Below are positions 1 through 64,000 of a DNA stretch of 64,000 nucleotides, piece by piece. Position 1 is the stretch's first letter; each line of letters starts with the position of its first letter. The translations under genes were made by a program, and so were the position numbers. The stretch is from the IMG/VR virus record IMGVR_UViG_3300022562_001969, positions 22,115 through 86,114 of that record; one strand, 5' to 3'. The notes below the pieces were generated by a model that was not told where the DNA came from, made no database searches, and saw nothing but the letters and a program-made list of their open reading frames with translations. This DNA comes from a virus.

Positions 1-129
1 AGAGCGCGCCGGGCGAGCAGCCTCTGGGCCGGCCGGCCGGCGACCTGTGCCCGGAATGTGGCCAGGCGGCTTTTGTGCTTGAGGAGGGGTGTCAGAAATG
101 TTATGGTTGTGGGTTTAGTGAATGTTGAA

Positions 130-612
130 ATGAAAATGATATTTATTAAACCGGACTTAGAAGCGATTACCTTGTGGGAGCCGTGGGCCACTCTGGTGGC
201 CTATGGATACAAACAATATGAAACGCGATCCTGGCAGACACAGCATCGAGGGCCATTGCTGATTCACGCCGCCAGGCGGCCGCCCATGGCAGCGGATTTA
301 TCGCCCGCTCCTATTCGCCAGGCATTGGATGAAATTGGTATCAAGGCTGAAACTGATTTCCATTTAGGTTGCGGGATAGCCATTGTGCAACTAACGGGAG
401 TTTATCGAACTGAAGCGATAGTAGATAGATTGACTGACCAGGATTTAGCTTTTGGTGATTTTGCACTTGATCGTTACACCTGGGTCTTAATCGCTCCCCA
501 ACGCTTAAAAGAACCATTGCCATTGCGTGACCAAGAGGGAATATGGTCAGTAAGCGATGATGTAGCAAGGCGACTGCGGGCTTTTGAATTAGCAGGTGTT
601 AAAAGTATATGA
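130..612 (+). CDS. ASCH domain protein
   Basis: AITLWEPWATLVAYGYKQYETRSW...RGPLLIHA motif; start moved to ATG 130. Confidence 0.9.
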   Translation: MKMIFIKPDLEAITLWEPWATLVAYGYKQYETRSWQTQHRGPLLIHAARRPPMAADLSPAPIRQALDEIGIKAETDFHLGCGIAIVQLTGVYRTEAIVDRLTDQDLAFGDFALDRYTWVLIAPQRLKEPLPLRDQEGIWSVSDDVARRLRAFELAGVKSI

Positions 613-767
613 AGATCATAGTCAGAAGCAGAGCGGGCGGCTATTCTGGCCCGCTGCGTGGTTAAACGGCGGGGTGGCTTTGGCTTATTTCGTAGTTTCA
701 ATGTGCCCCCTAAAGGGCAACGGGATCGCAGAAAATTTATTCAGCAATCACAGGAGGATACAGGCGC

Positions 768-1724
768 GTGAGTTTTGAGATCAGGCGGAGATCGAAGCCG
801 GTGGGCGTTTTCTCGGACAACGGGACGTTGGGGCTGGATGTTTATTTGAGGCACATTGGCGGCCACGGTTATTTGAGCCGGGCCGGGGAATTGGCGCTAT
901 TTAACCAACTGGATGAGGCTTATCCGGAGCGGCTGGCCGCTAAACCGGGGGCCAGTTTCCCGGTCAACTGCCGGCCGATTGTCGCTGAAATCTCCGGCTA
1001 TTATTACAAATTGGTGGTGGCGGTGGCCAACGGCTACAAAGGGGGCCACACCCTCCCTTTCGCCGATCTCATCCAGGCCGGCAATGAGGGCCTGCTGCGG
1101 GCGATCTGGCGCTTTGATCAATCTCGCGGCCATCGCTTTTCCACCTACGCCACCTATTGGATCAGGCAGGCTGTTCTCCGGGCCATCCCGGAGCAGGGTC
1201 GCGCCATCCGGCTGCCGGTTTACCAATATAGCCGCTGGGTGCAGATCTGCCAATTGATAGATAATGGGGATCGGGATCAGGAGCCGGATTGGGCGGAAAT
1301 CGCCCGGAAAGTCAGCACCGCCGAGGCCCCGGTTACACCGGGGGGGGCGGTCCAGACCTTCCACCTGGGGCTGCGGTCGTTGACAGTCTCGCTGGATGAG
1401 CAATGGTACCCGGAGGAGGAGGAGACCGATAAATACGCGACAATTGCCGCCGAAACGCCGGGCGCGGAAGCGCTGATGGAAAAGATGGACGCCGCCGAAG
1501 TCATTAACCGGGCTTTAGATAAGCTGCCGGCCCGGCTGGCCAAAATCATCAGCCTCCGCTTTGGCCTGTCCGGGGACGCCCCGCTGATCCTGGAAGATAT
1601 TGCCAAAAAGTTTGGTCTGACCCGGGAGCGGGTCCGCCAACTGGAAAAGGAGGCGCTGGTGATGCTGCGCCAAAATGGCGACCTGGCCTGTTTGGTCGCG
1701 AAAAGTGAGACTGAAGATGGCTGA
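768..1724 (+). CDS. Sigma-70 family RNA polymerase sigma factor (RpoD/RpoS-like)
   Basis: Region 2 DLIQAGNEGLLRAIWRFD...FSTYATYWIRQA; region 4 LEDIAKKFGLTRERVRQLEKEAL. Confidence 0.95.
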   Translation: MSFEIRRRSKPVGVFSDNGTLGLDVYLRHIGGHGYLSRAGELALFNQLDEAYPERLAAKPGASFPVNCRPIVAEISGYYYKLVVAVANGYKGGHTLPFADLIQAGNEGLLRAIWRFDQSRGHRFSTYATYWIRQAVLRAIPEQGRAIRLPVYQYSRWVQICQLIDNGDRDQEPDWAEIARKVSTAEAPVTPGGAVQTFHLGLRSLTVSLDEQWYPEEEETDKYATIAAETPGAEALMEKMDAAEVINRALDKLPARLAKIISLRFGLSGDAPLILEDIAKKFGLTRERVRQLEKEALVMLRQNGDLACLVAKSETEDG

Positions 1725-1742
1725 CGAAATCGGTTTCAATCG

Positions 1743-1779
1743 GTTTCAATCTCTCATTCGAGATAATCGGCCTTTGAAC
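1743..1779 (-). CRISPR. Solitary 37-nt CRISPR repeat identical to array 1 repeat
   Basis: GTTTCAATCTCTCATTCGAGATAATCGGCCTTTGAAC exact copy; preceded by a duplicated CGGTTTCAAT (1731-1750). Confidence 0.95.
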
Positions 1780-1922
1780 GCGGCGTAGGCCGGGGCCGGC
1801 GCTCGCAAGGGAATGACGCCCGGCCGCTCGGCCGCGCCAGGCGCTAACCCCAACCAGACCAGGAGGCCCAACAAGCCCAGCAGCCCCCATTTGATATATG
1901 ACAAAATATGGCTATAATTCAT
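1746..1922 (-). CDS. 58-aa single-TM peptide (type I toxin-like); not in ORF track
   Basis: GAGGAG RBS; MNYSHILSYIKWGLLGLLGLLVWLGLAPGAAERPGVIPLRAPAPAYAAFKGRLSRMRD*; stop codon lies inside the solitary repeat. Confidence 0.65.
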   Translation of the reverse strand: MNYSHILSYIKWGLLGLLGLLVWLGLAPGAAERPGVIPLRAPAPAYAAFKGRLSRMRD

Positions 1923-2009
1923 CTTAGTCTTTACTCCTCTCTTTATACGTCAGGAGTTTGGATAATGAGTGAAGCCCCCCGCCTATCAGTAAAGCGGGGG
2001 ACTTTTTTT
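1891..2009 (+). ncRNA. Putative cis-antisense RNA (with promoter) over the RBS of the 1746-1922 peptide
   Basis: TTGATA-16-TATAAT (1891-1918), anti-SD TTTACTCCTCTC, terminator CCCCCGC...GCGGGGGACTTTTTTT. Confidence 0.6.
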
Positions 2010-2032
2010 ATGATCTGATTGGTAACCCCCTA

Positions 2033-2317
2033 TTAAGGATTTCTGTATATATCGTGATGCCCAATTTTTCTGAAAACAAAGGTAATTTCGCCAGTTTCGT
2101 CGTCTTCTTCCCGGTGAAATGTAAAGACATACCCAAGTGTTATATGGCCTTCCCAGATATCAGAATGTCCCTTCATTGGCTTAATCCGTAATGAGGGATG
2201 ATAAGGATGGAAAGGCTGTTCTTTGAATAACTTAAAGCTTTTTTTTGCTTGGTCTCGAATGTCAGTCGGCAATTGCTCAAAACACTTGCGAAAATGCCGG
2301 GTTACACGATATTTCAT
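2033..2317 (-). CDS. RelE/ParE-superfamily toxin
   Basis: 94 aa, TRHFRKCFEQLP...HPSLRIKPMKG...IWEGHI...IGHHDIY. Confidence 0.85.
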   Translation of the reverse strand: MKYRVTRHFRKCFEQLPTDIRDQAKKSFKLFKEQPFHPYHPSLRIKPMKGHSDIWEGHITLGYVFTFHREEDDETGEITFVFRKIGHHDIYRNP

Positions 2318-2327
2318 TATTGATAGG

Positions 2328-2651
2328 TTATAATGTCTCCAGGAAACCATCGAGCGAGTCAAAATCTTCGTACTGTCCGGTTTGTAAGTCGCGTTCAACT
2401 TCGCGTTCCCCGGCTTGCCATTCCGGTGTCCAGAACCAGGCCTGGGTTTGATCGGTTTCAACCGTTATCAAGCTGGAGGATGTATATATATTGGCGATCA
2501 ATTGGCCGGTCATTACATTATTTCGCACATCAAATATATAAAAACAGGCCGGCGGTTGTCCCCATTCTTCTTCGCCAGGATGACTATGAATAAAAATAGC
2601 GGCTGATCCTTCTTCACTTGAAGCCAGCGTTTTGGTGTTACTTTCAATCAT
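2328..2651 (-). CDS. Putative antitoxin with N-terminal extension
   Basis: C-terminal QAWFWTPEWQAGEREVERDLQTGQYEDFDSLDGFL resembles antitoxins paired with this toxin group; lies directly upstream of the toxin. Confidence 0.75.
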   Translation of the reverse strand: MIESNTKTLASSEEGSAAIFIHSHPGEEEWGQPPACFYIFDVRNNVMTGQLIANIYTSSSLITVETDQTQAWFWTPEWQAGEREVERDLQTGQYEDFDSLDGFLETL

Positions 2652-3327
2652 GGTTGTTCCCCTGTATAAATGTTTTGACTTGATTTTCAATAAACCTGTC
2701 AACCTCGGTGATCCGGTCTGTTGGCTTAAATTCCCCTGTTTGTACCCACTTAAAAATAGCCTCGATAAAGAATTGTTTTGTATTCCCTAGATATGACTCT
2801 ATTTTGATCTCTATTTGCGGCGAACCATCATCAGTGTGGGGCATAACAAATCTAAGCCCCCCCCCCAGAATTGGCCTGCCAAATATGGATAATGACGCTT
2901 CAGGCTGTCTTAAGCGAGTGACCCATAATTCTTGAAATGCATGGTCACCTGAAGCTTGATAAAGATAACGAATAGATGCGTCACAAGATAAAATCTGACG
3001 CGATCCTGTCCAGGTAGACCGGAAAGCTTGAATAACCATATCGACGATTCTGGAAAATTCATCCGGTATATAGGTCGGATTAGGGTTAGCGATTATGAGT
3101 AACTGGCCGATAGGAGCATCAATATTGGCCCCAATTTTTATTTGAAGCGGCGGCGTCTTTTTGAGAATCAGTATCCCATTATCAGCTGTTAGCTCACCTC
3201 TATCATAATCAACGCCAGCGTTCAATATCGCTTGTTGAAAGGCGATCAATCGTTGTTTATTTATTTCAGGTGGGGGGGATAAAACATAATTAATTCCTAA
3301 ATGTAACAAAACCCCTTCATCATGCAT
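2644..3327 (-). CDS. Hypothetical protein, TIGR04255-like
   Basis: 227-aa alpha/beta protein, AT-rich; its end overlaps the antitoxin start; family call by recollection only. Confidence 0.5.
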   Translation of the reverse strand: MHDEGVLLHLGINYVLSPPPEINKQRLIAFQQAILNAGVDYDRGELTADNGILILKKTPPLQIKIGANIDAPIGQLLIIANPNPTYIPDEFSRIVDMVIQAFRSTWTGSRQILSCDASIRYLYQASGDHAFQELWVTRLRQPEASLSIFGRPILGGGLRFVMPHTDDGSPQIEIKIESYLGNTKQFFIEAIFKWVQTGEFKPTDRITEVDRFIENQVKTFIQGNNHD

Positions 3328-3363
3328 TCCTTAAACCCCTTTCTGTAAAAGTTTTGAAGATGA

Positions 3364-3984
3364 GTTTCAATCTCTCATTCGAGATAATCGGCCTTTGAAC
3401 CTGACGCAAAAAGCGGCGCAAAAAATGGCGCAGATTGAGTTTCAATCTCTCATTCGAGATAATCGGCCTTTGAACAGCATCTAACCACATCTAGCAATAG
3501 GCAAAAAAGAGGTTTCAATCTCTCATTCGAGATAATCGGCCTTTGAACATAAAAATAGTATACCATAAATTTGCCGAGTGTGCAGTTTCAATCTCTCATT
3601 CGAGATAATCGGCCTTTGAACTGATGTTAAGATTGTGGGGACGGTGGCCAGCTTGTTGTTTCAATCTCTCATTCGAGATAATCGGCCTTTGAACCAGATA
3701 ATGGCCAAGGTTGCCAAGTATTACGGTGTGTTTCAATCTCTCATTCGAGATAATCGGCCTTTGAACAGGACAAATGAGCGGAATTGTAGAGGTTGTAAAC
3801 GGGTTTCAATCTCTCATTCGAGATAATCGGCCTTTGAACAGTGACGATCCACTAGCAGGCGCAACTTTTTAAGGAGTTTCAATCTCTCATTCGAGATAAT
3901 CGGCCTTTGAACGCGGGCGCAATTGGATGAGGCCATCAATGAGGCGGGTTTCAATCTCTCATTCGAGATAATCGGCCTTTGAAC
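3364..3984 (-). CRISPR. CRISPR array 1: 9 identical 37-nt repeats, 8 spacers (35-38 nt); subtype uncertain (I-D/I-B/III-like)
   Basis: Repeats start at 3364, 3439, 3512, 3585, 3658, 3730, 3803, 3876, 3948; the minus-strand repeat ends ATTGAAAC; no leader and no cas genes. Confidence 0.97.
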
Positions 3985-4019
3985 AGCGGTCGTCCATCGT
4001 CTATCGTCGCCGGTCGTCG

Positions 4020-4472
4020 TCAGTTCCGCAGGCGCTTAATCCGGTCCATCTTGCGGGTCATGAGGCCGCTCAAGCGATAAATGGCCTTAACCACGATAGC
4101 CTGACGGCTGAGGCCGAGCAGCAGGCCGTCGTGATAGCTGGAAAGGTCGCCGATGTGGGAGGCGATGGCCGGGCTGTGGAAGCCGGGCCGGGGGTAGTCG
4201 TGGGCGAAGCGGTTGCGGATGTGGTTAATGATCGTCAGGTCGTCAAAGTCGGCCTGGTCTATCAGGCCGGTGCAGAGGGCCAGCCGGCGGCGGGTGACCG
4301 CCCGTTCCAGGAGGGCCGTTTTCTGGGTTTTGCTGCCCAGGAGGGCCACGTCCAGGAGTCGGTAGAGGACCTGGTCCAGGTGGGCCGCGCCGCGAATGGC
4401 GATCTCGGAATCGATGACGGTCTTGATTTGGGGATTGGTTTGGGGCTGTGCTAAAATAGATACAGCTTGCAT
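4020..4472 (-). CDS. MtlR-like / HEPN-family protein (copy 1)
   Basis: IRNRFAH (RxxxxH) motif and DSEIAIRGAAHLDQ; start at ATG 4472 after AAGGAG; paralog at 58464. Confidence 0.8.
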   Translation of the reverse strand: MQAVSILAQPQTNPQIKTVIDSEIAIRGAAHLDQVLYRLLDVALLGSKTQKTALLERAVTRRRLALCTGLIDQADFDDLTIINHIRNRFAHDYPRPGFHSPAIASHIGDLSSYHDGLLLGLSRQAIVVKAIYRLSGLMTRKMDRIKRLRN

Positions 4473-4545
4473 GGTAAGTTCACTCCTTACTGTGCTTGTT
4501 AGAGTTCCGTCGGTGGTATCAACACCGGCGGAATTCGTCATTTAA
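4449..4545 (+). ncRNA. Putative cis-antisense RNA over the start of HEPN copy 1
   Basis: Extended -10 TGcTAAAAT 4449-4457; hairpin TTCCGTCGGTG...CACCGGCGGAA 4505-4533. Confidence 0.55.
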
Positions 4546-4554
4546 TTGACCTTC

Positions 4555-4583
4555 ATTATAAATCTGTTTGGGGAAAAGGTCAA
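4555..4583 (-). promoter_or_regulatory. Sigma-70 promoter for HEPN gene and array 1
   Basis: TTGACC-17-TATAAT. Confidence 0.8.
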
Positions 4584-4595
4584 AAAGCGGGGGGG

Positions 4596-4613
4596 ATGTT
4601 CGCACGCGAACAT
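4596..4613. promoter_or_regulatory. Palindrome TGTTCGCnnGCGAACA, copy 1 of 6 (others 7723-7738, 9316-9335, 39130-39145, 48431-48454, 58321-58340)
   Basis: Directly visible; four copies lie next to sigma-70 promoters. Confidence 0.7.
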
Positions 4614-4615
4614 TC

Positions 4616-4687
4616 GACGATAGACGTTGATAATTGACAATTGACAATTGACAATTGACAATGGTCGTCCATCGTCCATCGTCGTCT
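4616..4687. repeat. Heptamer tracts: GACGAT(G/A) inverted pair around (TTGACAA)n
   Basis: Example of the dispersed heptamer families described in findings. Confidence 0.85.
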
Positions 4688-4704
4688 AATTGATTTCATG
4701 CGCG

Positions 4705-4733
4705 TTGACAGGCGGGCATAATATATGTATCAT
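4705..4733 (+). promoter_or_regulatory. Promoter giving a leaderless mRNA for the RHH protein
   Basis: TTGACA-17-TATCAT, ATG 7 nt after the -10, no SD. Confidence 0.7.
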
Positions 4734-4740
4734 ATGTAAT

Positions 4741-4911
4741 ATGACGACAGAACGCGAACCGGAAAAAATGAAACCGTATCCTGTAAATTTTCCGCCCAGC
4801 CTATGGCTGGCTGCCCGCCGTAAAGCGGGGGTGCGTTCGCTGGCCGGGATTATCCGGCGGCTGATAATAATGTGGTTAAGGGAGGAGGTTGTTCTGATGG
4901 ATGATGAATAG
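4741..4911 (+). CDS. Small ribbon-helix-helix (CopG/Arc-like) regulator
   Basis: 56 aa, PYPVNFPPSLWLAARRKAG-SLAGIIRRLI beta-alpha-alpha pattern. Confidence 0.65.
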   Translation: MTTEREPEKMKPYPVNFPPSLWLAARRKAGVRSLAGIIRRLIIMWLREEVVLMDDE

Positions 4912-4954
4912 ATAATAGATAATTGTCAATTGTCAATTATCAATTGTCAATTAT

Positions 4955-5061
4955 AAACAGAGGGCCATCCGGGTGCAACCGGTGGCCCCGCTTACATACT
5001 ATATCAGGGGCACAGCATGCAAGGTACTTTTTATTTTACCAACGATAAAAAAAATAGACAA
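4955..5061 (-). ncRNA. Putative cis-antisense RNA over the start of ORF 5017-5205
   Basis: TTGTCT-17-TAAAAT (5061-5033); terminator GGGCCACCGG...CCGGATGGCCCTCTGTTT. Confidence 0.55.
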
Positions 5062-5205
5062 ATGCCGCCGCCCCCTTTCAATTTTTTGTTAGTTTTCCCC
5101 ACAGGCGTGGGGGTGAACCGGGAGGAGCTATGGCAAAGCGTAGGGTTAAGTGCCCGCAGTGCGGGTATAGACACATCATCAACATTCCCAGTCGGAAAGC
5201 GATGA
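5017..5205 (+). CDS. Small leader ORF reading through a solitary CRISPR repeat
   Basis: 62 aa; has the antisense architecture; overlaps the next gene. Confidence 0.35.
   Translation: MQGTFYFTNDKKNRQMPPPPFNFLLVFPTGVGVNREELWQSVGLSARSAGIDTSSTFPVGKR
5092..5120 (+). CRISPR. Solitary type I-E repeat abutting an RBS
   Basis: GTTTTCCCCACAGGCGTGGGGGTGAACCG immediately followed by GGAGGAGCTATG. Confidence 0.92.
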
Positions 5206-5882
5206 CGGTGGGCGTGCGAGCCAAACGGATCACGGCCAACCAGTTTGAATACACCCTAAACGGTCCCGCCGAAATCTCGGATGACGCCAGATTTAGCACG
5301 GTGGCTGACGACCTGGTCCTGTCCGGCGCGTTTGGCGGCGCGTTGGGAGCCGTGGCGGGGGGCGCGGTGGCTGTCTTCGCGCCGGAGTACGCCCTGCACG
5401 GGGCCGGCGTGGGCATGAGCGCCGGGGTAGCCCTGGCCTGGGGCTGGTTGTGCGCGGAACATAACCAACGGCTGAAACGGGTGTTGCCCTGGTTCGTTGA
5501 GCAGCGGCAAAACTGGAAACGGCCCGAGCTGGGGGACGATGGCGAGATCAGGCTGACGGTAGATCATCTCCATCGGGACAGCTACAGCGAGCAAGGCCGC
5601 TCCATCGCCCTCCTGGGGACCCTACCGGTCGATGTGGAGCGCTTCCGGGCCTGGGCGCAAGGGGCCATCCGGGGCGATAGCCTGGCCATCAAACACTGGA
5701 CGGGAGCCGAACGGCCTTTCAGCCGGGATGAGTATGATCGCCTGCTGCTCAAAATGAGGGCGGCCAATATAGTGACCAATCTGCCGGGGAAGGGCAATAC
5801 CCTGACCAATCCCGGCAAGCACGCTCTGAAACGTATCCTGGCCGAGACCCCCTCCCCTACCCCGGCTGAGGAGCGTGCGTGA
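5130..5882 (+). CDS. Hypothetical membrane protein (Zn knuckle, 2 TM, C-terminal wHTH-like)
   Basis: CPQC motif, Gly/Ala-rich TM hairpin, GKGNTLTNPGK tail; strong RBS. Confidence 0.7.
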   Translation: MAKRRVKCPQCGYRHIINIPSRKAMTVGVRAKRITANQFEYTLNGPAEISDDARFSTVADDLVLSGAFGGALGAVAGGAVAVFAPEYALHGAGVGMSAGVALAWGWLCAEHNQRLKRVLPWFVEQRQNWKRPELGDDGEIRLTVDHLHRDSYSEQGRSIALLGTLPVDVERFRAWAQGAIRGDSLAIKHWTGAERPFSRDEYDRLLLKMRAANIVTNLPGKGNTLTNPGKHALKRILAETPSPTPAEERA

Positions 5883-6088
5883 TGCCAAAAAGCCCGGAAA
5901 ATGCACGCACGCACGTGCCCGCCCGCTCCAGATGGGGCTATAGCGTCTCCTATTGGCCCAGCAAAAGCGAATTCAGGATTGTTAACTATGGCCAGGGGGA
6001 GCTGATCAAGTCGTTGCTGTTTTGGTGGCGTTTGCGCCGCCATCCCTCATTTAAGAATGTACGATGGTCGTTAATCACTGATTGGTAA
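5879..6088 (+). CDS. Hypothetical protein
   Basis: GTGA overlap with the upstream gene. Confidence 0.45.
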   Translation: MMPKSPENARTHVPARSRWGYSVSYWPSKSEFRIVNYGQGELIKSLLFWWRLRRHPSFKNVRWSLITDW

Positions 6089-6094
6089 GGTGCT

Positions 6095-6910
6095 ATGACA
6101 AAACCAGACAATAAACAGAAACCTTTCATCATCCGCTATAGAGAATTTTGGACCAATGTCCAGGCGATGATCTTCTACCCCTTCCAGAATATCGGCCCTT
6201 TCATTGTGGCCGCTATGCCGGCGCTCTTCACCGGCCATAGCGTCTACACCTGGTACGCGGAAACCAGCGCCGCCTGGCTGGCCATGCTCATTAGCTGCGT
6301 GGTGGCTATTGCCATGGAGGCGATCAATATCAACGTGGTCCATACATCCCTCGATCTTTTTGAGCAAAAACAAAATGGCAAGGGTTGGCTGATGGCCCTT
6401 TTCTCCCTCATTGTAATGGCCCTGGTTTCGACCGTTATCGGCTTCAGTGAAGGGGACCTATCCCCCTTGATCAAGGGGTTGGCCGTCTCCAGCCCCTGGC
6501 TCACCGGCATTGTCTACCTGGCGGTCGGGATGGCGCAGGGCATCCACCAGGAGAAACAGCAAGCCGATTTGGACAGAAACGAGCGGCGTCAATCCGAGGC
6601 GGAACAACGTGAGTTCGAGCGACAATTGAAGCTAAAAGAGATAGACAAAAATCACGAATTACGATTAGCCAAAATTGAAGCGGCTAAAAGTGTTCAATCG
6701 AGTGTCAAGCCAACTGTTCAATCGAGTGTCAAGGGGTTGACACCTGAAGATGTCAAAAACGCTGTTTCCCAATCGGAAAAGCCGGTTAACATTACACAAT
6801 TGGCTAAAGATTTACAAGTAAGCCGGACAACACTTTACACTAAACTGAACGGTCTGGTAGATAGTGGGGAAATGATTAAAAATGGGAACGGTTACGAGGT
6901 AATCAAATAA
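6095..6910 (+). CDS. Multi-TM + coiled-coil + C-terminal HTH protein
   Basis: 4 TM segments, QEKQQADLDRNERRQ coil, NITQLAKDLQVSRTTLYTKL HTH. Confidence 0.8.
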   Translation: MTKPDNKQKPFIIRYREFWTNVQAMIFYPFQNIGPFIVAAMPALFTGHSVYTWYAETSAAWLAMLISCVVAIAMEAININVVHTSLDLFEQKQNGKGWLMALFSLIVMALVSTVIGFSEGDLSPLIKGLAVSSPWLTGIVYLAVGMAQGIHQEKQQADLDRNERRQSEAEQREFERQLKLKEIDKNHELRLAKIEAAKSVQSSVKPTVQSSVKGLTPEDVKNAVSQSEKPVNITQLAKDLQVSRTTLYTKLNGLVDSGEMIKNGNGYEVIK

Positions 6911-6924
6911 TTTATGAAGACCGC

Positions 6925-7059
6925 TTGGTCAAACGCTGTTTATGGTGCAATGGTTTAGGTTATGATACCTACCTGGGCCACACTTGCGATATGTGTAACG
7001 GCAAAGGTGGAAAATGGGAACGGGTGAGGGTACTAGTAGGTGAGGAAGTAATAGAATGA
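6925..7059 (+). CDS. Small DnaJ-type zinc-finger peptide (start uncertain); not in ORF track
   Basis: CLWCNGLG...CDMCNGKG; stop overlaps the next ATG (ATGA). Confidence 0.5.
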   Translation: MVKRCLWCNGLGYDTYLGHTCDMCNGKGGKWERVRVLVGEEVIE

Positions 7060-7547
7060 GAAAAATAATGCTCTTGGCATTAACTTTAATTATCTTGACA
7101 GGCTGCAATAGTAGCGTCAAAAACGCTAAAGCCGAAGCCATACGTCACCAGACTGACCGCGCAGACGATTGGCACATTGCCAGATTAGAGGAATCCGAGG
7201 CTTTAATGCCAGTCAGAATTATGGTCAAGGAAGTGCTTTGGTATACCGGTATGGTTAGCGGTATCCTTCTCCTTTTAGGTAGCGGCCTGGCCGGTGGCTG
7301 GTGGATGGTAGGCACATCAGTCAACAGGGTGAAATTTCACCGGGTCAGTCTGGATGTCCAGACAAGGCAGTATCCACTGTTGGTTTATGGCAACGGCCGG
7401 CGGGTCTTCAACCCGAATACCGGCGAACGGCTATTGTTGGCCGAAAACAGTGAAGCGTCTTTGACCCGGATCGAGGCCAGTACAAAGGTACAACTGGCGG
7501 GGATGCTACCGGATCGGATGATAATAGATGATCCTCATCATCACTAA
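7056..7547 (+). CDS. Putative lipoprotein with an extra TM segment
   Basis: MRKIMLLALTLIILTGC lipobox. Confidence 0.75.
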   Translation: MRKIMLLALTLIILTGCNSSVKNAKAEAIRHQTDRADDWHIARLEESEALMPVRIMVKEVLWYTGMVSGILLLLGSGLAGGWWMVGTSVNRVKFHRVSLDVQTRQYPLLVYGNGRRVFNPNTGERLLLAENSEASLTRIEASTKVQLAGMLPDRMIIDDPHHH

Positions 7548-8011
7548 CCCCACCAGGCGCAGCCGGTCATCGAGCGGCAGATTATCATGGTGGTGGGGCC
7601 GGGTCAGTCGCGGGGGGAGATGTGGCGGCAGTTAAGCGCGAGCTATGACGATAGACGACGGTAGACGATAGACGATAGACGGCCGGTGACCGTTTAGCTA
7701 TCGTCCATCGTCCATCGTCGAATGTTCGCGTGCGAACACTTACCTTAGATCTACTCTTCGCCGGTGGCGTAACCCAGTATCTGACCTATCGGCCGCCCGG
7801 TGACAATCTCCAGCAAAGTGTCAGTGTCATCCGGACCAACCTCATCAAATCGCCTCGCCAAATGCGATACAACCTGAAATACGGCTTCCTGGACGGCCAG
7901 GGCCTCGGCCGGGTCTATCTGGTCGGCCGGAGTGTTACCAGCACTCGGGCGGCCTGCCAATCAAATCCTTACCAGGTGGACGCGGATGAGGGGAGTTTTA
8001 TGGTTAGTGAG

Positions 8012-8419
8012 TCAAGGTTGTGAGGTAGGGTCTTGAGGACCTTGGATGATCATTTGTTCACCGCTCTCTGCTTCGGCCAGAGCGCGAAGCAACCGTTCCT
8101 GGAAACGCCGGCTATCTTCCTGGTCTACATCCGACTTTTTGAACATTTTTATATAAAACGCCTTGTAGGAACATTGCCAATGGCTACCAACATAATAAAC
8201 CCGGTGACGGCCAATTCTGATTTTGCGAACATTTTCCAAACCTGGCGGCATCCGCTTCAGCTTTTTATCGGAGGCGTCTAACGACCCCCTCCGCTCAGAG
8301 TTGGCCTCGTCGGCAAAACCAAAGAGCCTTTTTTCGATCATTGTCTTATCTCTGCTATTGGCGCGTTGAAGCTGGTCCAGTTGTTTATCGACCGTCTTAT
8401 TTATCGAGATCGAGCACAC
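8012..8419 (-). CDS. RelE/ParE-like toxin
   Basis: VDKQLDQL...LKRMPPGLENVRKIRIGRHRVYY. Confidence 0.65.
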   Translation of the reverse strand: MCSISINKTVDKQLDQLQRANSRDKTMIEKRLFGFADEANSERRGSLDASDKKLKRMPPGLENVRKIRIGRHRVYYVGSHWQCSYKAFYIKMFKKSDVDQEDSRRFQERLLRALAEAESGEQMIIQGPQDPTSQP

Positions 8420-8903
8420 GATACGTCTCCTGATCTTTAAAGGCTTTTTCTAATTGGATCAGTAAGGTATCATCCCGGATCAGGCGCTCATCTTCTAACG
8501 CATCAAGATCGATCCCCCGGATATTGAATTGAGCCATCTTCCGCAAGAAAGAAATGGCGCTATTGATCTGGGCGAAGGATAGATTAGGGAATTCTCCCTG
8601 TAATTCGTCATAATCTATAAGGCCGTCCAGGGCCTCCACAAATTCGTAGAGGGAGACTGATTGCCCGTCGTTCCCGACCAATACCGGGAGAAATCCAAGG
8701 TCTGGGTTCAGGTGAATATAGCCGCCGGTGGCTTTATTCCACGCCTCAAAAGAACTAAGGACGCTTGTACGGGTAGTTAGTTTCAGGCTGTCCCTTAGAA
8801 ACCGCTCAATCAGGTAATTTGTTTGGCCGGAGGGGCCACTATCCTGAACAATAAAAACAAGTCTGTTCTCAGCCTCGGTTGTTTTGACAATAGGATCATT
8901 CAT
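8397..8903 (-). CDS. DUF433-containing antitoxin-like protein
   Basis: NPDLGFLPVL...DELQGEFPNLSFAQINSAISF. Confidence 0.65.
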   Translation of the reverse strand: MNDPIVKTTEAENRLVFIVQDSGPSGQTNYLIERFLRDSLKLTTRTSVLSSFEAWNKATGGYIHLNPDLGFLPVLVGNDGQSVSLYEFVEALDGLIDYDELQGEFPNLSFAQINSAISFLRKMAQFNIRGIDLDALEDERLIRDDTLLIQLEKAFKDQETYRVLDLDK

Positions 8904-9225
8904 CAGCTGTTTGTCCTTCCAAAGCTTTACGCGCTTCAGGCGTTAATCGATTTTCCGGATTAGCCTCAATCTCTCCAAATAGTTGCTCATAGGCATTGAG
9001 GCTATTTGTTAAAGCATCGGCAACACGTTTGGCATGGGGGACGCTCAGATAAATTTTCGCCACGCCAACCGCCCCATCAGATTCTACATTCTTCTTTAAG
9101 CCAAAGTGCAAGACAATTTCTTCGGCGGTCACTTTTATTTCCATCAGGTCCGAGTAACACACCTTTTGATCAGGCGCATCAAGGATTTTTTCTTTCCTTT
9201 TCGCCACTTTGTCATCATCGGCCAT
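8896..9225 (-). CDS. DUF3467-like protein
   Basis: YSDLMEIKVTAEEIVLHFG...KIYLSVPHAKRVADALTNSLNAYEQLFGEI; GGAGGA RBS before ATG 9225. Confidence 0.75.
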   Translation of the reverse strand: MADDDKVAKRKEKILDAPDQKVCYSDLMEIKVTAEEIVLHFGLKKNVESDGAVGVAKIYLSVPHAKRVADALTNSLNAYEQLFGEIEANPENRLTPEARKALEGQTADE

Positions 9226-9435
9226 TATGGTCCTCCAAACTGGACTGTATTTTGTTCTGTTTATAACTATACTATAGCCGATCATTATCTGGCAAAAACG
9301 ATAAATCTTTCGTCGAATGTTCGCACGCGAACATTGACGATGGACGATTGACGACCGCTGTCTTTTAGTTGTGGCTGGTTTGGTGTCGGGTGGCTCTTTG
9401 GCAGTTTGGACGATGGACGATGGACGACCGCCGGT

Positions 9436-11085
9436 TTATATCTCCAACCGCCCTTGTGTTGGCCCTGCTCTTTCTTCTCTTTGGGCTTGTTTGAAGGTTC
9501 CATAGGCGGGCGGCATTTGTACACTTGCCCCCCCTAACAACGCCTCAATGGTAAGTATCTGAATTTTAGGGTATTTTTGGCCCCAGGCTACAGCCTCATA
9601 AAAACCGGCTGACACCGCCTCCTGGATCATCGGCTGCGTTGGTTCTTCCAGGGTGATAAAAACGCCGATAGCCGCCTTTTCCCGTTCAACCGTCCCAACC
9701 AGATCACGAATATCCCGGCTTGACACCTTGCCGCTCTTGACTTGCGCTAAAACCCGCTTAGGTTTGCCTTTTGCCGTATCAATAAAGGTGATAACCCCAT
9801 CGATCCCTTTATCCGCTCCTTTTTTGCCCTTTTTACTGCCCTGGGTCGCTTTGCCCGGTCTGGCCCTAACTAACGACAAGGCCCACCATTCAAACTGAAA
9901 GCGGTCTTGTTCTGCCAGAAAACGAGCAGAGCCTATTGTTTCAGGCTCGCCCTTGACTTCAAACGTTGTGTCCGGAAAGGCTTCTTGTAGACGATATTTT
10001 TGCAAGGCAATAGATAAATGGGTGATGTCAATACCTATCCACTTTCGGCCTAGTTTTTCAGCGGCTACTATCGCAGTACCACAACCGCAAAATGGATCAA
10101 GGACTACATCACCAGGGTTGCTACTGGCTGAAATGATACGTTCTAGTAAAGGTAAAGGTTTTTGTGTAGGATAACCCAGACGTTCAGCATCAGAACTTTG
10201 CAAAGGATTTATATCAGCCCAAATGTTTGTAATAATTGTTCCTTTTTGTTCGTTCAAAAAACGTTTAAGCGCAGGACGTTTACTAAAATCATAGGAACCA
10301 TCTTTGTGACGTGGATAATAAATGCGCCCTTCATCGTGTAACTTTTGCATGGTTTCAGGTTTATAACGCCAACCTTTAGCAGGATACGGAAAGCCTAGCC
10401 ATTCGTACATCATATTGGGTCTAGGATTTGGACTTGTCATATTATCCAAACGATATAAACCGCGTCCATTATTATCATCAAATCGGTAATTTTTTTGGAT
10501 ATATTCCAAATCATATGGTCCATATTGAACAATAAACAGGTTTTTTTTGGAACGTTTATAAAAAAGAATTATGTCAGCAATATCAGCAAATTTCGTCTTT
10601 GCGTCACTATGGGCTGACTGTCGTTTCCAAATAATTTCATTGCCAAAGTTCTCAGCCCCAAAAATAGTATCAAGGATGACCTTCAAATAATGGCTTGCTG
10701 TTGGGTCACAATGCAGATATAAGCTACCAGTAGGGTTCAATACCCGATGAAGTTCAACCAATCGACTAGCCATCATAACCAAATAAGCCATCATTTGGTT
10801 AGCGCCAATAAAATCACGCATGGCCCCAATCATCTTACTTATATGATCTGGTGATTCTGTTATCAATTCGTGATAGGTTTCCTCAGCGGCCGCGTTCCAG
10901 TGCCAAGTATCATCAAAAGCCGTTATCTGCGCCTGGCTATCTTGCCCACTTTCATCTTTGAATAAGACATTATAGCTGCGCTTTGAGTTAAAGGGGGGGT
11001 CAAGATAGACTAAATCAATACTTTCATCTGCTATGTAATCACGTAGAATTTGAAGGTTATCGCCATAATAAAGGGTATTTTTCAT
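9436..11085 (-). CDS. N4/N6 DNA methyltransferase fused to a C-terminal Mrr-like endonuclease domain
   Basis: DLVYLDPPF, VLDPFCGCGT, GADKGIDG...QVKSG; start MKNTLYYGDNL. Confidence 0.92.
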   Translation of the reverse strand: MKNTLYYGDNLQILRDYIADESIDLVYLDPPFNSKRSYNVLFKDESGQDSQAQITAFDDTWHWNAAAEETYHELITESPDHISKMIGAMRDFIGANQMMAYLVMMASRLVELHRVLNPTGSLYLHCDPTASHYLKVILDTIFGAENFGNEIIWKRQSAHSDAKTKFADIADIILFYKRSKKNLFIVQYGPYDLEYIQKNYRFDDNNGRGLYRLDNMTSPNPRPNMMYEWLGFPYPAKGWRYKPETMQKLHDEGRIYYPRHKDGSYDFSKRPALKRFLNEQKGTIITNIWADINPLQSSDAERLGYPTQKPLPLLERIISASSNPGDVVLDPFCGCGTAIVAAEKLGRKWIGIDITHLSIALQKYRLQEAFPDTTFEVKGEPETIGSARFLAEQDRFQFEWWALSLVRARPGKATQGSKKGKKGADKGIDGVITFIDTAKGKPKRVLAQVKSGKVSSRDIRDLVGTVEREKAAIGVFITLEEPTQPMIQEAVSAGFYEAVAWGQKYPKIQILTIEALLGGASVQMPPAYGTFKQAQREERAGPTQGRLEI

Positions 11086-11461
11086 TGGTTGACCACCTGA
11101 CCAGGCCAGGCTATAACAAATGGCAAGTGAACGGTTCACCATCATGCCCGTGGAGAATACCCTGATTTTATCCGAGTTTGGGATGACAGGCAAAAAAGAC
11201 GGTCGTCCATCGTCCATCGCCCATCGTCGGTTACTTGTTTTCAGGCCAAAAGGGTATATAATTGATTTAGCGACATTTTGGCTTGATAGTCTGATCAAGA
11301 TATAATAGTAAAAGAAGCTCCAACCTCTGACAGGCTATCTGTCCAAAGTGTCGCAACTTGAGAGGTCTGGGGCTTCTTTTTGGTGCTTCAGGATTTTCCG
11401 TGGGAACCACTATATCGCCATACAAGAAAAGTAAGCCAACTTTCAAAGATAGGTTCGCAAG

Positions 11462-13513
11462 ATGACTGAAAGCCGCCAACCTGGTAGGAATTTTAGGGAT
11501 GAATTACTTAAGATTTTGTCAGGGATGACCGCTTTGGATGACCCTGACAACCGATATCGGCTATTGGACAAGTTGCCACTAGAGGCAGTAGCAACCATAC
11601 GACGCAATTCTGCTAAGGGGACCGACCTATACAATATCGTTCAGGCTGCCGAAGGATGGGGACAATTGACCTCTGGAGAGTGGGCCTTGGTCGTTATCGC
11701 CCAAAACGCCCTATCTCTAGTTAAAGGAACCCACCCCGGTCGTCAGCTAGAGGCTCTTTTAGCTGAAAGGGTTATTCATCAGGCCAAGCCAGGCCGGCAG
11801 ATCCCCCTTGATCTGCCAGCGCGAGAGGAGAATTTTATAGACCGTAAGGACGAACTGGTATCTCTACTCACCGAATTACAACCAGGACGAGTAGTCACTT
11901 TGACTGGGCCGGGGGGCATGGGCAAGACTGCCCTGGCCGCGGAAGCCGTTGGCCAACTGGTGGTTGATCATAAGCCCCCTGAGCGTTTCCCGGATGGCAT
12001 CTTCTTTCATAGCTTTTACAACCAACCCCAAGCCGGTTTAGCCCTGGAAAGTCTGGCCCTGGCCTTTGGCGAGGAAGCCAGGCCAACGGCCCAGGTAGCG
12101 GCACAACGGGCGTTGAGCGGCCGGCAGGCCTTATTGGTGTTGGATGGCGCTGAAGATGCGGATGACTTGGCGGCCGTGTTAGCGGTGCGCGGGGGGTGTG
12201 GGGTTTTAATAACCAGCCGTAATCGGGGCGATGCGCCGGCCGTGTTGCAAGACCTGGCGCCCCTCAAACAGCAAGACGCCCTGGACTTATTACAACGCTG
12301 GGCTGAAGCGCAGCTTGATGACCAGGCGGCGGCCATTGCCATCTGCGAACTGGTGGGGAGGCTGCCGCTGGCGGTGCGTCTGGTAGGGCGGTATCTGCGT
12401 GAGACCGGGGAGACGGCCAGCGAGTATCTAGCCTGGTTACAAGAAACCCCGTTAGAGGCCCTGAACCAGGGGCGGCGACGCGAAGAAAGTATACCTGTCT
12501 TACTTGAGCGCAGTCTAAAGCAGGTCAGTGAGGCGGCGCGGCAAGTGTTGGCGGTGGCCGGCCGGCTGGCGCTGGCCCCGCTGCAACAAGAGGTGATGGG
12601 GGCCGCTTTGGCAGCCGAAGCGCGTGAGGTGAGACAGTGGTTAGGAGAATTGGTGCGCTATGGCTTGCTGAGCCGGGACAAAGGGCGTTATGCCATCAGT
12701 CACGCCCTCATTCACACCTACGCCAGTGAGCGGCTCAATGTGGCGGAGGAGATGGTCGAGCGGTTGGTGGCTTTCTATGTCGCTTTGGCTGAACACTTTA
12801 GCCAGCAAGGATTGGCAGGCTACCAGGCGCTTGATGGGGAGCGGCCTCACCTGCTGCGCTTGATTGCAGGCTGCGCGAAAGGAGATGATTGGCTGGGGGT
12901 TCGCAAGCTGGTCTGGGCCATTGATGGTTATTTGTCAATTCAGGGTCACGCCAGCGAACGACAAACTGCCCTAGCGACAGGGCTAACAGCCGCCCAACAA
13001 CTGGGCGACCGCCAAGATGAAGGGGCATTTTTAGGCAGCCTGGGGACCGCCTACTACGACCAGGGGGAGCTGGACAAAGCCATCGCCCATTCTCAGCAAG
13101 CCCTGGTCATCCACCGCGAGATTGGCTACCGCCAGGGGGAGGCTGCTGTTTTAGGCTACCTGGGAACCGCCTACAGCATCCAGGGGGAGCTGGCCAAAGG
13201 CATCGACCATTATCAGCAAGCCCTGGTCATCCACCGCGAGATTGGCTACCGCCAGGGGGAGGCTTATAATTTAGGCATCCTGGGTCTCGCCTACCGCGCC
13301 CAGGGGGAGAGGGCCAAAGCCAGAGAATACTTAGCCCAGGCGCTCACTATTTTTGAGGCGATCAAATCGCCCCAGGCAGACGCAATTCGTGAACAGTTGA
13401 CTATGCTGACTATGTTAGGCCGCCTCCATATACTCTTAGCAATGTGTCAGGCCATCTACGAGAAAGGATTGATGAGGCAGCTTTTGCCGCTTTTCAAAAG
13501 GCTTATTCACTAA
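11462..13513 (+). CDS. EAD-like domain + STAND (NB-ARC) NTPase + TPR protein
   Basis: GPGGMGKT Walker A, LLVLDG Walker B, GRLPLA motif, TPR repeats (HREIGYRQGEA); N-terminal helical EAD8-like segment. Confidence 0.88.
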   Translation: MTESRQPGRNFRDELLKILSGMTALDDPDNRYRLLDKLPLEAVATIRRNSAKGTDLYNIVQAAEGWGQLTSGEWALVVIAQNALSLVKGTHPGRQLEALLAERVIHQAKPGRQIPLDLPAREENFIDRKDELVSLLTELQPGRVVTLTGPGGMGKTALAAEAVGQLVVDHKPPERFPDGIFFHSFYNQPQAGLALESLALAFGEEARPTAQVAAQRALSGRQALLVLDGAEDADDLAAVLAVRGGCGVLITSRNRGDAPAVLQDLAPLKQQDALDLLQRWAEAQLDDQAAAIAICELVGRLPLAVRLVGRYLRETGETASEYLAWLQETPLEALNQGRRREESIPVLLERSLKQVSEAARQVLAVAGRLALAPLQQEVMGAALAAEAREVRQWLGELVRYGLLSRDKGRYAISHALIHTYASERLNVAEEMVERLVAFYVALAEHFSQQGLAGYQALDGERPHLLRLIAGCAKGDDWLGVRKLVWAIDGYLSIQGHASERQTALATGLTAAQQLGDRQDEGAFLGSLGTAYYDQGELDKAIAHSQQALVIHREIGYRQGEAAVLGYLGTAYSIQGELAKGIDHYQQALVIHREIGYRQGEAYNLGILGLAYRAQGERAKAREYLAQALTIFEAIKSPQADAIREQLTMLTMLGRLHILLAMCQAIYEKGLMRQLLPLFKRLIH

Positions 13514-13800
13514 AGACAATGCGTGAGGCAGCAACTCAGTTTCCGGCAATGACTGAGGAGACGTTTCGGGACGCTGTAAAGGCGTTCATAGATGAGCAAG
13601 TGCCAAAGAACTATATATTTTCGTTTAAGCAACGATTGATGTGGTTAGGTCAACTTCTTGATGAGTGGCCAGATGAACCAGTCTCAGGATCGTTAAAAAA
13701 GGAAACTTCCGCTGTGAGATCTATAATCAAGCCAAAATCGCTTAAAGAGCGGAAGAAGATTAAAGCGCAAAGGAAGTGGTGGCAGTTTTGGAAGAAATGA
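13444..13800 (+). CDS. Hypothetical protein with KWWQFWKK tail
   Basis: Amphipathic C-terminal motif; start uncertain. Confidence 0.5.
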   Translation: MSGHLRERIDEAAFAAFQKAYSLKTMREAATQFPAMTEETFRDAVKAFIDEQVPKNYIFSFKQRLMWLGQLLDEWPDEPVSGSLKKETSAVRSIIKPKSLKERKKIKAQRKWWQFWKK

Positions 13801-13852
13801 GGTTGATTTTTAGCTTTGGACGATGGACGACCGGCGGCGACTTAAGACTGCG

Positions 13853-13981
13853 GCCGCCCATCGTCCATCGTCCATCGTCGCCAAGGCGAAGCGACCACCG
13901 ACGACACAACACCGCCGCCCATCGTCCATCGTCCATCGTCGCCAAGGCGAAGCGACCACCGACGACACAACACCGCCGCCC
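13853..13981. repeat. 61-bp tandem repeat (about 2.1 copies) built on TCGTCCA heptamers
   Basis: Period 61 visible; inverted relative of the 15900-16120 units. Confidence 0.9.
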
Positions 13982-13993
13982 GCCGTCCATCGT

Positions 13994-14935
13994 CTATCGT
14001 CCATCGTCCGTCGTCAGCCCCCGGTACGCCCGGGCCCGGGCCTCATCCCGGCCGCGCAGATAGACCGAAGTCGTGGCGATGTCCGCATGGCCCAATTGGT
14101 CGCGCACCTTGTCCAGGGAGACGCCGGCTTCGAGGGCCAGCAAAGCCGAGGTGTGGCGCAGGGCGTGAAAGTAAGCCCGGGGCAAGCCGGCCGCCCTGGC
14201 CCGGCGCTTGAACAGTTGGCTCACCCCGGAGGCGGTCAGGCCGGGCCCCGGGCGGCCCCAGCGCCAGGCCGGGAAGACATGAGCGGGCCGGTGGCCACCC
14301 TCGGCCAGATAACGTTGCCAGGCCCACAAATCCCCTTTGACCGCCAAATTAAAATAGACCACCCGCCCCCGGCGCGTCTTGGCCGTCTCCGCCGCCACCT
14401 CGGCGGCCAGCTCGGCCAGGCGCAGTTGCTCCCAGCGCAGGGCGGCCACTTCCCCGGCCCGGCAGCCGGTGACCAGGGCAAAATGGACCAGGGCCAGGTC
14501 GCGCAGCTCACGCCCCTCGCCGGCGGCGGCCGCCCGGCGCAACTGGGCCAGCAGGCGCTCCACTTCGGCCCGGCTGAGGGCCACCGGCGGCAGGTGGGGC
14601 CGGGGCGGCAAGAGGCGCAATTGGGCAATTTGCCGGGTCGGGTTGCGGTTGGCCTCAATGATCTCTAATTGTTCCAAAAAGTTGAAAAATGCGCGCAGGT
14701 GGGTATAATAGGTGCGCACCGTCACCTCTCCACCGGCGGTGGAGTCTATCCAGCCCATTACCTGACCGGCCGTGACCGGCCAGGCCGGGCCGATGTAGTC
14801 GGCGAAGCGGCTTAAGATATTGGTGTAGTTCTGTAGCGTCTTCGGCCGCCACGAACGTCTCTTGAGAGTGATAAAACCTTTAATGTGCCCTCCCAGAATG
14901 GTATCCGGGAGGGACACAGAAGGCGGCGTAGCCAT
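13994..14935 (-). CDS. Tyrosine recombinase/integrase (XerC/D-like)
   Basis: TGCRAGEV, HALRH, LGHADIATTSVY catalytic motifs. Confidence 0.95.
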   Translation of the reverse strand: MATPPSVSLPDTILGGHIKGFITLKRRSWRPKTLQNYTNILSRFADYIGPAWPVTAGQVMGWIDSTAGGEVTVRTYYTHLRAFFNFLEQLEIIEANRNPTRQIAQLRLLPPRPHLPPVALSRAEVERLLAQLRRAAAAGEGRELRDLALVHFALVTGCRAGEVAALRWEQLRLAELAAEVAAETAKTRRGRVVYFNLAVKGDLWAWQRYLAEGGHRPAHVFPAWRWGRPGPGLTASGVSQLFKRRARAAGLPRAYFHALRHTSALLALEAGVSLDKVRDQLGHADIATTSVYLRGRDEARARAYRGLTTDDGR

Positions 14936-14957
14936 ACGATTGGAGGCTCCGGAGAGA

Positions 14958-15038
14958 CTTCGGAGTCAAAACCTTTAGGTTTTTCTTCGGAGTCGAAACC
15001 TTTAGGTTTTTCTTCGGAGTCAAAACCTTTAGGTTTTT
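14958..15038. repeat. Three tandem 27-bp repeats upstream of the integrase
   Basis: CTTCGGAGTC(A/G)AAACCTTTAGGTTTTT at 14958, 14985 and 15012. Confidence 0.95.
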
Positions 15039-15079
15039 CAAGCCTGAAGGCTTGGACTCCTCTATTCCGGAGTCGAAAC

Positions 15080-15108
15080 CGGTTCACCCCCACGTCTGTG
15101 GGGAATAC
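15080..15108 (-). CRISPR. Solitary type I-E repeat upstream of the integrase
   Basis: GTATTCCCCACAGACGTGGGGGTGAACCG on the minus strand. Confidence 0.92.
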
Positions 15109-15179
15109 GGGCTCCGGTTAATGCCCAAACCTAAAGGCTTGGACTCCTTTGAGCCTTTGAGCCTTTGAGCCTAAAATAA

Positions 15180-15212
15180 AAACCTGACCGGTTTTTGAAA
15201 CCAGTCAGGTTT
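15180..15212. repeat. REP-like hairpin or terminator
   Basis: AAACCTGAC-CGGTTTTTGAAACCA-GTCAGGTTT; (CCTTTGAG)3 adjacent at 15146-15172. Confidence 0.55.
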
Positions 15213-15221
15213 GTTACCTCG

Positions 15222-15614
15222 CTACGCCGCCGTGCGTTGCTGGTATTCCACCAGCATCTCGACCGGATCGCGGCCGGCCACGCGGCCCAGGGCCTCTTCC
15301 CAGTCGCCGCTGTGGAGGATGGCGTTGAGGGATTCGACGGCCTGCACCAGGGCCACCTCAAGGTCCAGCAGGGCGACGATGTCCACCGCCCCACTCGCCT
15401 CTCTGGTAGGGTTGGCGGCGAAGTCAGTCAGGGCCGCAATGGCCTCGACCAGTCTCGCCAGCCCGGGCAACTCAGCGCCGGGGGCTACTTCTGCTTCCGG
15501 CGCCAGCTCGCCCAACGCCAGGCTGGCCGCCAGCAGACCGGTTGCCGCCAGAAATCCGCGACGGTCTATTTGGTTGTTGGTTTGGGGGTGTGCTAAAATA
15601 CGTTCAGTTCTCAT
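15222..15614 (-). CDS. Hypothetical protein with twin-arginine-like signal
   Basis: DRRGFLAATGLLAASLAL; GAGGAG RBS; N-terminus ILAHPQTNNQI resembles HEPN copy 1 ILAQPQTNPQI. Confidence 0.7.
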   Translation of the reverse strand: MRTERILAHPQTNNQIDRRGFLAATGLLAASLALGELAPEAEVAPGAELPGLARLVEAIAALTDFAANPTREASGAVDIVALLDLEVALVQAVESLNAILHSGDWEEALGRVAGRDPVEMLVEYQQRTAA

Positions 15615-15675
15615 GGTAAGCTCCTCTTACTGTGTGAATTAGGGCCGGTTTGATGTTTCAGCATCAGGCCGGCTC
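15591..15675 (+). ncRNA. Putative cis-antisense RNA over the start of 15222-15614
   Basis: TGcTAAAAT 15591-15599; hairpin GCCGGTTTGATG...CATCAGGCCGGC. Confidence 0.55.
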
Positions 15676-15799
15676 GTTCGTTTAAAGTTGACCACATTAT
15701 ATGCCCAAACTCAGCATTAGTCAAATCCGGCTCAGGATTTATTTTTTTACGACGCTTGCGGCTGGCCGCCGGGCGACGTATACTAATAGTAGCTCTCAT
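15611..15799 (-). CDS. Small basic protein
   Basis: AAGGAG RBS, ATGA overlap with the next gene. Confidence 0.5.
   Translation of the reverse strand: MRATISIRRPAASRKRRKKINPEPDLTNAEFGHIMWSTLNERAGLMLKHQTGPNSHSKRSLP
15696..15724 (-). promoter_or_regulatory. Sigma-70 promoter
   Basis: TTGACT-17-TATAAT. Confidence 0.8.
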
Positions 15800-15868
15800 G
15801 GTATCTCCTTACTGTGAGAGTATGGTTTCGCCTCGTTTTTTAGCCCGCGAGGCGAAGCCTGTTTTTTT
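15756..15868 (+). ncRNA. Putative cis-antisense RNA over the start of 15611-15799
   Basis: TTGCGG-17-TATACT; terminator GGTTTCGCCTCG...CGAGGCGAAGCCTGTTTTTTT. Confidence 0.6.
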
Positions 15869-16160
15869 GGACGATAGACGATGGACGATGGACGGCGGGC
15901 GGCGGTTTGACGGGCGGCGGTCGTCCATCGTCGGTCGTCGCTTCGCCTTGACGACGATAGACGATGGACGGCGGTTTGACGGTCGTCGGTCGTCCATCGT
16001 CGGTCGTCACTTTGCCTTGGCGACGCTAGACGATAGACGATAGACCGCGGTTTGACGGTCGTCTATCGTCCATCGTCGGTCGTCACTTCGCCTTGGCGAC
16101 GCTAGACGATAGACGATGGATGGCTGTATGGCATCGTCGGTCGTCGGTCGTCGGTCGTCG
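15869..16160. repeat. About three imperfect ~70-bp units built on GACGAT(G/A)/TCGTCCA heptamers
   Basis: CGGTTTGACGG...CTTCGCCTTG(G)CGACG repeated. Confidence 0.85.
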
Positions 16161-16263
16161 TTCCGCCAGGCGTCAACTTGTTTGGATAGCATACCTCTAC
16201 GTAGGTCTCCCGTTAGGTTTCCGTTTTGCCGGTTTGGTAAAACGGCCTTGCTGGGGGGGGATT

Positions 16264-16293
16264 ATCGTATCATAGGTGGGGGGGATCTGTCAA
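16264..16293 (-). promoter_or_regulatory. Leftward promoter of the integrase-side operon
   Basis: TTGACA-18-TACGAT with extended TG; C7 run in the spacer. Confidence 0.65.
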
Positions 16294-16381
16294 GCGGTTT
16301 TAAGCTTCGCGACGATGGACGATAGACGACCGGCGACTAACGACGACCGTCTCTTTTGTTTATTTGTTTATTTGTTTATTT

Positions 16382-16740
16382 ATTTCAATCCACGCCCCCC
16401 GTGAGGGGAGCGACTTCGGTGAAGGAAAAAATTCCTTAACCGATGGGGTTTCAATCCACGCCCCCCGCGAGGGGAGCGACATAAAAACAGGCTTCGCTTT
16501 GCGGGCTATTTCAATCCACGCCCCCCGCGAGGGGAGCGACTTGGCCGGTCAAGGTGATCCGCCAACCGGTTGCGGTTTCAATCCACGCCCCCCGCGAGGG
16601 GAGCGACTTGCTGAAACGTTCGTGGTAGACTGTTTCAGTTTGTTTCAATCCACGCCCCCCACAAGGGGAGCGACGCGACCAGCTCATCACTATCCAATTC
16701 AAAAAGCGTTTCAATCCACGCCCCCCACAAGGGGAGCGAC
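16382..16740 (-). CRISPR. Type I-C CRISPR array: 6 repeats (33 nt), 5 spacers (33, 27, 34, 34, 33 nt)
   Basis: GTCGCTCCCCT(CGC/TGT/CAC)GGGGGGCGTGGATTGAAA(C/T); repeats start at 16382, 16448, 16508, 16575, 16642, 16708. Confidence 0.96.
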
Positions 16741-16910
16741 GGCAACATCTGGGTATACCCAGATTATACATAATATATATTGTGGCGCCTTTTTTGTCAA
16801 TCGGACAACCGGCTCAATATTGCTCGCTAAATGTTCTTTTTTGGGGTGGTTAAGGTACAAAATAGGCGCGAACCCTCCGGGCAATGGCTGGGCGCTTGGG
16901 GTTCGCAAAC
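16741..16910 (-). promoter_or_regulatory. Type I-C leader with promoter
   Basis: GCGAACCCC...GGGTTCGCGC inverted leader motif 16866-16907; TTGACA-17-TATATT 16800-16772. Confidence 0.85.
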
Positions 16911-16927
16911 CCAGATTAAAGGATGAT

Positions 16928-17010
16928 CGGTTCACCCCCACGCCTGTGGGGAATACTCGTCCATCGTCCATCGTCGCGAAGCGGTTCACCCCCCCGCCTG
17001 TGGGGAATAC
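16928..17010 (-). CRISPR. Type I-E mini-array: 2 repeats, one 25-nt spacer
   Basis: GTATTCCCCACAGGCG(T/G)GGGGGTGAACCG at 16928-16956 and 16982-17010. Confidence 0.95.
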
Positions 17011-17197
17011 GCTCCAAAACGTTATAAAGTTTTAATGTTACAACCGTTCGCTAGCTTAGAACACGGATATGGGGAGGGTAACGGATTTTCGACCTGGCTA
17101 TAAGTAATCCGTTACCTTCTGCCAATCCGCTGTTCTCAAGCTAACCGTGCAATAGCAGCAACGCCCAAACGGTCGTCCATCGTCCATCGTCAGCCGT

Positions 17198-17503
17198 CTA
17201 TCGTCCACCGTCCATCGTCACCCCCGGGCAGCCTTCGACAAGCTCAGGCTGCTGCGGTCGTCCATCGTCGGTCGTCCATCGTCGGTCGTCCATCGTCGCC
17301 CCCCGGGCGGCCAGCGCCGTATTAAGCGCCTTGAGTTCCGCCTCAAGATCACCTATTTTTTTTTGCAAAGCGGTTTCGTTGGCGGCCATCTTGGCCAACC
17401 GCTTCTCCAGGGTAATATTCAGGAGAAGCGCCTGGCTTAATAGTGAGCCCCAGCGTTGGCCGAGGGTATCGACCAGCTCCAAAATTTGCTGTTCGGTCAT
17501 CAT
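17198..17503 (-). CDS. Small coiled-coil protein (C-terminus encoded by repeats)
   Basis: ATGA overlap with the upstream gene. Confidence 0.55.
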   Translation of the reverse strand: MMTEQQILELVDTLGQRWGSLLSQALLLNITLEKRLAKMAANETALQKKIGDLEAELKALNTALAARGATMDDRRWTTDDGRPQQPELVEGCPGVTMDGGR

Positions 17504-17766
17504 GGTCTCTCGAACAGGAATTGGTCAATGTTCGTACCGTGGCCGCCCGCTAACCAGATATTCAGTAGGTCATTGATTGATGAATATGCGTTGTCATACT
17601 GCGTTTTATTAACCGCTCGCCCGTCAAAATCCCCGCTGACCAATGCAATATAATTATTATGAGTATGCCTGCTATACAATCCTTCTAAGTCGGTCAAAAT
17701 CTTTCTAAATTCTTGTAATTTCTGACCGGTTTCTTCGATGTGACTGTTAAACGTATTTATTGCCAT
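17500..17766 (-). CDS. Hypothetical protein
   Basis: Follows the tail fibre in the operon. Confidence 0.65.
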   Translation of the reverse strand: MAINTFNSHIEETGQKLQEFRKILTDLEGLYSRHTHNNYIALVSGDFDGRAVNKTQYDNAYSSINDLLNIWLAGGHGTNIDQFLFERP

Positions 17767-17770
17767 ATTA

Positions 17771-19453
17771 TTATCCTAAAATTCCCGCTGTCTGAAAATC
17801 GTTAATGAGTGTTCCCAGCACGTCGGCTATTTCGGCCAATGTCGTACTATCCGCGTCGAATGACCTGTCCGTGGTGACATTGGTCGGCGTGTAGGTTTGC
17901 AAGCCGCCGTCTTTGGCAATGATAACCGTATTGCCGGAGCTAAAAACTACTTTTTGCTGAGTGGTTCCCCCCCCATCATCCTCAGCGTATAGACGAGTGG
18001 TGTTTGCCCCGCCTGCGCCCGGCGCAGTCATCTCTGTAAATTCAATATCTCCCGCCCCCAGGTCGATTTTGGCTGATGGTGAGGCTACGCCAACGCCAAT
18101 ATTAGCGGCGGCGGTAATGACCAACCTGTTACCACTGCCCCCTACCGTAAACCGCATCTCATCAGCCGAGTGGTTGTAGACAAACTGACCAACATTGGCG
18201 CTACTGGCGTCGCCAAAATCTATAATGGAGTTTGCCGCCGCGCCCCCTATCAGGGTTAGGCGGACATTGTCTGTAGTATTGACGTTGTTTTGGACAAAAA
18301 TCCCGTTACCCGTTGGGATGGAGGGCAACGAGCCGGCTCCGCCAGTAACGTGCAATTTGTATTGCGGGCTGCTTTCACTGATGCCGACATTGCCACCCGG
18401 CAACACCCGTAATCTTTCGACATTGCCGCCGCTATTATTGGGACTGGTTTTAATGAAAAATGACATCGGCACGGTATTGGCGGCCACACTGCCCTCTATC
18501 TCGGCCCCAAACTGGGCGGCCAGATTATAATCGGTGCCGTCGTGGGCCTCAAAATTGAACAGCCCTACAGTGTCTCCAGCCTGAACTGCCGCCCCCCCGG
18601 CTCTGGCTCGCAAAAATGCGGCCTGGCTGCCACGCCCGGCCGTATCCGATTGTCGCGACAACACGATAGCGCGGACGTTGGCCACGTCCGCATCCTGCAC
18701 GGACAGTTGCGCCTGAGTGACCGTACCTTGAAACGTATATTGCGTATCGGCCGACCTGATACTAACAGCCTCATTAGTCACATCGACATTAAACACCGGC
18801 GCGCCGCCATCAGCGTCCAATACCTGGAAAAAGTCCGTACTATCAGTCGTTGGTTGTAGCTTTATCTGGCCGGTAGAGGTAGGTTTAATGGTTAAGTCGT
18901 GGCTGGCGTCTACCGCCAGCGTGGCGTAGACCGAATTATCCGTATGGGTGAGCCGTAGTTGCGGGCCGGCGTTATTGAGGATGTCCACCTGATTGCGAGG
19001 CGTGGCCACGCCAACGCCGAAAAAGCCGTCACTGCCCCGCAAAAACATATCGCCATTGAAATTGATGTCCACATCCCCTGAGCCGGGGCCAAGGGTAATC
19101 AAATCCTGGGTGGTCTCTGTCAATTTCAGCATCGACAGGCCGCCAGCGGTAAACTCTATCTCATCGTCAGCGAAACAAATTTTGGTGTCCGGGTCGCCAG
19201 TGTGAATGATGCAATCGGCCAGGGTCAGATTACCCACCCCACTCAGATCGCCGGTGATAATCAGGTTTCCGGCCAGGGTGACATCGCCGTTATTGTCAAC
19301 GCTCACAGCCGGATCAACCGTCCCATCCGGCGAGACCATGACGCTATGAGGCGGCGCTTCCAGAGTTTTCAATTGGTTCAGATCGGTAATTAGCCGGATC
19401 ATCCCCTGATTGCTTTGCTGGCCAATCACCTCGTTGAAATTTGGATCAGGCAT
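17771..19453 (-). CDS. Tail fibre / receptor-binding protein
   Basis: GNVGISESSPQYKLHV and NIGVGVASPSAKIDL fibre repeats; position. Confidence 0.85.
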   Translation of the reverse strand: MPDPNFNEVIGQQSNQGMIRLITDLNQLKTLEAPPHSVMVSPDGTVDPAVSVDNNGDVTLAGNLIITGDLSGVGNLTLADCIIHTGDPDTKICFADDEIEFTAGGLSMLKLTETTQDLITLGPGSGDVDINFNGDMFLRGSDGFFGVGVATPRNQVDILNNAGPQLRLTHTDNSVYATLAVDASHDLTIKPTSTGQIKLQPTTDSTDFFQVLDADGGAPVFNVDVTNEAVSIRSADTQYTFQGTVTQAQLSVQDADVANVRAIVLSRQSDTAGRGSQAAFLRARAGGAAVQAGDTVGLFNFEAHDGTDYNLAAQFGAEIEGSVAANTVPMSFFIKTSPNNSGGNVERLRVLPGGNVGISESSPQYKLHVTGGAGSLPSIPTGNGIFVQNNVNTTDNVRLTLIGGAAANSIIDFGDASSANVGQFVYNHSADEMRFTVGGSGNRLVITAAANIGVGVASPSAKIDLGAGDIEFTEMTAPGAGGANTTRLYAEDDGGGTTQQKVVFSSGNTVIIAKDGGLQTYTPTNVTTDRSFDADSTTLAEIADVLGTLINDFQTAGILG

Positions 19454-20613
19454 TATATATCCTCAAACTCCATCCGGATTTCATCCACCTCCTCGCCATC
19501 CGGGTTGACGCTGGTGGAGATGCTGCGCAATTGTTTGTTCACCCGCACCCCGGAGCGATTGGACTGCGCAGTCACAAAATCGGCCAGAAAATAATCCCGG
19601 TATAACACCTGCGCCCCCCGGCGCGGGTTGAAGTTGAATTGCTCTTTGGAGACCAGCTCCTTCAGCTTGGCCTTGGCCGACCCTACCAGGTCGGCCGCCG
19701 TGTCACTCTGCACCGAGTTGACCACGCTCTCACGCTGGGCGATACCCGACACCGCCAGGCTGTCCGTGTCGGTGGCCACCTCTACCCGGCGATCAGAGCC
19801 ATAGCCCTGCCCCAGGGCGACCACCACATTGGCTTCGTTGTAGCGGCTGCGGCTGAGGCGCTCCGACTGAATGTTGCCCAATTGCGCGCTGAAAATGAGA
19901 GGGGCGTTGCCGGCGGCGTTTAGACCACCGCTGCCAATGTGCAGCCCCTCGGTGGTCCGGTCAATGCCCAATTGACCGACCTCAAATTGAAACTGAAACC
20001 CACCCAGATAAGTCACCCGGAAATCGACCTTGTCGGTGATGGCGGCGTTATTCTCGCGGGTGAAATCGCTAATCTCGCGGATGGTGGCCATTAAATTCTT
20101 TCTGGCCTTGGAGCCGGACCAGGTTCCCCCCAGGATCGGATCCGCCGCCAGAGTGACCAAATTCTGGGCCGGATAGTCGCGGCTGGCCGTCCCACCGGCC
20201 CCCACGTTTTCATACACGTATGAGAGCATGACGCTGGAAGCGGCCCCGCTTTTGTTGGCCTGGGCGCTGTCGGTCGGATATAAAATCCAGGTTTTTTCTA
20301 ATAGCTCCTCCATCGCCGGGCCGTAGGAAGTGTAAATCTGCTGGCCGTTTGGCGAGAGTGAATCGCTAAAAGTTTTGTGGATACCGTTGAAGATGTTGAG
20401 CCAGTCAATGCCAAAGGTGTTATCCTGAAACCAAATCCGGACAATGGAGTCGTCCTGAATTTCGCCAATGCGACTATCAAACCCGGATAAGGTGAGCTGG
20501 TATTCCCCCTTGGCCGAGATACGTTGGGTGAAAGAGAGCGAGCGGAAATCCTCAAAAATGGCCACAGTGGAGCCGGCCGAGTTTTCAATATCCACCCGAT
20601 AAAGAACCGGCAT
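19453..20613 (-). CDS. Minor tail / hub protein (ReqiPepy6 Gp37-like)
   Basis: NVVVALGQGYG...LYRDYFLADFVT; position after Dit. Confidence 0.8.
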   Translation of the reverse strand: MPVLYRVDIENSAGSTVAIFEDFRSLSFTQRISAKGEYQLTLSGFDSRIGEIQDDSIVRIWFQDNTFGIDWLNIFNGIHKTFSDSLSPNGQQIYTSYGPAMEELLEKTWILYPTDSAQANKSGAASSVMLSYVYENVGAGGTASRDYPAQNLVTLAADPILGGTWSGSKARKNLMATIREISDFTRENNAAITDKVDFRVTYLGGFQFQFEVGQLGIDRTTEGLHIGSGGLNAAGNAPLIFSAQLGNIQSERLSRSRYNEANVVVALGQGYGSDRRVEVATDTDSLAVSGIAQRESVVNSVQSDTAADLVGSAKAKLKELVSKEQFNFNPRRGAQVLYRDYFLADFVTAQSNRSGVRVNKQLRSISTSVNPDGEEVDEIRMEFEDI

Positions 20614-21611
20614 TAGATCAGCCCCATCAATGTTATACTCGACCCATCGGCGAAATTCCCGGCCGCCACTGCAATATCAATTCGAGTAATAGCGCCTGTG
20701 TTCCGCCACCAGGCCGCCCCCTGGGTAATTTCAAAAGCGGCGCCGTCCCCGAAGAAAGTATTTTTGGAAAGGGCGTTTTTATACCCGGTGGTTAATCTGT
20801 AAAACGGTATCAGAATTTCAAAGCTGTCATAATAATCAGTGGTCCCATTGGCCGCAGTTGTTTTCATATTGCCAATGGACGTGTCGGCTGCCGCATCGGT
20901 CTCGCTCAGTGTGCCGGCTGAGTTAGCTGTGTGCGCAATCCAGTCGTAATTAGCCCCCCCGTCACTGTTGAAGGTCATTTGTAGAGCGACAGATGCAGCC
21001 GCAGTGGTGCCTCTGATACGACCTTTCAACAACAGGTGGGAGAAAAGAGGGGCAATACTTGAAAAAGTGGCCGTGGCGGAGCCACCGGCGCTGGTAAATA
21101 CGCCCAGTTTGACCGCCGTCCCTGAAGGGGTGGCCAACACCCGGGCGTCCGAAATGGAAGAGAAATTACCAGCCCCATCCAGGACGACATCTACAATGGG
21201 CACTTCCCAGGTGGCGGCGGTCTGGGTCAAAACAGCCTTAGAGCTGACTGCGCCGCCTATCCGGGCCAGCCTGACTGTCTGAGAGGCCGCCACACGCTGC
21301 AAAACAATGATATCGGTGGCGTTGATGTTGCCGGGGCTGGCGTTAATATCAAAATCGACATTGGCGTCATTGGTATAAACCCAACCCTCGACAATGCCCA
21401 CCCCGCTGGCGATACGGACGGTGGAACCGGCTGGGTTCGTCGGTTCTAACAGACCAGAGTAAGGGGATTGGGTCCAGTAGATCACCCCGGCCGTGTCAGG
21501 GGTGATATTGCTTAAAAATTTGTTTGTGTCCTCCACAATAGCCAGGCTGTAAGAGGAGGCGCCCCCGTCTCCGGCGACTGTGCAACTCCATGGAAATGAA
21601 AATTCTGTCAT
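20613..21611 (-). CDS. Minor tail/baseplate protein, paralog B
   Basis: Start MTEFSFPWSC; shares N-terminal domain with 21611-22585. Confidence 0.8.
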   Translation of the reverse strand: MTEFSFPWSCTVAGDGGASSYSLAIVEDTNKFLSNITPDTAGVIYWTQSPYSGLLEPTNPAGSTVRIASGVGIVEGWVYTNDANVDFDINASPGNINATDIIVLQRVAASQTVRLARIGGAVSSKAVLTQTAATWEVPIVDVVLDGAGNFSSISDARVLATPSGTAVKLGVFTSAGGSATATFSSIAPLFSHLLLKGRIRGTTAAASVALQMTFNSDGGANYDWIAHTANSAGTLSETDAAADTSIGNMKTTAANGTTDYYDSFEILIPFYRLTTGYKNALSKNTFFGDGAAFEITQGAAWWRNTGAITRIDIAVAAGNFADGSSITLMGLI

Positions 21612-22585
21612 TATACTACTCCATATAGCGTCATCGCAGTGCCGGCTCCGCCACCAGCCGCCACAACTACTCTTAAGGAATTTATGGGAGAGGCGGAACG
21701 AAAAAACCAGCATCCACTCCGGCTAATCTTGAAATCTGCCACACTCTGGAAAAATGCGCTGCGGGTCAGAAAACTTTTGGCGGGGGCATTGGTAGCGTAG
21801 TCAGGCATAAGGATTTCAAAAACGCTAAAATAGTTGGCCGTGCTGTTGGTCTCAACCGCTGTATAACTGGCGCCTCCCCCCGTGCCGTTCGTCTCGGACT
21901 GAGTACCGCTTGCGTCGGCCGAATGAATTATTTGAGAGCCAATCGGTACACTGGTGTTAACTTGCAGGCTGATGAATGAGGAAACAGTGGCGTTGCCACG
22001 CCCAATCAGTTTTAATGCAGAGAAAACGGGGGGGATATTATCGAACCGGTTATCCAGCGTGTCGAATATTTCCGCTATTTTTATTATTGTCCCGGACGAT
22101 ACGGCCAAAGCTCTGACATCGGTTATTGAGACTAACTTCCCCGTTCCATCCAGGGACAATTCCACCAGGGGCACTTCCCAGGTGGCGGCGGTTTGGGTCA
22201 GCGTGGCTTTGGCGTTTGCTTCCCCCCGCAGTCGCACTAATCGCACGGTCTGATTAATCAAAGAGCGGCGTAAAACAATGATATCAGTGGCGCTGGCGTT
22301 GCCGGGGTTGCCGTTAATATCAAAATCGACATTGGCGTCATTGGTATACAGCCACCCCTCTACAAAGCCCACCCCACTGGCGATACGGACGGTATTGACA
22401 CCATCTGGCAAACTCGGTCCTAATAAATTTTCGTAGGGTGATGTTGTCCAATAAACGACCCCATTTTCGGTGGGATTGAAATTACACAACAAGCGATTGG
22501 TCGCGGTCACCATACTCAAGCTGAGCGAATTCGGGCCACCGTCGCCGGTGGCCGTACAACTCCAGGGAAAGGAAAATTGGGTCAT
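21611..22585 (-). CDS. Minor tail/baseplate protein, paralog A
   Basis: MTQFSFPWSC...TVRIASGVG.VEGW.YTNDANVDFDIN. Confidence 0.8.
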   Translation of the reverse strand: MTQFSFPWSCTATGDGGPNSLSLSMVTATNRLLCNFNPTENGVVYWTTSPYENLLGPSLPDGVNTVRIASGVGFVEGWLYTNDANVDFDINGNPGNASATDIIVLRRSLINQTVRLVRLRGEANAKATLTQTAATWEVPLVELSLDGTGKLVSITDVRALAVSSGTIIKIAEIFDTLDNRFDNIPPVFSALKLIGRGNATVSSFISLQVNTSVPIGSQIIHSADASGTQSETNGTGGGASYTAVETNSTANYFSVFEILMPDYATNAPAKSFLTRSAFFQSVADFKISRSGCWFFRSASPINSLRVVVAAGGGAGTAMTLYGVV

Positions 22586-22594
22586 CGGTCTACC

Positions 22595-23536
22595 TCAACA
22601 GGGCGCAAAGGCCGAAATATGGCGCACATAATAGGTAAAGGTCACCTGCGAGACGCCCTCCTCTACCGCCGCGCCCACGACGGTGATGGAGTTGTCGCCG
22701 CTGGCGGTCAAATCCCCCACGGTGGCCAGGGCAAAGGTCGCCAGGTCGGAATCGCTGGAAACTGTGCCAATCAGGTTAACCCCCAGGTCGTTGAGGACGG
22801 TGACCGTATTGGGCAGGATGGTGATGGTCACCGTCTCGCCACTGGCCACAATGTAATCCAGTTGAATACTCTGGCCGGTGGTGTTGTTGATGATTTCCGG
22901 CGAGGTCATGGGGCCGGTAATGACGATGGTGATCTGATCACCTTCCCAGGTGCCCGGGTAATTGATGGTCGTGGTGGTGGCGATATAGTCATTGGCCAGG
23001 CAGGTGTCCAGACAGGTGTCCAGACAGGCCCCGGTGATGGTTGAGGTAAACGTTTCGGTCAGGGCCGTGGGCAGCCGCCAAATGGGGTCCTCGCAAAAAA
23101 AGCGCACCGATTCGCGCAAATCGGCCGTGGACAGGCTGCTCTCCCCATCCCAATTGCCGGCCGGCCCTTCCAGGATTCTGGCCCCGATCTCAATCTCGAC
23201 ATTATCGGGCCGGATAAAGAGCAATGTCCCGGCGGCGACCACACTGGACCGGTTGGGCCGTAAGGCGTTAATCATCTCGGCCTCATTGCACCAAAAATCA
23301 TCCCGCAGGCAACCCCGCTCGTAGAGTTGCAGATTGATAATCCGGGCGTCCAGCCGGAAATCGCGCACCGTGACCCCGTTCTGGAAGGGCCCGCGATCTT
23401 GCAGATAGGTAATCGGCGGCATCCCGGCCGCTTGCCAGGACATCAGCGCCCGCCGGCCGCCAAAAAGGGGATATTGCACCCCGTCCGGCGTGATATAGTA
23501 GGCGAATTCAATTAGCTGATAATTTCGATTAAACAT
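22595..23536 (-). CDS. Distal tail protein (Dit-like)
   Basis: Directly after the TMP; FFCEDPIW, IVITGPMTSPEIIN. Confidence 0.85.
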   Translation of the reverse strand: MFNRNYQLIEFAYYITPDGVQYPLFGGRRALMSWQAAGMPPITYLQDRGPFQNGVTVRDFRLDARIINLQLYERGCLRDDFWCNEAEMINALRPNRSSVVAAGTLLFIRPDNVEIEIGARILEGPAGNWDGESSLSTADLRESVRFFCEDPIWRLPTALTETFTSTITGACLDTCLDTCLANDYIATTTTINYPGTWEGDQITIVITGPMTSPEIINNTTGQSIQLDYIVASGETVTITILPNTVTVLNDLGVNLIGTVSSDSDLATFALATVGDLTASGDNSITVVGAAVEEGVSQVTFTYYVRHISAFAPC

Positions 23537-23542
23537 AGCCTT

Positions 23543-26500
23543 TTATGGCGCGCTGGCCAAAATATAGGATAACTGGGATTGATCCGCAATCGGCGTCCCG
23601 CTATTATTGGTATAGTTAACCGTGGTGTTATTGGTGGTGTTATTTTGCGAGAGCGCGCTGTTAGTGATTTGCTGGGCCGACGCCGGTTGCTCATAAACGC
23701 CCGCCTCCACCTGGGCCACAATCTGGTCAAAGGTCAGGCCGCTCGAAAAGGCGGTCGAGGGCACAATCCGGGCCAACTCGCGCACCTGATCCAATATCTG
23801 GCTGAAGGTCATCCCGCTATCCAGCCCGCCCAGGCTTAAAAATCGTTGTTCAGCGACTTTTTGCATATCGCCCGCGGATAAAGGCGGCGGCGGCGCGGGG
23901 GGTGGGGGCGGTGGCGGCGGTGGGGGGGGCGGTGGCGGGGGCGGCAAGGCCGGGGTGGACCGCTGAGACATCATCTGGATGAACCTATCCCATTCGCTCA
24001 TCTCCGGGCCCTGCACATCCAACTTTATCGGAGGCGGCGAGGTGATCACCAAATCCTTATTGATCTGGGAGACCGTATTTTTGAGCGCCCCTCGTTGGCT
24101 CTCAATGCCCCCGACCAGGCCGGTCATGATATCGGTGCCGATGCCGGCAAAGACGGTACTGGGCGATCTGATGCCCAGTACGGCTTTAGCCTGGCTAATG
24201 GCCCGGCTGACCACATCGCCCAGGGCGTTTACGATCTGGGAGGCGTTGGTCACAATGCCCGATAATAGCCCCTGCATCAGGCTGGCCGCAACGGTCACGA
24301 ATTGAGGGACGCTGCTTTGTAGCAGGCCAATGGCCTCCCGGACCAGGGTGGCAATGCCCACCAAGAAATTAGCTACAAACCGTTTCCCGGCCTCGATGAT
24401 GGCCGTAAACATATCCGGGATGATCGAGCCGCCGATCAGGGCGTCGGACAGAGAGGTGAAGTAGTCAATGACGCCGGTGACCAGGCCGCTAATCAGGGAG
24501 TAGATAGTTTGCACGAAGCCGGTCACCAGACCGACGACGCCACTGATTAAGCCCCCGACGATATTTTTTAGCCCCTGGCCCATCTGCGTCCAGGCCGCCT
24601 GCACCTGCTCGCTATTGCCTTGGAATAGGCCGACAACCAACTGCACAAAGCCGGTTATAAATTGCACGACGCCGGTCAAGGCGGTAGTGATCCCGGTGGC
24701 CACCTTTATGAAGGTGTCAATCAGGGGGCCAATGGCCTGCGAGATACCGGTCACCATCCCCACCGCCACCCCGACCGCAGCCAACATTGCCGCCCCGATG
24801 ACCGTCAAGACAACGGTGATGGCCGGCTGTAACGCCTGCCACAATTGGCCCAGTTGAGCCAGGAGTGGCCCAAAACGGCCCAGGGCGGCTGAGGCGTTTT
24901 CAACGAAAGTGGCGATAACCGGCCCAATTAAAGAGATAGCCACCCCAATGACAGTGGAGATCAGAGACCATGCGGTGGCGATGACGCGCTGAACATTTTC
25001 CCAGGTGTCCCGGATTGTCTGGCGAATACCCTCGCTATTTTTCTCCAAAAAGGCCAGCATATTGGCCAGCCCATCCCGGATGGCGACCACTATCCGGCCC
25101 AGGCTGAGGAAGATCGTATCCGAGATATTGCTCATAGAATTACTGGCGTCGCGGTCACTTTTTCCCCAGAATGTGCGCCAGATACCGCCAATCGTCTCCA
25201 ACGCTCCACTAAAAATTTCCTGAATAATCGGGAAGGCAGCCCCTAAAATATCCTGCACCAGGCCAAACGCCTCTTTTACCACCCCCCCATATTCCGCCCA
25301 GAATGAGGCCCAGAAGATTTTTAAGGCGTCAAATGTTTCGGTTATGAAGCCACTGATAAAGCTGATGGCCGTCTGGGTCTTTTCCTGGATGCCGCCCCAA
25401 TTGTTGCTCCAGACCACCCCCAGGGCCACCACCGCGCCGGCCACCAGGCCAATCGGCGAGAGCAACAGCCCAATCGCGCTCACCAGGGCTGTAATGCCAA
25501 GGTAAATAGCGCCGCCGGCCAAAATGCCCCCGATAGCGATCAAAACCCCCTTGAGCGCCTCCGCATGGTCAGAGACAAAGTCGCCAATCGTCATCCCCAG
25601 GTTGATAACGCCGGCGGCAAAGTTTTTGATCCGGGTTAACTCCGGCCCTTCTACCCCAAAGGCGGCCAGCCCGGCGATAAAGGAATCTAGTAGCCCTTGT
25701 CCCCCTAGCAAACTGCCGATGAAGGTAGTCAGACCCTCGCCGGCCCGTTTGAAGAAATCTACAAATGGCTCCGCGTTATTGGCCACAAAATCAGTGATAG
25801 CCCGGACAACGGCCGTCAGAGCGGGCAGCAAGGCCGTCCCCAGTTGGAGCTGGATGTCCTCAACCACCCCGCCCAAAATGTCCATTGCCCCGGCGAAGTT
25901 GTCAACCCGGGTCGCCGCCGCTTCCTGGGCCTGTCCAGAGGCGTTGACCGTGGTGGAAAGGGCCTCAAATTCAGAGCGAGTCAGGCCGGCCAGGGCCAGC
26001 ACTGTCCGGGCAGCGTCCGCTCCCCCCAGGGCGGTGGCGGTCTGAGCTTGCTGGGCCTCTGTCATCCCACTAAAGGCCCCGTGTAATTGGTCCACCACCT
26101 CGGCCATTGACCGCATTTGGCCAGATTCGTCGAAAAGGGTGATACCCAATTCGTCCAATGTCTCCTGCAGCTTGTCGGTCGGAGCGGCCAATCGTTGCAA
26201 AAAAGTCTTGAAACTGGTGCCGGCGTCGGCCCCGCTACTGAATGAAGAGGCTGAAGCGGCCAGGACGGTATTCAGGTCGCCAAAGCTGACCCCCATCCCG
26301 GCGGCGATCCCCCCGGCGTTGGCCAGAGCCAACCCGTAGTCATTAATATCGAATTTAGAGGCCGTGGTCACCCCGGTGATGCCATCAATGGCGGTTGACA
26401 TATCGTTGGCTTCAATGTGAAACAGGGCCATCGCGTCGGTGGCAATATCGGCCGCTCTGGAAAAATCGGCTCCGGTCGCGTTCGACAGAGCCACGGTAGC

Positions 26501-26950
26501 CCGGGCCGCGCCGGAGACAATATCCTCTACCTGTAAACCGTTTTTCGCCAGCATCTCAATAGCCTGGGCCGCCTCCAATGAAGAAACCTTCAGATTGGGA
26601 TCCATCCCCAGGTCAGACACCAGCTTCTTTAGCTGGCTCATCTCATCATCGCTGGCCCCCAGGACGGCGTTAACGCCATCCATCTGGACTTCCAGATCGG
26701 CGGCCATTGAGACGCTATTGGAGAGGAAACCGCCGGCAGCCTGAGTGACCGAGGTGAAACCCCTGGCCAGGAGAGACAGGCCCCCCGTGGCCAGGTTGCC
26801 CAGGACCGTACCGAAGGCGACCGAGCCGGCCCCGGCCCCTTTGACGGTCTTTTCAAACCCATCAACGGAGCCGGAGGCTTTATTCATCCCTTGGATAAAG
26901 CCGCCCTCGTTCTCCAGTATCAACCTTGCCCCAACCGGTTTTAAGGCCAT
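23543..26950 (-). CDS. Tail tape measure protein (TP901 family)
   Basis: 1135 aa; EAAQAIEMLAKNG, AGTSFKTFLQRL, amphipathic repeats. Confidence 0.96.
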   Translation of the reverse strand: MALKPVGARLILENEGGFIQGMNKASGSVDGFEKTVKGAGAGSVAFGTVLGNLATGGLSLLARGFTSVTQAAGGFLSNSVSMAADLEVQMDGVNAVLGASDDEMSQLKKLVSDLGMDPNLKVSSLEAAQAIEMLAKNGLQVEDIVSGAARATVALSNATGADFSRAADIATDAMALFHIEANDMSTAIDGITGVTTASKFDINDYGLALANAGGIAAGMGVSFGDLNTVLAASASSFSSGADAGTSFKTFLQRLAAPTDKLQETLDELGITLFDESGQMRSMAEVVDQLHGAFSGMTEAQQAQTATALGGADAARTVLALAGLTRSEFEALSTTVNASGQAQEAAATRVDNFAGAMDILGGVVEDIQLQLGTALLPALTAVVRAITDFVANNAEPFVDFFKRAGEGLTTFIGSLLGGQGLLDSFIAGLAAFGVEGPELTRIKNFAAGVINLGMTIGDFVSDHAEALKGVLIAIGGILAGGAIYLGITALVSAIGLLLSPIGLVAGAVVALGVVWSNNWGGIQEKTQTAISFISGFITETFDALKIFWASFWAEYGGVVKEAFGLVQDILGAAFPIIQEIFSGALETIGGIWRTFWGKSDRDASNSMSNISDTIFLSLGRIVVAIRDGLANMLAFLEKNSEGIRQTIRDTWENVQRVIATAWSLISTVIGVAISLIGPVIATFVENASAALGRFGPLLAQLGQLWQALQPAITVVLTVIGAAMLAAVGVAVGMVTGISQAIGPLIDTFIKVATGITTALTGVVQFITGFVQLVVGLFQGNSEQVQAAWTQMGQGLKNIVGGLISGVVGLVTGFVQTIYSLISGLVTGVIDYFTSLSDALIGGSIIPDMFTAIIEAGKRFVANFLVGIATLVREAIGLLQSSVPQFVTVAASLMQGLLSGIVTNASQIVNALGDVVSRAISQAKAVLGIRSPSTVFAGIGTDIMTGLVGGIESQRGALKNTVSQINKDLVITSPPPIKLDVQGPEMSEWDRFIQMMSQRSTPALPPPPPPPPPPPPPPPPAPPPPLSAGDMQKVAEQRFLSLGGLDSGMTFSQILDQVRELARIVPSTAFSSGLTFDQIVAQVEAGVYEQPASAQQITNSALSQNNTTNNTTVNYTNNSGTPIADQSQLSYILASAP

Positions 26951-26960
26951 TTAAACAGCG

Positions 26961-27164
26961 TCATCTCCTGCCACGGCGTGGCGGCCGGGGGCGGGGGGGC
27001 TGGGCGCGTTTTCTGGGGCGATTGGCGTGGGCCACCACGGCCTCAATTTGTTGTTTGGTTTCAAAATGGGCGATCAATTTTTCTTGATAATCCACCGGTT
27101 TTTGTCTGAACTCCTCATAACTCAGCTGGTCGGCGTGGGCGGCCTCAATCCAATTCATCTCCAC
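26961..27164 (-). CDS. Tail assembly chaperone, frameshift extension (gpT-like)
   Basis: Frame is open upstream into the end of 27226-27702. Confidence 0.65.
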   Translation of the reverse strand: MEMNWIEAAHADQLSYEEFRQKPVDYQEKLIAHFETKQQIEAVVAHANRPRKRAQPPRPRPPRRGRR

Positions 27165-27225
27165 GCCATGGATCGTAATGCCGGAACGGGGCGCAACGCA
27201 GCGCCAGATGTCGCGGCCCTTATAT

Positions 27226-27702
27226 CTAACGTCGAAAGTTTTGCTTGGCCGCCTCGACGCCCTCCCGGCTCGGGTCCTTTAAGCCGGACACCGCGTTGAG
27301 AATATCCCGTAAATCCTGGTCGTTCCCGATTGCGATTTCGGTCAACCAGACCAATTGGTCCGATTCGGGCAACTGCTCGTCCGAAAGAATTTCGCGCAAT
27401 TCCGCCACCTCTTTTTTCTGGGCCTCAGTCAATTTTTGTTTGGCGGCCAGGCGCTTAATCATGCGATCTGTCACCTCAAGCTGGAGCAAATTCTCCCAGA
27501 CTTTGATCGACTCAATGTAATCCGGGTCGGCGTGATTTCGTTCGACGACCCGTTTGCCCAGCAGCTCCACCTCAACCAGCGGCGGCTTCGGCTGGGGGAT
27601 TTCCCGCCGCACCTTTAAGCCCAGGCTCACCTGGGAAATTGGGAAAATCTGGATCGTTTCACCGGTGCTTTCGCACAGATACGGTGTTAGTTTGACAGTC
27701 AT
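27226..27702 (-). CDS. Tail assembly chaperone (gpG-like)
   Basis: Lies between the tail tube and TMP. Confidence 0.75.
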   Translation of the reverse strand: MTVKLTPYLCESTGETIQIFPISQVSLGLKVRREIPQPKPPLVEVELLGKRVVERNHADPDYIESIKVWENLLQLEVTDRMIKRLAAKQKLTEAQKKEVAELREILSDEQLPESDQLVWLTEIAIGNDQDLRDILNAVSGLKDPSREGVEAAKQNFRR

Positions 27703-27767
27703 TTACAGGTCCCTCCTGTGTGATAAAAAAAAATGTCAATTATCAATTGTCAATTATCAATTACTAA

Positions 27768-29327
27768 TTAGCCGCGCACCGGGGCCGCCCCGATCAGGAT
27801 GATGCCATCTGTACCGTTGCCGGCCAGGCCGCCAAAGACCAGGTTGTTGGCCGCCACGGCCTGGTTACTGACCACCGGATAGGCTAACCGGTTTACCCGG
27901 TCCAGCGTGGGGAAGGTGTTGACCGAAATGTCGGCTTCCCAGGTGCGGCCGCCGTTAATGGTGGCGTAGAAAATCGCGGCTGGGCCACTGGTGGCGGCCA
28001 CAATATAGCCGACTTCGTCGGTGGCAAAAACGATGTCCTGTACCGTAGCCGGCGCGCCGGCGGTAGCGGCCGGCAAGGTGGTCTCATTCCAGGCCGTTTC
28101 CCCCCGGTTGTTGGTCCAGTAAACATCACCCTCACTATCCCCTACCCACCAACGAAACTCATCAATCACTTCCAGGGCGTCCAGGCTGAAAGCGGCCGGG
28201 GCGTTACTGGCCACGGCAAAGGTGCTACCCCGATTGAGCGAGTAAATAATGGCCGCCCCATCGCCTACCGCCACCACCGTATTTTCATAGCCATCAATCC
28301 GGTTAAGATTATCTGTGGCAGTGTTGGCCGGGTCCAGAACGTCTACTCCGCTGGTGATCACTTCCGATTTGTAGATGTAGCCGCCATCACCGCAGAAATA
28401 AATCTCACGCGGGTTAGAGACCCAGATGTCATTGGGGGCGTTGCCGCTGACGAAACCAGTGGTGACCTTGCTCCAGGTTCCGGGAATACCGGTGATACTA
28501 TTCAGGGTAGAGATAAAGTAGCCGCCGGTAGCCCCATCGTTGAAGACGACAATGAGCCGCTGGCCCACCACATCAATCGCCTTGGGGATATCGTTGCTGG
28601 TCGCTCCATTGATGGCCGCCACCGTCCAGGTCAGGCCACCGTCCAGGCTATAAGCCACGCTTGGCCCCACGCCGGGAGAGGCGACGGTATTGTTCAGGAC
28701 GGCGTATACCAACTTTGTGCCATTGTCATTAGGCCCACAGGCCCCACAACGGACCTTGGAGCCATAAACGACATCAATCACTTCGCTGGCGACCTCGGCG
28801 GCGGCTTTTTCACCGACGCTCATGCCGGCGACCACATATACCCCCGACTGGGCGGTGTAATCCTGGTCATCCTGGACCATTGAGTCGCCGTCGAAAGCGC
28901 TGCCGCCCGCAGTGGTAGAGGTTGATTTGGCGTTCGAGTAGATTTTGACGTAATCGGCCGCGTTGCGGGTGAAGACGCCGGGGTCTTTACATTTCCCGGT
29001 GACCTCGTAATAGTCAACCACGCAGTCGCGCAGGTCATACAATTGGCGAGGAATGGCCCCATGATGTTGCAGGAAATTGACGGTAAAGGTGTCAAAATCC
29101 GGGGCTGAAACTTCTGTCCCCACCCGGCGAAACTTTTTAAACTCGCTGGGGTCGCCCACGTTGATTGGGCTAATATCGCCATCGGGCAAGGTCCCGCTTT
29201 CAATGACCATGTACTGGCCATCAACGCCGGCGTAAAAAATGGGATTGTCGGCCCCGGGGCCTTGCGGTTGGTAAAAATACCGCTTATGTTGTTGGGTTAC
29301 GATCTGATCTGCTGTTGGCAGTGGCAT
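27768..29327 (-). CDS. Probable major tail protein with C-terminal BNR/beta-propeller repeats
   Basis: Position, strong RBS; Asp-box motifs YSLDGGLTW, SLNRGSTF, TINGGRTW. Confidence 0.7.
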   Translation of the reverse strand: MPLPTADQIVTQQHKRYFYQPQGPGADNPIFYAGVDGQYMVIESGTLPDGDISPINVGDPSEFKKFRRVGTEVSAPDFDTFTVNFLQHHGAIPRQLYDLRDCVVDYYEVTGKCKDPGVFTRNAADYVKIYSNAKSTSTTAGGSAFDGDSMVQDDQDYTAQSGVYVVAGMSVGEKAAAEVASEVIDVVYGSKVRCGACGPNDNGTKLVYAVLNNTVASPGVGPSVAYSLDGGLTWTVAAINGATSNDIPKAIDVVGQRLIVVFNDGATGGYFISTLNSITGIPGTWSKVTTGFVSGNAPNDIWVSNPREIYFCGDGGYIYKSEVITSGVDVLDPANTATDNLNRIDGYENTVVAVGDGAAIIYSLNRGSTFAVASNAPAAFSLDALEVIDEFRWWVGDSEGDVYWTNNRGETAWNETTLPAATAGAPATVQDIVFATDEVGYIVAATSGPAAIFYATINGGRTWEADISVNTFPTLDRVNRLAYPVVSNQAVAANNLVFGGLAGNGTDGIILIGAAPVRG

Positions 29328-29346
29328 AATATGCTCCTTTAAGAAA

Positions 29347-30696
29347 TTAAACTGATACCCCGCGAGACATCACGAGGTTTTTAACCTGTTTCCAGGCGTA
29401 AATATGACCGGAGAGCGTGCCAAATGGATTATTCAGATCCTCCGGGCTAACACTGTAACGCTCATCATTGGTCCCCCCCACTCTGGCCCGGTCAAACTGC
29501 CACCGCCATAGCCGTTGGTTGGCGTTGTCGCAGCCACAAATCCGGTAGGGGGCTAATTCGGCCATCGCCAGCCGGGCCACAATATGGCGCCACGAGCCGC
29601 CATAGCGGACCGAGCTATTGATTTCGCTTTCGTCCGCTCCGGCCAGATAGCGGATAGTCACCCGGTCTGGCTGGCGGCAAACAGACCAATTGACGGCCAC
29701 ATAGCGCTCATTGGTCGCGTCCCAGACAGCCTCGCCGACCGCAATCTCACCCAGGCGGTTGTCCCGGATGACCGCCCTGGCCAGGGCATAAGCCTGCGCG
29801 GCCGGATCGTTGGCGTAAGGATCAAATTCGGCCGATCCGGCGCAGGAGAGGCACGGGCAACAATTGTAAGGGGGGTCGGTTTCCCAGATTAGCATGGCCT
29901 GGGCCGTCTGAGGCGTGATCCCATTCGGGTCGGTATATACGCGCTGCACCGACAACTGGGTGACAAAATTAGCGGCGTCCGTGGGGTCAAGTTGTTGCGG
30001 ATTCCAGGTCTGATACAAAACCGGCTTGACCAATAACCAACGCCGCCCGGTAATGGTGGCCACTGTGCCGGATACGGTCACCTGCACCGGCTCGATCTGC
30101 CAGCGGGGGCTGATCGGATCGCCAAAGCGGTCGGCTGAAATGAAATAGACCGCTATTTCAGCCGGGTCTGTGCCGGCGGTAACGGCGGCGGTGACGGTAA
30201 ACGTGTCATCCAGGCCGCCGTTAAAAATTTCCGAGTAGGTCACCGGGTTGTCGCCCAGGTCTTCGAACGCCGCTGTGCCAATAGCGCGAATAAATCCCTC
30301 CCCGGCGTCAATCGCCAGATAGCGGCCGGTGGCGTCGGCCGGGCTGCCGAATTCCATACGCCGGTCATAAGGCCGGGGATATTGGAAGGTTTTCTCCACG
30401 TACTGGGGAGCTACCCGAAAATTGAGATATTCAAATAACCGTTGCTGGGCCGTTTCAATACTTTCCCGGATTTGTTCGCGCCCGGCCACGTCCGCATTTT
30501 GCCAGGCGTGTTCATAAACCAGGCCGTTGCAGGCGCTATCTATCTCCAGCCCGGCGATACTGTTGGTAGCCATTTGCCAAAAATGCCAGGGATGATAGCC
30601 CAAAATTTGCCGCCACGCTTCCAGGGAAAGCCCCAAAGCGCCACTGGCGGTGGATAACGTTGACGTTGTGACCGGCGTGCCGATGATACCACCCAT
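29347..30696 (-). CDS. Virion protein, probable head-tail adaptor
   Basis: Position; VTIRYLAG motif. Confidence 0.55.
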   Translation of the reverse strand: MGGIIGTPVTTSTLSTASGALGLSLEAWRQILGYHPWHFWQMATNSIAGLEIDSACNGLVYEHAWQNADVAGREQIRESIETAQQRLFEYLNFRVAPQYVEKTFQYPRPYDRRMEFGSPADATGRYLAIDAGEGFIRAIGTAAFEDLGDNPVTYSEIFNGGLDDTFTVTAAVTAGTDPAEIAVYFISADRFGDPISPRWQIEPVQVTVSGTVATITGRRWLLVKPVLYQTWNPQQLDPTDAANFVTQLSVQRVYTDPNGITPQTAQAMLIWETDPPYNCCPCLSCAGSAEFDPYANDPAAQAYALARAVIRDNRLGEIAVGEAVWDATNERYVAVNWSVCRQPDRVTIRYLAGADESEINSSVRYGGSWRHIVARLAMAELAPYRICGCDNANQRLWRWQFDRARVGGTNDERYSVSPEDLNNPFGTLSGHIYAWKQVKNLVMSRGVSV

Positions 30697-31235
30697 TAGC
30701 TGACCACCTCCGTGTCAGGGTTCGGAAAGGTGTAGCCCGCTTTCTGAACCCAGATGAAATAAGTGCCCGGATCAAGGAACGGCTTTTCGTTGTTTGTGGC
30801 GTCGCGGGCCACGCCAAAGGTGTCTGTAACCCCCCGCCAGACGACATTAGCGCCGGCGTTATCGGTGGCGATGGAGACATTAGCCCCCTCAATCGGGTTA
30901 CCGCTTCCCGCTTCGGTGACCGTATAGGTGTAGTCAACCCCGGCCACATTTCGGGCTTTGACCACATATTCCAGATTTTGCTGGATGGCCCCGGTCCCGG
31001 TTACCCGGATTGATACCGGGCCAACCGTGTCCGCTTCGGCCGCTGTGCTGAGATAGGTGTACCAGCCGTCACTCATCTCGGCTTTGGTTCCTCCGCTGGC
31101 GGCAAACGCGCCGCCGTTTTTGGCGATTTCCAGGGTAAAGCCCGCTCCCAGGCCGCTCACCTCGTTGCCGCTGGCGTCCACCATGACAAAGGTAATCCTA
31201 TTCTGTTGGCTTTGCTCCCACATAAAGCCGGGCAT
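30696..31235 (-). CDS. Ig-like / carboxypeptidase-regulatory-like virion protein
   Basis: GNPIEGANVSI...LDPGTYFIWVQKAGY. Confidence 0.65.
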   Translation of the reverse strand: MPGFMWEQSQQNRITFVMVDASGNEVSGLGAGFTLEIAKNGGAFAASGGTKAEMSDGWYTYLSTAAEADTVGPVSIRVTGTGAIQQNLEYVVKARNVAGVDYTYTVTEAGSGNPIEGANVSIATDNAGANVVWRGVTDTFGVARDATNNEKPFLDPGTYFIWVQKAGYTFPNPDTEVVS

Positions 31236-31240
31236 TACCC

Positions 31241-31501
31241 TTATCCTCCCACCTTATCCCTGGTTTTTATCGTATCCTGCACGCGGACGCCCAGCGTTTT
31301 GGGGTGCCCCTCTGGCGTCAGTTCGACCGGCGCTTCTTGCTTTTGGGGTTGCGGTAATCTGGCAAAAAGATCAACCACATCCTGCCTGAATTTGAGAAAA
31401 CAAAGCAGGGCCTCGATTGCCTTATCCGCGTCCTCTACCGGCGTCTCAAATTTAGCCGCTATCTCCCGGGCGAATTGTTGCCGGGCCGGGGTATTAATCA
31501 C
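31241..31501 (-). CDS. Hypothetical protein
   Basis: GTG start overlapping the upstream stop. Confidence 0.5.
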   Translation of the reverse strand: MINTPARQQFAREIAAKFETPVEDADKAIEALLCFLKFRQDVVDLFARLPQPQKQEAPVELTPEGHPKTLGVRVQDTIKTRDKVGG

Positions 31502-32337
31502 GGGAACACCTCCCCATCGGGGTTGATATGTTGGCAAAATATGGCGGTGTCCACCAGGAACGGGTACGTCATTTCCTGATAGGCGTCCCAGCCGGCTTTT
31601 TTGAAATAGCCCTCTTTCATCACCCGGTTGCACCAATTCAGGTCGGAAGTGCCCCCGAAAATACTCATATTTTGCGGTTCTTCCGGGTCGTACCAGATAT
31701 CGCGGGGGCTTTCGAAGACGCGCCGGGTTTGTTGGCCGCCTACCTGATATGGGTCGCTATCGGCCCACATCTCACGCAGAATGCCCATATGGATTAGCAA
31801 GATGCCCGTGGGCACGCCATCGGCCCAGACCTTATCTCCCAGCTCGAAATCGGTATAAACCGAATTGCCGCGCCCCCGAAAAACGAGCGGGTACGATGGC
31901 CGCCCGCGACAAAAATAAAGCCCGCTGACGACCGGCGTCTCTTCCTTGAGCATATATTCATTAAATCTGATAAAAGCGTCGGGGGGCATAATGACATCAT
32001 GCTCAATTAGTAATAGCCACTCCATCTCTTTTTCGATGGCGTATTTGACAATCAGGTTTTGGGCGTCGGCCACCTGGTAGCGGAGGGGCATATAGGCGCT
32101 AATGAATTGGTTCATATACAAATAAGACCAATTCATCGGAATGACCTGGCCGTAGCGGGCCCCCACCCATTCGATTCTGACCAGGCCGGTGACGGGGGTG
32201 CCGATCATAACCCGGTTAATATAGGAGTTGCCATTTTCATCAATGATGGTCCGGTATTGACGCACCGGGCTATTCGTATTTCGTTTCGGAAATAGCCTCT
32301 CCGGCGTTTCCGTTTTCGTCTGCGTTCCGTTTAACAA
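31498..32337 (-). CDS. Glycosyltransferase (GT-A/GT2-like)
   Basis: WLLLIEHDVIMP, PVVSGLYF, TSDLNWC, VDTAIFCQH. Confidence 0.8.
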   Translation of the reverse strand: MLNGTQTKTETPERLFPKRNTNSPVRQYRTIIDENGNSYINRVMIGTPVTGLVRIEWVGARYGQVIPMNWSYLYMNQFISAYMPLRYQVADAQNLIVKYAIEKEMEWLLLIEHDVIMPPDAFIRFNEYMLKEETPVVSGLYFCRGRPSYPLVFRGRGNSVYTDFELGDKVWADGVPTGILLIHMGILREMWADSDPYQVGGQQTRRVFESPRDIWYDPEEPQNMSIFGGTSDLNWCNRVMKEGYFKKAGWDAYQEMTYPFLVDTAIFCQHINPDGEVFP

Positions 32338-32938
32338 GGATCACCTCAATATTTGCGTCCGGAGACCAGTTCAAAAACTTGATCTCCCAGGGCTTAGGCC
32401 GGTAAATGTTATAAAGGAGGCCGTTAGTTCGATTTTCGTATGGATCAAAATAGGCCCAGGTGGTTTCATTGATTTCGTTGATGTGGGTTGGGTCCTGCAA
32501 AAAACCGTTTGAGCGGCCGTGCGGGCAACAAATGGCGAATTTCGCGCCAGGTTTCAAAATTCGCCACACCTCATTCATAAACCGGATAAAAGTGGGGACC
32601 GGCTCGATATCCCCGATGTAGGCGGCAATTTCGCTCTGGCTGATCAGTTCCCGATCCAGGAGCAACCGGATCAACCCCAACAGGCGTGGGTCAGGCAGAA
32701 AGGGGGGAATATGCTCCACCAGGTGGCTGGAGATAGCGTTGATTACGCTTTCGTCGGGTAGCGGCCAGGGGAATTTTTGAATATCCCAAACAATATCCAC
32801 GCCGGGCAGTGGCCGGATGTCCAGCCCGACAAACCCTGCTTGCTTGTTGCCCCCACACCCGATGTCGAGCATAATGCCTGTCTGCTTTTGCAGGACCGTG
32901 GTTACGGCCTCATCATTAGCCGGTAAAGTCAATGTCAT
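32270..32938 (-). CDS. Class I SAM-dependent methyltransferase
   Basis: LDIGCG, SHLVEH, EVWRILKPG, DPTH. Confidence 0.88.
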   Translation of the reverse strand: MTLTLPANDEAVTTVLQKQTGIMLDIGCGGNKQAGFVGLDIRPLPGVDIVWDIQKFPWPLPDESVINAISSHLVEHIPPFLPDPRLLGLIRLLLDRELISQSEIAAYIGDIEPVPTFIRFMNEVWRILKPGAKFAICCPHGRSNGFLQDPTHINEINETTWAYFDPYENRTNGLLYNIYRPKPWEIKFLNWSPDANIEVILVKRNADENGNAGEAISETKYE

Positions 32939-33401
32939 AAGTCACGTTTACATTTTGGTTGGTGTTCACCTGCGAACTGGCGTAGGTGTTACCGGCGAAA
33001 ATCGTGCCGGTATCGGTATTGGATTGCTGGAAGAGCCCCACATTGGAAATGTTGGCCGTATTGGTCACAAACGATTGGGTGCTATCAAACGTGGCGGTGA
33101 CTCGCAGGCGGCTGCTGGCCGAGGTGGCCAGAGTGGCCGCCGCCCGGCTATTAGCGCCGTGGGTCAATTCCCCCGGTAGCCCGGTCGCGGTATCGTTGAC
33201 GGTTGTGCCGGTGCCCAGGGCGACGTGGGAGACCCGCAGGCTGCCGGCGCCGCCACTCATCAATTGCAAGATGTAGCGGTCCATCCCCTCGTTGGTGACG
33301 TTATTGGGCACATAGCCCGAATCGCCCACGATTTCGCCATCCTGCGTGATCTGGATGCGGTAAAACCCTTTAATCTTGGCTCTATCTTGTTGTCTCATCA
33401 C
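32916..33401 (-). CDS. Virion structural protein (fibre base-like)
   Basis: NNVTNEG, HVALGTG, ISNVGLF pattern. Confidence 0.6.
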   Translation of the reverse strand: MMRQQDRAKIKGFYRIQITQDGEIVGDSGYVPNNVTNEGMDRYILQLMSGGAGSLRVSHVALGTGTTVNDTATGLPGELTHGANSRAAATLATSASSRLRVTATFDSTQSFVTNTANISNVGLFQQSNTDTGTIFAGNTYASSQVNTNQNVNVTYDIDFTG

Positions 33402-33417
33402 ATAACTCCTTTAAGAC

Positions 33418-35088
33418 CTACATATTCTTAAACATTCCCCGGAACATTCCTTTGAAAACGACCTCCCGCAAAAATGCGGCTACAATCAAAAGGGTGACCG
33501 TATCGCTAACGCCAATAGTCTCCGCCGCCTGGATGAATAGTTCCGGTAAAAGCGCTGTGGTTGCCTCGCTGATTGCTACTGTTTCCGAGGCGTTAATAAA
33601 GCTGGTCAATTGGGCAGCCATCAGTTCAGTCATGGTGATCGTCTCGCCTGCCGCTATATTCAGGCTGAATAGGACCTGCGCACTTTCGGCCAGGGTGATG
33701 GCCTCAGCCACAACCACAAAACTGGTCAAGAGCAGACCGGCCGTCTCGCTTAGACTGATGCCGTCTGAAACCAGGATTTGTAACGCCCCCACGGCCTGAA
33801 TGAGAACCGAGATGATTTCCGAAATGGTGATAGTTTCCGAAACGGTGATGAAGTTGGTTAAGAGCAACTTGATCGTTTCATTGATGGTCACTGTCTCGGA
33901 GGCGTTTACCATGCTGGTCAAGAGGAGGGTGATTGTTTCACTCAGGCTGATCCCATCCGAAACACTAATAAAACTGGATAAGAGTAGCTTGACCGCTTCG
34001 CCAATGGTGACGCTATCAGCCACGGCAATCAGATTGATTAAGGCCACATTGACCGCTTCCACTATGCTGATCGGATCGCTAACCTGAATAAAACTGGTCA
34101 GCAGCAACGCGGCGGCTTCGTTAACCGTGATAGTCTCGGAAACATTAACGAAACTGGTCAGGAGTAGTTTGACCGTCTCGCCAATGGTGACGCTATCAGA
34201 AACCATCAACTGCAAAACGCCTTCAATCTGGACAATGACGCTAACCGCCTCGCCAAGACTGATACTATCAGCCGCCCGGATAAAACTGGTCAGGAGTAGT
34301 TTGACTGTCTCGCCAATGGTGACACCATCCGAGACGCTAATCAGATGCGCCAGGGTCAAGGCGACTGTTTCCGGGATGGTTACGCCATCAGAAACCTGGA
34401 TCAAATGAATCAGGGCCAAATTGACCGCTTCAGTTATAGCAATCGGGTCGCTGACCTGAATGAAACCGACCAGCGCCATGCTAACCGTTTCGCTTAAGCT
34501 GATCGTTTCGCTGGCCTGAATGAAACCGGTTAAAAGCGCCTTAACCGTCTCACCTACGGTTACACTATCCGAGACGCTAATCAGATTGATCAGGGTCACG
34601 GCTACCGCTTCGCTGATCGTTACACTGTCCGAGACGTTGACGAAACTGGTCAAAAGCAGCTTAATCGGCGTCGAAATCGTCAGGCTTTCCGAAACGCTAA
34701 TAAAACTCGTCAACAGGGGGCTGGCCGTTTCGTTTAAGCTGATCCCATCGGAAACATTAATGAAACTGGTCAAAAGTAGTTTGACCGCTTCACTGACAAT
34801 CACACTCTCAGTAACCGTCACCATGTGCGTCAAGATCATATTGACCGCTTCAGCCACCGTAATGGTGTCCGAAACACCAACGAAATTGACGACCAGCAAT
34901 TTAACGGCTTCCGAAATCGTCACCCCTTCAGAAGCGCTGATAGCCAGCGGATTAGCTGCTGCATACTCATAAAAATATTCCCGGTCTGTAAGCCACCGGT
35001 CAAAATCGCCACTGCTACCGGCCAGCGGTTTTAATACCTGGAAGGAAGTCTGAGCCGTGATCCAGGTGTTAAAAATGGTTGAGGTCAT
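33418..35088 (-). CDS. Repetitive fibre-like protein (about 23-aa repeats)
   Basis: Roughly 20 repeats of VSDSVTI(S/G)E(T/A)VKLLLTSFI. Confidence 0.75.
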   Translation of the reverse strand: MTSTIFNTWITAQTSFQVLKPLAGSSGDFDRWLTDREYFYEYAAANPLAISASEGVTISEAVKLLVVNFVGVSDTITVAEAVNMILTHMVTVTESVIVSEAVKLLLTSFINVSDGISLNETASPLLTSFISVSESLTISTPIKLLLTSFVNVSDSVTISEAVAVTLINLISVSDSVTVGETVKALLTGFIQASETISLSETVSMALVGFIQVSDPIAITEAVNLALIHLIQVSDGVTIPETVALTLAHLISVSDGVTIGETVKLLLTSFIRAADSISLGEAVSVIVQIEGVLQLMVSDSVTIGETVKLLLTSFVNVSETITVNEAAALLLTSFIQVSDPISIVEAVNVALINLIAVADSVTIGEAVKLLLSSFISVSDGISLSETITLLLTSMVNASETVTINETIKLLLTNFITVSETITISEIISVLIQAVGALQILVSDGISLSETAGLLLTSFVVVAEAITLAESAQVLFSLNIAAGETITMTELMAAQLTSFINASETVAISEATTALLPELFIQAAETIGVSDTVTLLIVAAFLREVVFKGMFRGMFKNM

Positions 35089-35171
35089 TTAGCGCCGCTC
35101 CCTCTTCAAATAGCCCGACTTGGGAGGAAAATCGGAGGCTTTGGGTCGTTTGATATAAACGCGCCAGGGCA

Positions 35172-36557
35172 TCAGCTCACCTCCAGATCATCAAAATAGG
35201 TGGCGTAGCTACCGGAGGTGGCTGTATTGTTGCTGACCAGTTCCACAATGAAATAGTCAGGCGTGGCCGCCGGCGTAAACGTATCGCTCAATTGGTTCCA
35301 GGCGCCACTTGACCCGACATCGGTCGTCGTCCGATCCGCTTGCCCCGGCTGCTTGATAATCATCTGGGGATTTGTGCCGGCGTAATTGGCCTCGCGTCGC
35401 ACGTAGACGCTAACCGTGGTGCTGATCGCCGCGCCGGCTGGCACAATGAATTGGCGACGGTCGGCGTCAGGCATTTGGGCGGCCGCCGTGCCACTGCGCA
35501 CCGTAGTGGTCTCCCGTTGGAAATCATTAAATTGGGTCGTCCCCCACGATTTCTTGGCCGAGGTGGTAGGCCGCGCTATGCCGAAAATATCGTCTGTCGC
35601 TTCACCTGTCCCCGCAATAGCGGCGATGGGTGACCATTCAGAAAGGGCGCTAAAAAACCAGGGGACCAATCTGAATTCAGCCAACAAAATGGGCAACGCG
35701 AAAAGCGGCGGGTAGGTCTGGCTATTCGAGCCGGTGGCTGTGTTGGCGCGGTCGGTGCTGTTGTTGAAAAAGGTATTGTAATCTTCAACGATATCGCCGG
35801 TGACTGTCCCCACGAGCGCCGTGTTATCGGTATTGGTGAAAATCGAATTATTGACGCTGGTGAATTGGCCGGCCCCGGTGCCGGCGGTGACGGTCACATC
35901 TATCCCATTACTCCCGGAAGCGAAAAAGAGACAATTCTTAAAAAGGGTATCGCCGATTCGGTCAATCCTGGCTATAGCGGCGGCAGAGGAGATGAAAAGG
36001 CAGTTTTCAATCAAATGGTTGGTCCCGGTCACCACCGAGGTGTGAGTTAGCCGGATATGATTGCCTGAACAACCAATGAAAACACATCGCCGGCAGGTGA
36101 AGTCACTTTGGCTCGCGCCGTCAACCCGGATGCTGGTGGCGGTGGCGCTGAAGGCGCAATCTTCTACGATCCAGTTGGTGCCATTGGTATTGTTAATGGC
36201 CGAGACCGAGGGCAGATCAAAATGAAACCCCCGGAAAGTGCGGTAGTCGAACGAGGTGCCGCTGATACAATTAGAGCGGGTGGTGGTTTGATCATCGTCT
36301 GATCCGGTTATCCTGACCACGCCCCCCACGCCATCGGTGTTAACCCCGCTGACATCGGCGATGTAAGTGATCGGGGAACCCGAAGAGCCGGAAACGTCAA
36401 CCGTCAACGTTTCCCGGTAGACGCCCGGCCCCACATATACCGTGTCGCCGGCGGTGACCGCAATATCTTCTACGCCGTTGAGTGTTAACTTTCTATTAGC
36501 CCAGCTAGTCCCCGAATTGCCGTTATTGCCTCCGGGTCCCACGAAGTAATCGGTCAC
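35172..36557 (-). CDS. Right-handed beta-helix protein with C-terminal carbohydrate-binding-like domain
   Basis: AGDTVYVGPGVYRE, IENCLF repeats, YFDDLEVS tail. Confidence 0.8.
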   Translation of the reverse strand: MTDYFVGPGGNNGNSGTSWANRKLTLNGVEDIAVTAGDTVYVGPGVYRETLTVDVSGSSGSPITYIADVSGVNTDGVGGVVRITGSDDDQTTTRSNCISGTSFDYRTFRGFHFDLPSVSAINNTNGTNWIVEDCAFSATATSIRVDGASQSDFTCRRCVFIGCSGNHIRLTHTSVVTGTNHLIENCLFISSAAAIARIDRIGDTLFKNCLFFASGSNGIDVTVTAGTGAGQFTSVNNSIFTNTDNTALVGTVTGDIVEDYNTFFNNSTDRANTATGSNSQTYPPLFALPILLAEFRLVPWFFSALSEWSPIAAIAGTGEATDDIFGIARPTTSAKKSWGTTQFNDFQRETTTVRSGTAAAQMPDADRRQFIVPAGAAISTTVSVYVRREANYAGTNPQMIIKQPGQADRTTTDVGSSGAWNQLSDTFTPAATPDYFIVELVSNNTATSGSYATYFDDLEVS

Positions 36558-36805
36558 GGACTATCCACTCCTGCGATTTCACGTAAAGCGGCCAACATCA
36601 GCTCGGTCAGATGTTGTTTAAGCCATTGGTTACTGATGGCCGGGTTGCCCAAAATGTTGGGGAACAAAATTGTCTGGCTGACGCTGCCGGGGGTACCATC
36701 ATTTTTAATCCACTCGATGAATAGATCGACTGAGTATTGATCAACCAGTACCTGGGCGCCGGTGGCCTGATAATTTTCTATGGTTACGTTGACATTGCGG
36801 GCCAT
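36554..36805 (-). CDS. Hypothetical protein
   Basis: Translationally coupled in the operon. Confidence 0.6.
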   Translation of the reverse strand: MARNVNVTIENYQATGAQVLVDQYSVDLFIEWIKNDGTPGSVSQTILFPNILGNPAISNQWLKQHLTELMLAALREIAGVDSP

Positions 36806-37095
36806 TATTTCTCCATCCCATAATCAATTAAGCGTCGCGCCCCTTCGGCCACGGCCAACCATTCTCGCAGCCGGGGCGGGGCAATGATAAAAACCAGCGC
36901 CAGCCAAAATGAAATGCAGTAAGGGCAGCTAAACCCCCGATAAATCCAGTGATCGGGGGGGTAATGGTCATAGATATAATTTCTAAGGCGGCCAAAAATA
37001 TCGGCCGGTCCATCCTCGGTCAAAATCATCCAGGTTAGCCGGTAAGCCGCCAGGACCGCCAAACAGAGGTCAAGCCCGCGTTGCATTACGTACAT
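36805..37095 (-). CDS. DUF1360-like membrane protein
   Basis: LAAYRLTWMILTEDGP...FSCPYCISFWLA. Confidence 0.75.
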   Translation of the reverse strand: MYVMQRGLDLCLAVLAAYRLTWMILTEDGPADIFGRLRNYIYDHYPPDHWIYRGFSCPYCISFWLALVFIIAPPRLREWLAVAEGARRLIDYGMEK

Positions 37096-40024
37096 CTCGC
37101 ACCGTAATCAACCCATCTTTCCCGGTGCCGGTGATGGTGTGCAGATCAATCCCCGCTTCCGTCGCCCGTTCAATGGCGGTCGGGGTGGCGTTAATCGTCC
37201 CATTGGTTTGGCCAATCTCTTCCGGCGGACTGGTGGCCACCGCCTCTTGACTGATAGCCTGATAATTGATGGCCACCGGCGGCGGTAAATTTGAGCTATT
37301 CGTCGCCGTTTGGGGCGTCTCCTCTACCCTCCACTCCCCGGTCGATTTTAACCGCTCAACGTCCGCCGGATCGGCGTCGATGTAGCGACCCACGGCGTTA
37401 TTGCCGCCGCGATAGGTTCGAGTTAATTTCACGCCGCCCACCCGGACATAATCTTTCGAGCCGGGGCGGCTGCCAACAAACTTCATTCTGGTCATGCTGT
37501 TCGTCTCCTGATTAGTTTCTTCTTCCAGCGCAGCCGCAGCCATCTGTCCCCAGATAGTCGCTTTTTTCGCCTTCAGCAATACATTCGCGCCATTACCACG
37601 GCATCCACAACTCATGATCTCATTCGCTCCTGTGTAATAGGCTTGATAGCGTTTTTTTAGGATTGGTAAAAGCTCTTTCATCTGCGAGGCGGCCCGGTCG
37701 CGCCGTTGACCGCTATAGTTGCGATAGACAAACGTTTCTACCGGCAACAAAACGCCACACACGCCATTAATGGCGCATTTAAGGGCAAAGTCCCAATCTT
37801 CCCAGCCGGGCAACGCCTCATCAAAGCCCCCCACCCCGATGGCGTCCTGCCGCCACATCAGCACATTCATGGCGTGCTGTCCGTGCCAATCGGTCTGGAC
37901 GTATGGCTTCAGGCGCTCGTGTTTCATCTTCCCCTGCGGGCTGACAGAGATGTAGTTGCTATAGATGTAGCGGCTCGCGCCGTGTTTGATGAACGCCTGC
38001 AAACTGTCGTGTAGAGCGTTTGAGAGTAGCCAGTCATCGCCATCCAAAAAATAAACCAACTCCCCCTTGGCGGCTTGCAGCCCCAGGTTACGGGCGTGAC
38101 CCGCCCCACGCGGGGCATTCTCTGTTTCCAGGATGGTGGCCCACTGGTGACCCGGCAGAGGTAACGGTCGCCCGGTGTCGTTAATAACGATGGCTTCCCA
38201 GTTGGTGACTGCTTGAGCGTGCAGGCTGTCCAGGGCGTCAAGGACATATTCACTATGCCCCGGGCCGACCGGGATGATAACGCTAATTAACGGGTCTTGT
38301 TGGTGGTCAATATTCCAACTTTTTATATCGGAGGGCGGCTTGGCCTGCGCTCCAAAGGGTACTAAGAGGGGCGGCGGCGTGAGCCGTTTGGCCATCGCTC
38401 GCGTGCCCTCATGATAATTCGAGGCCAGCCGCCAGCCATACCAGGCGCACCAGTCGCCATCACCATCCGCATATTTTTGGCGCTCTGTACTCCCTTTTGA
38501 ATCCGGGCGCAAGCGGTAAAAGATAGTGGGTTGATCAGTGACCTTTTTAGCCCGGAAGCCGAATGAGGTCAGCCGGCACCAGAGCGAGGCGTCTTCTGCT
38601 CGCCAATCACGCCGGCGATAGCCGCCTGAATTTTCAAGCGCTTCCCGGCGCATCAGAGCGCAATAAAAGGGCTGGTTGATGTGGGCCATTTGCGCCAGCC
38701 AGTTGAATTCATTGGCCTGGCTGATCTCGCTATGGAATGATTGGCCATCCTCACTCATCATCAGTAGATTGCCATAGGCGATGTGAATTGAGGGGTCTTT
38801 ATCCAGGGCCTCCATTAAGGGCAATAATCCGGCCGGCGTCAGCATATCATCCGCGTCCAGCGGGAAAACATACTCGCCGCTGCTAAACGAAAAGCCGAAA
38901 TTTCTGGCCCCGGAGAGACCCAGGTTATGCTCCGGCTCCCGGTAAATAAACCGCTCGTCCCTGGCGCAAAAGAGTCTGGCCACGCTGCGGGTGTCATCGC
39001 TTGATTTGTCATCAACGATAACACATTCCCAATTATCAAATGGCAGCCCCAGCACGCTGCTGAGACAGGCTTCCAGATAACGGCCCAGGTTGTAGCAGGT
39101 AACAATGATGGACACCTTGGGGCGGGGGGTGTTCGCGCGCGAACATTGTTCATGGAAAATATTCGCGTACTGTTCGATTTTATTGAGCCAGCCCCAGCGT
39201 TCGCGGACATCGGCCAGACAGTTGGCGCTCAGGCGATCCCTTTCAACCCAGGCGGTGTTGACCGCCTCGATCAGGGCGTCATAATCTTCAAACGGGACCA
39301 GGTAGCCGGTCTGGCCGGGGATGATAATCTCGGAGTTGCCCCCAAAATCCCAGCCGACCACGGGCACGCCACAGGCCATCGCCTCCAAGGTGCCAATGCC
39401 AAACGTCTCCCGGGCGGTTGATAGATATAGCCCGGCTTCCTGGATGTAGGGTTTCATCTGCTGGTAAGGCTGCGGGCCGATCACCTTGATATTGCCGGCT
39501 GTGCGCGGGCCAATCGTGGAGACAAAGGTTTGTTTGGGGAGTCGTTGGGCCAGATTGATCATCTGATTGACATTAGAAACGACATCCGAGCGGGCTTTAT
39601 TCCACAGGATATAGCCGCCATTATTACCGGGCGCCCATTCGTCCGGATCGACGCCATGATGGATGGGCCTGACCGGCCGGTAAATGCCCCGCCGCAACGC
39701 CCTCGCGACCCAATGAGAAGGGGCGGTCACTATTTTCGCCCGAACCATATTTTCGATGACCATCTGATTGGCCAGATAACAATCAGGCGGCCAATCGTAA
39801 TTGGACCAATAGAGGCCGTGACAGGAAGCGACCAGGGGCTTATGGGGCGGGTAATCAACCAGGTCGCCGGCGTGGCAATTGATAACATCGGCCTCGTCTG
39901 GCTTATCAACCACTTCTACCTCGAAAATAGGCAGGTATTTGCGCTGGGCTTCAATTACCCGGCGGATGCCGCCATCAGCCCGATCCGGGTTTTTTAATTG
40001 GGGAGAGATGTATACTTTGGTCAT
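37070..40024 (-). CDS. Multidomain glycosyltransferase (GT4 + GT2 + GT2) with C-terminal E3-binding (PSBD)-like domain
   Basis: ETFGIGTLEAMACGVPVV; VSIIVTCYN...LDADD; ISVIIPV...FLDGDD; ATPTAIERATEAGIDLHTITGTGKDGLITVRDV. Confidence 0.92.
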   Translation of the reverse strand: MTKVYISPQLKNPDRADGGIRRVIEAQRKYLPIFEVEVVDKPDEADVINCHAGDLVDYPPHKPLVASCHGLYWSNYDWPPDCYLANQMVIENMVRAKIVTAPSHWVARALRRGIYRPVRPIHHGVDPDEWAPGNNGGYILWNKARSDVVSNVNQMINLAQRLPKQTFVSTIGPRTAGNIKVIGPQPYQQMKPYIQEAGLYLSTARETFGIGTLEAMACGVPVVGWDFGGNSEIIIPGQTGYLVPFEDYDALIEAVNTAWVERDRLSANCLADVRERWGWLNKIEQYANIFHEQCSRANTPRPKVSIIVTCYNLGRYLEACLSSVLGLPFDNWECVIVDDKSSDDTRSVARLFCARDERFIYREPEHNLGLSGARNFGFSFSSGEYVFPLDADDMLTPAGLLPLMEALDKDPSIHIAYGNLLMMSEDGQSFHSEISQANEFNWLAQMAHINQPFYCALMRREALENSGGYRRRDWRAEDASLWCRLTSFGFRAKKVTDQPTIFYRLRPDSKGSTERQKYADGDGDWCAWYGWRLASNYHEGTRAMAKRLTPPPLLVPFGAQAKPPSDIKSWNIDHQQDPLISVIIPVGPGHSEYVLDALDSLHAQAVTNWEAIVINDTGRPLPLPGHQWATILETENAPRGAGHARNLGLQAAKGELVYFLDGDDWLLSNALHDSLQAFIKHGASRYIYSNYISVSPQGKMKHERLKPYVQTDWHGQHAMNVLMWRQDAIGVGGFDEALPGWEDWDFALKCAINGVCGVLLPVETFVYRNYSGQRRDRAASQMKELLPILKKRYQAYYTGANEIMSCGCRGNGANVLLKAKKATIWGQMAAAALEEETNQETNSMTRMKFVGSRPGSKDYVRVGGVKLTRTYRGGNNAVGRYIDADPADVERLKSTGEWRVEETPQTATNSSNLPPPVAINYQAISQEAVATSPPEEIGQTNGTINATPTAIERATEAGIDLHTITGTGKDGLITVRDVRNATRA

Positions 40025-40025
40025 T

Positions 40026-41264
40026 TTACACCGCCACCAGGTTGTAGTCCCAGGAAGCCGTTATATTCGTGTCTGTATCTGACACGCTAATCACCGCCAG
40101 CCTGATATTAGTTAAGGCGTCAAACACAAGCCCACTTTCCGGCTTGTTTAGGGGGCTGCTGGTAGTAATCTCGAAATTTCGCTTGGTTATCCAGGAGCCG
40201 CCACTGATTCGCGACTGTAATTCAATGTTGGCGCTTCCAGGCAGGCCATTGGCCCGGGCGCAGTAGACGAAAAGTTGTTTGATCTGGTATTTCATCCCGG
40301 CAGGAACGGTATCTGTCGCTTGCTGCGTTTGCCCTTTGCCGGGGGGAATGTAGGCCAGAACGGTAGATAAGTCATTGGGGACGCCACCGGTGTGGGCGTT
40401 TTGGGTATTGAGATAGACGTGCCCCACATTTATATTTTCATTGCTAACGACCAACCGGTTGCTATCCAGTCCTGTTACCCCCAGGCTGACCGCCGTCTGA
40501 CCATTAAGGTTGACTGTTATTGTCTGCCGGTTCCCGTCGCTATCCAGATAATACACATCCACATCCACATCGGTGTCGCTGCCGCTACTGGAGGATAGAT
40601 AAAGCGATTGGGCGCTGGTCGGAAAGGTTTTTCTGTCAACCCGATTAGCCAGGTTATCATCGGCCAATCGCCATGCGTCCACGGTATTGTCCGCCGCGTC
40701 CAGAAATTTCACTCCACCGAATTTCTCATCTTCCAAGATACCACCAATGCGTCCCAGCGCCAGGTCTACTGACGTAGGCACCGAGCGCACAATGATAGCG
40801 TCCGCGTCTGCGGCAATGCTCAGATTCAGGGGGGCGTTCCCTTGCCGAAACATTCCCCAAAATGTACTCAGGGAGAAACTTCCCTGAGCTACGGAACCAT
40901 TGAGAAATCGCACCCGGGTGGGGCGTGGCAGTTTAACCGCCGTGTGGAATTCCGGTGTGTTCGCCGCCACCGAAAAACCATTTGTCGGGAAGGCTCGCCA
41001 GGAGCCTCCCTCATCTTGAAACTCAAAAAACAGCGTGCCATCCTGGTCGGCCACGCAAAAAACGCCAATATCAGGATAGCCATTCTCTTCACCCTCGCCG
41101 GTAAATTCACCATCAGATCCCAAAATAGTCGTACTGCTATTAGCCGTAGATTTGATACCGGTTTGGCCAATCTGGGACAAGTCCAGCGAAACGGGCACTG
41201 ATATATCGGCGGCGGCTGAGGCGATATGAATAGGCGTGGCGGCAGCCCCTATTAGTTTTGCCAT
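40026..41264 (-). CDS. Hypothetical beta-rich virion-associated protein
   Basis: 412 aa, coupled in the operon. Confidence 0.55.
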   Translation of the reverse strand: MAKLIGAAATPIHIASAAADISVPVSLDLSQIGQTGIKSTANSSTTILGSDGEFTGEGEENGYPDIGVFCVADQDGTLFFEFQDEGGSWRAFPTNGFSVAANTPEFHTAVKLPRPTRVRFLNGSVAQGSFSLSTFWGMFRQGNAPLNLSIAADADAIIVRSVPTSVDLALGRIGGILEDEKFGGVKFLDAADNTVDAWRLADDNLANRVDRKTFPTSAQSLYLSSSSGSDTDVDVDVYYLDSDGNRQTITVNLNGQTAVSLGVTGLDSNRLVVSNENINVGHVYLNTQNAHTGGVPNDLSTVLAYIPPGKGQTQQATDTVPAGMKYQIKQLFVYCARANGLPGSANIELQSRISGGSWITKRNFEITTSSPLNKPESGLVFDALTNIRLAVISVSDTDTNITASWDYNLVAV

Positions 41265-41893
41265 CAGTAGCTCCTCTCCGCGCCAATATGGCCGAATAGG
41301 CCCCAGGTGCCTATATCAATCGGAATCAGGATGTCAGGACCTTTTCTTTGCTGCACCCGGGTGTCATAAGCCACCTCGGTGTCGCCCGGTTTTAGGCCGG
41401 TCGGGTAATCGCCATAGGCCTGGTGAAAGCGGTTGTGACGCAGGGAGGGGTTACCGGAGAAATAATAAGCCGGCCCTTTTTGTAGTTTGAGATAGACCTG
41501 CGCGCCGTCGCCAACGATTTGGCCCTGCAACCCGACCGGGATGCGACCCAGCCGGATCATACCCACGTCAGACTGGTTAATGAGCGCCTGCTCATAATGG
41601 CTGGGATTAAAGGGGCGATCTAATACCCAATCATCCTCCAGCCACATGGTCACCGGGTCGTGTTTGGCTGATTCCCGCCAGGCGATATTGGCCAGCGCCC
41701 CGTACCCGATGCGAGACGAATAAAGGCTGATCATATCAAAACCGATTTCTGTTTCCAGCGCCTTGAGGTGATCAATCGGGCTACCATCGTCAACCACCAG
41801 CCAACGGGCCGGATAATCCAGCCGCTCCTTAATGGCCCGGATGGTGGCCAGAGCGTAAGCGGTGCGAGCGTAGGTTTGCAGGATGATGATCAT
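41264..41893 (-). CDS. GT2 glycosyltransferase
   Basis: WLVVDDGS, MWLEDDW. Confidence 0.85.
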   Translation of the reverse strand: MIIILQTYARTAYALATIRAIKERLDYPARWLVVDDGSPIDHLKALETEIGFDMISLYSSRIGYGALANIAWRESAKHDPVTMWLEDDWVLDRPFNPSHYEQALINQSDVGMIRLGRIPVGLQGQIVGDGAQVYLKLQKGPAYYFSGNPSLRHNRFHQAYGDYPTGLKPGDTEVAYDTRVQQRKGPDILIPIDIGTWGLFGHIGAERSY

Positions 41894-42795
41894 TGCTCCA
41901 CCTCTGCCAGCAGTGAACTGAATTCCGCCGCAGTTAGCCGGGGCGCTTCCAGGGAGGTGTAGGAGTGGCCGATTTCGCCCTGCCGGCCCCGATGAATGAT
42001 AAAACAATGGTTGTATTCAGTAGCCGCTTCATCCGGTGATAGCAGCCATTCGTGCAACCGTTCCATCGAACGCAGGCCAATCTCGGTGATAGGGGGATCT
42101 TCATCGCCGCCGGTTACCAGGCGAATCATATCCAATAGCGGCAAAGCCTTGACCTTTGGGATCAGGATGGACCCATTGTCGCTGTTAAAAGCCCGCATTA
42201 CCACCTCAACGGCCTGGGCCGGTGACATCCAAAAACGGGTCATCCGCCGATCGGTCACGGTGAGCGGATAGCCCTGCGCGTGTTGTTGCCGCCAGAGGGG
42301 GATGACCGACCCCCGGCTCTCCAAAACGTTGCCATAACGGACCAGTTTGAATTGGCAGCCACTGTCCAACGTCTGGCTCTGGAAAATTCGTTCCATCATT
42401 AGCTTGCTGGCCCCGTAGACAGTGACCGGCTGGCAGGCTTTGTCCGTACTGATGCCGATGCACTGTTCCACGCCATACATCGCGCAGGCCCGGGCTACAT
42501 ATTCAGAGCCGATTACATTGACCTCATGGCACATGCCCGGTTGGGCTTCACATTCAGGGATACGTTTCATCGCCGCCGCATGAATGACGATGTCGTGCCC
42601 GGCTACCGTGGCCGCGATCAGATCCCGGTCGCGCACATCTCCCAGGACGTAACGGCACTGGGGATATTGCTGGCGCATCCGGGCTTGCAGTGATTCTGAC
42701 CGGCTAAAAATAGTGAGCTGGTAGGACTCATACAGCCGTTTGACCAAAGCTTGGCCCAGGGTGCCGGAGCCGCCGGTAATTAGTATCTTTTTCAT
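41890..42795 (-). CDS. NDP-sugar 4,6-dehydratase (PseB/CapD-like)
   Basis: ITGGSGTLG, HAAAMK, ISTDKA, YGASK, VRYGNV, MTRFW. Confidence 0.92.
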   Translation of the reverse strand: MKKILITGGSGTLGQALVKRLYESYQLTIFSRSESLQARMRQQYPQCRYVLGDVRDRDLIAATVAGHDIVIHAAAMKRIPECEAQPGMCHEVNVIGSEYVARACAMYGVEQCIGISTDKACQPVTVYGASKLMMERIFQSQTLDSGCQFKLVRYGNVLESRGSVIPLWRQQHAQGYPLTVTDRRMTRFWMSPAQAVEVVMRAFNSDNGSILIPKVKALPLLDMIRLVTGGDEDPPITEIGLRSMERLHEWLLSPDEAATEYNHCFIIHRGRQGEIGHSYTSLEAPRLTAAEFSSLLAEVEQ

Positions 42796-43388
42796 GCGGA
42801 CGGCTCTCCTCTGACAAAGACCTGTAAATTGGCCGGCAGATGGTGCATCGGGCCGGTTGTCATTGTCCACAAGGCGGCCAATCTGATGGTCGCGTCACTA
42901 TGATAGGTCATCCCCAGTTCACTAAATTTTTCTCGCCATTTGAAGGGAGGCGTCAGGTTGACGTGATTGTCACCTTGTTGCCCGGGCAACGCGGCGGTGA
43001 AAATCAGCCAGCCGCCGTTATCAATGATATGATCGACGATGGACCGGCAAAAAATGTCCGCCGCCGCTTCGGGTAAATGTTCGGCCACCTCGATAGAGGT
43101 GACCAATTGAAACTTCCGCTCCAACTTCAAGGGGCGACGCAAGTCGTGAATGATGTCGGGGGGGGTGGCGATTACATCGACCCCGACCGCATCCACGCCG
43201 CAAGCGCGGGCCAGGCGGACCATTGCCCCGGAGCCGCAACCGAAGTCGATATAAGTTTCCGGTCGCCCCAGTAACGCCCAGATGGTTAGTAGCGCCCGCC
43301 GGTTCCAAAGGTCGAACTCGGTCAAGGCCTGGCGGCGCGTGGCCGCGCTCTGCGCGTCTGGCTCATAATAATCTTTGACTTTATTCAC
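42792..43388 (-). CDS. SAM-dependent methyltransferase
   Basis: IDFGCGSG, SIEVAEHL, FTAALPGQQGDNHVN. Confidence 0.88.
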   Translation of the reverse strand: MNKVKDYYEPDAQSAATRRQALTEFDLWNRRALLTIWALLGRPETYIDFGCGSGAMVRLARACGVDAVGVDVIATPPDIIHDLRRPLKLERKFQLVTSIEVAEHLPEAAADIFCRSIVDHIIDNGGWLIFTAALPGQQGDNHVNLTPPFKWREKFSELGMTYHSDATIRLAALWTMTTGPMHHLPANLQVFVRGEPSA

Positions 43389-43503
43389 AATCCTGTCTCC
43401 TGTGTGGTTTATCAAATGATTAATCCCCCCTTTGGTCGAACTGTGTAGGGGGGACGGGAGCCACCCCGTCCCCCACCACACAGGAGGGATCTAACCATAA
43501 TGG

Positions 43504-45024
43504 TTAGCTAACGGGCGGGAAATAGCTGGGCCCGAAACCGATATAGTCAGTCCGGCCGCCGTCAACAAAGTAGGCGGCGTCAGTGAACGGCTCACGCTCG
43601 TGGATCAGCGGCTGGTAGGCCACGTTTTGCAACCGGGCCGCCAGATACGGCGTCTCCAACATCAGGCGCGGTTGCACCCAGCCCGCGATTTGGATACACA
43701 TATTTTGCGGGAAATACCGATGGAAGAGATACCGGCCATTCACCGTAGTTTCGTAGACGCCGGGAGGGGCCAGGAGGCGAGCGCCCTGCATCGGGCCGTT
43801 TGGCCGGTCGAAATTGGCGTACTCCATATAGGTGGCCAAATTCCCGTCTTCGGAAATCGGGGCGTTATTGCCGCCGCCGCGCACGGTGAAGGGCACAAAA
43901 TAGATGTCGCTGGAAAACACGCCCGGTGTCACTTCAGTTTCAGTGGGACAGTCGTCAATGATGACCGGCACCCGTTGCCCGTCAATGAGCAGATATTGGC
44001 CGGTCCGGCTCAGTTGGTCGCCCCGCATTTCGTCAGTCATTCTGTTCAGCTCTTCCCGGCTGGAATTAGCCCGATTGGTGCTTTGGCCACCGGAGATCAG
44101 GTCGCAGCGATATGTCTGATACCCGCAAGGCCAGACAGCGGTCAGTTCGTAGAAGAGCCCCCAGCGCATCGCCAGGCGGATATCGGCCGGCGCCAGCCCG
44201 GCCCGGCCGGCGATATATTGCAGGTTGCGGTAGATGTAGGTGATCTCGACGACAATGTCTTCCGCGCTCTGGGCATTGATCGAGATATTGCCGTTGTTGA
44301 AATCGCGCACAATACTGTCGGCCGCCGGACAGGCTTGGCCGGTGACTGCGTCCTGATAACCGGTGTTAATCAACAGGTCCAAACCGCGATAATATTCGCG
44401 GCCACTGGCGCCGGTCACGCCGCTATTGTTGGCCGGATCGCCGGTGTAGACATCACAGGCGAAATCGCGGAGCATGGCCACAGCCAGCTCGAACATCAGC
44501 TTGCCAAATTCGGTATTGATTAATTGGGCGAAATCGCTGGAGCCAGGGGTAACCGGGGCGGGCACATCGGCCGCCGAGAAGGGGTCTCCCACCAGCATCA
44601 TATCAGTGAATTCCCCCCGGTTGGTCACCAAACCAAACCGGTCCAGCCGTATCTCGCGTGACTTCCGGCCGCCCCAGCCAAACGTCCGCACTTGGGTGCA
44701 GATTTTGGACGCGCCGGCCACGGGGGGATCATCGCAGCGAGTCGCCGGTTCGTCGCCGGTGGTGGCGGTTACCCCGGTGAAAATGCCGGTCAAGGGATCG
44801 GTCTCGTTGGAGTTGCGGGCCGGCAGATGGGCCATTAAGCCCAGGCCGGGCAAGATCATGGCGTTGGCCAGGCCGGGCCGTAACCCCAGCGGGCTCAACA
44901 GCCCGCCAGGACCGTGCGCGTAAATGTTGGAGGGAGTGCCTGACGGTCCTTTGTAAGTCATCCCTCCGGCCAGTTTTAAGGCCAGTTGTTCGGCCAGACG
45001 GGCGTAATCAATTTGCGTAATCAT
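43504..45024 (-). CDS. Major capsid protein
   Basis: Directly after the protease/scaffold, AAGGAG RBS, downstream GC hairpin. Confidence 0.8.
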   Translation of the reverse strand: MITQIDYARLAEQLALKLAGGMTYKGPSGTPSNIYAHGPGGLLSPLGLRPGLANAMILPGLGLMAHLPARNSNETDPLTGIFTGVTATTGDEPATRCDDPPVAGASKICTQVRTFGWGGRKSREIRLDRFGLVTNRGEFTDMMLVGDPFSAADVPAPVTPGSSDFAQLINTEFGKLMFELAVAMLRDFACDVYTGDPANNSGVTGASGREYYRGLDLLINTGYQDAVTGQACPAADSIVRDFNNGNISINAQSAEDIVVEITYIYRNLQYIAGRAGLAPADIRLAMRWGLFYELTAVWPCGYQTYRCDLISGGQSTNRANSSREELNRMTDEMRGDQLSRTGQYLLIDGQRVPVIIDDCPTETEVTPGVFSSDIYFVPFTVRGGGNNAPISEDGNLATYMEYANFDRPNGPMQGARLLAPPGVYETTVNGRYLFHRYFPQNMCIQIAGWVQPRLMLETPYLAARLQNVAYQPLIHEREPFTDAAYFVDGGRTDYIGFGPSYFPPVS

Positions 45025-45069
45025 AGTGTTCTTTACTCCTTAAAATCTGATTAGATCACAGAAATTTGT

Positions 45070-47355
45070 TTATTTATTTAGCCCATCGGTCGGCGCGACT
45101 CCCCAATAGGGGTGGCTGGGCAGGCTCTTGGCAAATGCGTTAGCCGCCTGAGCAAATGGCGCTACTTCAGGCCGGGCGGACTTGACCGCTTCGACAATCG
45201 CGGTTTCCGGGTCGGTGGTTTCGGTCTCTTTGGTGTCCGTAATGGTCGGCGCTTGTTGGCTGGCCCGGTAGCCGTTTTGGCTGGCCCTGGGTTGGGTTCC
45301 TTCTAAGGACCGCAGCCGCTGGTCCAAAGTTTCAGTTGATTGGCGGGCGTTTTTTTGGCTGGCCTCAATCATCCCGGTCAGGGCGGCGATAGCCTGGTCG
45401 TGCTTTTCCAGCATGCCCATAATGCGCTTGAGCAATTCGGCCACATCCCCTTCCTCGACCATCGTCTGGCCTTCCTCGGCCAGTGCCTCTCCCTCGGCCA
45501 TCATCGCCTCTCCTTCACCAGCCGCTTTTTCAGTCGCGCCTTTCTGGGCGACGGGTGGTGAGGACGCGGGAGGGGTGGTTGCCGTTAGTGATTTGATGGC
45601 TTGATCGTGCGCTTCCATCATGGTCATCATCCGCTCCAATAGCGCTCTGCTCTCGCTGCCGGTCTGGGCGGCCTTTGTGGCTTCGGCCTCGGCTTCAGCC
45701 TGAGCGGCTTCGTGTTCCTTCAGTAACAGGGAATATTCCAACAGTTCGTCGCCGGTCATATTCTCTAAATCGCGTTGGCTTTTGTACACAAAGCCGGCCT
45801 GTTGGGCGCTTTTATCGGTGGCGCTAATGTCCCCCAACAGTTTGGCCGCCTCTGCCGGACCAACCAGGTTGATAAATTCCTTAATTTTATCGGTGTTCAT
45901 AACAGTCTCCTTTACCGTAAATAACGAGGTAAAAATATTTGCCGCTTTTTCTACGGGTAATAAACTTCGTTCAAAGATCGAAATAATATTGAATGTCCCA
46001 TCTGGCCCCGGTTCGTAAGCCGGATGTTTAAACCCAATCGAGCCCCCCAGTTTGGCCGCTTTTTGAGCGGCAATTTCTCCCACCCGCTCGTTAATAAAAT
46101 TGCCTGATTCCACGAGCATCCGCCCGTAAACCATCCCGAAATCGGTCTGGCCGATTTTGATCGGCGTATGCCACCACAAAAGAGGCCCGTGTTCTCCGCT
46201 GGCGTCCAGTTGGGCCACCGCCTGCTTCAGCGCCTGGGTGGAGACGATTTCACCGTCTCGATCCCGGTAGGCGGACGACGAAACCATCACCCATCTGTAC
46301 CGGCCGTTACTGTCCTTAAAAACGATCAAGCCGGGCCTTAATGACTTGGCGGCCAGCAAACTGTCCAGATCGTTTTTCGGGATGATCAGCGCCCTGGCCA
46401 GGGCCAATAAGAGCCGGTCGCTCGGGGTCGTTATTTCGCCCCGTTCGATTTGGCCCAGGGCGCTGGGGGAACAACCCACCACGTTGGCCAGCCGGGGCAA
46501 TGACCAGCCTTTGGCCTGTCGTCGTTGGCGCAGATAGTTCCCCAGGGGGCTGCCGGGCCCGGTCGCTTTTTTCTTTTTGCCCAGGCCGGCGACGCTGAAT
46601 AGACCACCGGGGCCGTGAGCATAGCCGCCCCCATCAACCCCGCTAGTTCCTTTTTCATCCACTTGCCAGGCGGCCGGCAGTTTTTCCATGAAGCTCGGCC
46701 CTTTGCGCCTGGCAATTCGGGTCAGGCGACGTTGGAAATCCTCAAAGGTAAACCCGCTATCCCTGACCGCCGAGGCCCGGCCCCAGGCTCTGACCGCCGC
46801 TTCTACATCCGCCGGCTGGCGGATGGGAAAGGAGCGCGTTTCCGGGAAAACGAAGTCGCTGTTAGCCAGCTCATCCCGGACAGCGCTTGATATTTCCCGT
46901 TTCAGACGAGTATTGTTATTCATAGGCGTCTCTTTTCCGGTTTTCAGACCGAGGCGTTTTCTGGCCGCCGCAACCCATTCGTCCCGGGCGGCCAGGCGGC
47001 TCTTATTGGCGGCGGCTAAACTGGCCAACCGTTCCCGCGAGGCGGCGATATCGGGCAGCCATTGGTCGCAGGTATATTCCGGGTCATAGGTGAAATCGAA
47101 CTTTTGACAGTGGTTGGTTGGGTTGGCCCCAAAACGACAGTCACCACAAATCTGGGTGGAGGCCGGCCCGGCCGGCCGGTAGTTGGCCTGGTCGATAGCC
47201 GTCTCGTCACTGGCTCGCAGGGTTTCCTTGACAATGGCGCTGCGGCAGATAGCGATGGCGGCGCTTTTATCGCGCCCGGTGGCCATCACCGCCGTCACGC
47301 AACGGTCGATTTTCTTTTCCTGTTCGCTCCCGGCCGGGATGCCCGGATACGGCAT
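45070..47355 (-). CDS. Capsid maturation protease/scaffold with inserted XRE-HTH
   Basis: SSAYRDRDGEIV...LLWWH...GSIGF protease core; C-terminal coils; HTH LRQRRQAKGWSLPRLA...IERGE. Confidence 0.8.
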   Translation of the reverse strand: MPYPGIPAGSEQEKKIDRCVTAVMATGRDKSAAIAICRSAIVKETLRASDETAIDQANYRPAGPASTQICGDCRFGANPTNHCQKFDFTYDPEYTCDQWLPDIAASRERLASLAAANKSRLAARDEWVAAARKRLGLKTGKETPMNNNTRLKREISSAVRDELANSDFVFPETRSFPIRQPADVEAAVRAWGRASAVRDSGFTFEDFQRRLTRIARRKGPSFMEKLPAAWQVDEKGTSGVDGGGYAHGPGGLFSVAGLGKKKKATGPGSPLGNYLRQRRQAKGWSLPRLANVVGCSPSALGQIERGEITTPSDRLLLALARALIIPKNDLDSLLAAKSLRPGLIVFKDSNGRYRWVMVSSSAYRDRDGEIVSTQALKQAVAQLDASGEHGPLLWWHTPIKIGQTDFGMVYGRMLVESGNFINERVGEIAAQKAAKLGGSIGFKHPAYEPGPDGTFNIISIFERSLLPVEKAANIFTSLFTVKETVMNTDKIKEFINLVGPAEAAKLLGDISATDKSAQQAGFVYKSQRDLENMTGDELLEYSLLLKEHEAAQAEAEAEATKAAQTGSESRALLERMMTMMEAHDQAIKSLTATTPPASSPPVAQKGATEKAAGEGEAMMAEGEALAEEGQTMVEEGDVAELLKRIMGMLEKHDQAIAALTGMIEASQKNARQSTETLDQRLRSLEGTQPRASQNGYRASQQAPTITDTKETETTDPETAIVEAVKSARPEVAPFAQAANAFAKSLPSHPYWGVAPTDGLNK

Positions 47356-48326
47356 TAAAAGGCCTCCTTGCGCCAGCGCCATGCGCTCCCAATGATGGCG
47401 TTTAAATCGTGGCGCGGTCGCCAACTCAGCCAGCGCCGGGTTATTTCGTAATCAGCCACCAGCCGGTCAGGATCGCCGGGGCGACGCGCCCCTACCCGGC
47501 AGGGAATATGCCGGCCGGTCACGCTACTGGCGGCGGCAATAATCTCCCGGACGCTATAGCCCTGTCCACTGCCCAAATTAAAAACCGGGGATAATGGCTT
47601 TTTATCACGTAGGACGTTCAACGCCAGCAAATGGGCTTCGGCCAGGTCGCTGACGTGAATGTAGTCGCGAATACAGGTTCCATCCGGGGTGGCGTAATTG
47701 TCGCCGTAGATGATTAGCTCCGGCCGCCGGCCCAGGGCCACATCCAATACCAGGGGCAGCAGGTGGGTTTCCTGAGCCCGGTTCTCGCCTCGCTGGCTGG
47801 TGGCGCCGGCGGCGTTGAAATAGCGCAGGCTAACGCTGGGTAACCCTTTGTGTTGGCGCAGCCAGCGCAGCATACGCTCGATATAATATTTGCTTTCGCC
47901 GTAAGGGGAGCCGGGGTCAATCCGGTCAGTAATGGTGATCGGTTTTTCCTGGGGGGCGTAGACATTAGCGCTGGAAGAGAAAATGAAGGGGAGCCGTTTT
48001 TCCTGGGCAAATTCAAGCAGGCTGGCCGCCATCATGACATTTTCCCGGAGATAGGCCAACGGTTGCCGGGCCGCCTCGCAGATCAGCGTCCGCGAGGCCA
48101 GGTGAATGATGGCTTCGACTTCGTGGGGATCAATGAAATGTTGTAGCGCTTCCTTAGCGCCGGTCGCAGCCAGGTCTATTTTGATGAATGTAGCCTGCGG
48201 GTTGATGGCGTTGAGATTGCCGGTAGAGAGGTTGTCCACGACGATCACTGTTTCGCCCGTCTCTACCAACCGGTCCACGATCACGCTACCTATATAGCCG
48301 GCTCCGCCGGTCACCAAAATGGTCAT
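47355..48326 (-). CDS. galE: UDP-glucose 4-epimerase
   Basis: VTGGAGYIGS, YGESK, LRYFNAAGA, DGTCIRDYIHV, RRPGDP. Confidence 0.93.
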   Translation of the reverse strand: MTILVTGGAGYIGSVIVDRLVETGETVIVVDNLSTGNLNAINPQATFIKIDLAATGAKEALQHFIDPHEVEAIIHLASRTLICEAARQPLAYLRENVMMAASLLEFAQEKRLPFIFSSSANVYAPQEKPITITDRIDPGSPYGESKYYIERMLRWLRQHKGLPSVSLRYFNAAGATSQRGENRAQETHLLPLVLDVALGRRPELIIYGDNYATPDGTCIRDYIHVSDLAEAHLLALNVLRDKKPLSPVFNLGSGQGYSVREIIAAASSVTGRHIPCRVGARRPGDPDRLVADYEITRRWLSWRPRHDLNAIIGSAWRWRKEAF

Positions 48327-48338
48327 AAATTTAAAACC

Positions 48339-48380
48339 AAAAAAGCGGCCTGCCATCTCATTGGATGACAAGCCGCTTTG
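48339..48380 (-). terminator. Intrinsic terminator in the 5' leader of galE/head genes
   Basis: AAAGCGGCTTGTCATC...GATGGCAGGCCGCTTTTTT. Confidence 0.65.
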
Positions 48381-48471
48381 GGCTATTCTCGTATTTATTT
48401 AGGCGGGTGGGTCGGTTCACCACCCTGAGCCGGATGTTCGCGCGCGAACATCCGATCTATATTATGATAAA

Positions 48472-48500
48472 ATCATAACAGGATTTCACATTCGAGTCAA
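48472..48500 (-). promoter_or_regulatory. Sigma-70 promoter upstream of galE/protease/capsid
   Basis: TTGACT-17-TATGAT with extended TG. Confidence 0.7.
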
Positions 48501-48649
48501 ATGTAGCGAGTTAAAAAACGGTTTCCCGCATATTCATCCTCTGGCGAATTCACTGATCACCCCCGGCGTAGCGGTGTCAAAACCGACTACATCTAGCATT
48601 CCCGGATCAGCCGGATCAGCCACGGTTGTCAATTATCAATTGTCAATTA

Positions 48650-48880
48650 CTAAACTTCCCCCCCGCTCCCCGGTCCCTCCCCCTCCAACAGGCGGGCGAA
48701 AATGTCTTTTGGATATAGCTTCACCACCTGCAGCTCTTCCCGGCCCACGCAATTCCCATGCGCGTCAAAATAGGCGACCAGGGTCACCTTTTTGCAAGCG
48801 CCGCCCCCTACGGCCGCTTGCAGCGCGTTCACTAAATGCCAGATGCTATTTTGCCGTGATGGTAATTTTGCGATGGCCAT
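48650..48880 (-). CDS. Hypothetical protein
   Basis: ORF in the operon direction. Confidence 0.5.
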   Translation of the reverse strand: MAIAKLPSRQNSIWHLVNALQAAVGGGACKKVTLVAYFDAHGNCVGREELQVVKLYPKDIFARLLEGEGPGSGGEV

Positions 48881-48890
48881 TGATTATTGC

Positions 48891-49370
48891 TCACCCCAAT
48901 TCGGCCAGGATAGCCCGGTCAATAATGCCCGGCAGCAGGGCGTTCCATTTGTCGGCGATCAACTGGTCGAATTTCCGGGCTTTGGTCCCCGGATGTTGCA
49001 CGCCCAACGAATAGACAGTGGGACCGTATTTCCCCCCGGCCTGCGAGCCAATGGTCCCGACGACCGTCTTGGCTCTGTAGTTAGCCTGGAAGACCAGGCG
49101 CGAGGCTACCCGGGGTAAAATAGGATGGGGGCGGGTGCCGTCATTGACAAATGTATACCGGTCATCAGTGATAAAAATCTCGGCCTCGGCGTCGCCTATC
49201 AGTTTGATTTGTACCTCTGGCCGCTTATTCCAGGTCTGGGTAGTGGTGTCAAAATCAACCTTAATATCTTTTGCCCTGGCGGTGCGCACGTTTGAGAGCA
49301 TGCGCCGGAAGGACGCCTCGTTAAATAGTCCGCCCGGTATCTGGATCGCCTCTATCCCAATCTTAGTCAT
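48891..49370 (-). CDS. Neck / tail-completion protein (HK97 gp10-like)
   Basis: YTFVNDGTRPHPI...VQHPGTKAR. Confidence 0.8.
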   Translation of the reverse strand: MTKIGIEAIQIPGGLFNEASFRRMLSNVRTARAKDIKVDFDTTTQTWNKRPEVQIKLIGDAEAEIFITDDRYTFVNDGTRPHPILPRVASRLVFQANYRAKTVVGTIGSQAGGKYGPTVYSLGVQHPGTKARKFDQLIADKWNALLPGIIDRAILAELG

Positions 49371-49589
49371 TATCCTGTGTTCCTATCCGGGAGGGGATGC
49401 CGCCCCGGTTTCTGTGAGTATGCCAATAAGCCGCCCAGCGCTGCCGTTGGCGGCCACAGACACGCACACAAATACAGTCCCGCCGGCAAATATGCGCCGT
49501 GCCACTGACAAACTGGAGCGTGTTTCCGATTTTTGACTGTTTGCTCATCTTTAGTCATTGACAATTGACAATTGATAATTGACAATTCC

Positions 49590-50195
49590 TTATAGTAATG
49601 CGCCGCCCCGGATTCTGACCGGATACCATTGCGCGCCCCGCTCGATGCAGGTCTGGCAACTATCCCGGGCGTGGCGTTCCCAATAGGCGTCATAGTCTCC
49701 CTGTTCGGCGTCCAGGGTTTCCACTCGCCAGCCACATAGACAATTCGACAAACATTGCGTTCCCTCGGCCGGCATGGCCGGCAAGGGCAACACCCGGCCC
49801 ACCTGGCGAATGATATCGCCGTGCCAATAGGCCGCCTTGATGGCGCTGCCGTACATCCGGGCCCGGGCGGCGTAACCTTCTAGCCAATCCGTCCCCCGGA
49901 TGTCGGCGGCGAAATTTTCCAGGAAGGCCAGTTGGATCGCGACCAGGCGTTGGACAGTCGCGCTCAACTCGGCCAAATCGGCCCCGTCTGCGCCTACCTC
50001 GGCCGCCTCCTGGTGGAATTTATCAATGATACCCGTCATTTCCCGTTGCCACTCGTCCGGCGTCAGTAACTCCAACGAGATCAGGGTGGAAACGTTGTCA
50101 ATCTGGGCAATTGCCCGCTCAATCACCGCTCGCAGATCGGCCGGCAAGGCGCTTAAATCAAGCATTTTTAACCGCCTTCTGGCGTTGGTGGTCAT
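49590..50195 (-). CDS. Minor head morphogenesis protein (gpF-like)
   Basis: ARARMYG, PAEGTQCLSNCLC, SCQTC. Confidence 0.7.
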   Translation of the reverse strand: MTTNARRRLKMLDLSALPADLRAVIERAIAQIDNVSTLISLELLTPDEWQREMTGIIDKFHQEAAEVGADGADLAELSATVQRLVAIQLAFLENFAADIRGTDWLEGYAARARMYGSAIKAAYWHGDIIRQVGRVLPLPAMPAEGTQCLSNCLCGWRVETLDAEQGDYDAYWERHARDSCQTCIERGAQWYPVRIRGGALL

Positions 50196-50856
50196 TATAT
50201 CCTCTCAAATCGCTGGCGTTGGTCAAATGAAAATAATCGTCACAGGCCACTACCGATACCGTGGTCCCGTCCGCGATCATGGCGTTAATGGCCGACTGGA
50301 TCTCTAATTCCCCCCGGGCTGATTTTTCCACCCCGGCCAGATAGTCAAAGATGAAAGGGGGGAGTTTGTAGAGCATGAGACTGGTCATTGATGAGGTGGG
50401 GTAGGCGGGTTTTTCGGCGATCCCCGCAATTTTGCGCCCCTGATAACTGATAGTACTCTGGTGGCGGCCTGGCCACCGTTCCCGCTTACCGCTCAAAACA
50501 ATTTGGGCCGGGCACGCCATCACCGCCCGGATGTGGTCAGCCGGGAAGAGGCTGTCACAGCCCAATAGCAAGAAGGGGCTGGCCATCCCCCCCACCTGGG
50601 CCAGGGCGTCCGCCGTCCCCAGGGGAGTTTCCTGGACGGCCGCCTGCACCCTCGCGCCGCTGGGGGCGTAAATATGAGCGGCCAATGAATAGCCGTTGGT
50701 GACGGCAATAATATCGCTGACGCCTGCCTGAAGCAGGCTGTCCACGACGCGCCAGAAGATAGGCCGCCCCGCCACCATAACCATCGCCTTGGGGCGATCA
50801 TCGGTTAAGGGGGCCAGACGGCTCCCCCGGCCGGCGGCTAATATAATTGCTTGCAT
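50158..50856 (-). CDS. Sugar-phosphate nucleotidyltransferase
   Basis: AIILAAGRGSRLAPLTDDRPK, PLGTADA, KSARGELEI. Confidence 0.92.
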   Translation of the reverse strand: MQAIILAAGRGSRLAPLTDDRPKAMVMVAGRPIFWRVVDSLLQAGVSDIIAVTNGYSLAAHIYAPSGARVQAAVQETPLGTADALAQVGGMASPFLLLGCDSLFPADHIRAVMACPAQIVLSGKRERWPGRHQSTISYQGRKIAGIAEKPAYPTSSMTSLMLYKLPPFIFDYLAGVEKSARGELEIQSAINAMIADGTTVSVVACDDYFHLTNASDLRGYNDHQRQKAVKNA

Positions 50857-51845
50857 ACGCTACCCTCCATTTCAAAGCGGAAAGGCAATTCCGGCCCATA
50901 GGGCCGCATCGCCTCAGCCACGGCCGGATAGGTTTCCCCCGGACAGTATAGGAGGAGATAGCCGCCGCCACCGGCCCCGCAGACCTTTCCCCCGGTCGCT
51001 CCGGCGGCCAGCCCGGCTTCATACATCTCATCAATCACGGGGTTCGTAATCCGGTCGGCCAATGTCCGCTTGAGCCGCCACGATTCATTGAGGAGCGGCC
51101 CCAGCTCATCAAACCGCCGCCGGATCAAGCAATCCATAGCCCGTTCCGCCAGTGCCTTCAACGTCCCCAGGGCGACCAGGTTGGCGCCGTTGCGTTGCGC
51201 CTGGCGCTGTAGTAAGCGCTGGCTATCCCGTCTGGCCCCGGCGATGGCGAATAGTTTCAGCTTGTCTTGCCAGCGCCCAACCGGGCAGCCAAAGTCGTAC
51301 AGCAGTGAGCGCACCGTAATTTCGTCGCGCTCAAAGCTGATCAGATTGAGACCGCCATAGGCGACCGCGATCTGGTCCTGGCGGCCGGGCGTTTTTTGCA
51401 GGATGTCCACCTCAATTTGAGCCGCCAGCCGTTGCAGTTCAAATGACAGCCGCCCCGGTTCTGTCTGCCAGTCCTGTACTACGCCGGCGTAATGAGCCAG
51501 GGCGTGCAACGCGCCCACGGTGACGGCGCTGGATGAGGCCAGGCCGGAGCCGTGGCCGGGCACGTCGGCCAGGGTGATAATTTCGACGCCCTGGGTTACG
51601 CCCAGCAGCTTTAACGCCTCCCGGATCAGGTCGTGTTGTAGTTCGTCCGGGCTGGTGACATTTTCTGTCTGGGTATAGCTCACCCGGATGGTCCGGTCGT
51701 GGCGTTCCTTGACCATCACGTAGACATATTTGTCAATTGAGGCGCTCAGGCAGCGGCCGCCGTGATCGTTGTAGTACGAGGGGAAGTCGGTCCCGCCCCC
51801 CAGCAGGCTGACCCGCAGGGGGGTGCGTGATAAATACATCCTCAT
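50838..51845 (-). CDS. GHMP sugar kinase (HddA-like heptose-phosphate kinase family)
   Basis: PLRVSLLGGGTD, GSGLASSS, GRQDQ, GGKVCGAGGGG. Confidence 0.92.
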   Translation of the reverse strand: MRMYLSRTPLRVSLLGGGTDFPSYYNDHGGRCLSASIDKYVYVMVKERHDRTIRVSYTQTENVTSPDELQHDLIREALKLLGVTQGVEIITLADVPGHGSGLASSSAVTVGALHALAHYAGVVQDWQTEPGRLSFELQRLAAQIEVDILQKTPGRQDQIAVAYGGLNLISFERDEITVRSLLYDFGCPVGRWQDKLKLFAIAGARRDSQRLLQRQAQRNGANLVALGTLKALAERAMDCLIRRRFDELGPLLNESWRLKRTLADRITNPVIDEMYEAGLAAGATGGKVCGAGGGGYLLLYCPGETYPAVAEAMRPYGPELPFRFEMEGSVCKQLY

Positions 51846-52044
51846 CAGTTCTCCAGGTAAATTGTCAATTATCAATTGTCAATTATCAATTACTAATATC
51901 CAATTACCACAAGTTATAAAATCCTTATTCCTAAGCTCTTTCTCAATTGCCCTTCCCCCTGAGCGACCGGGCCACCAATCGGCGACCCGGCCGCCCGAAG
52001 AAAGGAGGATCGAGCGCCCCGCCCGGGCTGACAGGCGAGGCGAG

Positions 52045-52116
52045 TAGCGGGAGGCGGACTCGAACCGCCACTCTCCAGGGTATGAACCTGGCGCCTTTCC
52101 TTTTGGCTATCCCGCA
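52045..52116 (-). tRNA. tRNA-Met (CAT), possibly initiator type
   Basis: GCGGGA/TCCCGC acceptor stem with 1:72 mismatch, CCAGG-TTCATAC-CCTGG anticodon arm, GGTTCGAGTCC T-arm; CCA not encoded. Confidence 0.9.
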
Positions 52117-52149
52117 ATAAAGACCGGCTGCCCGGTCGGCCTATCCGCT

Positions 52150-53628
52150 TCAATTGGTCTCTGCCTTACGCGCTAAAAATTGGCCGATGTCGGCCAGCAA
52201 GGTTTCCATTTCAGGCGAGCGACTGCCGGTTCCCGTCGCCTCCCCCGGCGCTTCCGGGCCGGCCGCGGCCGCTTCCAGCTCATCCGGCGGCATACTTTCC
52301 GCCAGTAATTTGTCATCATCGCGAACCACATCCCCCCCGGTCTCATCATGCTCAAGGAATTCGCGGGGCAGATCGCCCTGGTCTACCGCCAGGTTGCGGG
52401 CCTGCTCCGGGGTGATCTCGCCACTCTCAATTTGGGTTTGGCGCGTTTCGGCCCGGGTCTTCTGAATCCCGGCCTCAGTTTCTTGCTCTTCGGGGCTCGG
52501 ATCGGAGAAGGTGAAGAGAACGTTGGCGCTCAGGGCCAGTTCGTTCAGGGCGTGGCCGAATTGGGCCATCCAGGCCGATAAACCGCGCCCCCTTTGCTTA
52601 CGCGCCAGGACCACGCTCTGATTGCCGGTCGAGCCCAATCCTTGCCGCCCGACCAGAGCCGGATTCAGGTCCTGGGGATCGAGGCCAATGGCGTTGGCGT
52701 AATTCAGGTCGGCCCGCTCGCGCTCCTGAGTGGCGTCAAACCCGTCCGGCAATTCCGCCAGGGGGATGGTTACCAGGTTCAGGGGCACGTCCCCAAGCAC
52801 CGGCTGAATGGTTGCGCCCATAAAGGAACTGACCCCGCGCCGGTCGGCGTCCAGTTGGCTCCCCTGAATGGCGTCGCGGATTGATTTGCTGGTTGCGCCC
52901 CCCAAAAAATAGATTGCCTGGGGCCGCCGCCCCGAAACCTTTTCGTAGACATAGCTCTCAATGGCCGCCATTAAGGCGATTTTCTTGTAAGCGCGTTCAG
53001 CGGCCCCCATTGAAATACCCAGTTCCCCCTCGGTCGGGTCGGGCATATCAATGATGGGAATTACCTGGTGCCAACTAAGCCGCCGCACACCATCGCCGCC
53101 CTGGTAGTTGACCGGATATTGAGGGTCGCCCGTCAGCCGGCAGCGTAGCGGGTTCAGATGGTGGATGTTGATCACCTTGGAGCCGTTGGCCGGAGAGGCC
53201 CGTTCGATCTCAATGAAGGCCCGCCCCAGGGCCAGATAGGCCCCCAGGTGCATCGACAGGAACGGGACCCAGCCAAAGATGCCCATCCCGGCCCCGGCGT
53301 TCAACAGCCAGCTTTGCGTCCATTTGATCACCATTGGCCTGTTTCCTTCCAAGGCCCAGTTGAGAGAGGCCATTTTGGCGATGGCGATCCCAATGGCGTT
53401 GGCCCATTGGCCCTCATGGCGCGGCGCGGATAACAACAGCCGGTCCCGGCCGGTGTTGTAGCCATACAGGTCGTTATAGTCGGGCAATTCGGGGGGAAGC
53501 GCGCCGTGGCTGTAATAGGGGATGATAAATTGCACATAGCCCCCCCCGCTATCATCCTTTTTGACGCTATATTCAAGTTGTCTTTTTTGATCCAAATTGT
53601 CTTCAACGACCAACTTTGTGTTTGGCAT
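52150..53628 (-). CDS. Portal protein
   Basis: Follows the terminase; GRAFIEIER, HLNPLRC, GEITPEQAR. Confidence 0.88.
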   Translation of the reverse strand: MPNTKLVVEDNLDQKRQLEYSVKKDDSGGGYVQFIIPYYSHGALPPELPDYNDLYGYNTGRDRLLLSAPRHEGQWANAIGIAIAKMASLNWALEGNRPMVIKWTQSWLLNAGAGMGIFGWVPFLSMHLGAYLALGRAFIEIERASPANGSKVINIHHLNPLRCRLTGDPQYPVNYQGGDGVRRLSWHQVIPIIDMPDPTEGELGISMGAAERAYKKIALMAAIESYVYEKVSGRRPQAIYFLGGATSKSIRDAIQGSQLDADRRGVSSFMGATIQPVLGDVPLNLVTIPLAELPDGFDATQERERADLNYANAIGLDPQDLNPALVGRQGLGSTGNQSVVLARKQRGRGLSAWMAQFGHALNELALSANVLFTFSDPSPEEQETEAGIQKTRAETRQTQIESGEITPEQARNLAVDQGDLPREFLEHDETGGDVVRDDDKLLAESMPPDELEAAAAGPEAPGEATGTGSRSPEMETLLADIGQFLARKAETN

Positions 53629-53863
53629 TTCGCTCCTCTTTTTCGGCCAGCAGATCTCTAATGAAAATGATCAGCTTGCCCAGGGCTTCTTTATTTTCGT
53701 CTGTGGCCCGTTTATGCTCTGCCGCCAGCATTTTGGCGATGATCACCAACTCAGCCGGCTTTTTCTGGCGCAGCGTGGCGACGGTGTAGGCCGGTTTGCC
53801 CGGCCGGATGGCCACCGGGCGCGGTTTCGGTTTTAATAAGCGCGGTTTGATTTTTCTTTTCAT
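53603..53863 (-). CDS. Hypothetical basic protein
   Basis: Between terminase and portal. Confidence 0.5.
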   Translation of the reverse strand: MKRKIKPRLLKPKPRPVAIRPGKPAYTVATLRQKKPAELVIIAKMLAAEHKRATDENKEALGKLIIFIRDLLAEKEERNAKHKVGR

Positions 53864-53866
53864 TGC

Positions 53867-55198
53867 TTAATCATAAGCCTCATAGCGCAAACACCAGGCC
53901 AAATAACGGGCCTCATCCGGGCCGTGGTCAAATTGTTTCAGGGGGGTTTCGTTGGGGCCGTAGCTGTAGGCGCTCATCTCGGCCCGGAAATGGCGGCAGC
54001 GGGGATGGACCCGCAATCGCCGCCAACCGTTTTTGTCTGGCGCGATCCAACTGCGTAAATTTTTGATCCCCTCGTCCACCGCATGCGTCGCTTTGCGGCT
54101 GGCAATGCCGGCCCCCTGCAAGCGGCCCCGCAGTTGGGCGGCGCTGCTGTCAATGGCGGCGAATTCAGGCAGGGGATAGCCCAGGTCTACCACTTCATCA
54201 ATTTGCGCTTCTTCCAGCATCTTGACCGCGTAATGTTCGTCGAAGCGGCAGAGTTGGCCGTCCGGCCGCAATTGGTAGAGGCCAAAGACACGCGGGTGGG
54301 CGTCGGCGGCGTAGGTGTTGGTGGTCGGGTCAATACCATTACTGAAGCGCGATCCGGCGCTATAGCCATCGTCCACCCCCCAATAAACCGGCCCCCCACC
54401 GGCTATATAGTCGGCCGCCTCGGTCACGTTCCCCTCCGCGTCGCCATCCAGCCAGACTTCATAGATTAGTCCCTCCGCTTTGACCCACAGCCCCACGGCC
54501 AGCCGTTGCCTATCGACGCCGGTCAGCATTGCCAGTGTGTCCAGATAGTCGGCCGGATTGTATTTGTTATCGGCCGCCCCGGAATAGTAGACGTTGGCCT
54601 CGCCGTTCAGGATCAGCCGGGTATTGATCCAGTGCAGGGGGCTGTCCGGGTTGCAGGCCAGGATGATCTGCCGCCAATCGGCCGCCCGGCCGCGCATCCT
54701 GGCCAGGACGGCGTTAAAGTCGGCCTCGGTGAATTCGGTCGCCTCTTCCATAAAGGCGATATCGACCCCCCCCCGCCGGCCAATCGAGCGTAGCCGTTGC
54801 AGATGTTTGCTATTTTCCAGGCCGATATAGGCCACAATGGAGCCGTTGCCATATTCAAAGCGCGATTTGCTGGGGAAATGCCGCGCCCCGGTTAGAAAGC
54901 TCTGGGTCTGGTCCAGGGCTACCTCGTCCTCGAAAAAGAGGCTGGTGCCACTGGTCATTGAGTCTTTGACTTTTCTGATGAGCAAAGCAAAAGCGCCCGG
55001 ATATTTCAGACAATAGCCGTTGATTTTTTCCATGGCCAGATGGGATTTGCCGCCGCCGGCGCTGCCGGTCAGCAGCAGCAGCGGGCTTTTATCTCGCCAG
55101 GGGGCGACCTGCCAGGGTAATGGCTCAAACACCTTGATCGGTTTGGGGCGCCCGCTGACGACCCCGTTAAGAATTGTCTGTGTCGTCGTCCCAATCAT
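53867..55198 (-). CDS. terL: Terminase large subunit (PBSX-like)
   Basis: GSAGGGKS, FMEEATE, ACNP, DHGPDEARY. Confidence 0.95.
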   Translation of the reverse strand: MIGTTTQTILNGVVSGRPKPIKVFEPLPWQVAPWRDKSPLLLLTGSAGGGKSHLAMEKINGYCLKYPGAFALLIRKVKDSMTSGTSLFFEDEVALDQTQSFLTGARHFPSKSRFEYGNGSIVAYIGLENSKHLQRLRSIGRRGGVDIAFMEEATEFTEADFNAVLARMRGRAADWRQIILACNPDSPLHWINTRLILNGEANVYYSGAADNKYNPADYLDTLAMLTGVDRQRLAVGLWVKAEGLIYEVWLDGDAEGNVTEAADYIAGGGPVYWGVDDGYSAGSRFSNGIDPTTNTYAADAHPRVFGLYQLRPDGQLCRFDEHYAVKMLEEAQIDEVVDLGYPLPEFAAIDSSAAQLRGRLQGAGIASRKATHAVDEGIKNLRSWIAPDKNGWRRLRVHPRCRHFRAEMSAYSYGPNETPLKQFDHGPDEARYLAWCLRYEAYD

Positions 55199-55784
55199 CC
55201 GGGTTAACCGTCGTGTATCCTTTCACATCCATACTTCCCTGCACATTCAGATTGTCGGTGAAGAGGCCGTGATGTTTGCCTAATAACTCCAGGGCTTTTT
55301 GGGCGTCGTGGAGTTCGATGATAACCCGCCCCGCCACTTTGCCATCCTTGCCTTGCTTATAATGGGCCGTGACCTTTTTGACCAGCGGTGAATTTTCCAT
55401 CCCGGCCAGATCGGCCGGCGTTAATACGTTGGCGAATTTGGCCATATCCGCCCGGGCCTGGTCCGATAGCCGGGCGAGAACTTCGCCGGGCGACATATGG
55501 CGTTCCCGGAAAGCCGCCAGGGCGATGGCGTCATCAAGCTCCTTTTGGCGGCCGATACGGGCCTGCCAGTGATGGTTATAACTCCACTTGGTTAAAGTGT
55601 TTATTTTCAAAGTGGGCGGCTTTTTTGCTAACCCCCCGCTTTCCGCCCGCTGACTGTATAGTTTACCTAATGATACCAATGACCGGCCCGGCCCCATCGT
55701 CCAATAGTCCACCAGAGCCGCGTGGGCCTTGGCGCTTTCATTGGCTATTCGATTAAGGGGCGCTTCCGGGTCAAAGTTGGTCAT
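55167..55784 (-). CDS. terS: Terminase small subunit
   Basis: IELHDAQKALELLGKHHGLF; position. Confidence 0.85.
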   Translation of the reverse strand: MTNFDPEAPLNRIANESAKAHAALVDYWTMGPGRSLVSLGKLYSQRAESGGLAKKPPTLKINTLTKWSYNHHWQARIGRQKELDDAIALAAFRERHMSPGEVLARLSDQARADMAKFANVLTPADLAGMENSPLVKKVTAHYKQGKDGKVAGRVIIELHDAQKALELLGKHHGLFTDNLNVQGSMDVKGYTTVNPDDWDDDTDNS

Positions 55785-57009
55785 TGTTCTTTAGGGGTGA
55801 GCTGATTAGTTGCGGAGTTTCGCCGGTTAGATCGGACCAGCGCTGCAGGGTGACGGCCGCATAACCGGGGTCTATCTCGATGGCCCGGCATTGGCGGCCC
55901 AAGTTTTCACAGGCGATGAGAGTAGTGCCACTGCCGAGGAAGGGGTCATAGATAATTTCGTTGGTTTGGGTGGAGTTATTTATTAAAGAAGATATTAAAT
56001 CTAAGGGCTTTGTGGTTGGGTGCAAATCACTTTGAATAGGTTTATCAAACTCCAGTGTTGATGTTTGAAAACCCCCGTAAAATTTATGTGTTCCGTCTTG
56101 TCGCCAGCCGTATAATATAGGTTCGTGTTTGTATTGGTAATCACTCCTACCAAGAACGTGATTATTTTTAACCCATATTAATTCGTGTCTTACTTTCCAC
56201 CCTGCGTCGCCAATCATCATCATCATCATCATTTGGTCGCCACCTTGACAAGCAAACCAATAATATGAAGCGGTATCGTTGCTTGCCTCTAAAGCGTTCT
56301 TTGCCGCAAGATACCATAATGTTTTCATATCATCCATAGACTGATGATCGTTCTCAATGCGTTTTTGAATACGCTTGCCAAGGGCAACGCGGTTCAAAAA
56401 CGCATTTTTATCGGCATAGCTTACGCCATACGGGGGATCCGTTAAAAATAGACTCGCCCTATCTCCCCCCATCACCCTCTCCACCACCGCCCTATCCGTA
56501 CAATCCCCCACTATCAGCCGGTGGACGCCCAACTGCCACAATTGGCCCAACACTGTCCCCCATTCCTTTTGCAACTCAGTCGCCTTATCAATCGGTGGCG
56601 GCGTATCCTTTGGCGGCTCCGTCTTGAGCGCCCCCACGCTCCGCAAAAAATCCTCATCAAAGCCCGGAATATCTAGCGGCGCTTCTACCCGGCGCAGCGC
56701 TTCCACCAATTGGGCCTCATCTATCCCGGCCATATCAGGCAAGCGAATGTCGGCCAGCATAAACGAAACCGCTTTCGCCTCGTCCCAGTCCGAAACATCA
56801 ATCGCCCGCAATGTCTTGACGCCCGCCTGTTGGGCGCCCTTTCGTAGCCCATGCCCGGCCAGGATGTACCCCCGCCAGACGACAATATTTTTCACCTGCT
56901 CAAAGGTAATCAAACTCTGAGCCAGGCCCTTTATCTGGCTCTCCGGGTGCGTATGCGGGTTTTCAGGATGATCTAGCAGCTCATCGACATTAACCGTTAT
57001 CGCTTGCAC
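55771..57009 (-). CDS. ParB-N + DNA methyltransferase
   Basis: HPENPHTH...ILAGHG; TDPPY; HPTTKP; DPFLGSGTT. Confidence 0.93.
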   Translation of the reverse strand: MQAITVNVDELLDHPENPHTHPESQIKGLAQSLITFEQVKNIVVWRGYILAGHGLRKGAQQAGVKTLRAIDVSDWDEAKAVSFMLADIRLPDMAGIDEAQLVEALRRVEAPLDIPGFDEDFLRSVGALKTEPPKDTPPPIDKATELQKEWGTVLGQLWQLGVHRLIVGDCTDRAVVERVMGGDRASLFLTDPPYGVSYADKNAFLNRVALGKRIQKRIENDHQSMDDMKTLWYLAAKNALEASNDTASYYWFACQGGDQMMMMMMIGDAGWKVRHELIWVKNNHVLGRSDYQYKHEPILYGWRQDGTHKFYGGFQTSTLEFDKPIQSDLHPTTKPLDLISSLINNSTQTNEIIYDPFLGSGTTLIACENLGRQCRAIEIDPGYAAVTLQRWSDLTGETPQLISSPLKNNDQL

Positions 57010-57081
57010 TCAACCGTCCTCGTTTTGACAATTGACAATTGACAATTGACAATTAACAATTGACAATTGATCTCCAATCTC

Positions 57082-57294
57082 TCATTGATGACACCCCATC
57101 ACCCCTACCGGCGCATTAAGAATTTTGACCAACTCCTCGCCTTCGACCCGGTAAACCGCCCCGTTGACGATCCCCACCTTCACCTGACCATAGCTGGTCG
57201 ATACCCAGACCTCATCGGTGATAAATAGCTTGTCCGGGATGTCACTCAGCTTTAGGTGATGTTGGCCGGTGTTGTTTTTAATCTCGATTTTCAT
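57082..57294 (-). CDS. Hypothetical protein flanked by TTGACAA tracts
   Basis: 70-aa ORF. Confidence 0.5.
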   Translation of the reverse strand: MKIEIKNNTGQHHLKLSDIPDKLFITDEVWVSTSYGQVKVGIVNGAVYRVEGEELVKILNAPVGVMGCHQ

Positions 57295-57378
57295 CTTTCG
57301 TCATCAACTCGGATTGATAATTGATAATTAACAATTGACAATTGACAATTATTAACAATTGACAATTGACAGATGTGG

Positions 57379-57618
57379 TCAAACATCGTCGTCCTCATCC
57401 CGCTTCTGGCCGTGCCCGTTCCCATTCCGGCCCAGCCAATTGAATAAATGCAGCGTCCACAATAACATCTTTTTCCAGACGGTCACATTGCTCCGATCCA
57501 GCCAACCGGCAAAGTGGTCAACCCAAATGTGCAGCCGGGACATAATATGAATGTCCGCCCCCACTATCGGTTTAATAATCATCCGTTTTATCGGTCGCCA
57601 TAGTTTTTTCAGCATCAC
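57379..57618 (-). CDS. Hypothetical protein
   Basis: 79-aa ORF. Confidence 0.45.
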   Translation of the reverse strand: MMLKKLWRPIKRMIIKPIVGADIHIMSRLHIWVDHFAGWLDRSNVTVWKKMLLWTLHLFNWLGRNGNGHGQKRDEDDDV

Positions 57619-58144
57619 GCCCCCCGCTGGAGTTATTGGCCCTGATCTCCTTCAGGATAAAGGCCTGTATTTCCTTAACCTGGTGGATTACCTCTTTTAA
57701 CGCCGCCATCCGCTCAATGATCATATCGAGCTTGGTGCTAACGATCTCGCGAGCAAACGTGTTGGCGTCTTTTAGCTGTGTCTGCGTCTCGGCGGTCATC
57801 ATGGTTAATTGCTCCTCGGTGAAAGAGAGCGAGCTTAACTGACTCAACTGCTTCAGTTTAGTCAGGTTCATCTCCTCCATGCGGACGGCCTGATCGTGTT
57901 CCTGTTGGTCTTCCTTCAATTTGGCGTGATTTTTGAACGTGTCTTTAATGGTCTGGGGGATGATTGAAGCCAACTGAGATTGAAATAACTTGGCCAGGAT
58001 GACGGCCAGTAGCGAGTACTCCGGCCAATTTTCCTGCACGCGCGTCAAAATCTCGTCGATGGTATCCTCCGCCGTTGCGTCGGGGGCGGCGCTTGCCAGG
58101 ATCGCCCCCAACGCAACAAAAAAGCGCTTACAACCGGGGATCAA
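57572..58144 (-). CDS. Membrane-anchored coiled-coil protein (start uncertain)
   Basis: YSLLAVILAKLF hydrophobic segment followed by coils. Confidence 0.55.
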   Translation of the reverse strand: MIPGCKRFFVALGAILASAAPDATAEDTIDEILTRVQENWPEYSLLAVILAKLFQSQLASIIPQTIKDTFKNHAKLKEDQQEHDQAVRMEEMNLTKLKQLSQLSSLSFTEEQLTMMTAETQTQLKDANTFAREIVSTKLDMIIERMAALKEVIHQVKEIQAFILKEIRANNSSGGRDAEKTMATDKTDDY

Positions 58145-58207
58145 TCCGGTTTTGGCAAGCGCTTTTATTATTATTTGGATTATAGCACAGAAGTTCTACT
58201 AATTCAA
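58118..58207 (-). promoter_or_regulatory. Late-operon promoter followed by a terminator
   Basis: TTGAAT-17-TATAAT with TG (58207-58179); hairpin AAAAGCGCTTG...TAAGCGCTTTTTT (58166-58118). Confidence 0.7.
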
Positions 58208-58351
58208 TAGGCTGGCTGATTTATCGGATAGACCGGCTGATTTCGACGATAGACGATAGACGATGGACGACCATTGACAATTGTCAATTATCAATTATCA
58301 ATTATCAACGTCTATCGTCCAATGTTCGCGCGCGAACATTCCCCCCACTTC

Positions 58352-58380
58352 TTGACCTTTTCCCCAAACCGATTTATAAT
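58352..58380 (+). promoter_or_regulatory. Promoter of HEPN copy 2
   Basis: TTGACC-17-TATAAT, nearly identical to 4555-4583. Confidence 0.8.
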
Positions 58381-58391
58381 GGAGGCCAACT

Positions 58392-58488
58392 AAAAAGCGT
58401 CGAGGCCTGGCAGTGTCGCAAGCACCACCAGACCTCTAACAAGCACAGTAAGGGAGACTTACCATGCAAGCTGACCATAATTGTAACA
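58392..58488 (-). ncRNA. Putative cis-antisense RNA over the start of HEPN copy 2
   Basis: TGtTACAAT 58488-58480; hairpin GAGGTCTGGTGGTG...CACTGCCAGGCCTC followed by GACGCTTTTT. Confidence 0.55.
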
Positions 58489-58943
58489 CCCCCCTATCAT
58501 TTGACCAATTTATAAAGCAACTCATTATCAGTTGTCCCGATTCCGATTCCGAGATCGCCATCGGCGGCGCGGCGCTGCTGGATGAGCAGCTCTACCAACT
58601 CCTGGCGGCCAGCCTGCTGGGGAGCCAGACCCAGATCGACAGCCTGCTAAACCTGGCCGGCCGCCGCAAACAGTTGGCCTACTGCATCGGCCTGATCAGC
58701 CCGGCCGAATTTGAGGAGCTGGGCGCAATAGGCAAAATCCGCAATCGCTTCGCCCACGACTTCCCCCGGCCCACCTTCCAGAGTAACGCCATCCGCCACC
58801 TGGTCAGCCTGTTGGCCAACTATCACGCCGGGCTGGTGGACGGCCTCGACCGGCGCGACATTTATCTGGGCGCCGTCCGCCACATGAGCAACCGGTTGGC
58901 GGCTCGCCTGGAAAGGGTCCGTCGTATCCGGGGCGTCGGCTAA
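58464..58943 (+). CDS. MtlR-like / HEPN-family protein (copy 2)
   Basis: DSEIAIGGAALLDE...KIRNRFAHDFPRP. Confidence 0.8.
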   Translation: MQADHNCNTPLSFDQFIKQLIISCPDSDSEIAIGGAALLDEQLYQLLAASLLGSQTQIDSLLNLAGRRKQLAYCIGLISPAEFEELGAIGKIRNRFAHDFPRPTFQSNAIRHLVSLLANYHAGLVDGLDRRDIYLGAVRHMSNRLAARLERVRRIRGVG

Positions 58944-58968
58944 AAAGCGGGCCGAGTCTGGATAAGGG

Positions 58969-59517
58969 CTAACGAGCGCTAACGTCGAAAATAGCATCAA
59001 ACAAATTCCCGGCTCTACGCAGAGCTCTTCGGTCAAAAATAGCCTCGCGCAGATCGGTCTGGTACAAATCAGCCCCCCCCAGCTGGGCCTCGCGCAAAAT
59101 AGCCCCACGCAGATCGGCTTTGCTTAGGTCAGCCTGATACAAATTAGCCTCGCGCAGATAGGCCTCGCGCAAATTAGCCCCACGCAGATCGGCTTTGCTT
59201 AGGTCGGCCTGATACAAATTAGCCTCGCGCAGATTGGCCCCACGCAGATCAGCGCCATGCAAGTCGGTCCTCCGCAGATCGACCCCCCGCAAGTCGGCCC
59301 CCCGCAAGTCGGCCCCACTCATCGACCACAGCGGGAGCAATCTTTTTCGAACCGCCCAGCCCAGCCACTGCCGCCACAGCGGATCAGCCAACAGCCACCC
59401 CTGAGCGGCCGCCGTCCACTCAACATCCGCTGTCGCCTCCCCCACGGCGGCGGCAAAGGCTGCCAACGCTTCCGGGCACGCGCCTACCGCTTCTAATTGT
59501 GATAAAGTGATAATCAT
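58969..59517 (-). CDS. Pentapeptide repeat protein
   Basis: A(D/N)LxG/E repeats. Confidence 0.92.
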   Translation of the reverse strand: MIITLSQLEAVGACPEALAAFAAAVGEATADVEWTAAAQGWLLADPLWRQWLGWAVRKRLLPLWSMSGADLRGADLRGVDLRRTDLHGADLRGANLREANLYQADLSKADLRGANLREAYLREANLYQADLSKADLRGAILREAQLGGADLYQTDLREAIFDRRALRRAGNLFDAIFDVSAR

Positions 59518-59567
59518 TAAAATACCTCCTGTGCTTAAAAAATATCCGGTCGTCTATCGTCCATCGT

Positions 59568-60086
59568 CTATCGTCCATCGTCGGCCACCCCAATTATTTT
59601 TGAGGCTAATTTTTGGGCATAGGCAAAGGGGATGACAATCCCATGCGTATTGTAGCCCTTGCTCTGACTTTTGCTTGTAGCTCGTTCAGGAAACTTAGTT
59701 TTCAATTCAGCGATCTTTTGGCGCAGATGTTCCGGTCTGAAAACTAATATCATTTTATTTAACAAGGCGGCGTACAAAATCCAATCGGCCTGGCAAGTAT
59801 ATACCCAGCCCGGAGTGCAGGGGCCATCAACTGAAACAGTCTCTAAAAAAATATTCCCGGTGTAATAGGTCTGTATCCCCGACTTGTACTCGACGAAATA
59901 AATATCCTCTCCTTTGCTGAATATTCTATCGCCCAGACACAACACCCTTTCTTGATATTTGGAGGTTTGAACGATATCGAATTCGTCGCCAAAAAAGTCG
60001 TCCAAAAAACGCTCGACATCTTTCCCATTTTTAAATTGGTCGCTTTGCACAAACCAATCATCGCCCATTTTTAGCCAGTTCCCCAA
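59568..60086 (-). CDS. PD-(D/E)XK-like phage protein
   Basis: GDRIF...VEYKS...TGNIFLE. Confidence 0.6.
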   Translation of the reverse strand: MGNWLKMGDDWFVQSDQFKNGKDVERFLDDFFGDEFDIVQTSKYQERVLCLGDRIFSKGEDIYFVEYKSGIQTYYTGNIFLETVSVDGPCTPGWVYTCQADWILYAALLNKMILVFRPEHLRQKIAELKTKFPERATSKSQSKGYNTHGIVIPFAYAQKLASKIIGVADDGR

Positions 60087-61182
60087 ACATAATCCGTTCA
60101 GGTAGCAAGCGCCAACACAACCAGAAGACCGGAAACTGGGCGCTAGAGTTCCAGCCCTTGCGAGGCATTTTGAAATCGACCCTTTTATCTAACAGCATCA
60201 TTTCAAATCCATATTGCTGCAAAAGTTGTTGGGCCGTTTTTGTGCCCAACATTTCAACAGGGACCAAAAGGGCGAACGGTTTACCTAATTGGTAACATCT
60301 CTCCAGCCATTGAAATTTGATACTGAAGGGGGGATTGGTGATCAGGCAATGCCAGTGGACAGGTTCGTACTCGAAAAAGTTCTGGCCGGTTTGAATGTCA
60401 GAGGCAATAACTTGTTCCGATTCAAAACCGCCATCATATAGGGCCTCAACCAGACTAAGCTCGCCAGCCGCCGGTTCCCATATCGTCCAGCCCGGATCAA
60501 GGCGCGAAATAAGCGGGTCAAGCGCATAAGCAGGGGTTTGACAGCCGTCATACCCTTGAGGGGTGTATATATCAACCGGGCGGCTGGCCCGCTCATCTCG
60601 TTTGTAGTTATAGGCTCTCTCAGGCTGAGCCACTATTTTTTTTGCTTCCGGGATACTAATTTCACCAGATTTTACTTGCTCAAAAACCTGGGGGGCCTCG
60701 CGCTTGAGGCGCTTGGCGTCTGAAACGTAGCGGCCATTTGCGCCTACGGCGGCGGCGGCCTGGTCGCGGGCTTGACCCTTTTCGGTTAAGGAATTTTTTC
60801 CTTCACCGAAGACAGGTTCGCCATCTTTTGACTTCCCTTGTAACTGTGTGGCAACCTGTCTCTCTTTCGCCTCAGCCGCAAAAAACGGCTCGAGTTCTAC
60901 CGCCAGGGCCGCCTTTTGCCCGCTGGTCAAATGCCGTCTATGCAAATTAAGGGACACGACAAAGCTAACCAGACTGCCTTGCCCGTCCCAGGTTTTATAT
61001 CTTGGCGCAACCCCTACTTTTTGACAGGCGTTATACCGATTCCGCCCATCAATAATCTTCCCGTTGGGATGCAGCCAAATAGGTTCCAATAAGCCATTTT
61101 CTAAAATATCTTGACAAAAATCGTCAAATTCATCCCCTTGCAATAAAGGAAATAAATTCGCTACCTCGTGAAATTCTCTCAT
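60058..61182 (-). CDS. ParB-N + adenine methyltransferase-like fusion
   Basis: FHEVANLFP...IIDGRNRY...NLHRRHL; WEPAAG; ITNPPFS. Confidence 0.88.
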   Translation of the reverse strand: MREFHEVANLFPLLQGDEFDDFCQDILENGLLEPIWLHPNGKIIDGRNRYNACQKVGVAPRYKTWDGQGSLVSFVVSLNLHRRHLTSGQKAALAVELEPFFAAEAKERQVATQLQGKSKDGEPVFGEGKNSLTEKGQARDQAAAAVGANGRYVSDAKRLKREAPQVFEQVKSGEISIPEAKKIVAQPERAYNYKRDERASRPVDIYTPQGYDGCQTPAYALDPLISRLDPGWTIWEPAAGELSLVEALYDGGFESEQVIASDIQTGQNFFEYEPVHWHCLITNPPFSIKFQWLERCYQLGKPFALLVPVEMLGTKTAQQLLQQYGFEMMLLDKRVDFKMPRKGWNSSAQFPVFWLCWRLLPERIMFGELAKNGR

Positions 61183-61233
61183 AATTACCTCGCCATCGTC
61201 CATCGTCCATCGTCCATCGTCCATCGTCGGCTG

Positions 61234-62226
61234 TCAATCGTCCGTCGCCGTCCCCAGCCCCTCAACAAAAGCCCACGCCACCGCCGGCCGGATAGCGTAC
61301 CGCAGCCGGCTGTGCGCCCGGCGACAAACCGCCTCGAGCTGGCCCTGGTCGATCAGCTCATAGAGGCGCCGGGTGGTCAGGCCGGTGTGGCTGGCCACCT
61401 GGGCCACCGTAAAACAGCCGGGATGGGAGACGCTTTTCGGCCTGGTCAATGGATCACGCCGCCCCAATCGGCCCGCCCGGCGCAGCGCCCCGATCTGGGC
61501 TGTTAGCCGCTTTTGCCGGGCCTGATAGCGGGGAAACCGCTGCAGATAGTCGTTCAAGCGCCCCTCGCGCTTAACCCGCATATATTGGGCCACCGATTCG
61601 CGCTCCACCAGCCAGATCCCCTGTTTTGAGCCCAGGCAAGTGGGCAGCTTCCAGGCCCGGATCACCCCGGTTTGCAAATAGCGACTGAAGTGCGTCTCTG
61701 ACAGGCCGGTCAGGGCCATCCCCTCTTTTTTGCTGATCACCTCAGTCTGATCGAGGGCCTCCAAGATGCCCTCCTGATCGAGCAATCGCTCCCGATAATC
61801 GACCAGAAAGCGGGCCAACTCCGCCAGGCTAACATAGCGCTGTTTGCCCGCCCGGCGCGTCCGCAATAGCCCCAAATGGTAGGCCTCATCAAGGGTGTGG
61901 TGTTCGGCCAGCTCGCCCGCCAGCCGGGCCGCCTCATAAAGGCTGACCTCGCCGGCTTCCCCTTGATAGGCCCGGATGGCGAGCTGGCCGGCCCTGACAT
62001 TGACCGAGGCTTTAGTCCGTAACGCCTCCGTCACCCCGGTCTCCCGTCGTAACACCCGGCTGACCCGCTCAACCACCTCAGCCAGCGGCAGCCGGCCGTA
62101 CCACTGCCGCAACACCGCCTCCTGCGCCGGCGACCAGGCCCAGCGTTCCCGCGCCGCTCCCTCCGCCTCAAACTCGGCCAACAACGCAGCCAGATCAGTC
62201 GTCAGTCGTCCATCGTCCATCGTCAT
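61234..62226 (-). CDS. Multi-HTH (excisionase-type) DNA-binding protein
   Basis: Three HTH_17-like units, e.g. FTVAQVASHTGLTTRRLYELIDQGQL. Confidence 0.7.
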   Translation of the reverse strand: MTMDDGRLTTDLAALLAEFEAEGAARERWAWSPAQEAVLRQWYGRLPLAEVVERVSRVLRRETGVTEALRTKASVNVRAGQLAIRAYQGEAGEVSLYEAARLAGELAEHHTLDEAYHLGLLRTRRAGKQRYVSLAELARFLVDYRERLLDQEGILEALDQTEVISKKEGMALTGLSETHFSRYLQTGVIRAWKLPTCLGSKQGIWLVERESVAQYMRVKREGRLNDYLQRFPRYQARQKRLTAQIGALRRAGRLGRRDPLTRPKSVSHPGCFTVAQVASHTGLTTRRLYELIDQGQLEAVCRRAHSRLRYAIRPAVAWAFVEGLGTATDD

Positions 62227-63077
62227 TTCCGCGCCACCACCTTCCGCACAATCGCCCGATTCTCAAAAGCCGAGTTAAAGGCCTCCTCAGCCAGCTCTAC
62301 ATCAAACGCGGCCAGGCTATCGGCGCAGCGCTCAAACAGGTCGCCATTTTGCTGGATGACACCCACCAGCAAGGAAAGTAATTTAGTCACCACCGTCGCC
62401 TCTGGTTTCTGCGGCGGCGCTTTGGCCGTCCCATTTCGATAGTGGCCATTTTGGCCCCCCTGCGCGGCCGCTATCTTATCCACCAGCCCCTCGATAGCTT
62501 TCGTTTTCTTCCCCTGCAACCGGGGCGCCAGCTGTTCCTGTATCCCGGCCGGCAACTTTTGCAAATAGCGGGCCGCATTAATAGCCATAGCCCCACTGGC
62601 CACCTGTGTTTGAATAGCCGGCGGCCAGGTCAGAAACTCCAGCCGGGCCCGCAGTCGTTCTTTATAGATCCCCAGCCGGCGGATAACCTCCGCCTCACTC
62701 AGGCCTCGATCCAGGAGAGCCTGATAATACTTGGCCTCCTCAATCGGGTTGAGATTCTGGCGCTGGATATTTTCCACCCCCATCAGGACCAGGCGTTCCG
62801 TTTCATCCCCTTCAATTTCGATCACCCGGCAGGGGAGCAACGGGGCCTCAGCCCCCAGGCTGGCCGCCGCCCGCCACCGGCACTCGCCCATCACAATCTC
62901 ATAAGGCGTCGCCCCCCCCGGCGTCGCCCGCACCGTCAGCGCCTGCAACACCCCATTGGCCTTAATCGAGGCCGCCAACCGCTCAATCTCCGCCTGATCA
63001 ATTCCCCCACTCCGCACCACCTGATTGAGGGGAGAGGGGCTTAAAGCCGAATAATGCAAATTGATTGTATCAGTCAT
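62223..63077 (-). CDS. ParB/RepB/Spo0J family protein
   Basis: LAASIKANGVLQAL, YEIVMGECRWRA, ENIQRQNLNPIEEA. Confidence 0.93.
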   Translation of the reverse strand: MTDTINLHYSALSPSPLNQVVRSGGIDQAEIERLAASIKANGVLQALTVRATPGGATPYEIVMGECRWRAAASLGAEAPLLPCRVIEIEGDETERLVLMGVENIQRQNLNPIEEAKYYQALLDRGLSEAEVIRRLGIYKERLRARLEFLTWPPAIQTQVASGAMAINAARYLQKLPAGIQEQLAPRLQGKKTKAIEGLVDKIAAAQGGQNGHYRNGTAKAPPQKPEATVVTKLLSLLVGVIQQNGDLFERCADSLAAFDVELAEEAFNSAFENRAIVRKVVARK

Positions 63078-63110
63078 ACAGTCTAACCCTCTTATTATCA
63101 AAAGACTTTT

Positions 63111-63395
63111 TCAATCGTCCATCGTCCATCGTCCATCGTCGTTCCCCCGGTCGGACAAACAGCCCCAGCCTACCCCCTCCGCCTGCCAGCCCAGGGTCTG
63201 CTTATTTTTTGCGGCTTCAGCCAGAGCGTCAAACTCCGGCGCTCTGGTCGCTCTGAAACCGGTGTAAGCCACCTTATAGCCACACTCCTGAGCGGCTATA
63301 GCCAAATCGCTGATAGCCTGGCCGCGTGTCTCGGCGGCTACAATTGTTCTATCGCCCTCTCCCCAGCTGGGGATAACCACACTAAAGGCTTTCAT
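63111..63395 (-). CDS. Hypothetical protein
   Basis: AGGAG RBS; IVAAETRGQA. Confidence 0.6.
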   Translation of the reverse strand: MKAFSVVIPSWGEGDRTIVAAETRGQAISDLAIAAQECGYKVAYTGFRATRAPEFDALAEAAKNKQTLGWQAEGVGWGCLSDRGNDDGRWTMDD

Positions 63396-63472
63396 TGATT
63401 ACTCTCCTGGTCAAAAGGTTCTTCCCATCGTCCATCGTCTATCGTCCACCGTCTATCGTCCATCGTCTATCG

Positions 63473-63973
63473 TCAATCGTCCATCGTCGTCCTTACCCCA
63501 AGCCCCTCAAACACCGCCAACTCCTGCCAATCACAATAGGGGCAGAAGACAATATCTTCCATCTCCCCCTCAATCACATCCCGGCCGGCAATTAGACCGG
63601 CCCGACCGCAATCCGGACATACTCGCTCAAGGTCGGCCGGGGCCGGGGCGTCCTCTCCACCCTCCGGCCGGTAATCCTCAGCCTTGAGCCGGCCTTCGAC
63701 CACCTGGCCGCCCGTAATCGCCTGGCTCTGGGCCACGCCCAGGCGCTGGTTGATCGTCGTCCGCATTATATCCAGATCGTGGCTAACCAAGAGCCGCTCC
63801 AGATAGACATCCAGCCAGGCGGCCATCTGGTAATTGATCGTCCGCGCCTGCGTCCCCAGGGCGACCAGGTCGGCGCAACTCAAAGCGGCCTCATCCGGGA
63901 CGGGTCGGACCAGCGGGGCCACCAATTGAGGCTCCTGCACGCTGGGCAGCGGCAGCCCGATGCAATCCCCCAT
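63473..63973 (-). CDS. Hypothetical protein with C-terminal Zn ribbon (may extend beyond the window)
   Basis: CPDC...CPYC. Confidence 0.6.
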   Translation of the reverse strand: MGDCIGLPLPSVQEPQLVAPLVRPVPDEAALSCADLVALGTQARTINYQMAAWLDVYLERLLVSHDLDIMRTTINQRLGVAQSQAITGGQVVEGRLKAEDYRPEGGEDAPAPADLERVCPDCGRAGLIAGRDVIEGEMEDIVFCPYCDWQELAVFEGLGVRTTMDD

Positions 63974-64000
63974 TTTCGACAGGAGCGGGCTGGGGTTGAG

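What the first reader, a model, noticed from the sequence alone, without database searches (positions are those of the whole stretch)
1891..58488. Six antisense-gated gene cassettes, four of which run into CRISPR repeats
Seen: ORFs starting at 1922(-), 4472(-), 5017(+), 15614(-), 15799(-) and 58464(+) each contain a reverse-strand promoter in their first codons (TATAAT, TGcTAAAAT, TAAAAT, TGcTAAAAT, TATACT, TGtTACAAT). Each would make a 70-90 nt RNA across the RBS, ending in a hairpin. Four share CACAGTAAG(N)GGAG...ACCATG. Directly downstream of four cassettes lie CRISPR repeats (1743, array 1, 5092, 15080). Established: SymE/SymR and P22 sar-type antisense control; solitary repeat units can act as RNA anti-CRISPRs (Racrs). 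Inference: a modular cassette, silent in the lysogen and expressed on entry into a naive cell, that delivers proteins together with crRNA-like RNAs.
Basis: partly seen in the sequence, partly recalled or inferred. Interest (0 to 1): 0.75.

Follow-up and report, generated by a model that had tools for sequence, protein, structure and literature searches.

The report
Antisense-RNA-gated gene starts in a phage
A temperate tailed phage from marine sediment carries six copies of a small module in which a gene's ribosome-binding site faces a predicted ~80-nt antisense RNA; three copies sit upstream of borrowed CRISPR repeats, so the phage may time both proteins and CRISPR-like RNAs with one RNA switch.

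Summary
A -10 box alone is chance level: 18 of 124 gene starts and 10% of random 40-nt windows have one. The full architecture is not chance.

On the strand antisense to the gene each has:
- TTGnnn, 17-18 nt, then a -10 box (TGn-extended in 5 of 6) ending 12-13 nt before the start codon;
- a stem-loop across the start codon and Shine-Dalgarno;
- a terminator hairpin with a U-rich tail ending at the sense promoter.

These RNAs fold 11-18 kcal/mol better on the antisense strand. They contain 32 G·U pairs against 2 on the sense strand, and rank 1, 3, 4, 5, 6 and 9 of 127 gene starts.

Site 1922 is not a family member. Cargo genes are two HEPN/MtlR-like paralogs, two Tat-signal paralogs and a small ORF.

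The CRISPR link is real by position only: 3 of 6 units, one of them behind a terminator. The lysogen/entry timing is untested because no RNA data exist. This is a new variant of cis-antisense control.

The parts
4428..4457 (+). Predicted antisense promoter of unit 4472: TTGGGG, 18 nt, TGc-TAAAAT
   Evidence: The -10 ends 12 nt before CAT (4470-4472).
4464..4550 (+). Predicted antisense RNA as4472 (~87 nt): SL1 4464-4500 across the start codon and SD, SL2 terminator 4502-4536, U-rich tail
   Evidence: -42.0 kcal/mol against -27.0 on the sense strand; 5 G·U pairs against 0. CM hit of 92.5 bits.
4555..4583 (-). Sense promoter TTGACC-17-TATAAT of the HEPN gene and array 1
   Evidence: 11/12 match.
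4597..4612 (.). 16-bp palindrome TGTTCGCGTGCGAACA just upstream of the -35 box; candidate operator
   Evidence: 9 copies in the genome.
4020..4472 (-). Cargo: HEPN/MtlR-like protein of 150 aa with an RNRFAH motif
3364..3984 (-). CRISPR array 1: nine identical 37-nt repeats and 8 spacers. It starts 35 nt after the HEPN stop codon and has no leader of its own
58352..58380 (+). Sense promoter TTGACC-17-TATAAT of the second HEPN paralog; the palindrome lies at 58323-58338
58392..58473 (-). Predicted antisense RNA as58464 (~82 nt): SL1 58438-58472, SL2 58402-58436, U5 tail
   Evidence: -39.0 against -26.0 kcal/mol; 6 G·U pairs against 1. CM hit of 95.5 bits.
58480..58508 (-). Predicted antisense promoter TTGGTC-17-TGt-TACAAT
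   Evidence: The DNA is homologous to unit 4472 although the reading frame is shifted by a 1-nt indel.
58464..58943 (+). Cargo: HEPN/MtlR-like paralog of 159 aa, 50% identical to 4020-4472
15696..15724 (-). Sense promoter TTGACT-17-TATAAT of unit 15614
   Evidence: 11/12 match.
15570..15599 (+). Predicted antisense promoter TTGGTT-18-TGc-TAAAAT
15606..15687 (+). Predicted antisense RNA as15614 (~82 nt): SL1 15606-15640, SL2 15642-15675
   Evidence: -38.0 against -20.2 kcal/mol; 7 G·U pairs against 0. CM hit of 83.6 bits.
15222..15614 (-). Cargo: 130-aa protein with a Tat-type signal; its paralog lies at genome 8672-9048(-)
   Evidence: Differences by codon position are 34/23/50, which supports this reading frame.
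15180..15212 (-). Intrinsic terminator between the cargo gene and the I-E repeat
   Evidence: 15-bp stem, T-rich tail.
15080..15108 (-). Solitary I-E-like CRISPR repeat
   Evidence: 1 mismatch to the 29-nt reference copy.
15756..15784 (+). Predicted antisense promoter TTGCGG-17-TATACT (no TG extension)
15791..15869 (+). Predicted antisense RNA as15799 (~79 nt): SL1 15792-15821, SL2 15824-15859, U7 tail
   Evidence: -39.6 against -26.2 kcal/mol; 5 G·U pairs against 0. CM hit of 71.4 bits.
15611..15799 (-). 62-aa basic ORF behind the same translation-initiation region. It overlaps the promoter of unit 15614, and whether it codes is uncertain
4930..4957 (+). Sense promoter-like TTGTCA-16-TATAAA of the degenerate unit 5017
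   Evidence: read from the sequence.
4951..5026 (-). Predicted antisense RNA as5017: SL1 4991-5023 (13 bp, 4 G·U, different sequence from the other units), SL2 4961-4989
   Evidence: -34.1 against -22.4 kcal/mol. The CM scores only 8.6 bits.
5033..5061 (-). Predicted antisense promoter TTGTCT-17-TGg-TAAAAT
5092..5120 (+). Solitary I-E-like repeat in the 5' UTR, followed directly by GGAGGAGCT-ATG of gene 5130-5882
1891..2009 (+). Separate, non-family candidate sRNA: promoter TTGATA-16-TATAAT (1891-1918), about 85 nt across the RBS of ORF 1922, ending at a hairpin (1972-2004) with a T7 run
   Evidence: The hairpin folds better on the - strand (-22.3 against -14.9), so it also serves as the terminator of the upstream - strand operon.
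1746..1922 (-). 58-aa hydrophobic ORF whose stop codon lies inside the solitary 37-nt repeat (1743-1779)
   Evidence: It is an orphan.

Best explanation
The window is part of an 86-kb temperate tailed phage whose host is probably a Chloroflexota bacterium. The phage carries a six-member family of 5' control modules.

Each module has two convergent promoters about 110 bp apart:
- A sense promoter, near-consensus in four units, makes an mRNA with a ~70-nt leader. The Shine-Dalgarno and AUG lie in a weak hairpin.
- An extended -10 promoter inside codons 5-7 makes a ~76-87-nt antisense RNA that is co-extensive with that leader.

The antisense RNA has two domains. SL1 has the anti-Shine-Dalgarno in or beside its loop and the anti-AUG in its stem. 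SL2 is an intrinsic terminator that stops transcription just before the sense -10 box.

The inferred mechanism has three elements:
- Pairing of the antisense RNA with the leader blocks translation initiation.
- Pairing probably also triggers decay of the mRNA.
- The convergent promoters add transcriptional interference.

Four units share the same SL1 sequence, so their antisense RNAs could also act on each other's mRNAs in trans and form a small regulon.

The cargo is two HEPN/MtlR-like proteins (possible RNase toxins), two Tat-signal proteins and a small basic ORF. Because array 1 has no leader of its own, the HEPN unit 4472 probably also drives its transcription. The degenerate unit 5017 lies upstream of a solitary I-E repeat and gene 5130.

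Shown: the sequence features, their fixed geometry, strand-specific RNA structure, and modular reuse. Inferred: that the RNAs are made, that they repress, and when.
For: Strand-specific structure:
- The whole units fold better on the antisense strand than on the sense strand: -38.7/-28.0, -42.0/-27.0, -34.1/-22.4, -38.0/-20.2, -39.6/-26.2 and -39.0/-26.0 kcal/mol.
- They hold 32 G·U among 164 pairs on the antisense strand and 2 among 127 on the sense strand. The sense-strand mismatches I checked by hand in the SL1 and SL2 stems are all C·A, that is G·U on the other strand.
- In a genome-wide control with the same geometry the six rank 1, 3, 4, 5, 6 and 9 of 127 gene starts.

Structure is kept while sequence changes:
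- SL2 stems differ in sequence between units but keep 13-15 bp and a T-rich tail.
- SL1 covaries in the copy at genome 9048 (CAGTAC/GTACTG) and in unit 5017.

Promoters:
- Every unit has TTGnnn, 17-18 nt, then a -10 box ending 12-13 nt before CAT. Five of six carry the TGn extension.
- The box survives different codings (ILA, ILT, SI, YF). In 58464 it survives a 1-nt frameshift relative to 4472, so the conservation is at the DNA level.
- The sense promoters are near-consensus.

Family definition:
- A covariance model of four units finds a fifth at genome 9038-9122 (E 2e-9) and nothing else in the genome at E below 0.01.

Cargo genes are real:
- The HEPN paralogs have 1751 relatives, with R and H of Rx4H invariant among the 36 aligned. 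The model has pLDDT 95 and its top fold hits are MtlR/YggD.
- The Tat-signal paralogs show an excess of third-codon-position changes.
Against: - There is no expression evidence of any kind. No run on record as RNA was listed for this DNA.
- The promoters are consensus matches judged by E. coli-type rules, in a phage that encodes its own sigma factor and infects an uncultured host.
- A -10 box alone is at chance frequency.
- 4472/58464 and 15614/g9048 are paralogous pairs. The number of independent observations is therefore about four, not six.
- SL1 is invariant in four units and shows no covariation among them.
- No relative outside this genome keeps the antisense arrangement. There were no model hits in five contigs with related terminases. 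At HEPN homologues elsewhere, antisense -10 boxes occur at background rate, 8/72.
- The two best model hits in Anaerolineae genomes are stand-alone RNAs that do not overlap a start codon.
Confidence: 0.6

Rival explanations
1. The hairpins are insulating terminators without a dedicated small RNA. They stop antisense read-through from elsewhere before it reaches the strong sense promoters (for example, from the convergent - strand operon right of 58943). The -10 boxes in the first codons would then be incidental.
For: - The hairpins are clearly antisense-strand terminators.
- At 58464 a - strand operon does converge on the gene.
- -10-like hexamers are common.
Against: - For 4472, 15614 and 15799 there is no + strand gene for 1.5 kb or more upstream that could feed such read-through.
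- SL1 is not needed for termination, yet it is also selected on the antisense strand and spans exactly the SD and AUG.
- The -35 TTG, TGn and -10 elements sit at a fixed distance in all six units, across different codings and a frameshift.
Confidence: 0.15
2. The conserved block is a sense-strand 5' UTR element: an mRNA stabiliser, a protein-binding site or a translational operator. It spread by duplication together with its promoter, and the antisense features are by-products.
For: - Homology runs from the -35 box to about codon 14 in three units.
- The sense RNA can still form weaker hairpins with the SD in a loop.
- A palindromic operator-like site sits upstream of two units.
Against: - The mismatches I checked in the sense-strand stems are all C·A, and the sense RNA is 11-18 kcal/mol less stable. 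Selection on the sense RNA would give the opposite pattern.
- The U-rich tails follow the hairpins only on the antisense strand.
Confidence: 0.12
3. The units are type I toxin-antitoxin pairs in the strict sense. The cargo proteins are toxic (the HEPN RNases; at 1922 the 58-aa membrane peptide), and the antisense RNAs are labile antitoxins that stabilise the prophage or cause abortive infection.
For: - The Rx4H motif is kept in both HEPN paralogs, with R and H invariant among the 36 relatives aligned.
- There is a weak fold match to the prophage HEPN nuclease HepS.
- 1922 has the classic layout: a small hydrophobic ORF, a full antisense promoter and a terminator.
- Neighbouring genes include a STAND NTPase and a tyrosine integrase.
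Against: - The same module also heads Tat-signal proteins and a degenerate copy with no ORF. That does not fit a toxin-specific device.
- Characterised MtlR-type HEPN proteins are regulators and are not known to be toxins.
- There is no match in PADLOC.
- Toxicity was not tested.
Confidence: 0.25

Closest known systems
SymE/SymR of E. coli and other cis-antisense RNAs that overlap the 5' end (IS10 RNA-IN/RNA-OUT)
   Same: The antisense promoter lies inside the first codons. A ~70-85-nt RNA covers the SD and AUG. The stem-loop presents sequence complementary to the translation-initiation region. The two promoters face each other. (From my own knowledge of these systems; the geometry here comes.)
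   Different: - There are six homologous copies in one genome, fused to unrelated cargo genes.
- Four copies share an identical SL1, which may allow cross-talk.
- A dedicated terminator abuts the sense -10 box.
- There is no sequence similarity to any Rfam family.
- Expression has not been shown.
P22 sar RNA controlling ant; lambda OOP RNA
   Same: A temperate-phage antisense RNA that limits expression of an accessory or early gene from a strong promoter.
   Different: - The promoter sits in the target's own coding start rather than in an intercistronic region.
- The module is repeated.
- One unit probably also drives a CRISPR array.
RNA anti-CRISPRs (Racr; solitary repeat units, PMC10651486) and viral crRNA-like RNAs (bioRxiv 10.1101/2024.10.29.618823)
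   Same: - The phage has no cas genes in the ORFs I scanned, yet carries solitary repeats and mini-arrays.
- The I-E-like repeat is identical to repeats in Chloroflexota arrays.
- A promoter lies within 250 bp upstream of the 5092 unit.
   Different: - Here the repeats lie inside protein-coding transcription units: in a 5' UTR, after a gene, or inside an ORF's 3' end.
- Array 1 has eight normal-length spacers and looks like a working array, not a decoy.
- No host with the 37-nt or I-C-like repeat was found.
- Inhibition of CRISPR-Cas was not tested.
MtlR/YggD-type HEPN proteins (PF05068)
   Same: An all-helical fold whose top structural hits are 6kcr, 3c8g and 3brj. The profile matches 6kcr at E 4e-7. 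R and H of the Rx4H motif are invariant among the 36 relatives aligned.
   Different: - The phage protein itself scores below Pfam's cut-off (17.1 against 25.2 bits).
- It is phage-borne.
- It occupies the leader position of a CRISPR array. None of 80 homologous loci share that arrangement.

Membership tests
cis-encoded antisense RNA over a translation-initiation region (SymR / RNA-OUT / sar type) | Promoter on the opposite strand within or just after the target's start codon | tested here: met
   TTGnnn, 17-18 nt, then (TGn)TAnAnT ending 12-13 nt before CAT in all six family units. This is a consensus match only.
cis-encoded antisense RNA over a translation-initiation region (SymR / RNA-OUT / sar type) | The RNA is structured, with a stem-loop complementary to the SD/AUG, and ends at an intrinsic terminator | tested here: met
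   SL1 plus SL2 plus a U-rich tail. The antisense strand is favoured by 11-18 kcal/mol, with 32 G·U pairs against 2.
cis-encoded antisense RNA over a translation-initiation region (SymR / RNA-OUT / sar type) | The antisense transcript is actually made and represses the target | not testable with these tools
   No run on record as RNA was listed for this DNA. Only DNA contigs could be laid on it.
Type I toxin-antitoxin system | The protein is toxic when expressed without the RNA | not tested
   Only indirect hints: the Rx4H motif, a hydrophobic 58-aa ORF at 1922, and no PADLOC match.
Racr (RNA anti-CRISPR, solitary repeat unit) | Solitary repeat resembling the host's CRISPR repeat in sequence and hairpin, on an element without cas genes | tested here: met
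   - The I-E-like units at 5092 and 15080 differ by 1 nt from the reference copy, and the core is identical to arrays in Anaerolineae, Phototrophicaceae, Promineifilaceae and Caldilineaceae MAGs.
- No cas family appeared among the 37 largest and nearby ORFs scanned against Pfam or PHROGs.
- For the 37-nt unit at 1743 no host repeat was found.
Racr (RNA anti-CRISPR, solitary repeat unit) | [quoted passage not shown] | tested here: inconclusive
   - 5092: a promoter-like site lies 135-160 nt upstream, but the repeat is in the 5' UTR of gene 5130.
- 15080: it is separated from P15724 by a terminator, and no good local promoter is present.
- 1743: it lies inside an ORF's 3' end.
Racr (RNA anti-CRISPR, solitary repeat unit) | Inhibits the cognate CRISPR-Cas system | not testable with these tools
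   This needs the host or a surrogate I-E system.
HEPN superfamily, MtlR-like (PF05068) | Rx4-6H motif in a four-helix HEPN core | tested here: met
   R86 and H91 are invariant in 36 relatives. The model has pLDDT 95. The top fold hits are MtlR/YggD with probability 1.0, though E is only 6.5e-3. The profile matches 6kcr at 4.4e-7.
HEPN superfamily, MtlR-like (PF05068) | Score above Pfam's gathering threshold | tested here: not met
   17.1 bits against a cut-off of 25.2 for 4020-4472, and no hit for 58464-58943. 21 of 36 relatives match at E up to 0.01.
Any described RNA family (Rfam 15) | Match at the gathering score or at E up to 1 | tested here: not met
   Only one tRNA and one weak unrelated hit in the whole window.

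The most novel reading that the evidence does not exclude
A phage uses one shared antisense-RNA regulon as a timing switch for counter-defence and inter-virus weapons.
- The strong sense promoters drive HEPN nucleases, a leaderless CRISPR array that borrows host Cas proteins, and a solitary I-E repeat. They would fire only before the antisense pool builds up, that is on entry into a naive cell or after the repressing RNA is lost.
- Protein effectors and crRNA/Racr-like RNAs would then be released together.
- The I-C mini-array's 27-nt spacer matches the terminator of as15799 at 24/27. This would couple host Cascade to the same switch.
Probability: 0.15. Interest if true: 0.8.

Novelty: new variant of a known kind. 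Interest (0 to 1): 0.55.

Why it matters
Cis-antisense control of a ribosome-binding site is textbook. A multi-copy, modular antisense switch inside one phage is not.
- The switch is reused on HEPN proteins, exported proteins and transcription units that contain CRISPR arrays or solitary repeats.
- If the RNAs exist, they give a concrete and testable answer to how cas-less phage CRISPR arrays and Racr-type repeats are regulated.
- They would add an RNA family from Chloroflexota phages, a group with almost no experimental RNA biology.
- The strand-asymmetry test used here (G·U against C·A) is a general way to tell which strand of a conserved hairpin is under selection when no RNA data exist.

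Tried and rejected
Expression data:
- No RNA holder listed. The four runs listed are all DNA (two hold the stretch), and laying X1 and X2 gave only DNA contigs, which say nothing about transcripts.

Searches for the leader or module elsewhere:
- The leader pattern in IMG/VR gave 10 hits, all unrelated upstream sequence and therefore chance.
- The covariance model found nothing in five contigs with related terminases.
- It found nothing at E up to 0.1 in five Chloroflexota genomes that share the I-E repeat (best E 0.185).
- Rfam gave nothing at gathering or E-value thresholds.

Searches through the cargo proteins:
- The word-indexed search with the HEPN protein found only the protein itself.
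- No relative was found in IMG/VR.
- 80 metagenome loci with 30-45% identical homologues carry no CRISPR array, no CACAGTAAG and no palindrome. Antisense -10 boxes occur there at background rate, 8/72 against 3/72 at a control position inside the same genes.
- The Tat-signal protein and the 58-aa ORF are orphans.
- The fold of the Tat-signal protein was too poor to search (pLDDT 51).
- PADLOC matched none of the cassette cargo proteins; the only hit among the ten proteins scanned was a generic TPR model on the STAND NTPase.

Searches for the repeats and spacers:
- The 37-nt repeat was not found in GTDB genomes or IMG/VR.
- The 37-nt and I-C-like repeats are absent from five candidate host genomes.
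- Array 1 has no match among INPHARED phages.

Rejected along the way:
- My first reading was that the antisense boxes were only the reverse complement of shared codons. I dropped it after the folding asymmetry and the frameshifted homology in 58464.
- A 46-nt sliding-window fold with a -19 kcal/mol threshold was too permissive to be useful.
- MAFFT alignments of the six units misplace SL2 in two rows. I therefore report per-unit folds rather than a pair-count table.

Full report
CONTEXT
- The window is bases 22115-86114 of an 86,114-bp IMG/VR virus record with 144-bp direct terminal repeats.
- It is a tailed phage. It has a tape-measure protein (23543-26950), a tail fibre (17771-19453) and a large terminase (53867-55198).
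- It is probably temperate: it has tyrosine integrases at 13994-14935 and at genome 10531-11538.
- The DNA occurs in sediment metagenomes of two studies.
- The left 17 kb of the window is an accessory region. It holds a sigma factor, a DNA methyltransferase and an EAD8-NACHT/NB-ARC-TPR STAND NTPase.
- It also holds three kinds of CRISPR repeat, with no cas family among the 37 ORFs I scanned against Pfam or PHROGs.

THE CRISPR ELEMENTS
- A 37-nt repeat ending ATTGAAAC forms a nine-repeat array at 3364-3984 and a solitary copy at 1743-1779.
- A 33-nt I-C-like repeat forms six copies at 16382-16740.
- A 29-nt I-E-like repeat occurs at 5092-5120 (+), 15080-15108 (-), as a two-repeat mini-array at 16928-17010 (-), and as a degenerate copy at 11132-11160.
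- Orientation is inferred from the 3' handle motifs, using what is known of these repeat types.
- The I-E core is identical to repeats in arrays of Anaerolineae, Phototrophicaceae, Promineifilaceae and Caldilineaceae MAGs. This points to a Chloroflexota host.
- The 37-nt repeat was found in no GTDB species genome or IMG/VR contig. Neither it nor the I-C-like repeat occurs in five candidate host genomes.

CHECKING THE OBSERVATION
- All six reverse-strand hexamers are present. In five sites they end 12-13 nt from the start codon.
- CACAGTAAG occurs four times, always just before an ATG, against 0.08 expected.
- Each site has a hairpin.
- A -10-like hexamer on its own means little. 18 of 124 putative gene starts and 491 of 5000 random 40-nt windows have one.
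- At first I therefore read the boxes as the reverse complement of shared codons (ATT TTA GCA).

WHAT CHANGED THAT READING
- An alignment of the six leaders shows that 4472, 58464 and 15614 are homologous from the sense -35 box to about codon 14.
- 15799 shares the 3' part, 5017 is a degenerate copy, and 1922 is unrelated.
- Folding the leader hairpins on both strands gave a consistent asymmetry. The strand antisense to the gene is much more stable:
  - 4472: -25.3 against -15.4 kcal/mol
  - 58464: -24.7 against -16.5
  - 15614: -25.8 against -15.2
  - 15799: -23.0 against -17.3
- Checked by hand, the sense-strand mismatches in these stems are all C·A, which is a G·U pair on the other strand.
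- The stems differ completely in sequence between units, so these are largely independent observations.
- RNAalifold found a second antisense stem-loop, SL1, made from CAUGGUAAG and CUUACUGUG. Its two wobble pairs exist only on the antisense strand, and the anti-Shine-Dalgarno sits in or beside its loop.
- This explains why CACAGTAAG...CTTACCATG is conserved: it is an inverted repeat spanning the SD and AUG.

FAMILY AND GEOMETRY
- A covariance model built from four units recovers them and finds a fifth at genome 9038-9122, outside the window (E 2e-9).
- That copy heads a paralog of the Tat-signal protein of 15614. Its SL1 has covaried to CAGTAC/GTACTG.
- Unit 5017 scores poorly with the model, but its antisense strand has a 13-bp SL1 with four G·U pairs, plus SL2.
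- All six units share the following on the antisense strand:
  - TTGnnn, a 17-18-nt spacer, and TAAAAT, TACAAT or TATACT;
  - a TGn extension in five of six;
  - a 12-13-nt gap to CAT;
  - then SL1, SL2 and a U-rich tail.
- The box persists across different codings (ILA, ILT, SI, YF).
- In 58464 the homologous DNA is read in a frame shifted by a 1-nt indel relative to 4472 (MQADHNCN against MQAVSILA). Conservation is therefore at the nucleotide level.
- The predicted RNAs are 76-87 nt long. They end at the sense promoter's -10 box, so they are co-extensive with the sense 5' UTR.

STATISTICS
- Whole-unit folding energies, antisense against sense, are -38.7/-28.0, -42.0/-27.0, -34.1/-22.4, -38.0/-20.2, -39.6/-26.2 and -39.0/-26.0 kcal/mol.
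- G·U pairs number 32 of 164 on the antisense strand and 2 of 127 on the sense strand.
- Applying the same -76..+8 geometry to all 127 gene starts, the six rank 1, 3, 4, 5, 6 and 9. Non-family starts average +1.1 with sd 5.7 kcal/mol.
- About ten clean hairpins in 86 kb have a stem of at least 13 bp and a T-rich tail. Five of them are these SL2 elements.

CARGO
- 4020-4472 and 58464-58943 are 50% identical paralogs.
- An exhaustive profile search finds 1751 relatives. R86 and H91 (RNRFAH, an Rx4H motif) are invariant among the 36 aligned.
- 21 of 36 relatives hit Pfam MtlR. The profile matches the MtlR structure 6kcr at E 4e-7. A pLDDT-95 model has MtlR/YggD as its best fold hits, plus a weak match to the prophage nuclease HepS.
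- The phage protein itself is below Pfam's cut-off.
- 15222-15614 and its paralog carry a Tat-type signal. Their differences by codon position are 34/23/50, which confirms the reading frame.
- Both proteins are otherwise orphans.
- The 62-aa ORF at 15799 overlaps the promoter of 15614, so whether it codes is uncertain.
- 5017 has no Shine-Dalgarno and is best read as a remnant leader for the solitary repeat at 5092 and gene 5130.

THE LINK TO CRISPR REPEATS
- Array 1 begins 35 nt after the HEPN stop codon. Only heptamer repeats lie between them, and no promoter-like site is visible, so co-transcription from P4583 is the simplest reading.
- The 5092 repeat lies between the 5017 leader and GGAGGAGCT-ATG of gene 5130.
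- The 15080 repeat follows the 15614 gene, but behind a strong terminator (15180-15212).
- Units 58464, 15799 and genome 9048 have no repeat downstream.
- By my own count, three of six family units have a co-oriented repeat within about 120 nt downstream, against roughly one of the other ~118 genes. That is more than chance. However, the numbers are small, all cases lie in one accessory region, and 80 HEPN-homologue loci elsewhere have no array.
- The arrays look functional rather than decorative. Array 1 has eight 35-38-nt spacers.
- One I-C spacer matches the phage's own genome at 30/33, with three PAM-proximal mismatches and no TTC PAM. This is the pattern expected if it targets a related competitor.

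SITE 1922
- This site is a different thing.
- A full promoter on the + strand (TTGATA-16-TATAAT, 11/12 match) is followed after about 85 nt by a hairpin and a T7 run. The RNA would cross the RBS of a 58-aa hydrophobic orphan ORF whose stop codon lies inside the solitary 37-nt repeat.
- The hairpin folds better on the - strand, where it ends the upstream operon, so it is probably bidirectional.
- The layout resembles a type I toxin-antitoxin pair but is not homologous to the family.

BEYOND THIS GENOME
- No run on record as RNA is listed for this DNA, and no Rfam family matches.
- There are no model hits in five contigs with related terminases.
- In 151 genomes of the class containing the Anaerolineae MAG OZ241372.1, four weak hits appeared.
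- The two best hits have several features in common with the phage units:
  - they are two-hairpin RNAs with the same strand asymmetry (-51.8/-33.9 and -52.2/-36.4 kcal/mol);
  - they have a similar linker and SL2 core;
  - just upstream of the modelled region they have TTGCTA-17-TGg-TAAAAT and TTGCAC-18-TGa-TACAAT.
- These may be stand-alone relatives. They do not overlap a start codon, and only the best survives correction for 151 genomes.

VERDICT
- Its core inference, small antisense RNAs across the RBS, is supported by strand-specific structure rather than by the -10 boxes it relied on.
- The modular-cassette idea holds for the 5' unit.
- The CRISPR coupling is positional and partial.
- The lysogen/entry timing and any Racr activity are untested.
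- I rate it a new variant of cis-antisense control.
  - My confidence that the RNAs exist and repress is about 0.6.
  - That they gate CRISPR-derived RNAs as a programmed unit is about 0.15.

Noticed in passing
window 4597-4612, 7723-7738, 9318-9333, 39130-39145, 48435-48450, 58323-58338 (and genome 3763, 14289): The 16-bp palindrome TGTTCGC(G/A)(C/T)GCGAACA occurs nine times in the 86-kb genome. Several copies lie just upstream of promoter-like sites, including both HEPN promoters. It is a candidate operator for an unidentified regulator.
   Followed up: partly
window 3969-4022, 4627-4685, 4909-4967, 13847-14026, 15862-16173, 17173-17318, 57018-57382, 58244-58311, 59550-63509: Tandem heptamer tracts (GACGATG/GACGATA and TTGACAA/TTGATAA, period 7) fill many intergenic regions. 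They flank the palindromes and promoters, and the 25-nt spacer of the I-E mini-array is itself made of these heptamers.
   Followed up: no
window 16481-16507 against 15842-15868: The only short spacer (27 nt) of the I-C-like array matches, at 24/27 with a TTT 5' flank, the 3' half plus T-run of the terminator hairpin of as15799. This resembles a crRNA-like regulatory guide aimed at one of the cassettes. An earlier first-stage note reports the same match.
   Followed up: partly
window 16415-16447 against 60778-60810: A 33-nt I-C spacer matches the phage's own ParB-methyltransferase gene at 30/33. All three mismatches are at the PAM-proximal end, and the flank is ACC, not TTC. This fits a spacer aimed at a close relative, with the phage's own copy escaping.
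   Followed up: partly
window 11132-11160 (-): A degenerate I-E-like repeat (24/29) sits 4 nt after a promoter-like TTGCCT-17-TAAAAT. It lies in the 5' UTR of the DNA methyltransferase, whose real start is the ATG at 11085, not the TTG at 11298.
   Followed up: partly
loci L014-L056 (Anaerolineae MAG OZ241372.1): - This 6.1-Mb chromosome has, besides large I-E arrays, more than 20 solitary copies of the same 29-nt repeat scattered around the genome.
- 8 of 21 have an ORF of at least 100 aa starting within 70 nt downstream in the same sense. The mirror-image control gives 2.
- The phage's 5092 unit (repeat, then SD, then ATG) copies this arrangement.
- This hints at a Cas6e-linked role in mRNA 5' ends rather than only a decoy role.
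   Followed up: partly
L180:1501-1581(-), L181:1385-1467(-): Two Anaerolineae-class genomes carry stand-alone two-hairpin RNAs resembling the phage antisense RNAs. They share the strand asymmetry and have extended -10 promoters just upstream, but they do not overlap a start codon.
   Followed up: partly
window 14958-15039 and 15042-15160: Three tandem 27-nt repeats (CTTCGGAGTCAAAACCTTTAGGTTTTTC) lie upstream of the integrase start. Copies of AGGCTTGGACTCC lie on both sides of the solitary I-E repeat at 15080. The integrase start also shows a strong antisense folding bias (-32.3 against -20.6 kcal/mol).
   Followed up: no
window 11462-13513 (+): The phage encodes a STAND NTPase (EAD8, NB-ARC/NACHT and TPR domains). 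This is a defence-type protein inside the accessory region.
   Followed up: no
window 26942-27026: The start of the tape-measure gene (26950) has the second-largest antisense folding bias in the genome (-37.5 against -21.1 kcal/mol), but it is not a family member.
   Followed up: no
window 15877-16115: Three tandem copies of a 69-76-nt repeat, 81-83% identical, lie between promoter-like site 16264-16293 (-) and the 15799 unit.
   Followed up: no

What the first reader, a model, noticed from the sequence alone, without database searches (positions are those of the whole stretch)
5092..5132. Solitary I-E repeat fused directly to a ribosome-binding site
Seen: the repeat 3' end (GTGAACCG) abuts GGAGGAGCTATG of gene 5130, so the pseudo-spacer is the RBS and first codons. 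AAG-GGAGGAG (PAM plus 7-nt seed) also occurs at 4878-4887 in the upstream RHH gene; this match is weak. Established: Cas6e leaves an 8-nt 5' handle on which Cas5/Cas7 assemble. Inference: host Cascade proteins would coat the RBS, making a Cas-responsive translational switch for the membrane operon, and/or the RNA acts as a Racr decoy.
Basis: partly seen in the sequence, partly recalled or inferred. Interest (0 to 1): 0.75.

Follow-up and report, generated by a model that had tools for sequence, protein, structure and literature searches.

The report
Lone CRISPR repeat before phage gene
A temperate phage with no cas genes carries an intact single copy of its host's type I-E CRISPR repeat directly in front of a gene's ribosome-binding site; it is most likely an RNA decoy against the host's CRISPR proteins (a known trick), and its proposed role as a translation switch is untested.

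Summary
A canonical 29-nt type I-E repeat lies at 5092-5120 (+). Its 3' handle GTGAACCG is followed at once by GGAGGAGCT-ATG, and the N-terminus of that gene is conserved in 17 homologues, so the start codon is real. The window is part of a complete 86-kb tailed temperate phage in which I found no Cas6e or Cas7e. The repeat is solitary locally but not in the genome. Four more I-E copies exist: a two-repeat mini-array, another lone copy and a decayed copy. A I-C array and a 37-nt-repeat array are also present. Near-identical repeats form arrays beside a full I-E cas operon in an Anaerolineae genome. The best reading is a viral solitary repeat unit, a Racr-type decoy, transcribed inside an mRNA leader like the published acr-racr bicistron. 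Cas6e cutting at 5112/5113 would also trim the leader of gene 5130. The translational-switch idea is unproven. The AAG-GGAGGAG match is at chance level, and 21 lone or mini-array copies of this repeat subtype in other viral contigs show no comparable RBS fusion. One parallel exists: in that Anaerolineae genome, repeat-like hairpins sit directly before the cas6e and cas2 start codons. Earlier notes of this scan describe repeat-RBS fusions on other DNA. Upstream DNA of homologues and RNA ends could not be examined.

The parts
4705..4733 (+). sigma-70-like promoter (TTGACA-17-TATCAT), the only strong + strand promoter match upstream of the repeat
   Evidence: 11 of 12 consensus positions. No + strand promoter match lies between 4734 and 5092.
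4768..4911 (+). small ORF (47 aa from ATG 4768; 73 aa from TTG 4690) that looks like a ribbon-helix-helix regulator by eye; flanked by inverted heptamer tracts at 4627-4662 and 4921-4952
   Evidence: No Pfam or PHROG hit, so the RHH label is unconfirmed.
4962..4988 (+). GC-rich hairpin with no U tract on the + strand; more terminator-like when read on the - strand
   Evidence: A minus-strand promoter-like site lies at 5061-5033.
5092..5120 (+). type I-E solitary repeat unit: stem 5097-5102 / 5107-5112, loop 5103-5106, handle 5113-5120; predicted Cas6e cut between 5112 and 5113
5121..5132 (+). Shine-Dalgarno GGAGGAG, CT, and the ATG of gene 5130; the would-be first 12 nt of a guide
5130..5882 (+). 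conserved 250-aa protein: N-terminal CPxC beta-ribbon, a long helical hairpin with a hydrophobic segment (about residues 62-85), and a C-terminal winged-helix-like domain; no known family
5879..7547 (+). rest of the apparent operon: a 69-aa ORF (overlapping GTGATG junction), a 271-aa multi-TM protein with a C-terminal HTH, and a 163-aa lipoprotein-like/TM protein
11132..11160 (-). decayed I-E repeat copy (5 mismatches, stem lost), 4 nt after a TTGCCT-17-TAAAAT promoter-like site and 48 nt before the ATG of an N6/N4 methylase-Mrr fusion gene
15080..15108 (-). second intact lone I-E repeat, in the leader of the integrase gene; the next 12 nt match a nearby AAG-flanked site at 14988-14999
16928..17010 (-). 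I-E mini-array (two repeats, 25-nt spacer); the spacer matches 16305-16329 at 24 of 25 with an AAG flank

Best explanation
The element is a viral solitary repeat unit of type I-E, a copy of the host's CRISPR repeat kept by a temperate siphovirus in which I found no Cas6e or Cas7e. It is transcribed in sense, most likely from the promoter at 4705-4733, as part of the leader between the small regulator gene and gene 5130. In a host with a matching I-E system, Cas6e would bind the hairpin and cut between 5112 and 5113. The upstream RNA would keep Cas6e on its 3' hairpin and could load Cas7, forming a non-productive Racr-type complex that draws Cas proteins away from real crRNAs. The phage's other I-E repeat RNAs would add to this effect. 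As a by-product, gene 5130's mRNA would begin with a 5'-OH and the 8-nt handle, 8 nt before its SD. Shown: the repeat, its integrity, its orientation, its junction with a real RBS and start codon, no Cas6e or Cas7e match in the phage, and matching arrays with a full I-E operon in Anaerolineae. Inferred: transcription, Cas6e cleavage, decoy activity, and any effect on translation of gene 5130.
For: The repeat matches the phage's own consensus at 28 of 29 positions. It differs by 1-2 positions from arrays in Anaerolineae and Caldilineales genomes. The closest genome, G001, has Cas3, Cse1, Cas7e, Cas5e, Cas6e, Cas1 and Cas2 next to that array. The complete 86-kb DTR phage record gave no Cas6e or Cas7e match, and it encodes a tape measure, tail proteins and an integrase. 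All four I-E loci in the phage point the same way as the gene or array downstream of them, and all lie between genes. One copy has decayed while four are intact, so decay does happen here and intactness carries information. Similarity among nine copies stops exactly at the repeat borders. Arrays with this repeat occur in the same and in other sediment metagenomes (table 5c). Published precedent: viral SRUs act as Racrs, including two I-E ones, and RacrIC1 is co-transcribed with acrIC5 on one RNA (PMC10651486).
Against: No stand-alone small-RNA architecture is present. There is no nearby promoter match and no terminator after the repeat, unlike the lone copies in L154 and L158, which are followed by terminators. 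If the promoter at 4705 is used, the upstream product would be about 370 nt and would carry an ORF. No recognisable acr gene lies nearby. The host is unknown: G001 lacks the phage's I-C and 37-nt repeats, lacks its heptamer tracts, and its array has no spacer against the phage. No expression data exist.
Confidence: 0.45

Rival explanations
1. Cas-responsive control of the gene 5130 operon. The repeat is placed against the RBS so that host Cas6e or Cascade sets the output of the membrane-protein operon. One route is Cas5/Cas7 assembling on the 8-nt handle and covering the SD and AUG, which would repress. The other is leader removal, which leaves a stable 5'-OH mRNA with a free SD and would activate.
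For: The junction is exact: handle, then SD, then ATG 9 nt after the repeat, and the start codon is real. Three of the four I-E loci in the phage sit in leaders of protein genes: 5130, the methylase and the integrase. In Anaerolineae genome G001, which carries the closest repeat, repeat-like elements with shared derived changes lie 3 and 2 nt before the cas6e and cas2 start codons. These changes keep the stem (CUCUAC/GUGGAG) and turn GGGGGUGA into the SD GGAGGUGA. The 12-mer GGAGGTGAACCG occurs only at these two places in 7.9 Mb. Cascade tolerates longer guides by adding Cas7 subunits (PMC5009729, found; title and abstract only). The Racr paper reports that Cas6f-made 5'-OH ends are more stable.
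Against: There is no conservation evidence. Among 11 lone copies and 10 mini-arrays of this repeat subtype in IMG/VR, none has an SD plus ATG against the repeat. Only 1 of 30 Anaerolineae cas6e loci shows the cas6e/cas2 arrangement, and it is found in no other of 56 genomes of that order. The sign of the effect cannot be predicted. The handle-only product of RacrIF1 had no inhibitory activity.
Confidence: 0.2
2. A scar without a function of its own. The repeat is left over from recombination with a host or phage CRISPR array, or from an ectopic Cas1-Cas2 event, and marks the border of a gene cassette in a mosaic accessory region. Its position at the RBS only reflects where the cassette begins.
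For: The repeat lies in a 17-kb accessory region packed with three repeat families, toxin-antitoxin genes, a STAND NTPase, a methylase and an integrase. Similarity between copies ends exactly at the repeat borders. One copy is visibly decaying. Shmakov et al. judge many SRUs in cas loci to be spurious duplications or substrates for recombination (PMC10120712).
Against: Four of five copies are intact, with perfect stems and identical handles. All are co-oriented with the downstream genes. Published viral SRUs of this kind have tested activity.
Confidence: 0.27
3. A crRNA-like guide. The handle plus the next 27-32 nt (RBS and first codons of gene 5130) would load into host Cascade. It would then target either related phages that carry the same gene start behind a permissive PAM (exclusion of competitors) or the AAG-GGAGGAG site at 4878 (self-regulation).
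For: The same phage has a mini-array spacer with a 24 of 25 AAG-flanked self match, and a lone repeat with a 12-nt AAG-flanked match. This fits the published short-spacer Cracr/CreR logic (10.1101/2024.10.29.618823). The phage's own copy is protected by the CCG flank (for the flank; protection by the repeat-derived flank is established I-E knowledge). A small hairpin, CCCGC-AGT-GCGGG at 5153-5165, lies about one spacer length downstream.
Against: The best second match of this pseudo-spacer in the phage is 12 nt with a non-canonical GAT flank, at another RBS. The AAG-flanked one is only 7 nt. No match of 8 nt or more was found in the G001 cas locus. There is no second repeat. The downstream hairpin lies inside the conserved CPxCG codons and may be incidental.
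Confidence: 0.08

Closest known systems
Viral solitary repeat units acting as RNA anti-CRISPRs (Racrs), including RacrIE1/IE2 and the acrIC5-racrIC1 bicistron (Camara-Wilpert et al. 2023, PMC10651486)
   Same: A single host-type CRISPR repeat lies between genes of a temperate phage that shows no Cas6e or Cas7e. It has an intact Cas6 hairpin, and the host lineage carries the matching subtype. A repeat sharing one transcript with a protein gene has a precedent.
   Different: The repeat precedes a gene, directly at its RBS, rather than following an acr gene. No nearby promoter or terminator defines a small RNA. No acr homologue was recognised. Activity is untested.
Cracr / CreR / CreA crRNA-like regulatory RNAs (Liu et al., bioRxiv 10.1101/2024.10.29.618823; Shmakov et al. 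2023, PMC10120712)
   Same: They are repeat-derived RNAs in phages that reprogram host Cas proteins. The same phage carries a short-spacer (25-nt) I-E mini-array of that style.
   Different: These RNAs need a spacer-like part with at least about 9-10 PAM-proximal matches to a promoter. The sequence after the 5092 repeat has no such target here.
Standalone repeat-like sequences inside CRISPR-cas loci (Shmakov et al. 2023, PMC10120712)
   Same: The G001 repeat-like elements before cas6e and cas2 belong to this class and share the repeat-next-to-start-codon layout with the phage element.
   Different: That paper discusses transcriptional guides, inhibition by small RNAs and recombination. The words 'ribosome' and 'translation' do not occur in its main text. 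The phage element is outside any cas locus.
Engineered Cas6-family cleavage sites placed between a 5' UTR and an RBS (Csy4 insulators; from my own knowledge, not checked here)
   Same: A Cas6-type hairpin lies immediately upstream of an RBS, and cleavage yields an mRNA with a short, defined leader.
   Different: Those are synthetic and work without the rest of Cascade. Here the element is natural and would meet a full I-E system.

Membership tests
Type I-E CRISPR repeat | About 29 nt with a GC stem of 6-7 bp, a tetraloop and an 8-nt 3' part ending AACCG | tested here: met
   CCCCAC-AGGC-GTGGGG followed by GTGAACCG
Type I-E CRISPR repeat | The same sequence forms arrays with about 32-nt spacers next to I-E cas genes somewhere | tested here: met
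   arrays with a 61-nt period and 1-2 mismatches in Anaerolineae and Caldilineales. Cas3, Cse1, Cas7e, Cas5e, Cas6e, Cas1 and Cas2(CT1978) beside the G001 array.
Viral solitary repeat unit (SRU) / Racr candidate | A single repeat with no second repeat within about 100 bp, intergenic, in a virus or plasmid | tested here: met
   the nearest other copy is 6 kb away; complete DTR phage. The repeat lies between ORFs 4690-4911 and 5130-5882.
Viral solitary repeat unit (SRU) / Racr candidate | No cas genes on the element | tested here: met
   no Cas6e or Cas7e match in the 86-kb record. Other cas families were not searched one by one.
Viral solitary repeat unit (SRU) / Racr candidate | A promoter within about 250 bp upstream (the selection rule in PMC10651486) | tested here: not met
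   the nearest + strand promoter match ends at 4733, about 360 bp upstream. The consensus scan covers only sigma-70-type sites, and the phage encodes its own sigma factor.
Viral solitary repeat unit (SRU) / Racr candidate | Host carries the matching CRISPR-Cas subtype | tested here: inconclusive
   The host was not identified. The closest repeat owners are Anaerolineae with I-E. Of 401 sampled Anaerolineae genomes, 51 have Cas6e.
Viral solitary repeat unit (SRU) / Racr candidate | Bound and cut by Cas6, and inhibits interference | not testable with these tools
   No RNA run holds the locus. This needs an experiment.
Cracr / CreR-like regulatory crRNA-like RNA | A spacer-like part with at least 9-10 PAM-proximal matches to a PAM-flanked target | tested here: not met
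   the only AAG-flanked match is 7 nt, and the 12-nt match has a GAT flank.
Cracr / CreR-like regulatory crRNA-like RNA | A second (often degenerate) repeat closing a mini-array | tested here: not met
   no copy with up to 7 mismatches nearby. Only a 5-bp hairpin at 5153-5165 lies inside the coding sequence.

The most novel reading that the evidence does not exclude
Repeat-RBS fusions are natural Cas6e/Cascade-operated mRNA switches in this repeat lineage. The phage would use the host's Cas6e or Cascade level to set the output of its membrane-protein operon. The host lineage would use the same module to feed back on cas6e and cas2 translation, as the G001 repeat-like hairpins at both start codons suggest.
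Probability: 0.15. Interest if true: 0.75.

Novelty: new member of a known kind. Interest (0 to 1): 0.42.

Why it matters
If it is a Racr, it adds a type I-E example from an uncultured Chloroflexota-type phage and shows decoy repeats riding inside ordinary mRNA leaders rather than as separate small-RNA genes. If the RBS fusion is functional, Cas6e or Cascade would act as a post-transcriptional regulator of non-CRISPR genes in nature, both for a phage and for the host's own cas6e and cas2. The key papers read here do not discuss that role. It is directly testable with a reporter and a cloned I-E system.

Tried and rejected
A search of 401 Anaerolineae genomes gave six distant hits.
- Expression data: no RNA holder was listed. 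Laying contigs of four sediment runs showed host-type arrays and fragments of the phage, but no relative's contig bridging the repeat-gene junction.
- G001 as the actual host is rejected. It has no I-C or 37-nt repeat, no heptamer tract and no gene 5130 homologue, and the 8-kb loci with matching arrays, G001's among them, hold no spacer match to the phage.
- The AAG-GGAGGAG self-target is rejected as chance.
- Rfam at gathering thresholds reported only a tRNA in the window and flagged none of the CRISPR repeats.
- Fold z-scores of the short hairpins are not significant, as expected for about 50-nt inputs.
- The function of gene 5130 stays unknown. There were no Pfam or PHROG hits. AlphaFold gave mean pLDDT 69.7. 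Foldseek found only weak winged-helix matches in PDB, and one unnamed viral protein at E = 1.6e-05 in BFVD. The Atlas gave nothing usable.
- L005 and L045 first looked like further repeat-start-codon fusions, but the ORFs behind them are only about 19-20 codons.
- Three literature searches found no paper on Cas6e-controlled natural RBSs.

Full report
**What is there.** The stretch 5092-5120 on the + strand reads GTTTTCCCCACAGGCGTGGGGGTGAACCG. It has a 6-7 bp GC stem (CCCCAC/GTGGGG), the tetraloop AGGC and the 8-nt tail GTGAACCG, which is the layout of a type I-E CRISPR repeat. The next bases are GGAGGAG, CT and ATG (5130). A pattern search gave four matches in the window at up to 3 mismatches, against none in 100 shuffles. 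The hairpin forms in the predicted fold and the Shine-Dalgarno sequence stays single-stranded. The ATG at 5130 is the real start of a real gene. There are 33 homologues in the protein collection. In an alignment of 18 of them, M1, K3, C8, P9 and C11 are invariant, although the source gene call started 24 codons later.

**Where it lies.** The window is bases 22115-86114 of a complete 86,114-bp virus record with 144-bp direct terminal repeats. The record encodes a tape measure protein, tail proteins and a tyrosine integrase, so it is a temperate tailed phage. Six-frame searches of the whole record found no Cas6e and no Cas7e.

The repeat is solitary in the usual sense, with no copy within kilobases, but it is not unique in the genome. 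The other copies are all on the - strand:
- an intact lone copy at 15080-15108, upstream of the integrase gene;
- a two-repeat mini-array at 16928-17010 with a 25-nt spacer;
- a decayed copy at 11132-11160 (5 mismatches, stem lost), just after a promoter-like site and 48 nt before a methylase-Mrr gene.

The same 17-kb accessory region also holds a six-repeat type I-C-like array (16382-16740) and an array plus a lone copy of a 37-nt repeat (about 1743-3990). Every I-E locus points the same way as the gene or array downstream of it.

**Whose repeat it is.** A degenerate scan of one genome per species returned I-E arrays with a 61-nt period from many phyla. The closest variants, 1-2 mismatches and with the GGGGGTGAACCG tail, are in Anaerolineae, Caldilineales and other Chloroflexota. 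The best match is an Anaerolineae chromosome (G001). Its array repeat is ATATTCCCCACAGGCGTGGGGGTGAACCG, and its neighbouring genes hit Cas3, Cse1, Cas7e, Cas5e, Cas6e, Cas1 and the I-E type Cas2. G001 is not the host itself. It lacks the phage's other two repeat families, its heptamer tracts and gene 5130, and the part of its array held in L087 has no spacer against the phage. Contigs from the source sediment and from two other sediment studies contain arrays with this repeat. Cas6e was found in 51 of 401 sampled Anaerolineae genomes.

**Transcription context.** The only strong + strand promoter match upstream is TTGACA-17-TATCAT at 4705-4733, in front of a 47-aa ORF that looks like a ribbon-helix-helix protein by eye but has no Pfam or PHROG hit. 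Between that ORF and the repeat lie an inverted heptamer tract, a hairpin without a U tract, and an AT-rich stretch. No terminator follows the repeat. The simplest reading is one transcript: regulator, repeat, gene 5130 and the next three ORFs, whose junctions overlap or are short. Three of these four proteins have hydrophobic segments, so 'membrane operon' is a fair description. The function of gene 5130 stays unknown: a CPxC ribbon, a helical hairpin and a winged-helix-like C-terminal domain.

**What the downstream 'pseudo-spacer' could target.** I scanned the phage for PAM-proximal matches to the sequence that follows each I-E repeat, ignoring every sixth position.
- The mini-array spacer has a 24 of 25 match with an AAG flank at 16305-16329.
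- The lone repeat at 15080 has a 12-nt AAG-flanked match at 14988-14999.
- The sequence after the 5092 repeat has nothing comparable. Its best second match is 12 nt with a GAT flank at another RBS. The AAG-flanked match is only the 7-nt SD.
- GGAGGAG occurs 13 times in the genome, so one copy with an AAG flank is unremarkable.
- No match of 8 nt or more exists in the G001 cas locus.

A guide-type (Cracr/CreR-like) reading is therefore not supported for this copy, although it is attractive for the two others.

**Is the RBS fusion a recurring design?** I collected every IMG/VR contig with this repeat subtype, 26 stretches in all, and looked behind each terminal repeat. Among 11 lone copies and 10 mini-arrays, none has an SD plus ATG against the repeat. 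Some, such as L154 and L158, are followed by terminators, which is the stand-alone small-RNA layout. An alignment of nine copies shows that similarity stops exactly at the repeat borders.

One parallel turned up unexpectedly in G001's own cas operon. There, ATATTCTCTACAGAGGTGGAGGTGAACCG ends 3 nt before the cas6e ATG, and ATATTCTCTACAGGCGTGGAGGTGAACCG ends 2 nt before the cas2 ATG. Both share the changes C7T, C9T and G20A. These keep the stem (U-A and G.U pairs) and turn GGGGGUGA into GGAGGUGA, a perfect SD. The canonical hairpin is the predicted fold at the cas2 site but not at the cas6e site. The 12-mer GGAGGTGAACCG occurs only at these two places in the 7.9-Mb genome. The arrangement is idiosyncratic, however. 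It is present in 1 of 30 Anaerolineae cas6e loci examined and in no other of 56 genomes of that order. Earlier notes of this scan describe repeat copies at cas6 and cas2 start codons, and in front of phage genes, on other DNA. I did not test those.

**Reading.** Published work shows that viral solitary repeats act as RNA anti-CRISPRs. Cas6f binds and cuts RacrIF1, and the part upstream of the cut nucleates a Cas6f-Cas7f filament that lacks Cas5 and Cas8. Two I-E candidates were active, and RacrIC1 shares one transcript with acrIC5. The 5092 element meets the structural definition of such a unit except for a nearby promoter. I therefore take a Racr-type decoy embedded in an mRNA leader as the most likely function (0.45). 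Cas6e cutting would also leave gene 5130's mRNA with a 5'-OH and the handle 8 nt before its SD.

Whether that matters is open. Alternatively the trimmed 5'-OH RNA could be more stable, as the Racr paper reports for Cas6f products, and translate well. I give a genuine switch 0.2, a functionless recombination or insertion scar 0.27, and a guide function 0.08.

**Limits.** The two most useful checks could not be made. RNA ends could not be examined because no RNA run holds the locus. Three literature searches found no report of a natural Cas6e-controlled RBS. The words 'ribosome' and 'translation' do not occur in the main text of the survey of repeat-like elements in cas loci.

Noticed in passing
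L165 13601-13634 and 15251-15282 (G001:C1, Anaerolineae I-E cas operon): Repeat-like elements with shared, stem-preserving changes end 3 and 2 nt before the start codons of cas6e and cas2, and their GGAGGUGA serves as the SD. The first one also encodes the last 10 residues of Cas5e. GGAGGTGAACCG occurs nowhere else in the 7.9-Mb genome. Further repeat-like copies lie inside cas2 (15424-15452, in frame) and after it (15632-15660).
   Followed up: partly
window 4627-4662, 4921-4952, 7647-7719, 13853-14015, 15868-16160, 17173-17298, 57025-57371, 63425-63488 and others: Intergenic tandem heptamers of two families (TTGACAA/AATTGTC and TCGTCCA/GACGATG) flank many gene cassettes across the phage, often in inverted pairs. 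The I-E mini-array spacer is made of the second family. The one tract tested (three TCGTCCA units) is absent from G001, and the TCGTCCA family occurs in 16 IMG/VR stretches.
   Followed up: partly
L007 3979-4075; L081 1-735; window 16382-17010: A type I-E repeat lies next to a type I-C-like array (repeats ending ATTGAAAC) in three unrelated contigs: this phage, a Latescibacterota MAG contig (one spacer length apart) and an unclassified MAG contig.
   Followed up: no
window 5153-5165: A small hairpin, CCCGC-AGT-GCGGG, lies about one spacer length after the lone repeat, inside the conserved CPQCG codons. This phage has Gln at that position where most homologues have Glu, and the Gln codon lengthens the stem by one pair. 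This may be incidental.
   Followed up: no
window 5033-5061 (-) and 4962-4988: A minus-strand promoter-like site (TTGTCT-17-TAAAAT with TG) points at a hairpin that has a U-rich tail only on the minus strand. Together they would give an antisense RNA of about 70 nt between the regulator gene and the repeat.
   Followed up: no
L036 1350-1420 (G001:C1 around 5921390): A chromosomal lone I-E repeat lies 11 nt after a TTGCTT-17-TATACT promoter-like site, 5.2 kb from a second array with a variant repeat. It is a host-encoded SRU candidate.
   Followed up: no
window 11462-13513 (+) and 9436-11085 (-): The phage accessory region encodes a STAND NTPase (EAD8, NB-ARC/NACHT, TPR) and a DNA methylase fused to an Mrr-type nuclease domain. 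It also encodes its own sigma-70 family factor (768-1724).
   Followed up: partly
L165 5235-8942: The G001 Cas3 carries an N-terminal HTH-WYL-WCX extension.
   Followed up: no

Follow-up and report, generated by a model that had tools for sequence, protein, structure and literature searches.

Mini-arrays carried by viruses target related viruses (Medvedeva et al., 2019, PMC6858448; reviewed in PMC11656645), and solitary repeats function as RNA anti-CRISPRs, termed Racr (Camara-Wilpert et al., 2023, PMC10651486). Phages also encode crRNA-like RNAs, or Cracrs, with type I-E spacers of 21–24 nt, some of them in arrays; spacers of 24 and 21 nt have been published for I-E Cracrs, and I-C Cracr arrays exist as well (Liu et al., bioRxiv 10.1101/2024.10.29.618823).

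The window considered here, a stretch of 64,000 nt, is part of a complete 86,114-bp siphovirus record from marine sediment with direct terminal repeats, and the gene content of the phage includes tail, terminase, and integrase genes. It bears three repeat families (I-C, I-E, and a 37-nt repeat), together with three solitary repeats. Matches to the Cas1, Cas5, and Cas3-HD families are absent from the entire 86-kb genome, and tblastn of six I-C Cas proteins against it yielded no homologue; the absence of cas genes, claimed in an earlier note on this DNA, thus holds for the whole phage, and any activity of its repeats must rely on Cas proteins of the host. The Rfam scan of positions 1–20000 gave no family at the gathering score. 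We estimate at roughly 55% the probability that this is an accessory region of a temperate cas-less siphovirus, where captured pieces of host CRISPR loci run on host Cas proteins and have competitive and decoy functions.

CRISPR arrays and solitary repeats of the phage

The I-C array (16382–16740, minus strand), identified by pattern match and repeat search, comprises six repeats and five spacers on the same strand, namely, S1 (33 nt, 16415–16447), S2 (27 nt, 16481–16507), S3 (16541–16574), S4 (16608–16641), and S5 (16675–16707). Its repeats are a mosaic of two variants with a degenerate terminal repeat; the hairpins are intact, with a stem of 8 bp and then a tail of 11 nt. Exact copies of the repeat are present in 31 genome loci, and arrays of Chloroflexota and Bacillota contain the identical repeat. 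In the Anaerolineae genome Ch10, the repeat is located behind the full operon cas5d-cas8c-cas7-cas4-cas1-cas2, in the same orientation as in the phage, where all I-C and I-E repeats are oriented canonically, on the minus strand.

The leader of the I-C array (16741–16927, minus strand), defined by homology to the host leader and by the promoter scan, contains the promoter-like site TTGACA-17-TATATT at 16800–16772 (11/12 in the scan). It is homologous to the Ch10 leader between cas2 and the array, and to the viral locus L011; the Ch10 alignment covers both the palindrome GCGAACC...GGTTCGC and the leader–repeat junction. Natural spacers beside the I-C repeat in 25 genome loci are 30–42 nt long (mode 34), and none out of 268 is shorter than 30 nt, so that S2 with its 27 nt is abnormally short.

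The I-E mini-array is formed by two repeats and one 25-nt spacer (16957–16981, minus strand), the latter consisting of heptad units and a unique 7-nt 5' part and starting with CTTCGCG in the crRNA sense. According to the pattern match and the predicted fold, the repeat at 16928–16956 (minus strand) retains an intact Cas6e-type hairpin; the transcriptionally first repeat, found by pattern match at 16982–17010 (minus strand), is degenerate, with one stem mismatch, and its fold is register-shifted relative to the other copies. No leader homology was detected in the region upstream of the mini-array, and the promoter scan revealed no promoter directly before it. I-E arrays of the probable source metagenome have a near-identical repeat and ~32-nt spacers, and the repeat occurs with three mismatches in a Chloroflexi genome that also carries the I-C repeat; this genome, which is incomplete, gave no Cse1 or Csd1 match in a search where the Csd1 control matched nowhere.

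A solitary I-E repeat with an intact hairpin (15080–15108, minus strand; pattern match, repeat search, and fold) is enclosed by the inverted repeat CCGGAG/CTCCGG and by 23-bp direct repeats (15039–15061 and 15126–15148). The second one, also with an intact hairpin, was found by pattern match at 5092–5120 (minus strand), and a solitary 37-nt repeat is located at 1743. The third array of the phage consists of 37-nt repeats on the minus strand and eight spacers, none of which has a self-match in the phage genome; the 37-nt repeat is absent from the five candidate hosts searched.

Similar to the published virus-borne arrays (PMC6858448, PMC11656645), these elements reside in a viral genome lacking cas genes, the repeats correspond exactly or almost exactly to those of host CRISPR-Cas loci, a leader with a promoter is kept, and the spacers probably resemble genomes of the own lineage of the virus. 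Unlike those arrays, this phage has as many as three repeat families and two spacers that fall 7 nt below the modal length and match their own carrier next to a PAM, whereas the searches revealed no perfect target in competitor phages. The solitary I-E repeats with intact hairpins (15080 and 5092), the solitary 37-nt repeat, and the placement in an accessory region are also features of Racr: judging by sequence, a single repeat with a predicted Cas-binding hairpin lies outside any array in a mobile element. Unlike in Racr, neither a repeat-specific promoter nor an acr among the neighbouring genes was recognised here.

Spacer matches and transcription units in the phage genome

Both short spacers match the phage itself. 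The I-E spacer matches 16305–16329 (plus strand) at 24/25 positions, the sole mismatch being at position 20, so that the seed is intact; together with the AAG PAM (16302–16304), the site spans 16302–16329 and lies 9 bp upstream of the –35 box of a promoter-like site, TTGACA-18-(TG)TACGAT (16264–16293, minus strand), found by the promoter scan where the earlier note had placed a promoter. S2 matches 15842–15868 (plus strand) at 24/27 positions, with mismatches at positions 8, 10, and 26 and TTT at 15839–15841; the site (15839–15868) forms a hairpin that belongs to the 5' region of ORF62. Both matches beat all 60 shuffles (null maxima 19 and 20), and both best matches are less than 0.7 kb away, on the side toward which the arrays are transcribed. 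The two PAM-flanked self-matches, one beside the promoter and the other in the leader, had been described in the earlier note, and they are reproduced.

Both spacers are 7 nt below the modal length (25 = 32 – 7 and 27 = 34 – 7), which is one unit of the genome-wide heptad repeat. The I-E spacer is built of this heptad, which occurs at no fewer than 27 places, just one of which has both the PAM and the seed. Heptad tracts mark gene-cassette junctions, including the one directly after the last 37-nt repeat, and were not seen as a feature of the five candidate hosts. The idea that one crossover joining a host spacer to a phage protospacer captured the arrays was considered and rejected, as the I-E spacer and its protospacer are mutually inverted.

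Two further self-matches, overlooked in the earlier note, involve full-length spacers. S1 matches 60778–60810 (plus strand; 30/33) inside the ORF 60058–61224, with mismatches at positions 2–4 and ACC in the PAM position. S3 partially matches 58887–58920 (plus strand; 24/34, including 15/16 of the first 16 positions), in frame inside the gene 58464–58943, a paralogue of the ORF 4020–4541; the differences follow the codon pattern and are synonymous (CTT/CTG, CGG/AGG). Since S1 and S3 resemble coding genes of the phage itself, from which they differ at the PAM and seed or along a codon pattern, these spacers likely come from related phages and are not designed regulators. More generally, S1, S2, S3, and the I-E spacer all show imperfect homology to the carrier genome, which suggests an origin from relatives. 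Among targets in IMG/VR, no exact 20-mer of S3, S4, or S5 was found.

The region facing the arrays consists of several transcription units. Downstream of the promoter-like site, three 69–76-bp units of inverted heptad tracts (15868–16170; repeat search) have, as RNA, a very strong predicted fold (z-score –7.5). They are followed by ORF62 (15611–15799, minus strand), which is small and basic, has a strong ribosome-binding site, and yielded no homologue, and by ORF130 (15222–15614, minus strand), with a Tat-signal-like N-terminus; the protein atlas search with ORF130 gave Tat-signal-like leads only. ORF130 has a paralogue with 66% identity elsewhere in the phage and its own promoter at 15724–15696, predicted by the scan within the 3' half of ORF62 and conserved in the paralogous copy. 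An intrinsic terminator with a 15-bp stem and a T run (15180–15212, minus strand) ends the ORF130 unit. The next gene encodes a tyrosine integrase (13994–14935, minus strand; PF00589, E = 2.8e-22; phrog_1), in agreement with the recombinase assignment of the earlier note, and three 27-bp tandem repeats (14958–15039; repeat search) directly precede its start. A second integrase gene is present in the phage, and the solitary repeat at 5092 does not adjoin it.

This layout contradicts the claim that the region is one leftward integrase operon, as the terminator (15212–15180) and the second promoter (15724–15696) split it. Control of the integrase through three guide sites is not supported either, since a strong terminator sets the integrase apart and ORF130 is served by a promoter of its own. 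The sites themselves are not placed accordingly: the I-E site does not overlap the promoter at 16293 but precedes its –35 box, and the S2 site is ~400 nt downstream of this promoter, with none of its own. As for the seed of the solitary repeat, said to match before the integrase, one exact 12-nt site does exist (14988–14999), but it is a by-product, because the 27-bp tandem unit recurs, as a degenerate fourth copy, in the flank of the repeat. Taking all this into account, the sequence facts of the earlier note are mostly right and its observation is partly confirmed, and its interpretation overall is partly supported.

Probable borrowed weapons or decoys, and competing readings

The evidence fits borrowed weapons or decoys better than an integrase switch. 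From the arrangement described above, we infer that the accessory region has captured pieces of host CRISPR loci, which would be expressed and powered by host Cas proteins. The I-C array, with its host-type leader and promoter and with spacers from the own lineage of the phage, would most likely be a weapon against related superinfecting phages, the own target copies of the phage being protected through altered PAM and seed positions. The I-E elements, both the mini-array and the solitary repeats, would most likely produce repeat-mimic RNAs of the Racr/Cracr kind, occupying or misdirecting host Cas6e and Cascade. The short spacers would have started as ordinary spacers of 32 and 34 nt, taken from phage DNA flanked by heptads, and have lost 7 nt each; this loss would weaken interference against the phage itself; leftover Cascade binding at 16305–16329 and 15842–15868 would then be a side effect rather than a designed integrase switch. 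On the best reading, the arrays, the mini-array, and the solitary repeats are all of known kinds, involved in inter-phage conflict and Racr/Cracr-type anti-CRISPR activity.

Searches in IMG/VR via the tail fibre and integrase produced no usable relative, nor did the heptad pattern in IMG/VR, the comparison of the integrase with metagenome contigs (best identity 31%), or GenBank phages. No related phage with perfect protospacers was found across the IMG/VR, metagenome contig, and GenBank phage searches, and hence targeting of competitors is suggested solely by the imperfect self-homology. A second sediment metagenome contains low-depth pieces 92–100% identical to the integrase, ORF130, ORF62, and tail genes; the ORF62 piece ends 10 nt short of the S2 target. 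A contig from this metagenome that seemed to join 11182 to 17257 was discarded as a probable alignment artefact, one of its sides consisting of heptads only. None of the host spacers compared with the phage, 268 of type I-C from 25 genome loci and four of type I-E from two metagenomes, matches it.

The same elements might be inert cargo, that is, host array fragments gained by recombination in a heptad-bounded mosaic region and now decaying without function. The mosaic of two repeat variants, the degenerate terminal repeat, the truncated spacers in the array, and the heptad tracts at cassette junctions are all consistent with this, but the leader with its promoter and the hairpins of the repeats are well preserved, and three repeat families plus three solitary repeats on one phage point to selection; we regard functionless cargo as unlikely.

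Several observations do not sit well with the preferred reading of weapons and decoys. At the I-E site, both the AAG PAM and the seed remain perfect, contrary to what is expected from escape of self-targeting. Both short-spacer matches fall within 0.7 kb on the same side, which is not easily explained by chance. Spacer-internal deletions are rare, yet two are present among six spacers. Finally, the scan revealed no promoter immediately preceding the I-E mini-array.

Alternatively, the 25-nt I-E and 27-nt I-C guides may be self-directed regulators, parking host Cascades beside the promoter at 16293 and on the ORF62/ORF130 leader without cleavage, which we likewise consider unlikely. The model of the earlier note, in which the shortened guides, once taken up by the I-E and I-C Cascades of the host, bind the phage promoter and leader without Cas3 cleavage, and tie the leftward genes to the CRISPR state of the host, seems quite unlikely. 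It draws on the reality of the PAM-flanked matches (24/25 and 24/27), the position of the I-E site, with its intact seed and AAG, beside a promoter-like site, the pairing of both guides with the strand that is non-template in leftward transcription, and their abnormal shortness; with its 24/25 match 9 bp from the –35 box, the I-E site is a candidate CreTA/CreR-type site. The premise that shortened guides repress without cleavage is sound for I-B, where clean repression was shown at 24 bp (PMC10989794), and short spacers are typical of viral Cracrs (10.1101/2024.10.29.618823), but it does not carry over to I-E of E. coli, where crRNAs with spacers shortened by 6 nt no longer protect from phages and still destroy plasmids (PMC5159557). 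In addition, the model has to face three transcription units instead of one operon, with the integrase behind the terminator, both guide sites being displaced from the promoter, and the seed of the solitary repeat being a tandem-repeat by-product, while S1 and S3 indicate that spacers of the array derive from the phage lineage anyway.

Very unlikely, in our opinion, is anti-defence of the Cracr type, in which the short guides mimic host CreR/CreA and send Cascade to host cas or toxin promoters, the self-matches being incidental. Like Cracrs and host CreR/CreA (CreTA), the phage has shortened spacer-like segments between repeat-like, partly degenerate sequences in arrays (25 nt against ~32 nt for I-E, and 27 nt against 30–42 nt for I-C), for which binding without efficient cleavage would be expected; the lengths are close to those of published I-E Cracrs, and I-C Cracr arrays provide a precedent (10.1101/2024.10.29.618823). 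However, known Cracrs are partially complementary to host cas or toxin promoters, whereas here no host target was found and the only matches found are nearly complete and to the own DNA of the phage. Nor do the guides lie inside or adjoining a cas locus that they serve, as in CreTA/CreR-type systems, since the element has no cas gene. With up to three mismatches, S2 is absent from 401 sampled Chloroflexota genomes and from ~1 Mb of loci including host cas-array loci, although this is a weak test. The self-matches are far above chance, and the I-E spacer is phage heptad sequence, which was not seen as a feature of the five candidate hosts.

Finally, it is highly improbable that the solitary repeat 15080–15108, the only element that this last explanation covers, is an attachment-site core, so that prophage insertion by the integrase would take place in an I-E repeat of the host: it precedes the integrase start by 145 bp and occupies the centre of 250 bp of non-coding DNA rich in direct repeats (27 bp ×3, 8 bp ×3, and a 23-bp pair), and the flanking 6-bp inverted repeat makes the layout similar to arm-type sites around an attP core, but no attL/attR junction or prophage was found, solitary phage repeats have an established Racr role, and the second solitary repeat (5092) is not beside the second integrase.

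Cas-less phages with CRISPR parts show how viruses exploit host immunity, and this phage is an unusually rich case, combining three repeat families, a host-like I-C leader, solitary repeats, and two shortened, PAM-flanked, self-matching spacers. The heptad tracts punctuating its gene cassettes may merit a separate study. If the short spacers are only self-targeting spacers that have been disarmed, they illustrate how an array on a phage spares its carrier. If, on the other hand, they are self-directed regulators, expression of the accessory genes would report whether the two CRISPR systems of the host work, a self-directed counterpart of Cracr/CreTA, and phage crRNA-like RNAs, so far known to silence host promoters, would gain a role as sensors of CRISPR activity.

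CRISPR repeats of a phage lacking cas genes

The source record is a complete virus of 86,114 bp with direct terminal repeats (the window covers bases 22115–86114) and a GC content of 55%. Its genes include those for siphovirus tail proteins, for a terminase and a ribonucleotide reductase, and for two tyrosine integrases; its DNA is best represented in a marine sediment metagenome, and the sequencing runs listed include no RNA run. The earlier note called this phage cas-less, and the searches agree: the whole phage genome yielded zero matches to the Cas1, Cas5 and Cas3-HD families, and none to six I-C Cas proteins of a Chloroflexota locus in tblastn. A defence-type island (9436–13513) adjoins the integrase. 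It encodes a fusion of an N6/N4 DNA methylase with an Mrr-like nuclease domain (9436–11298), as well as a STAND NTPase that combines an EAD8 N-terminus with an NB-ARC/NACHT domain and TPR repeats (11462–13513).

The I-C array comprises six 33-bp repeats (16382–16740; minus-strand reading GTCGC...ATTGAAAC) separated by spacers S1–S5. The repeat forms an 8-bp stem with an 11-nt tail behind it, and is also present at 31 genome loci from Chloroflexota and Bacillota; in Anaerolineae Ch10 it is placed after cas5d-cas8c-cas7-cas4-cas1-cas2, which confirms the subtype and orientation of the phage array. The 187-bp leader side (16741–16927) aligns with the Ch10 leader and holds a promoter-like site scoring 11/12 in the promoter scan. 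Next to it, two 29-bp I-E repeats (16928–16956 and 16982–17010) enclose a 25-nt spacer, and solitary I-E repeats are found at 15080–15108 and 5092–5120; all I-E copies retain a Cas6e-type hairpin apart from the mini-array's first repeat, whose stem is mismatched at one position. The third array (3364–3984) has nine identical 37-nt repeats and eight spacers of 35–38 nt, with a solitary 37-nt repeat 1.6 kb away (1743–1779), and a heptad tract (see below) starts 3 nt past the last repeat of the array; in a control comparison, none of these eight spacers matched the phage itself.

Several of these elements have further features or counterparts. The second solitary I-E repeat (5092–5120, plus strand) directly adjoins ORF 5130–5882 at its ribosome-binding site and start codon, all within 5092–5132, and Cas6e cutting there would yield an mRNA starting with the 8-nt handle. 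The repeat variant at 15080 is exactly that of an I-E mini-array with a normal 32-nt spacer in another viral contig (L014:3422–3511, IMGVR_UViG_3300048059_000001). An unrelated 78.8-kb viral contig (L013:4830–4930, IMGVR_UViG_3300050335_000039) carries a solitary I-C repeat with identical 33-nt sequence on either side, which looks as if a spacer-like insertion had duplicated a 33-nt pseudo-repeat.

Self-matching and shortened spacers

The I-E spacer (16957–16981), in the crRNA sense, is identical to 16305–16329 except at position 20, with AAG at 16302–16304, and the 27-nt S2 (16481–16507) matches 15842–15868 except at positions 8, 10 and 26, preceded by TTT. The best scores among shuffled spacers were 19/25 and 20/27, respectively, so neither match is due to chance. 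The I-E spacer has other 24/25 matches at 13861 and 13922, without a PAM and with a mismatched seed; PAM and seed occur together only at 16305.

The full-length S1 (16415–16447) matches 60778–60810, within a gene, at 30/33 positions, with mismatches at positions 2–4 and ACC in the PAM position. S3 (16541–16574) matches 58887–58920 at 24/34 positions (15/16 at the start), which by score alone is borderline, being barely above a null maximum of 23; this match is in frame in a gene with a paralogue at 4020–4541, and the differences are partly synonymous (CTT/CTG, CGG/AGG). Judging by these sequences, phages of this lineage were probably the source of the I-C spacers. In the carrier itself, the copies of the targets deviate at the PAM and seed, the same pattern as reported for virus-borne arrays aimed at relatives (PMC6858448, PMC11656645).

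Both short spacers are abnormal, as all 268 natural spacers beside this I-C repeat measure at least 30 nt, and I-E arrays with a near-identical repeat in contigs of the source sample have spacers of about 32 nt. The lengths correspond to 32 − 7 = 25 and 34 − 7 = 27, 34 nt being the modal I-C spacer length. The I-E spacer is composed of the heptad CGTCCAT/ATGGACG, and thus slippage loss of one 7-nt tandem unit would be a simple origin; for S2, the 25/27 fit obtained with a 7-nt gap where the target enters a heptad tract is only suggestive.

Heptad tracts (with variants ATAGACG and CGTCGGT) occur at at least 27 phage sites, about 20 of them at gene starts, ends or junctions, e.g., 3991–4004, 13862–14011, 15874–16155, 17174–17293, 59551–59578, 61197–61224 and 63116–63136. 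On the coding strand, ATGGACG repeats supply ATG in all three frames (ORF 60058–61224 starts inside such a tract), and ATAGACG repeats supply TAG in all three; the tracts may serve as frame-independent punctuation or as recombination linkers of gene cassettes. As a genome-wide feature, heptads were not seen in five candidate Chloroflexota hosts.

Transcription units preceding the integrase

The earlier note placed all three guide matches in a single leftward operon including the integrase (13994–14935, minus strand). This does not hold: the scan finds two minus-strand promoter-like sites (16293–16264 and 15724–15696) and a strong terminator (15212–15180). A transcript from 16293 would first traverse a 300-nt block of inverted heptad tracts (fold z-score −7.5), and the integrase is reached only past the terminator, then the solitary repeat at 15080 and a set of three 27-bp tandem repeats. 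The region thus contains at least three transcription units. The second promoter is duplicated elsewhere in the phage, near the second integrase, together with the hairpin that follows it and with ORF130 (15222–15614, minus strand, with a Tat-signal-like N-terminus); the copies of ORF130 share 66% amino acid identity, and the integrases 34%; the start of ORF62 (15611–15799, minus strand, small and basic) and the S2 target are absent from the duplicated module. Unrelated ORFs at 4435–4600, 15575–15730 and 58330–58470, and in another sequence record (L063:8610–9200), share a 5′ module in which a promoter and a hairpin are combined with the ribosome-binding site CACAGTAAGGAG and about 17 initial codons (..ILA[HQ]PQTN.QI).

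The I-E target is indeed an AAG-flanked, near-full match close to the promoter, but 9 bp separate it, on the upstream side, from the −35 box, so that it is off the promoter itself. The S2 guide would pair with the non-template strand at a site some 400 nt beyond the 16293 promoter in the direction of transcription, and so would be at most a roadblock. The supposed third input, a seed match of the solitary repeat at 15080, is an artefact: the 12 nt downstream of this repeat recur once, at 14988–14999 after AAG, because the repeat is flanked by a degenerate fourth copy of the 27-bp tandem unit (TTC-GGAGTCGAAACC). A minor alternative is that the solitary-repeat region may be the phage attachment site, given the many direct repeats grouped around the CRISPR repeat, which stands 145 bp away from the integrase.

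Relation to known virus-borne systems

Phage-borne solitary repeats are known to act as RNA anti-CRISPRs (PMC10651486). Cracrs, crRNA-like phage RNAs with 24- and 21-nt I-E spacers, some of them in arrays, imitate the host's CreR/CreA and shut down its cas or toxin promoters (bioRxiv 10.1101/2024.10.29.618823). In Escherichia coli I-E, crRNAs that lack 6 nt neither protect against M13 nor lower transformation any longer, with plasmids still cleared (PMC5159557), and in Haloarcula I-B interference falls steeply at 28 bp, repression alone being left at 24 bp (PMC10989794). By analogy with these results, spacer shortening weakens interference, and the short guides may bind with little cleavage; the claim that they bind without any cleavage goes further than is established for I-E and I-C.

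No host site for S2 was found in 401 sampled Chloroflexota genomes or in the host loci retrieved, a weak test, as the phage's true host may not be among them. No phage relative usable for guide–target covariation was found in IMG/VR, metagenome contigs or GenBank phages, and the literature surveyed contains no description of a phage guide regulating the phage's own genes. The initial observation is largely real, but its regulatory reading is weak, because the geometry fails and one of the inputs is artefactual; from the sequence, it seems improbable that the two short guides act as self-directed regulators. The locus is filed as a rich new member of the virus-borne CRISPR arrays, mini-arrays and solitary repeats.
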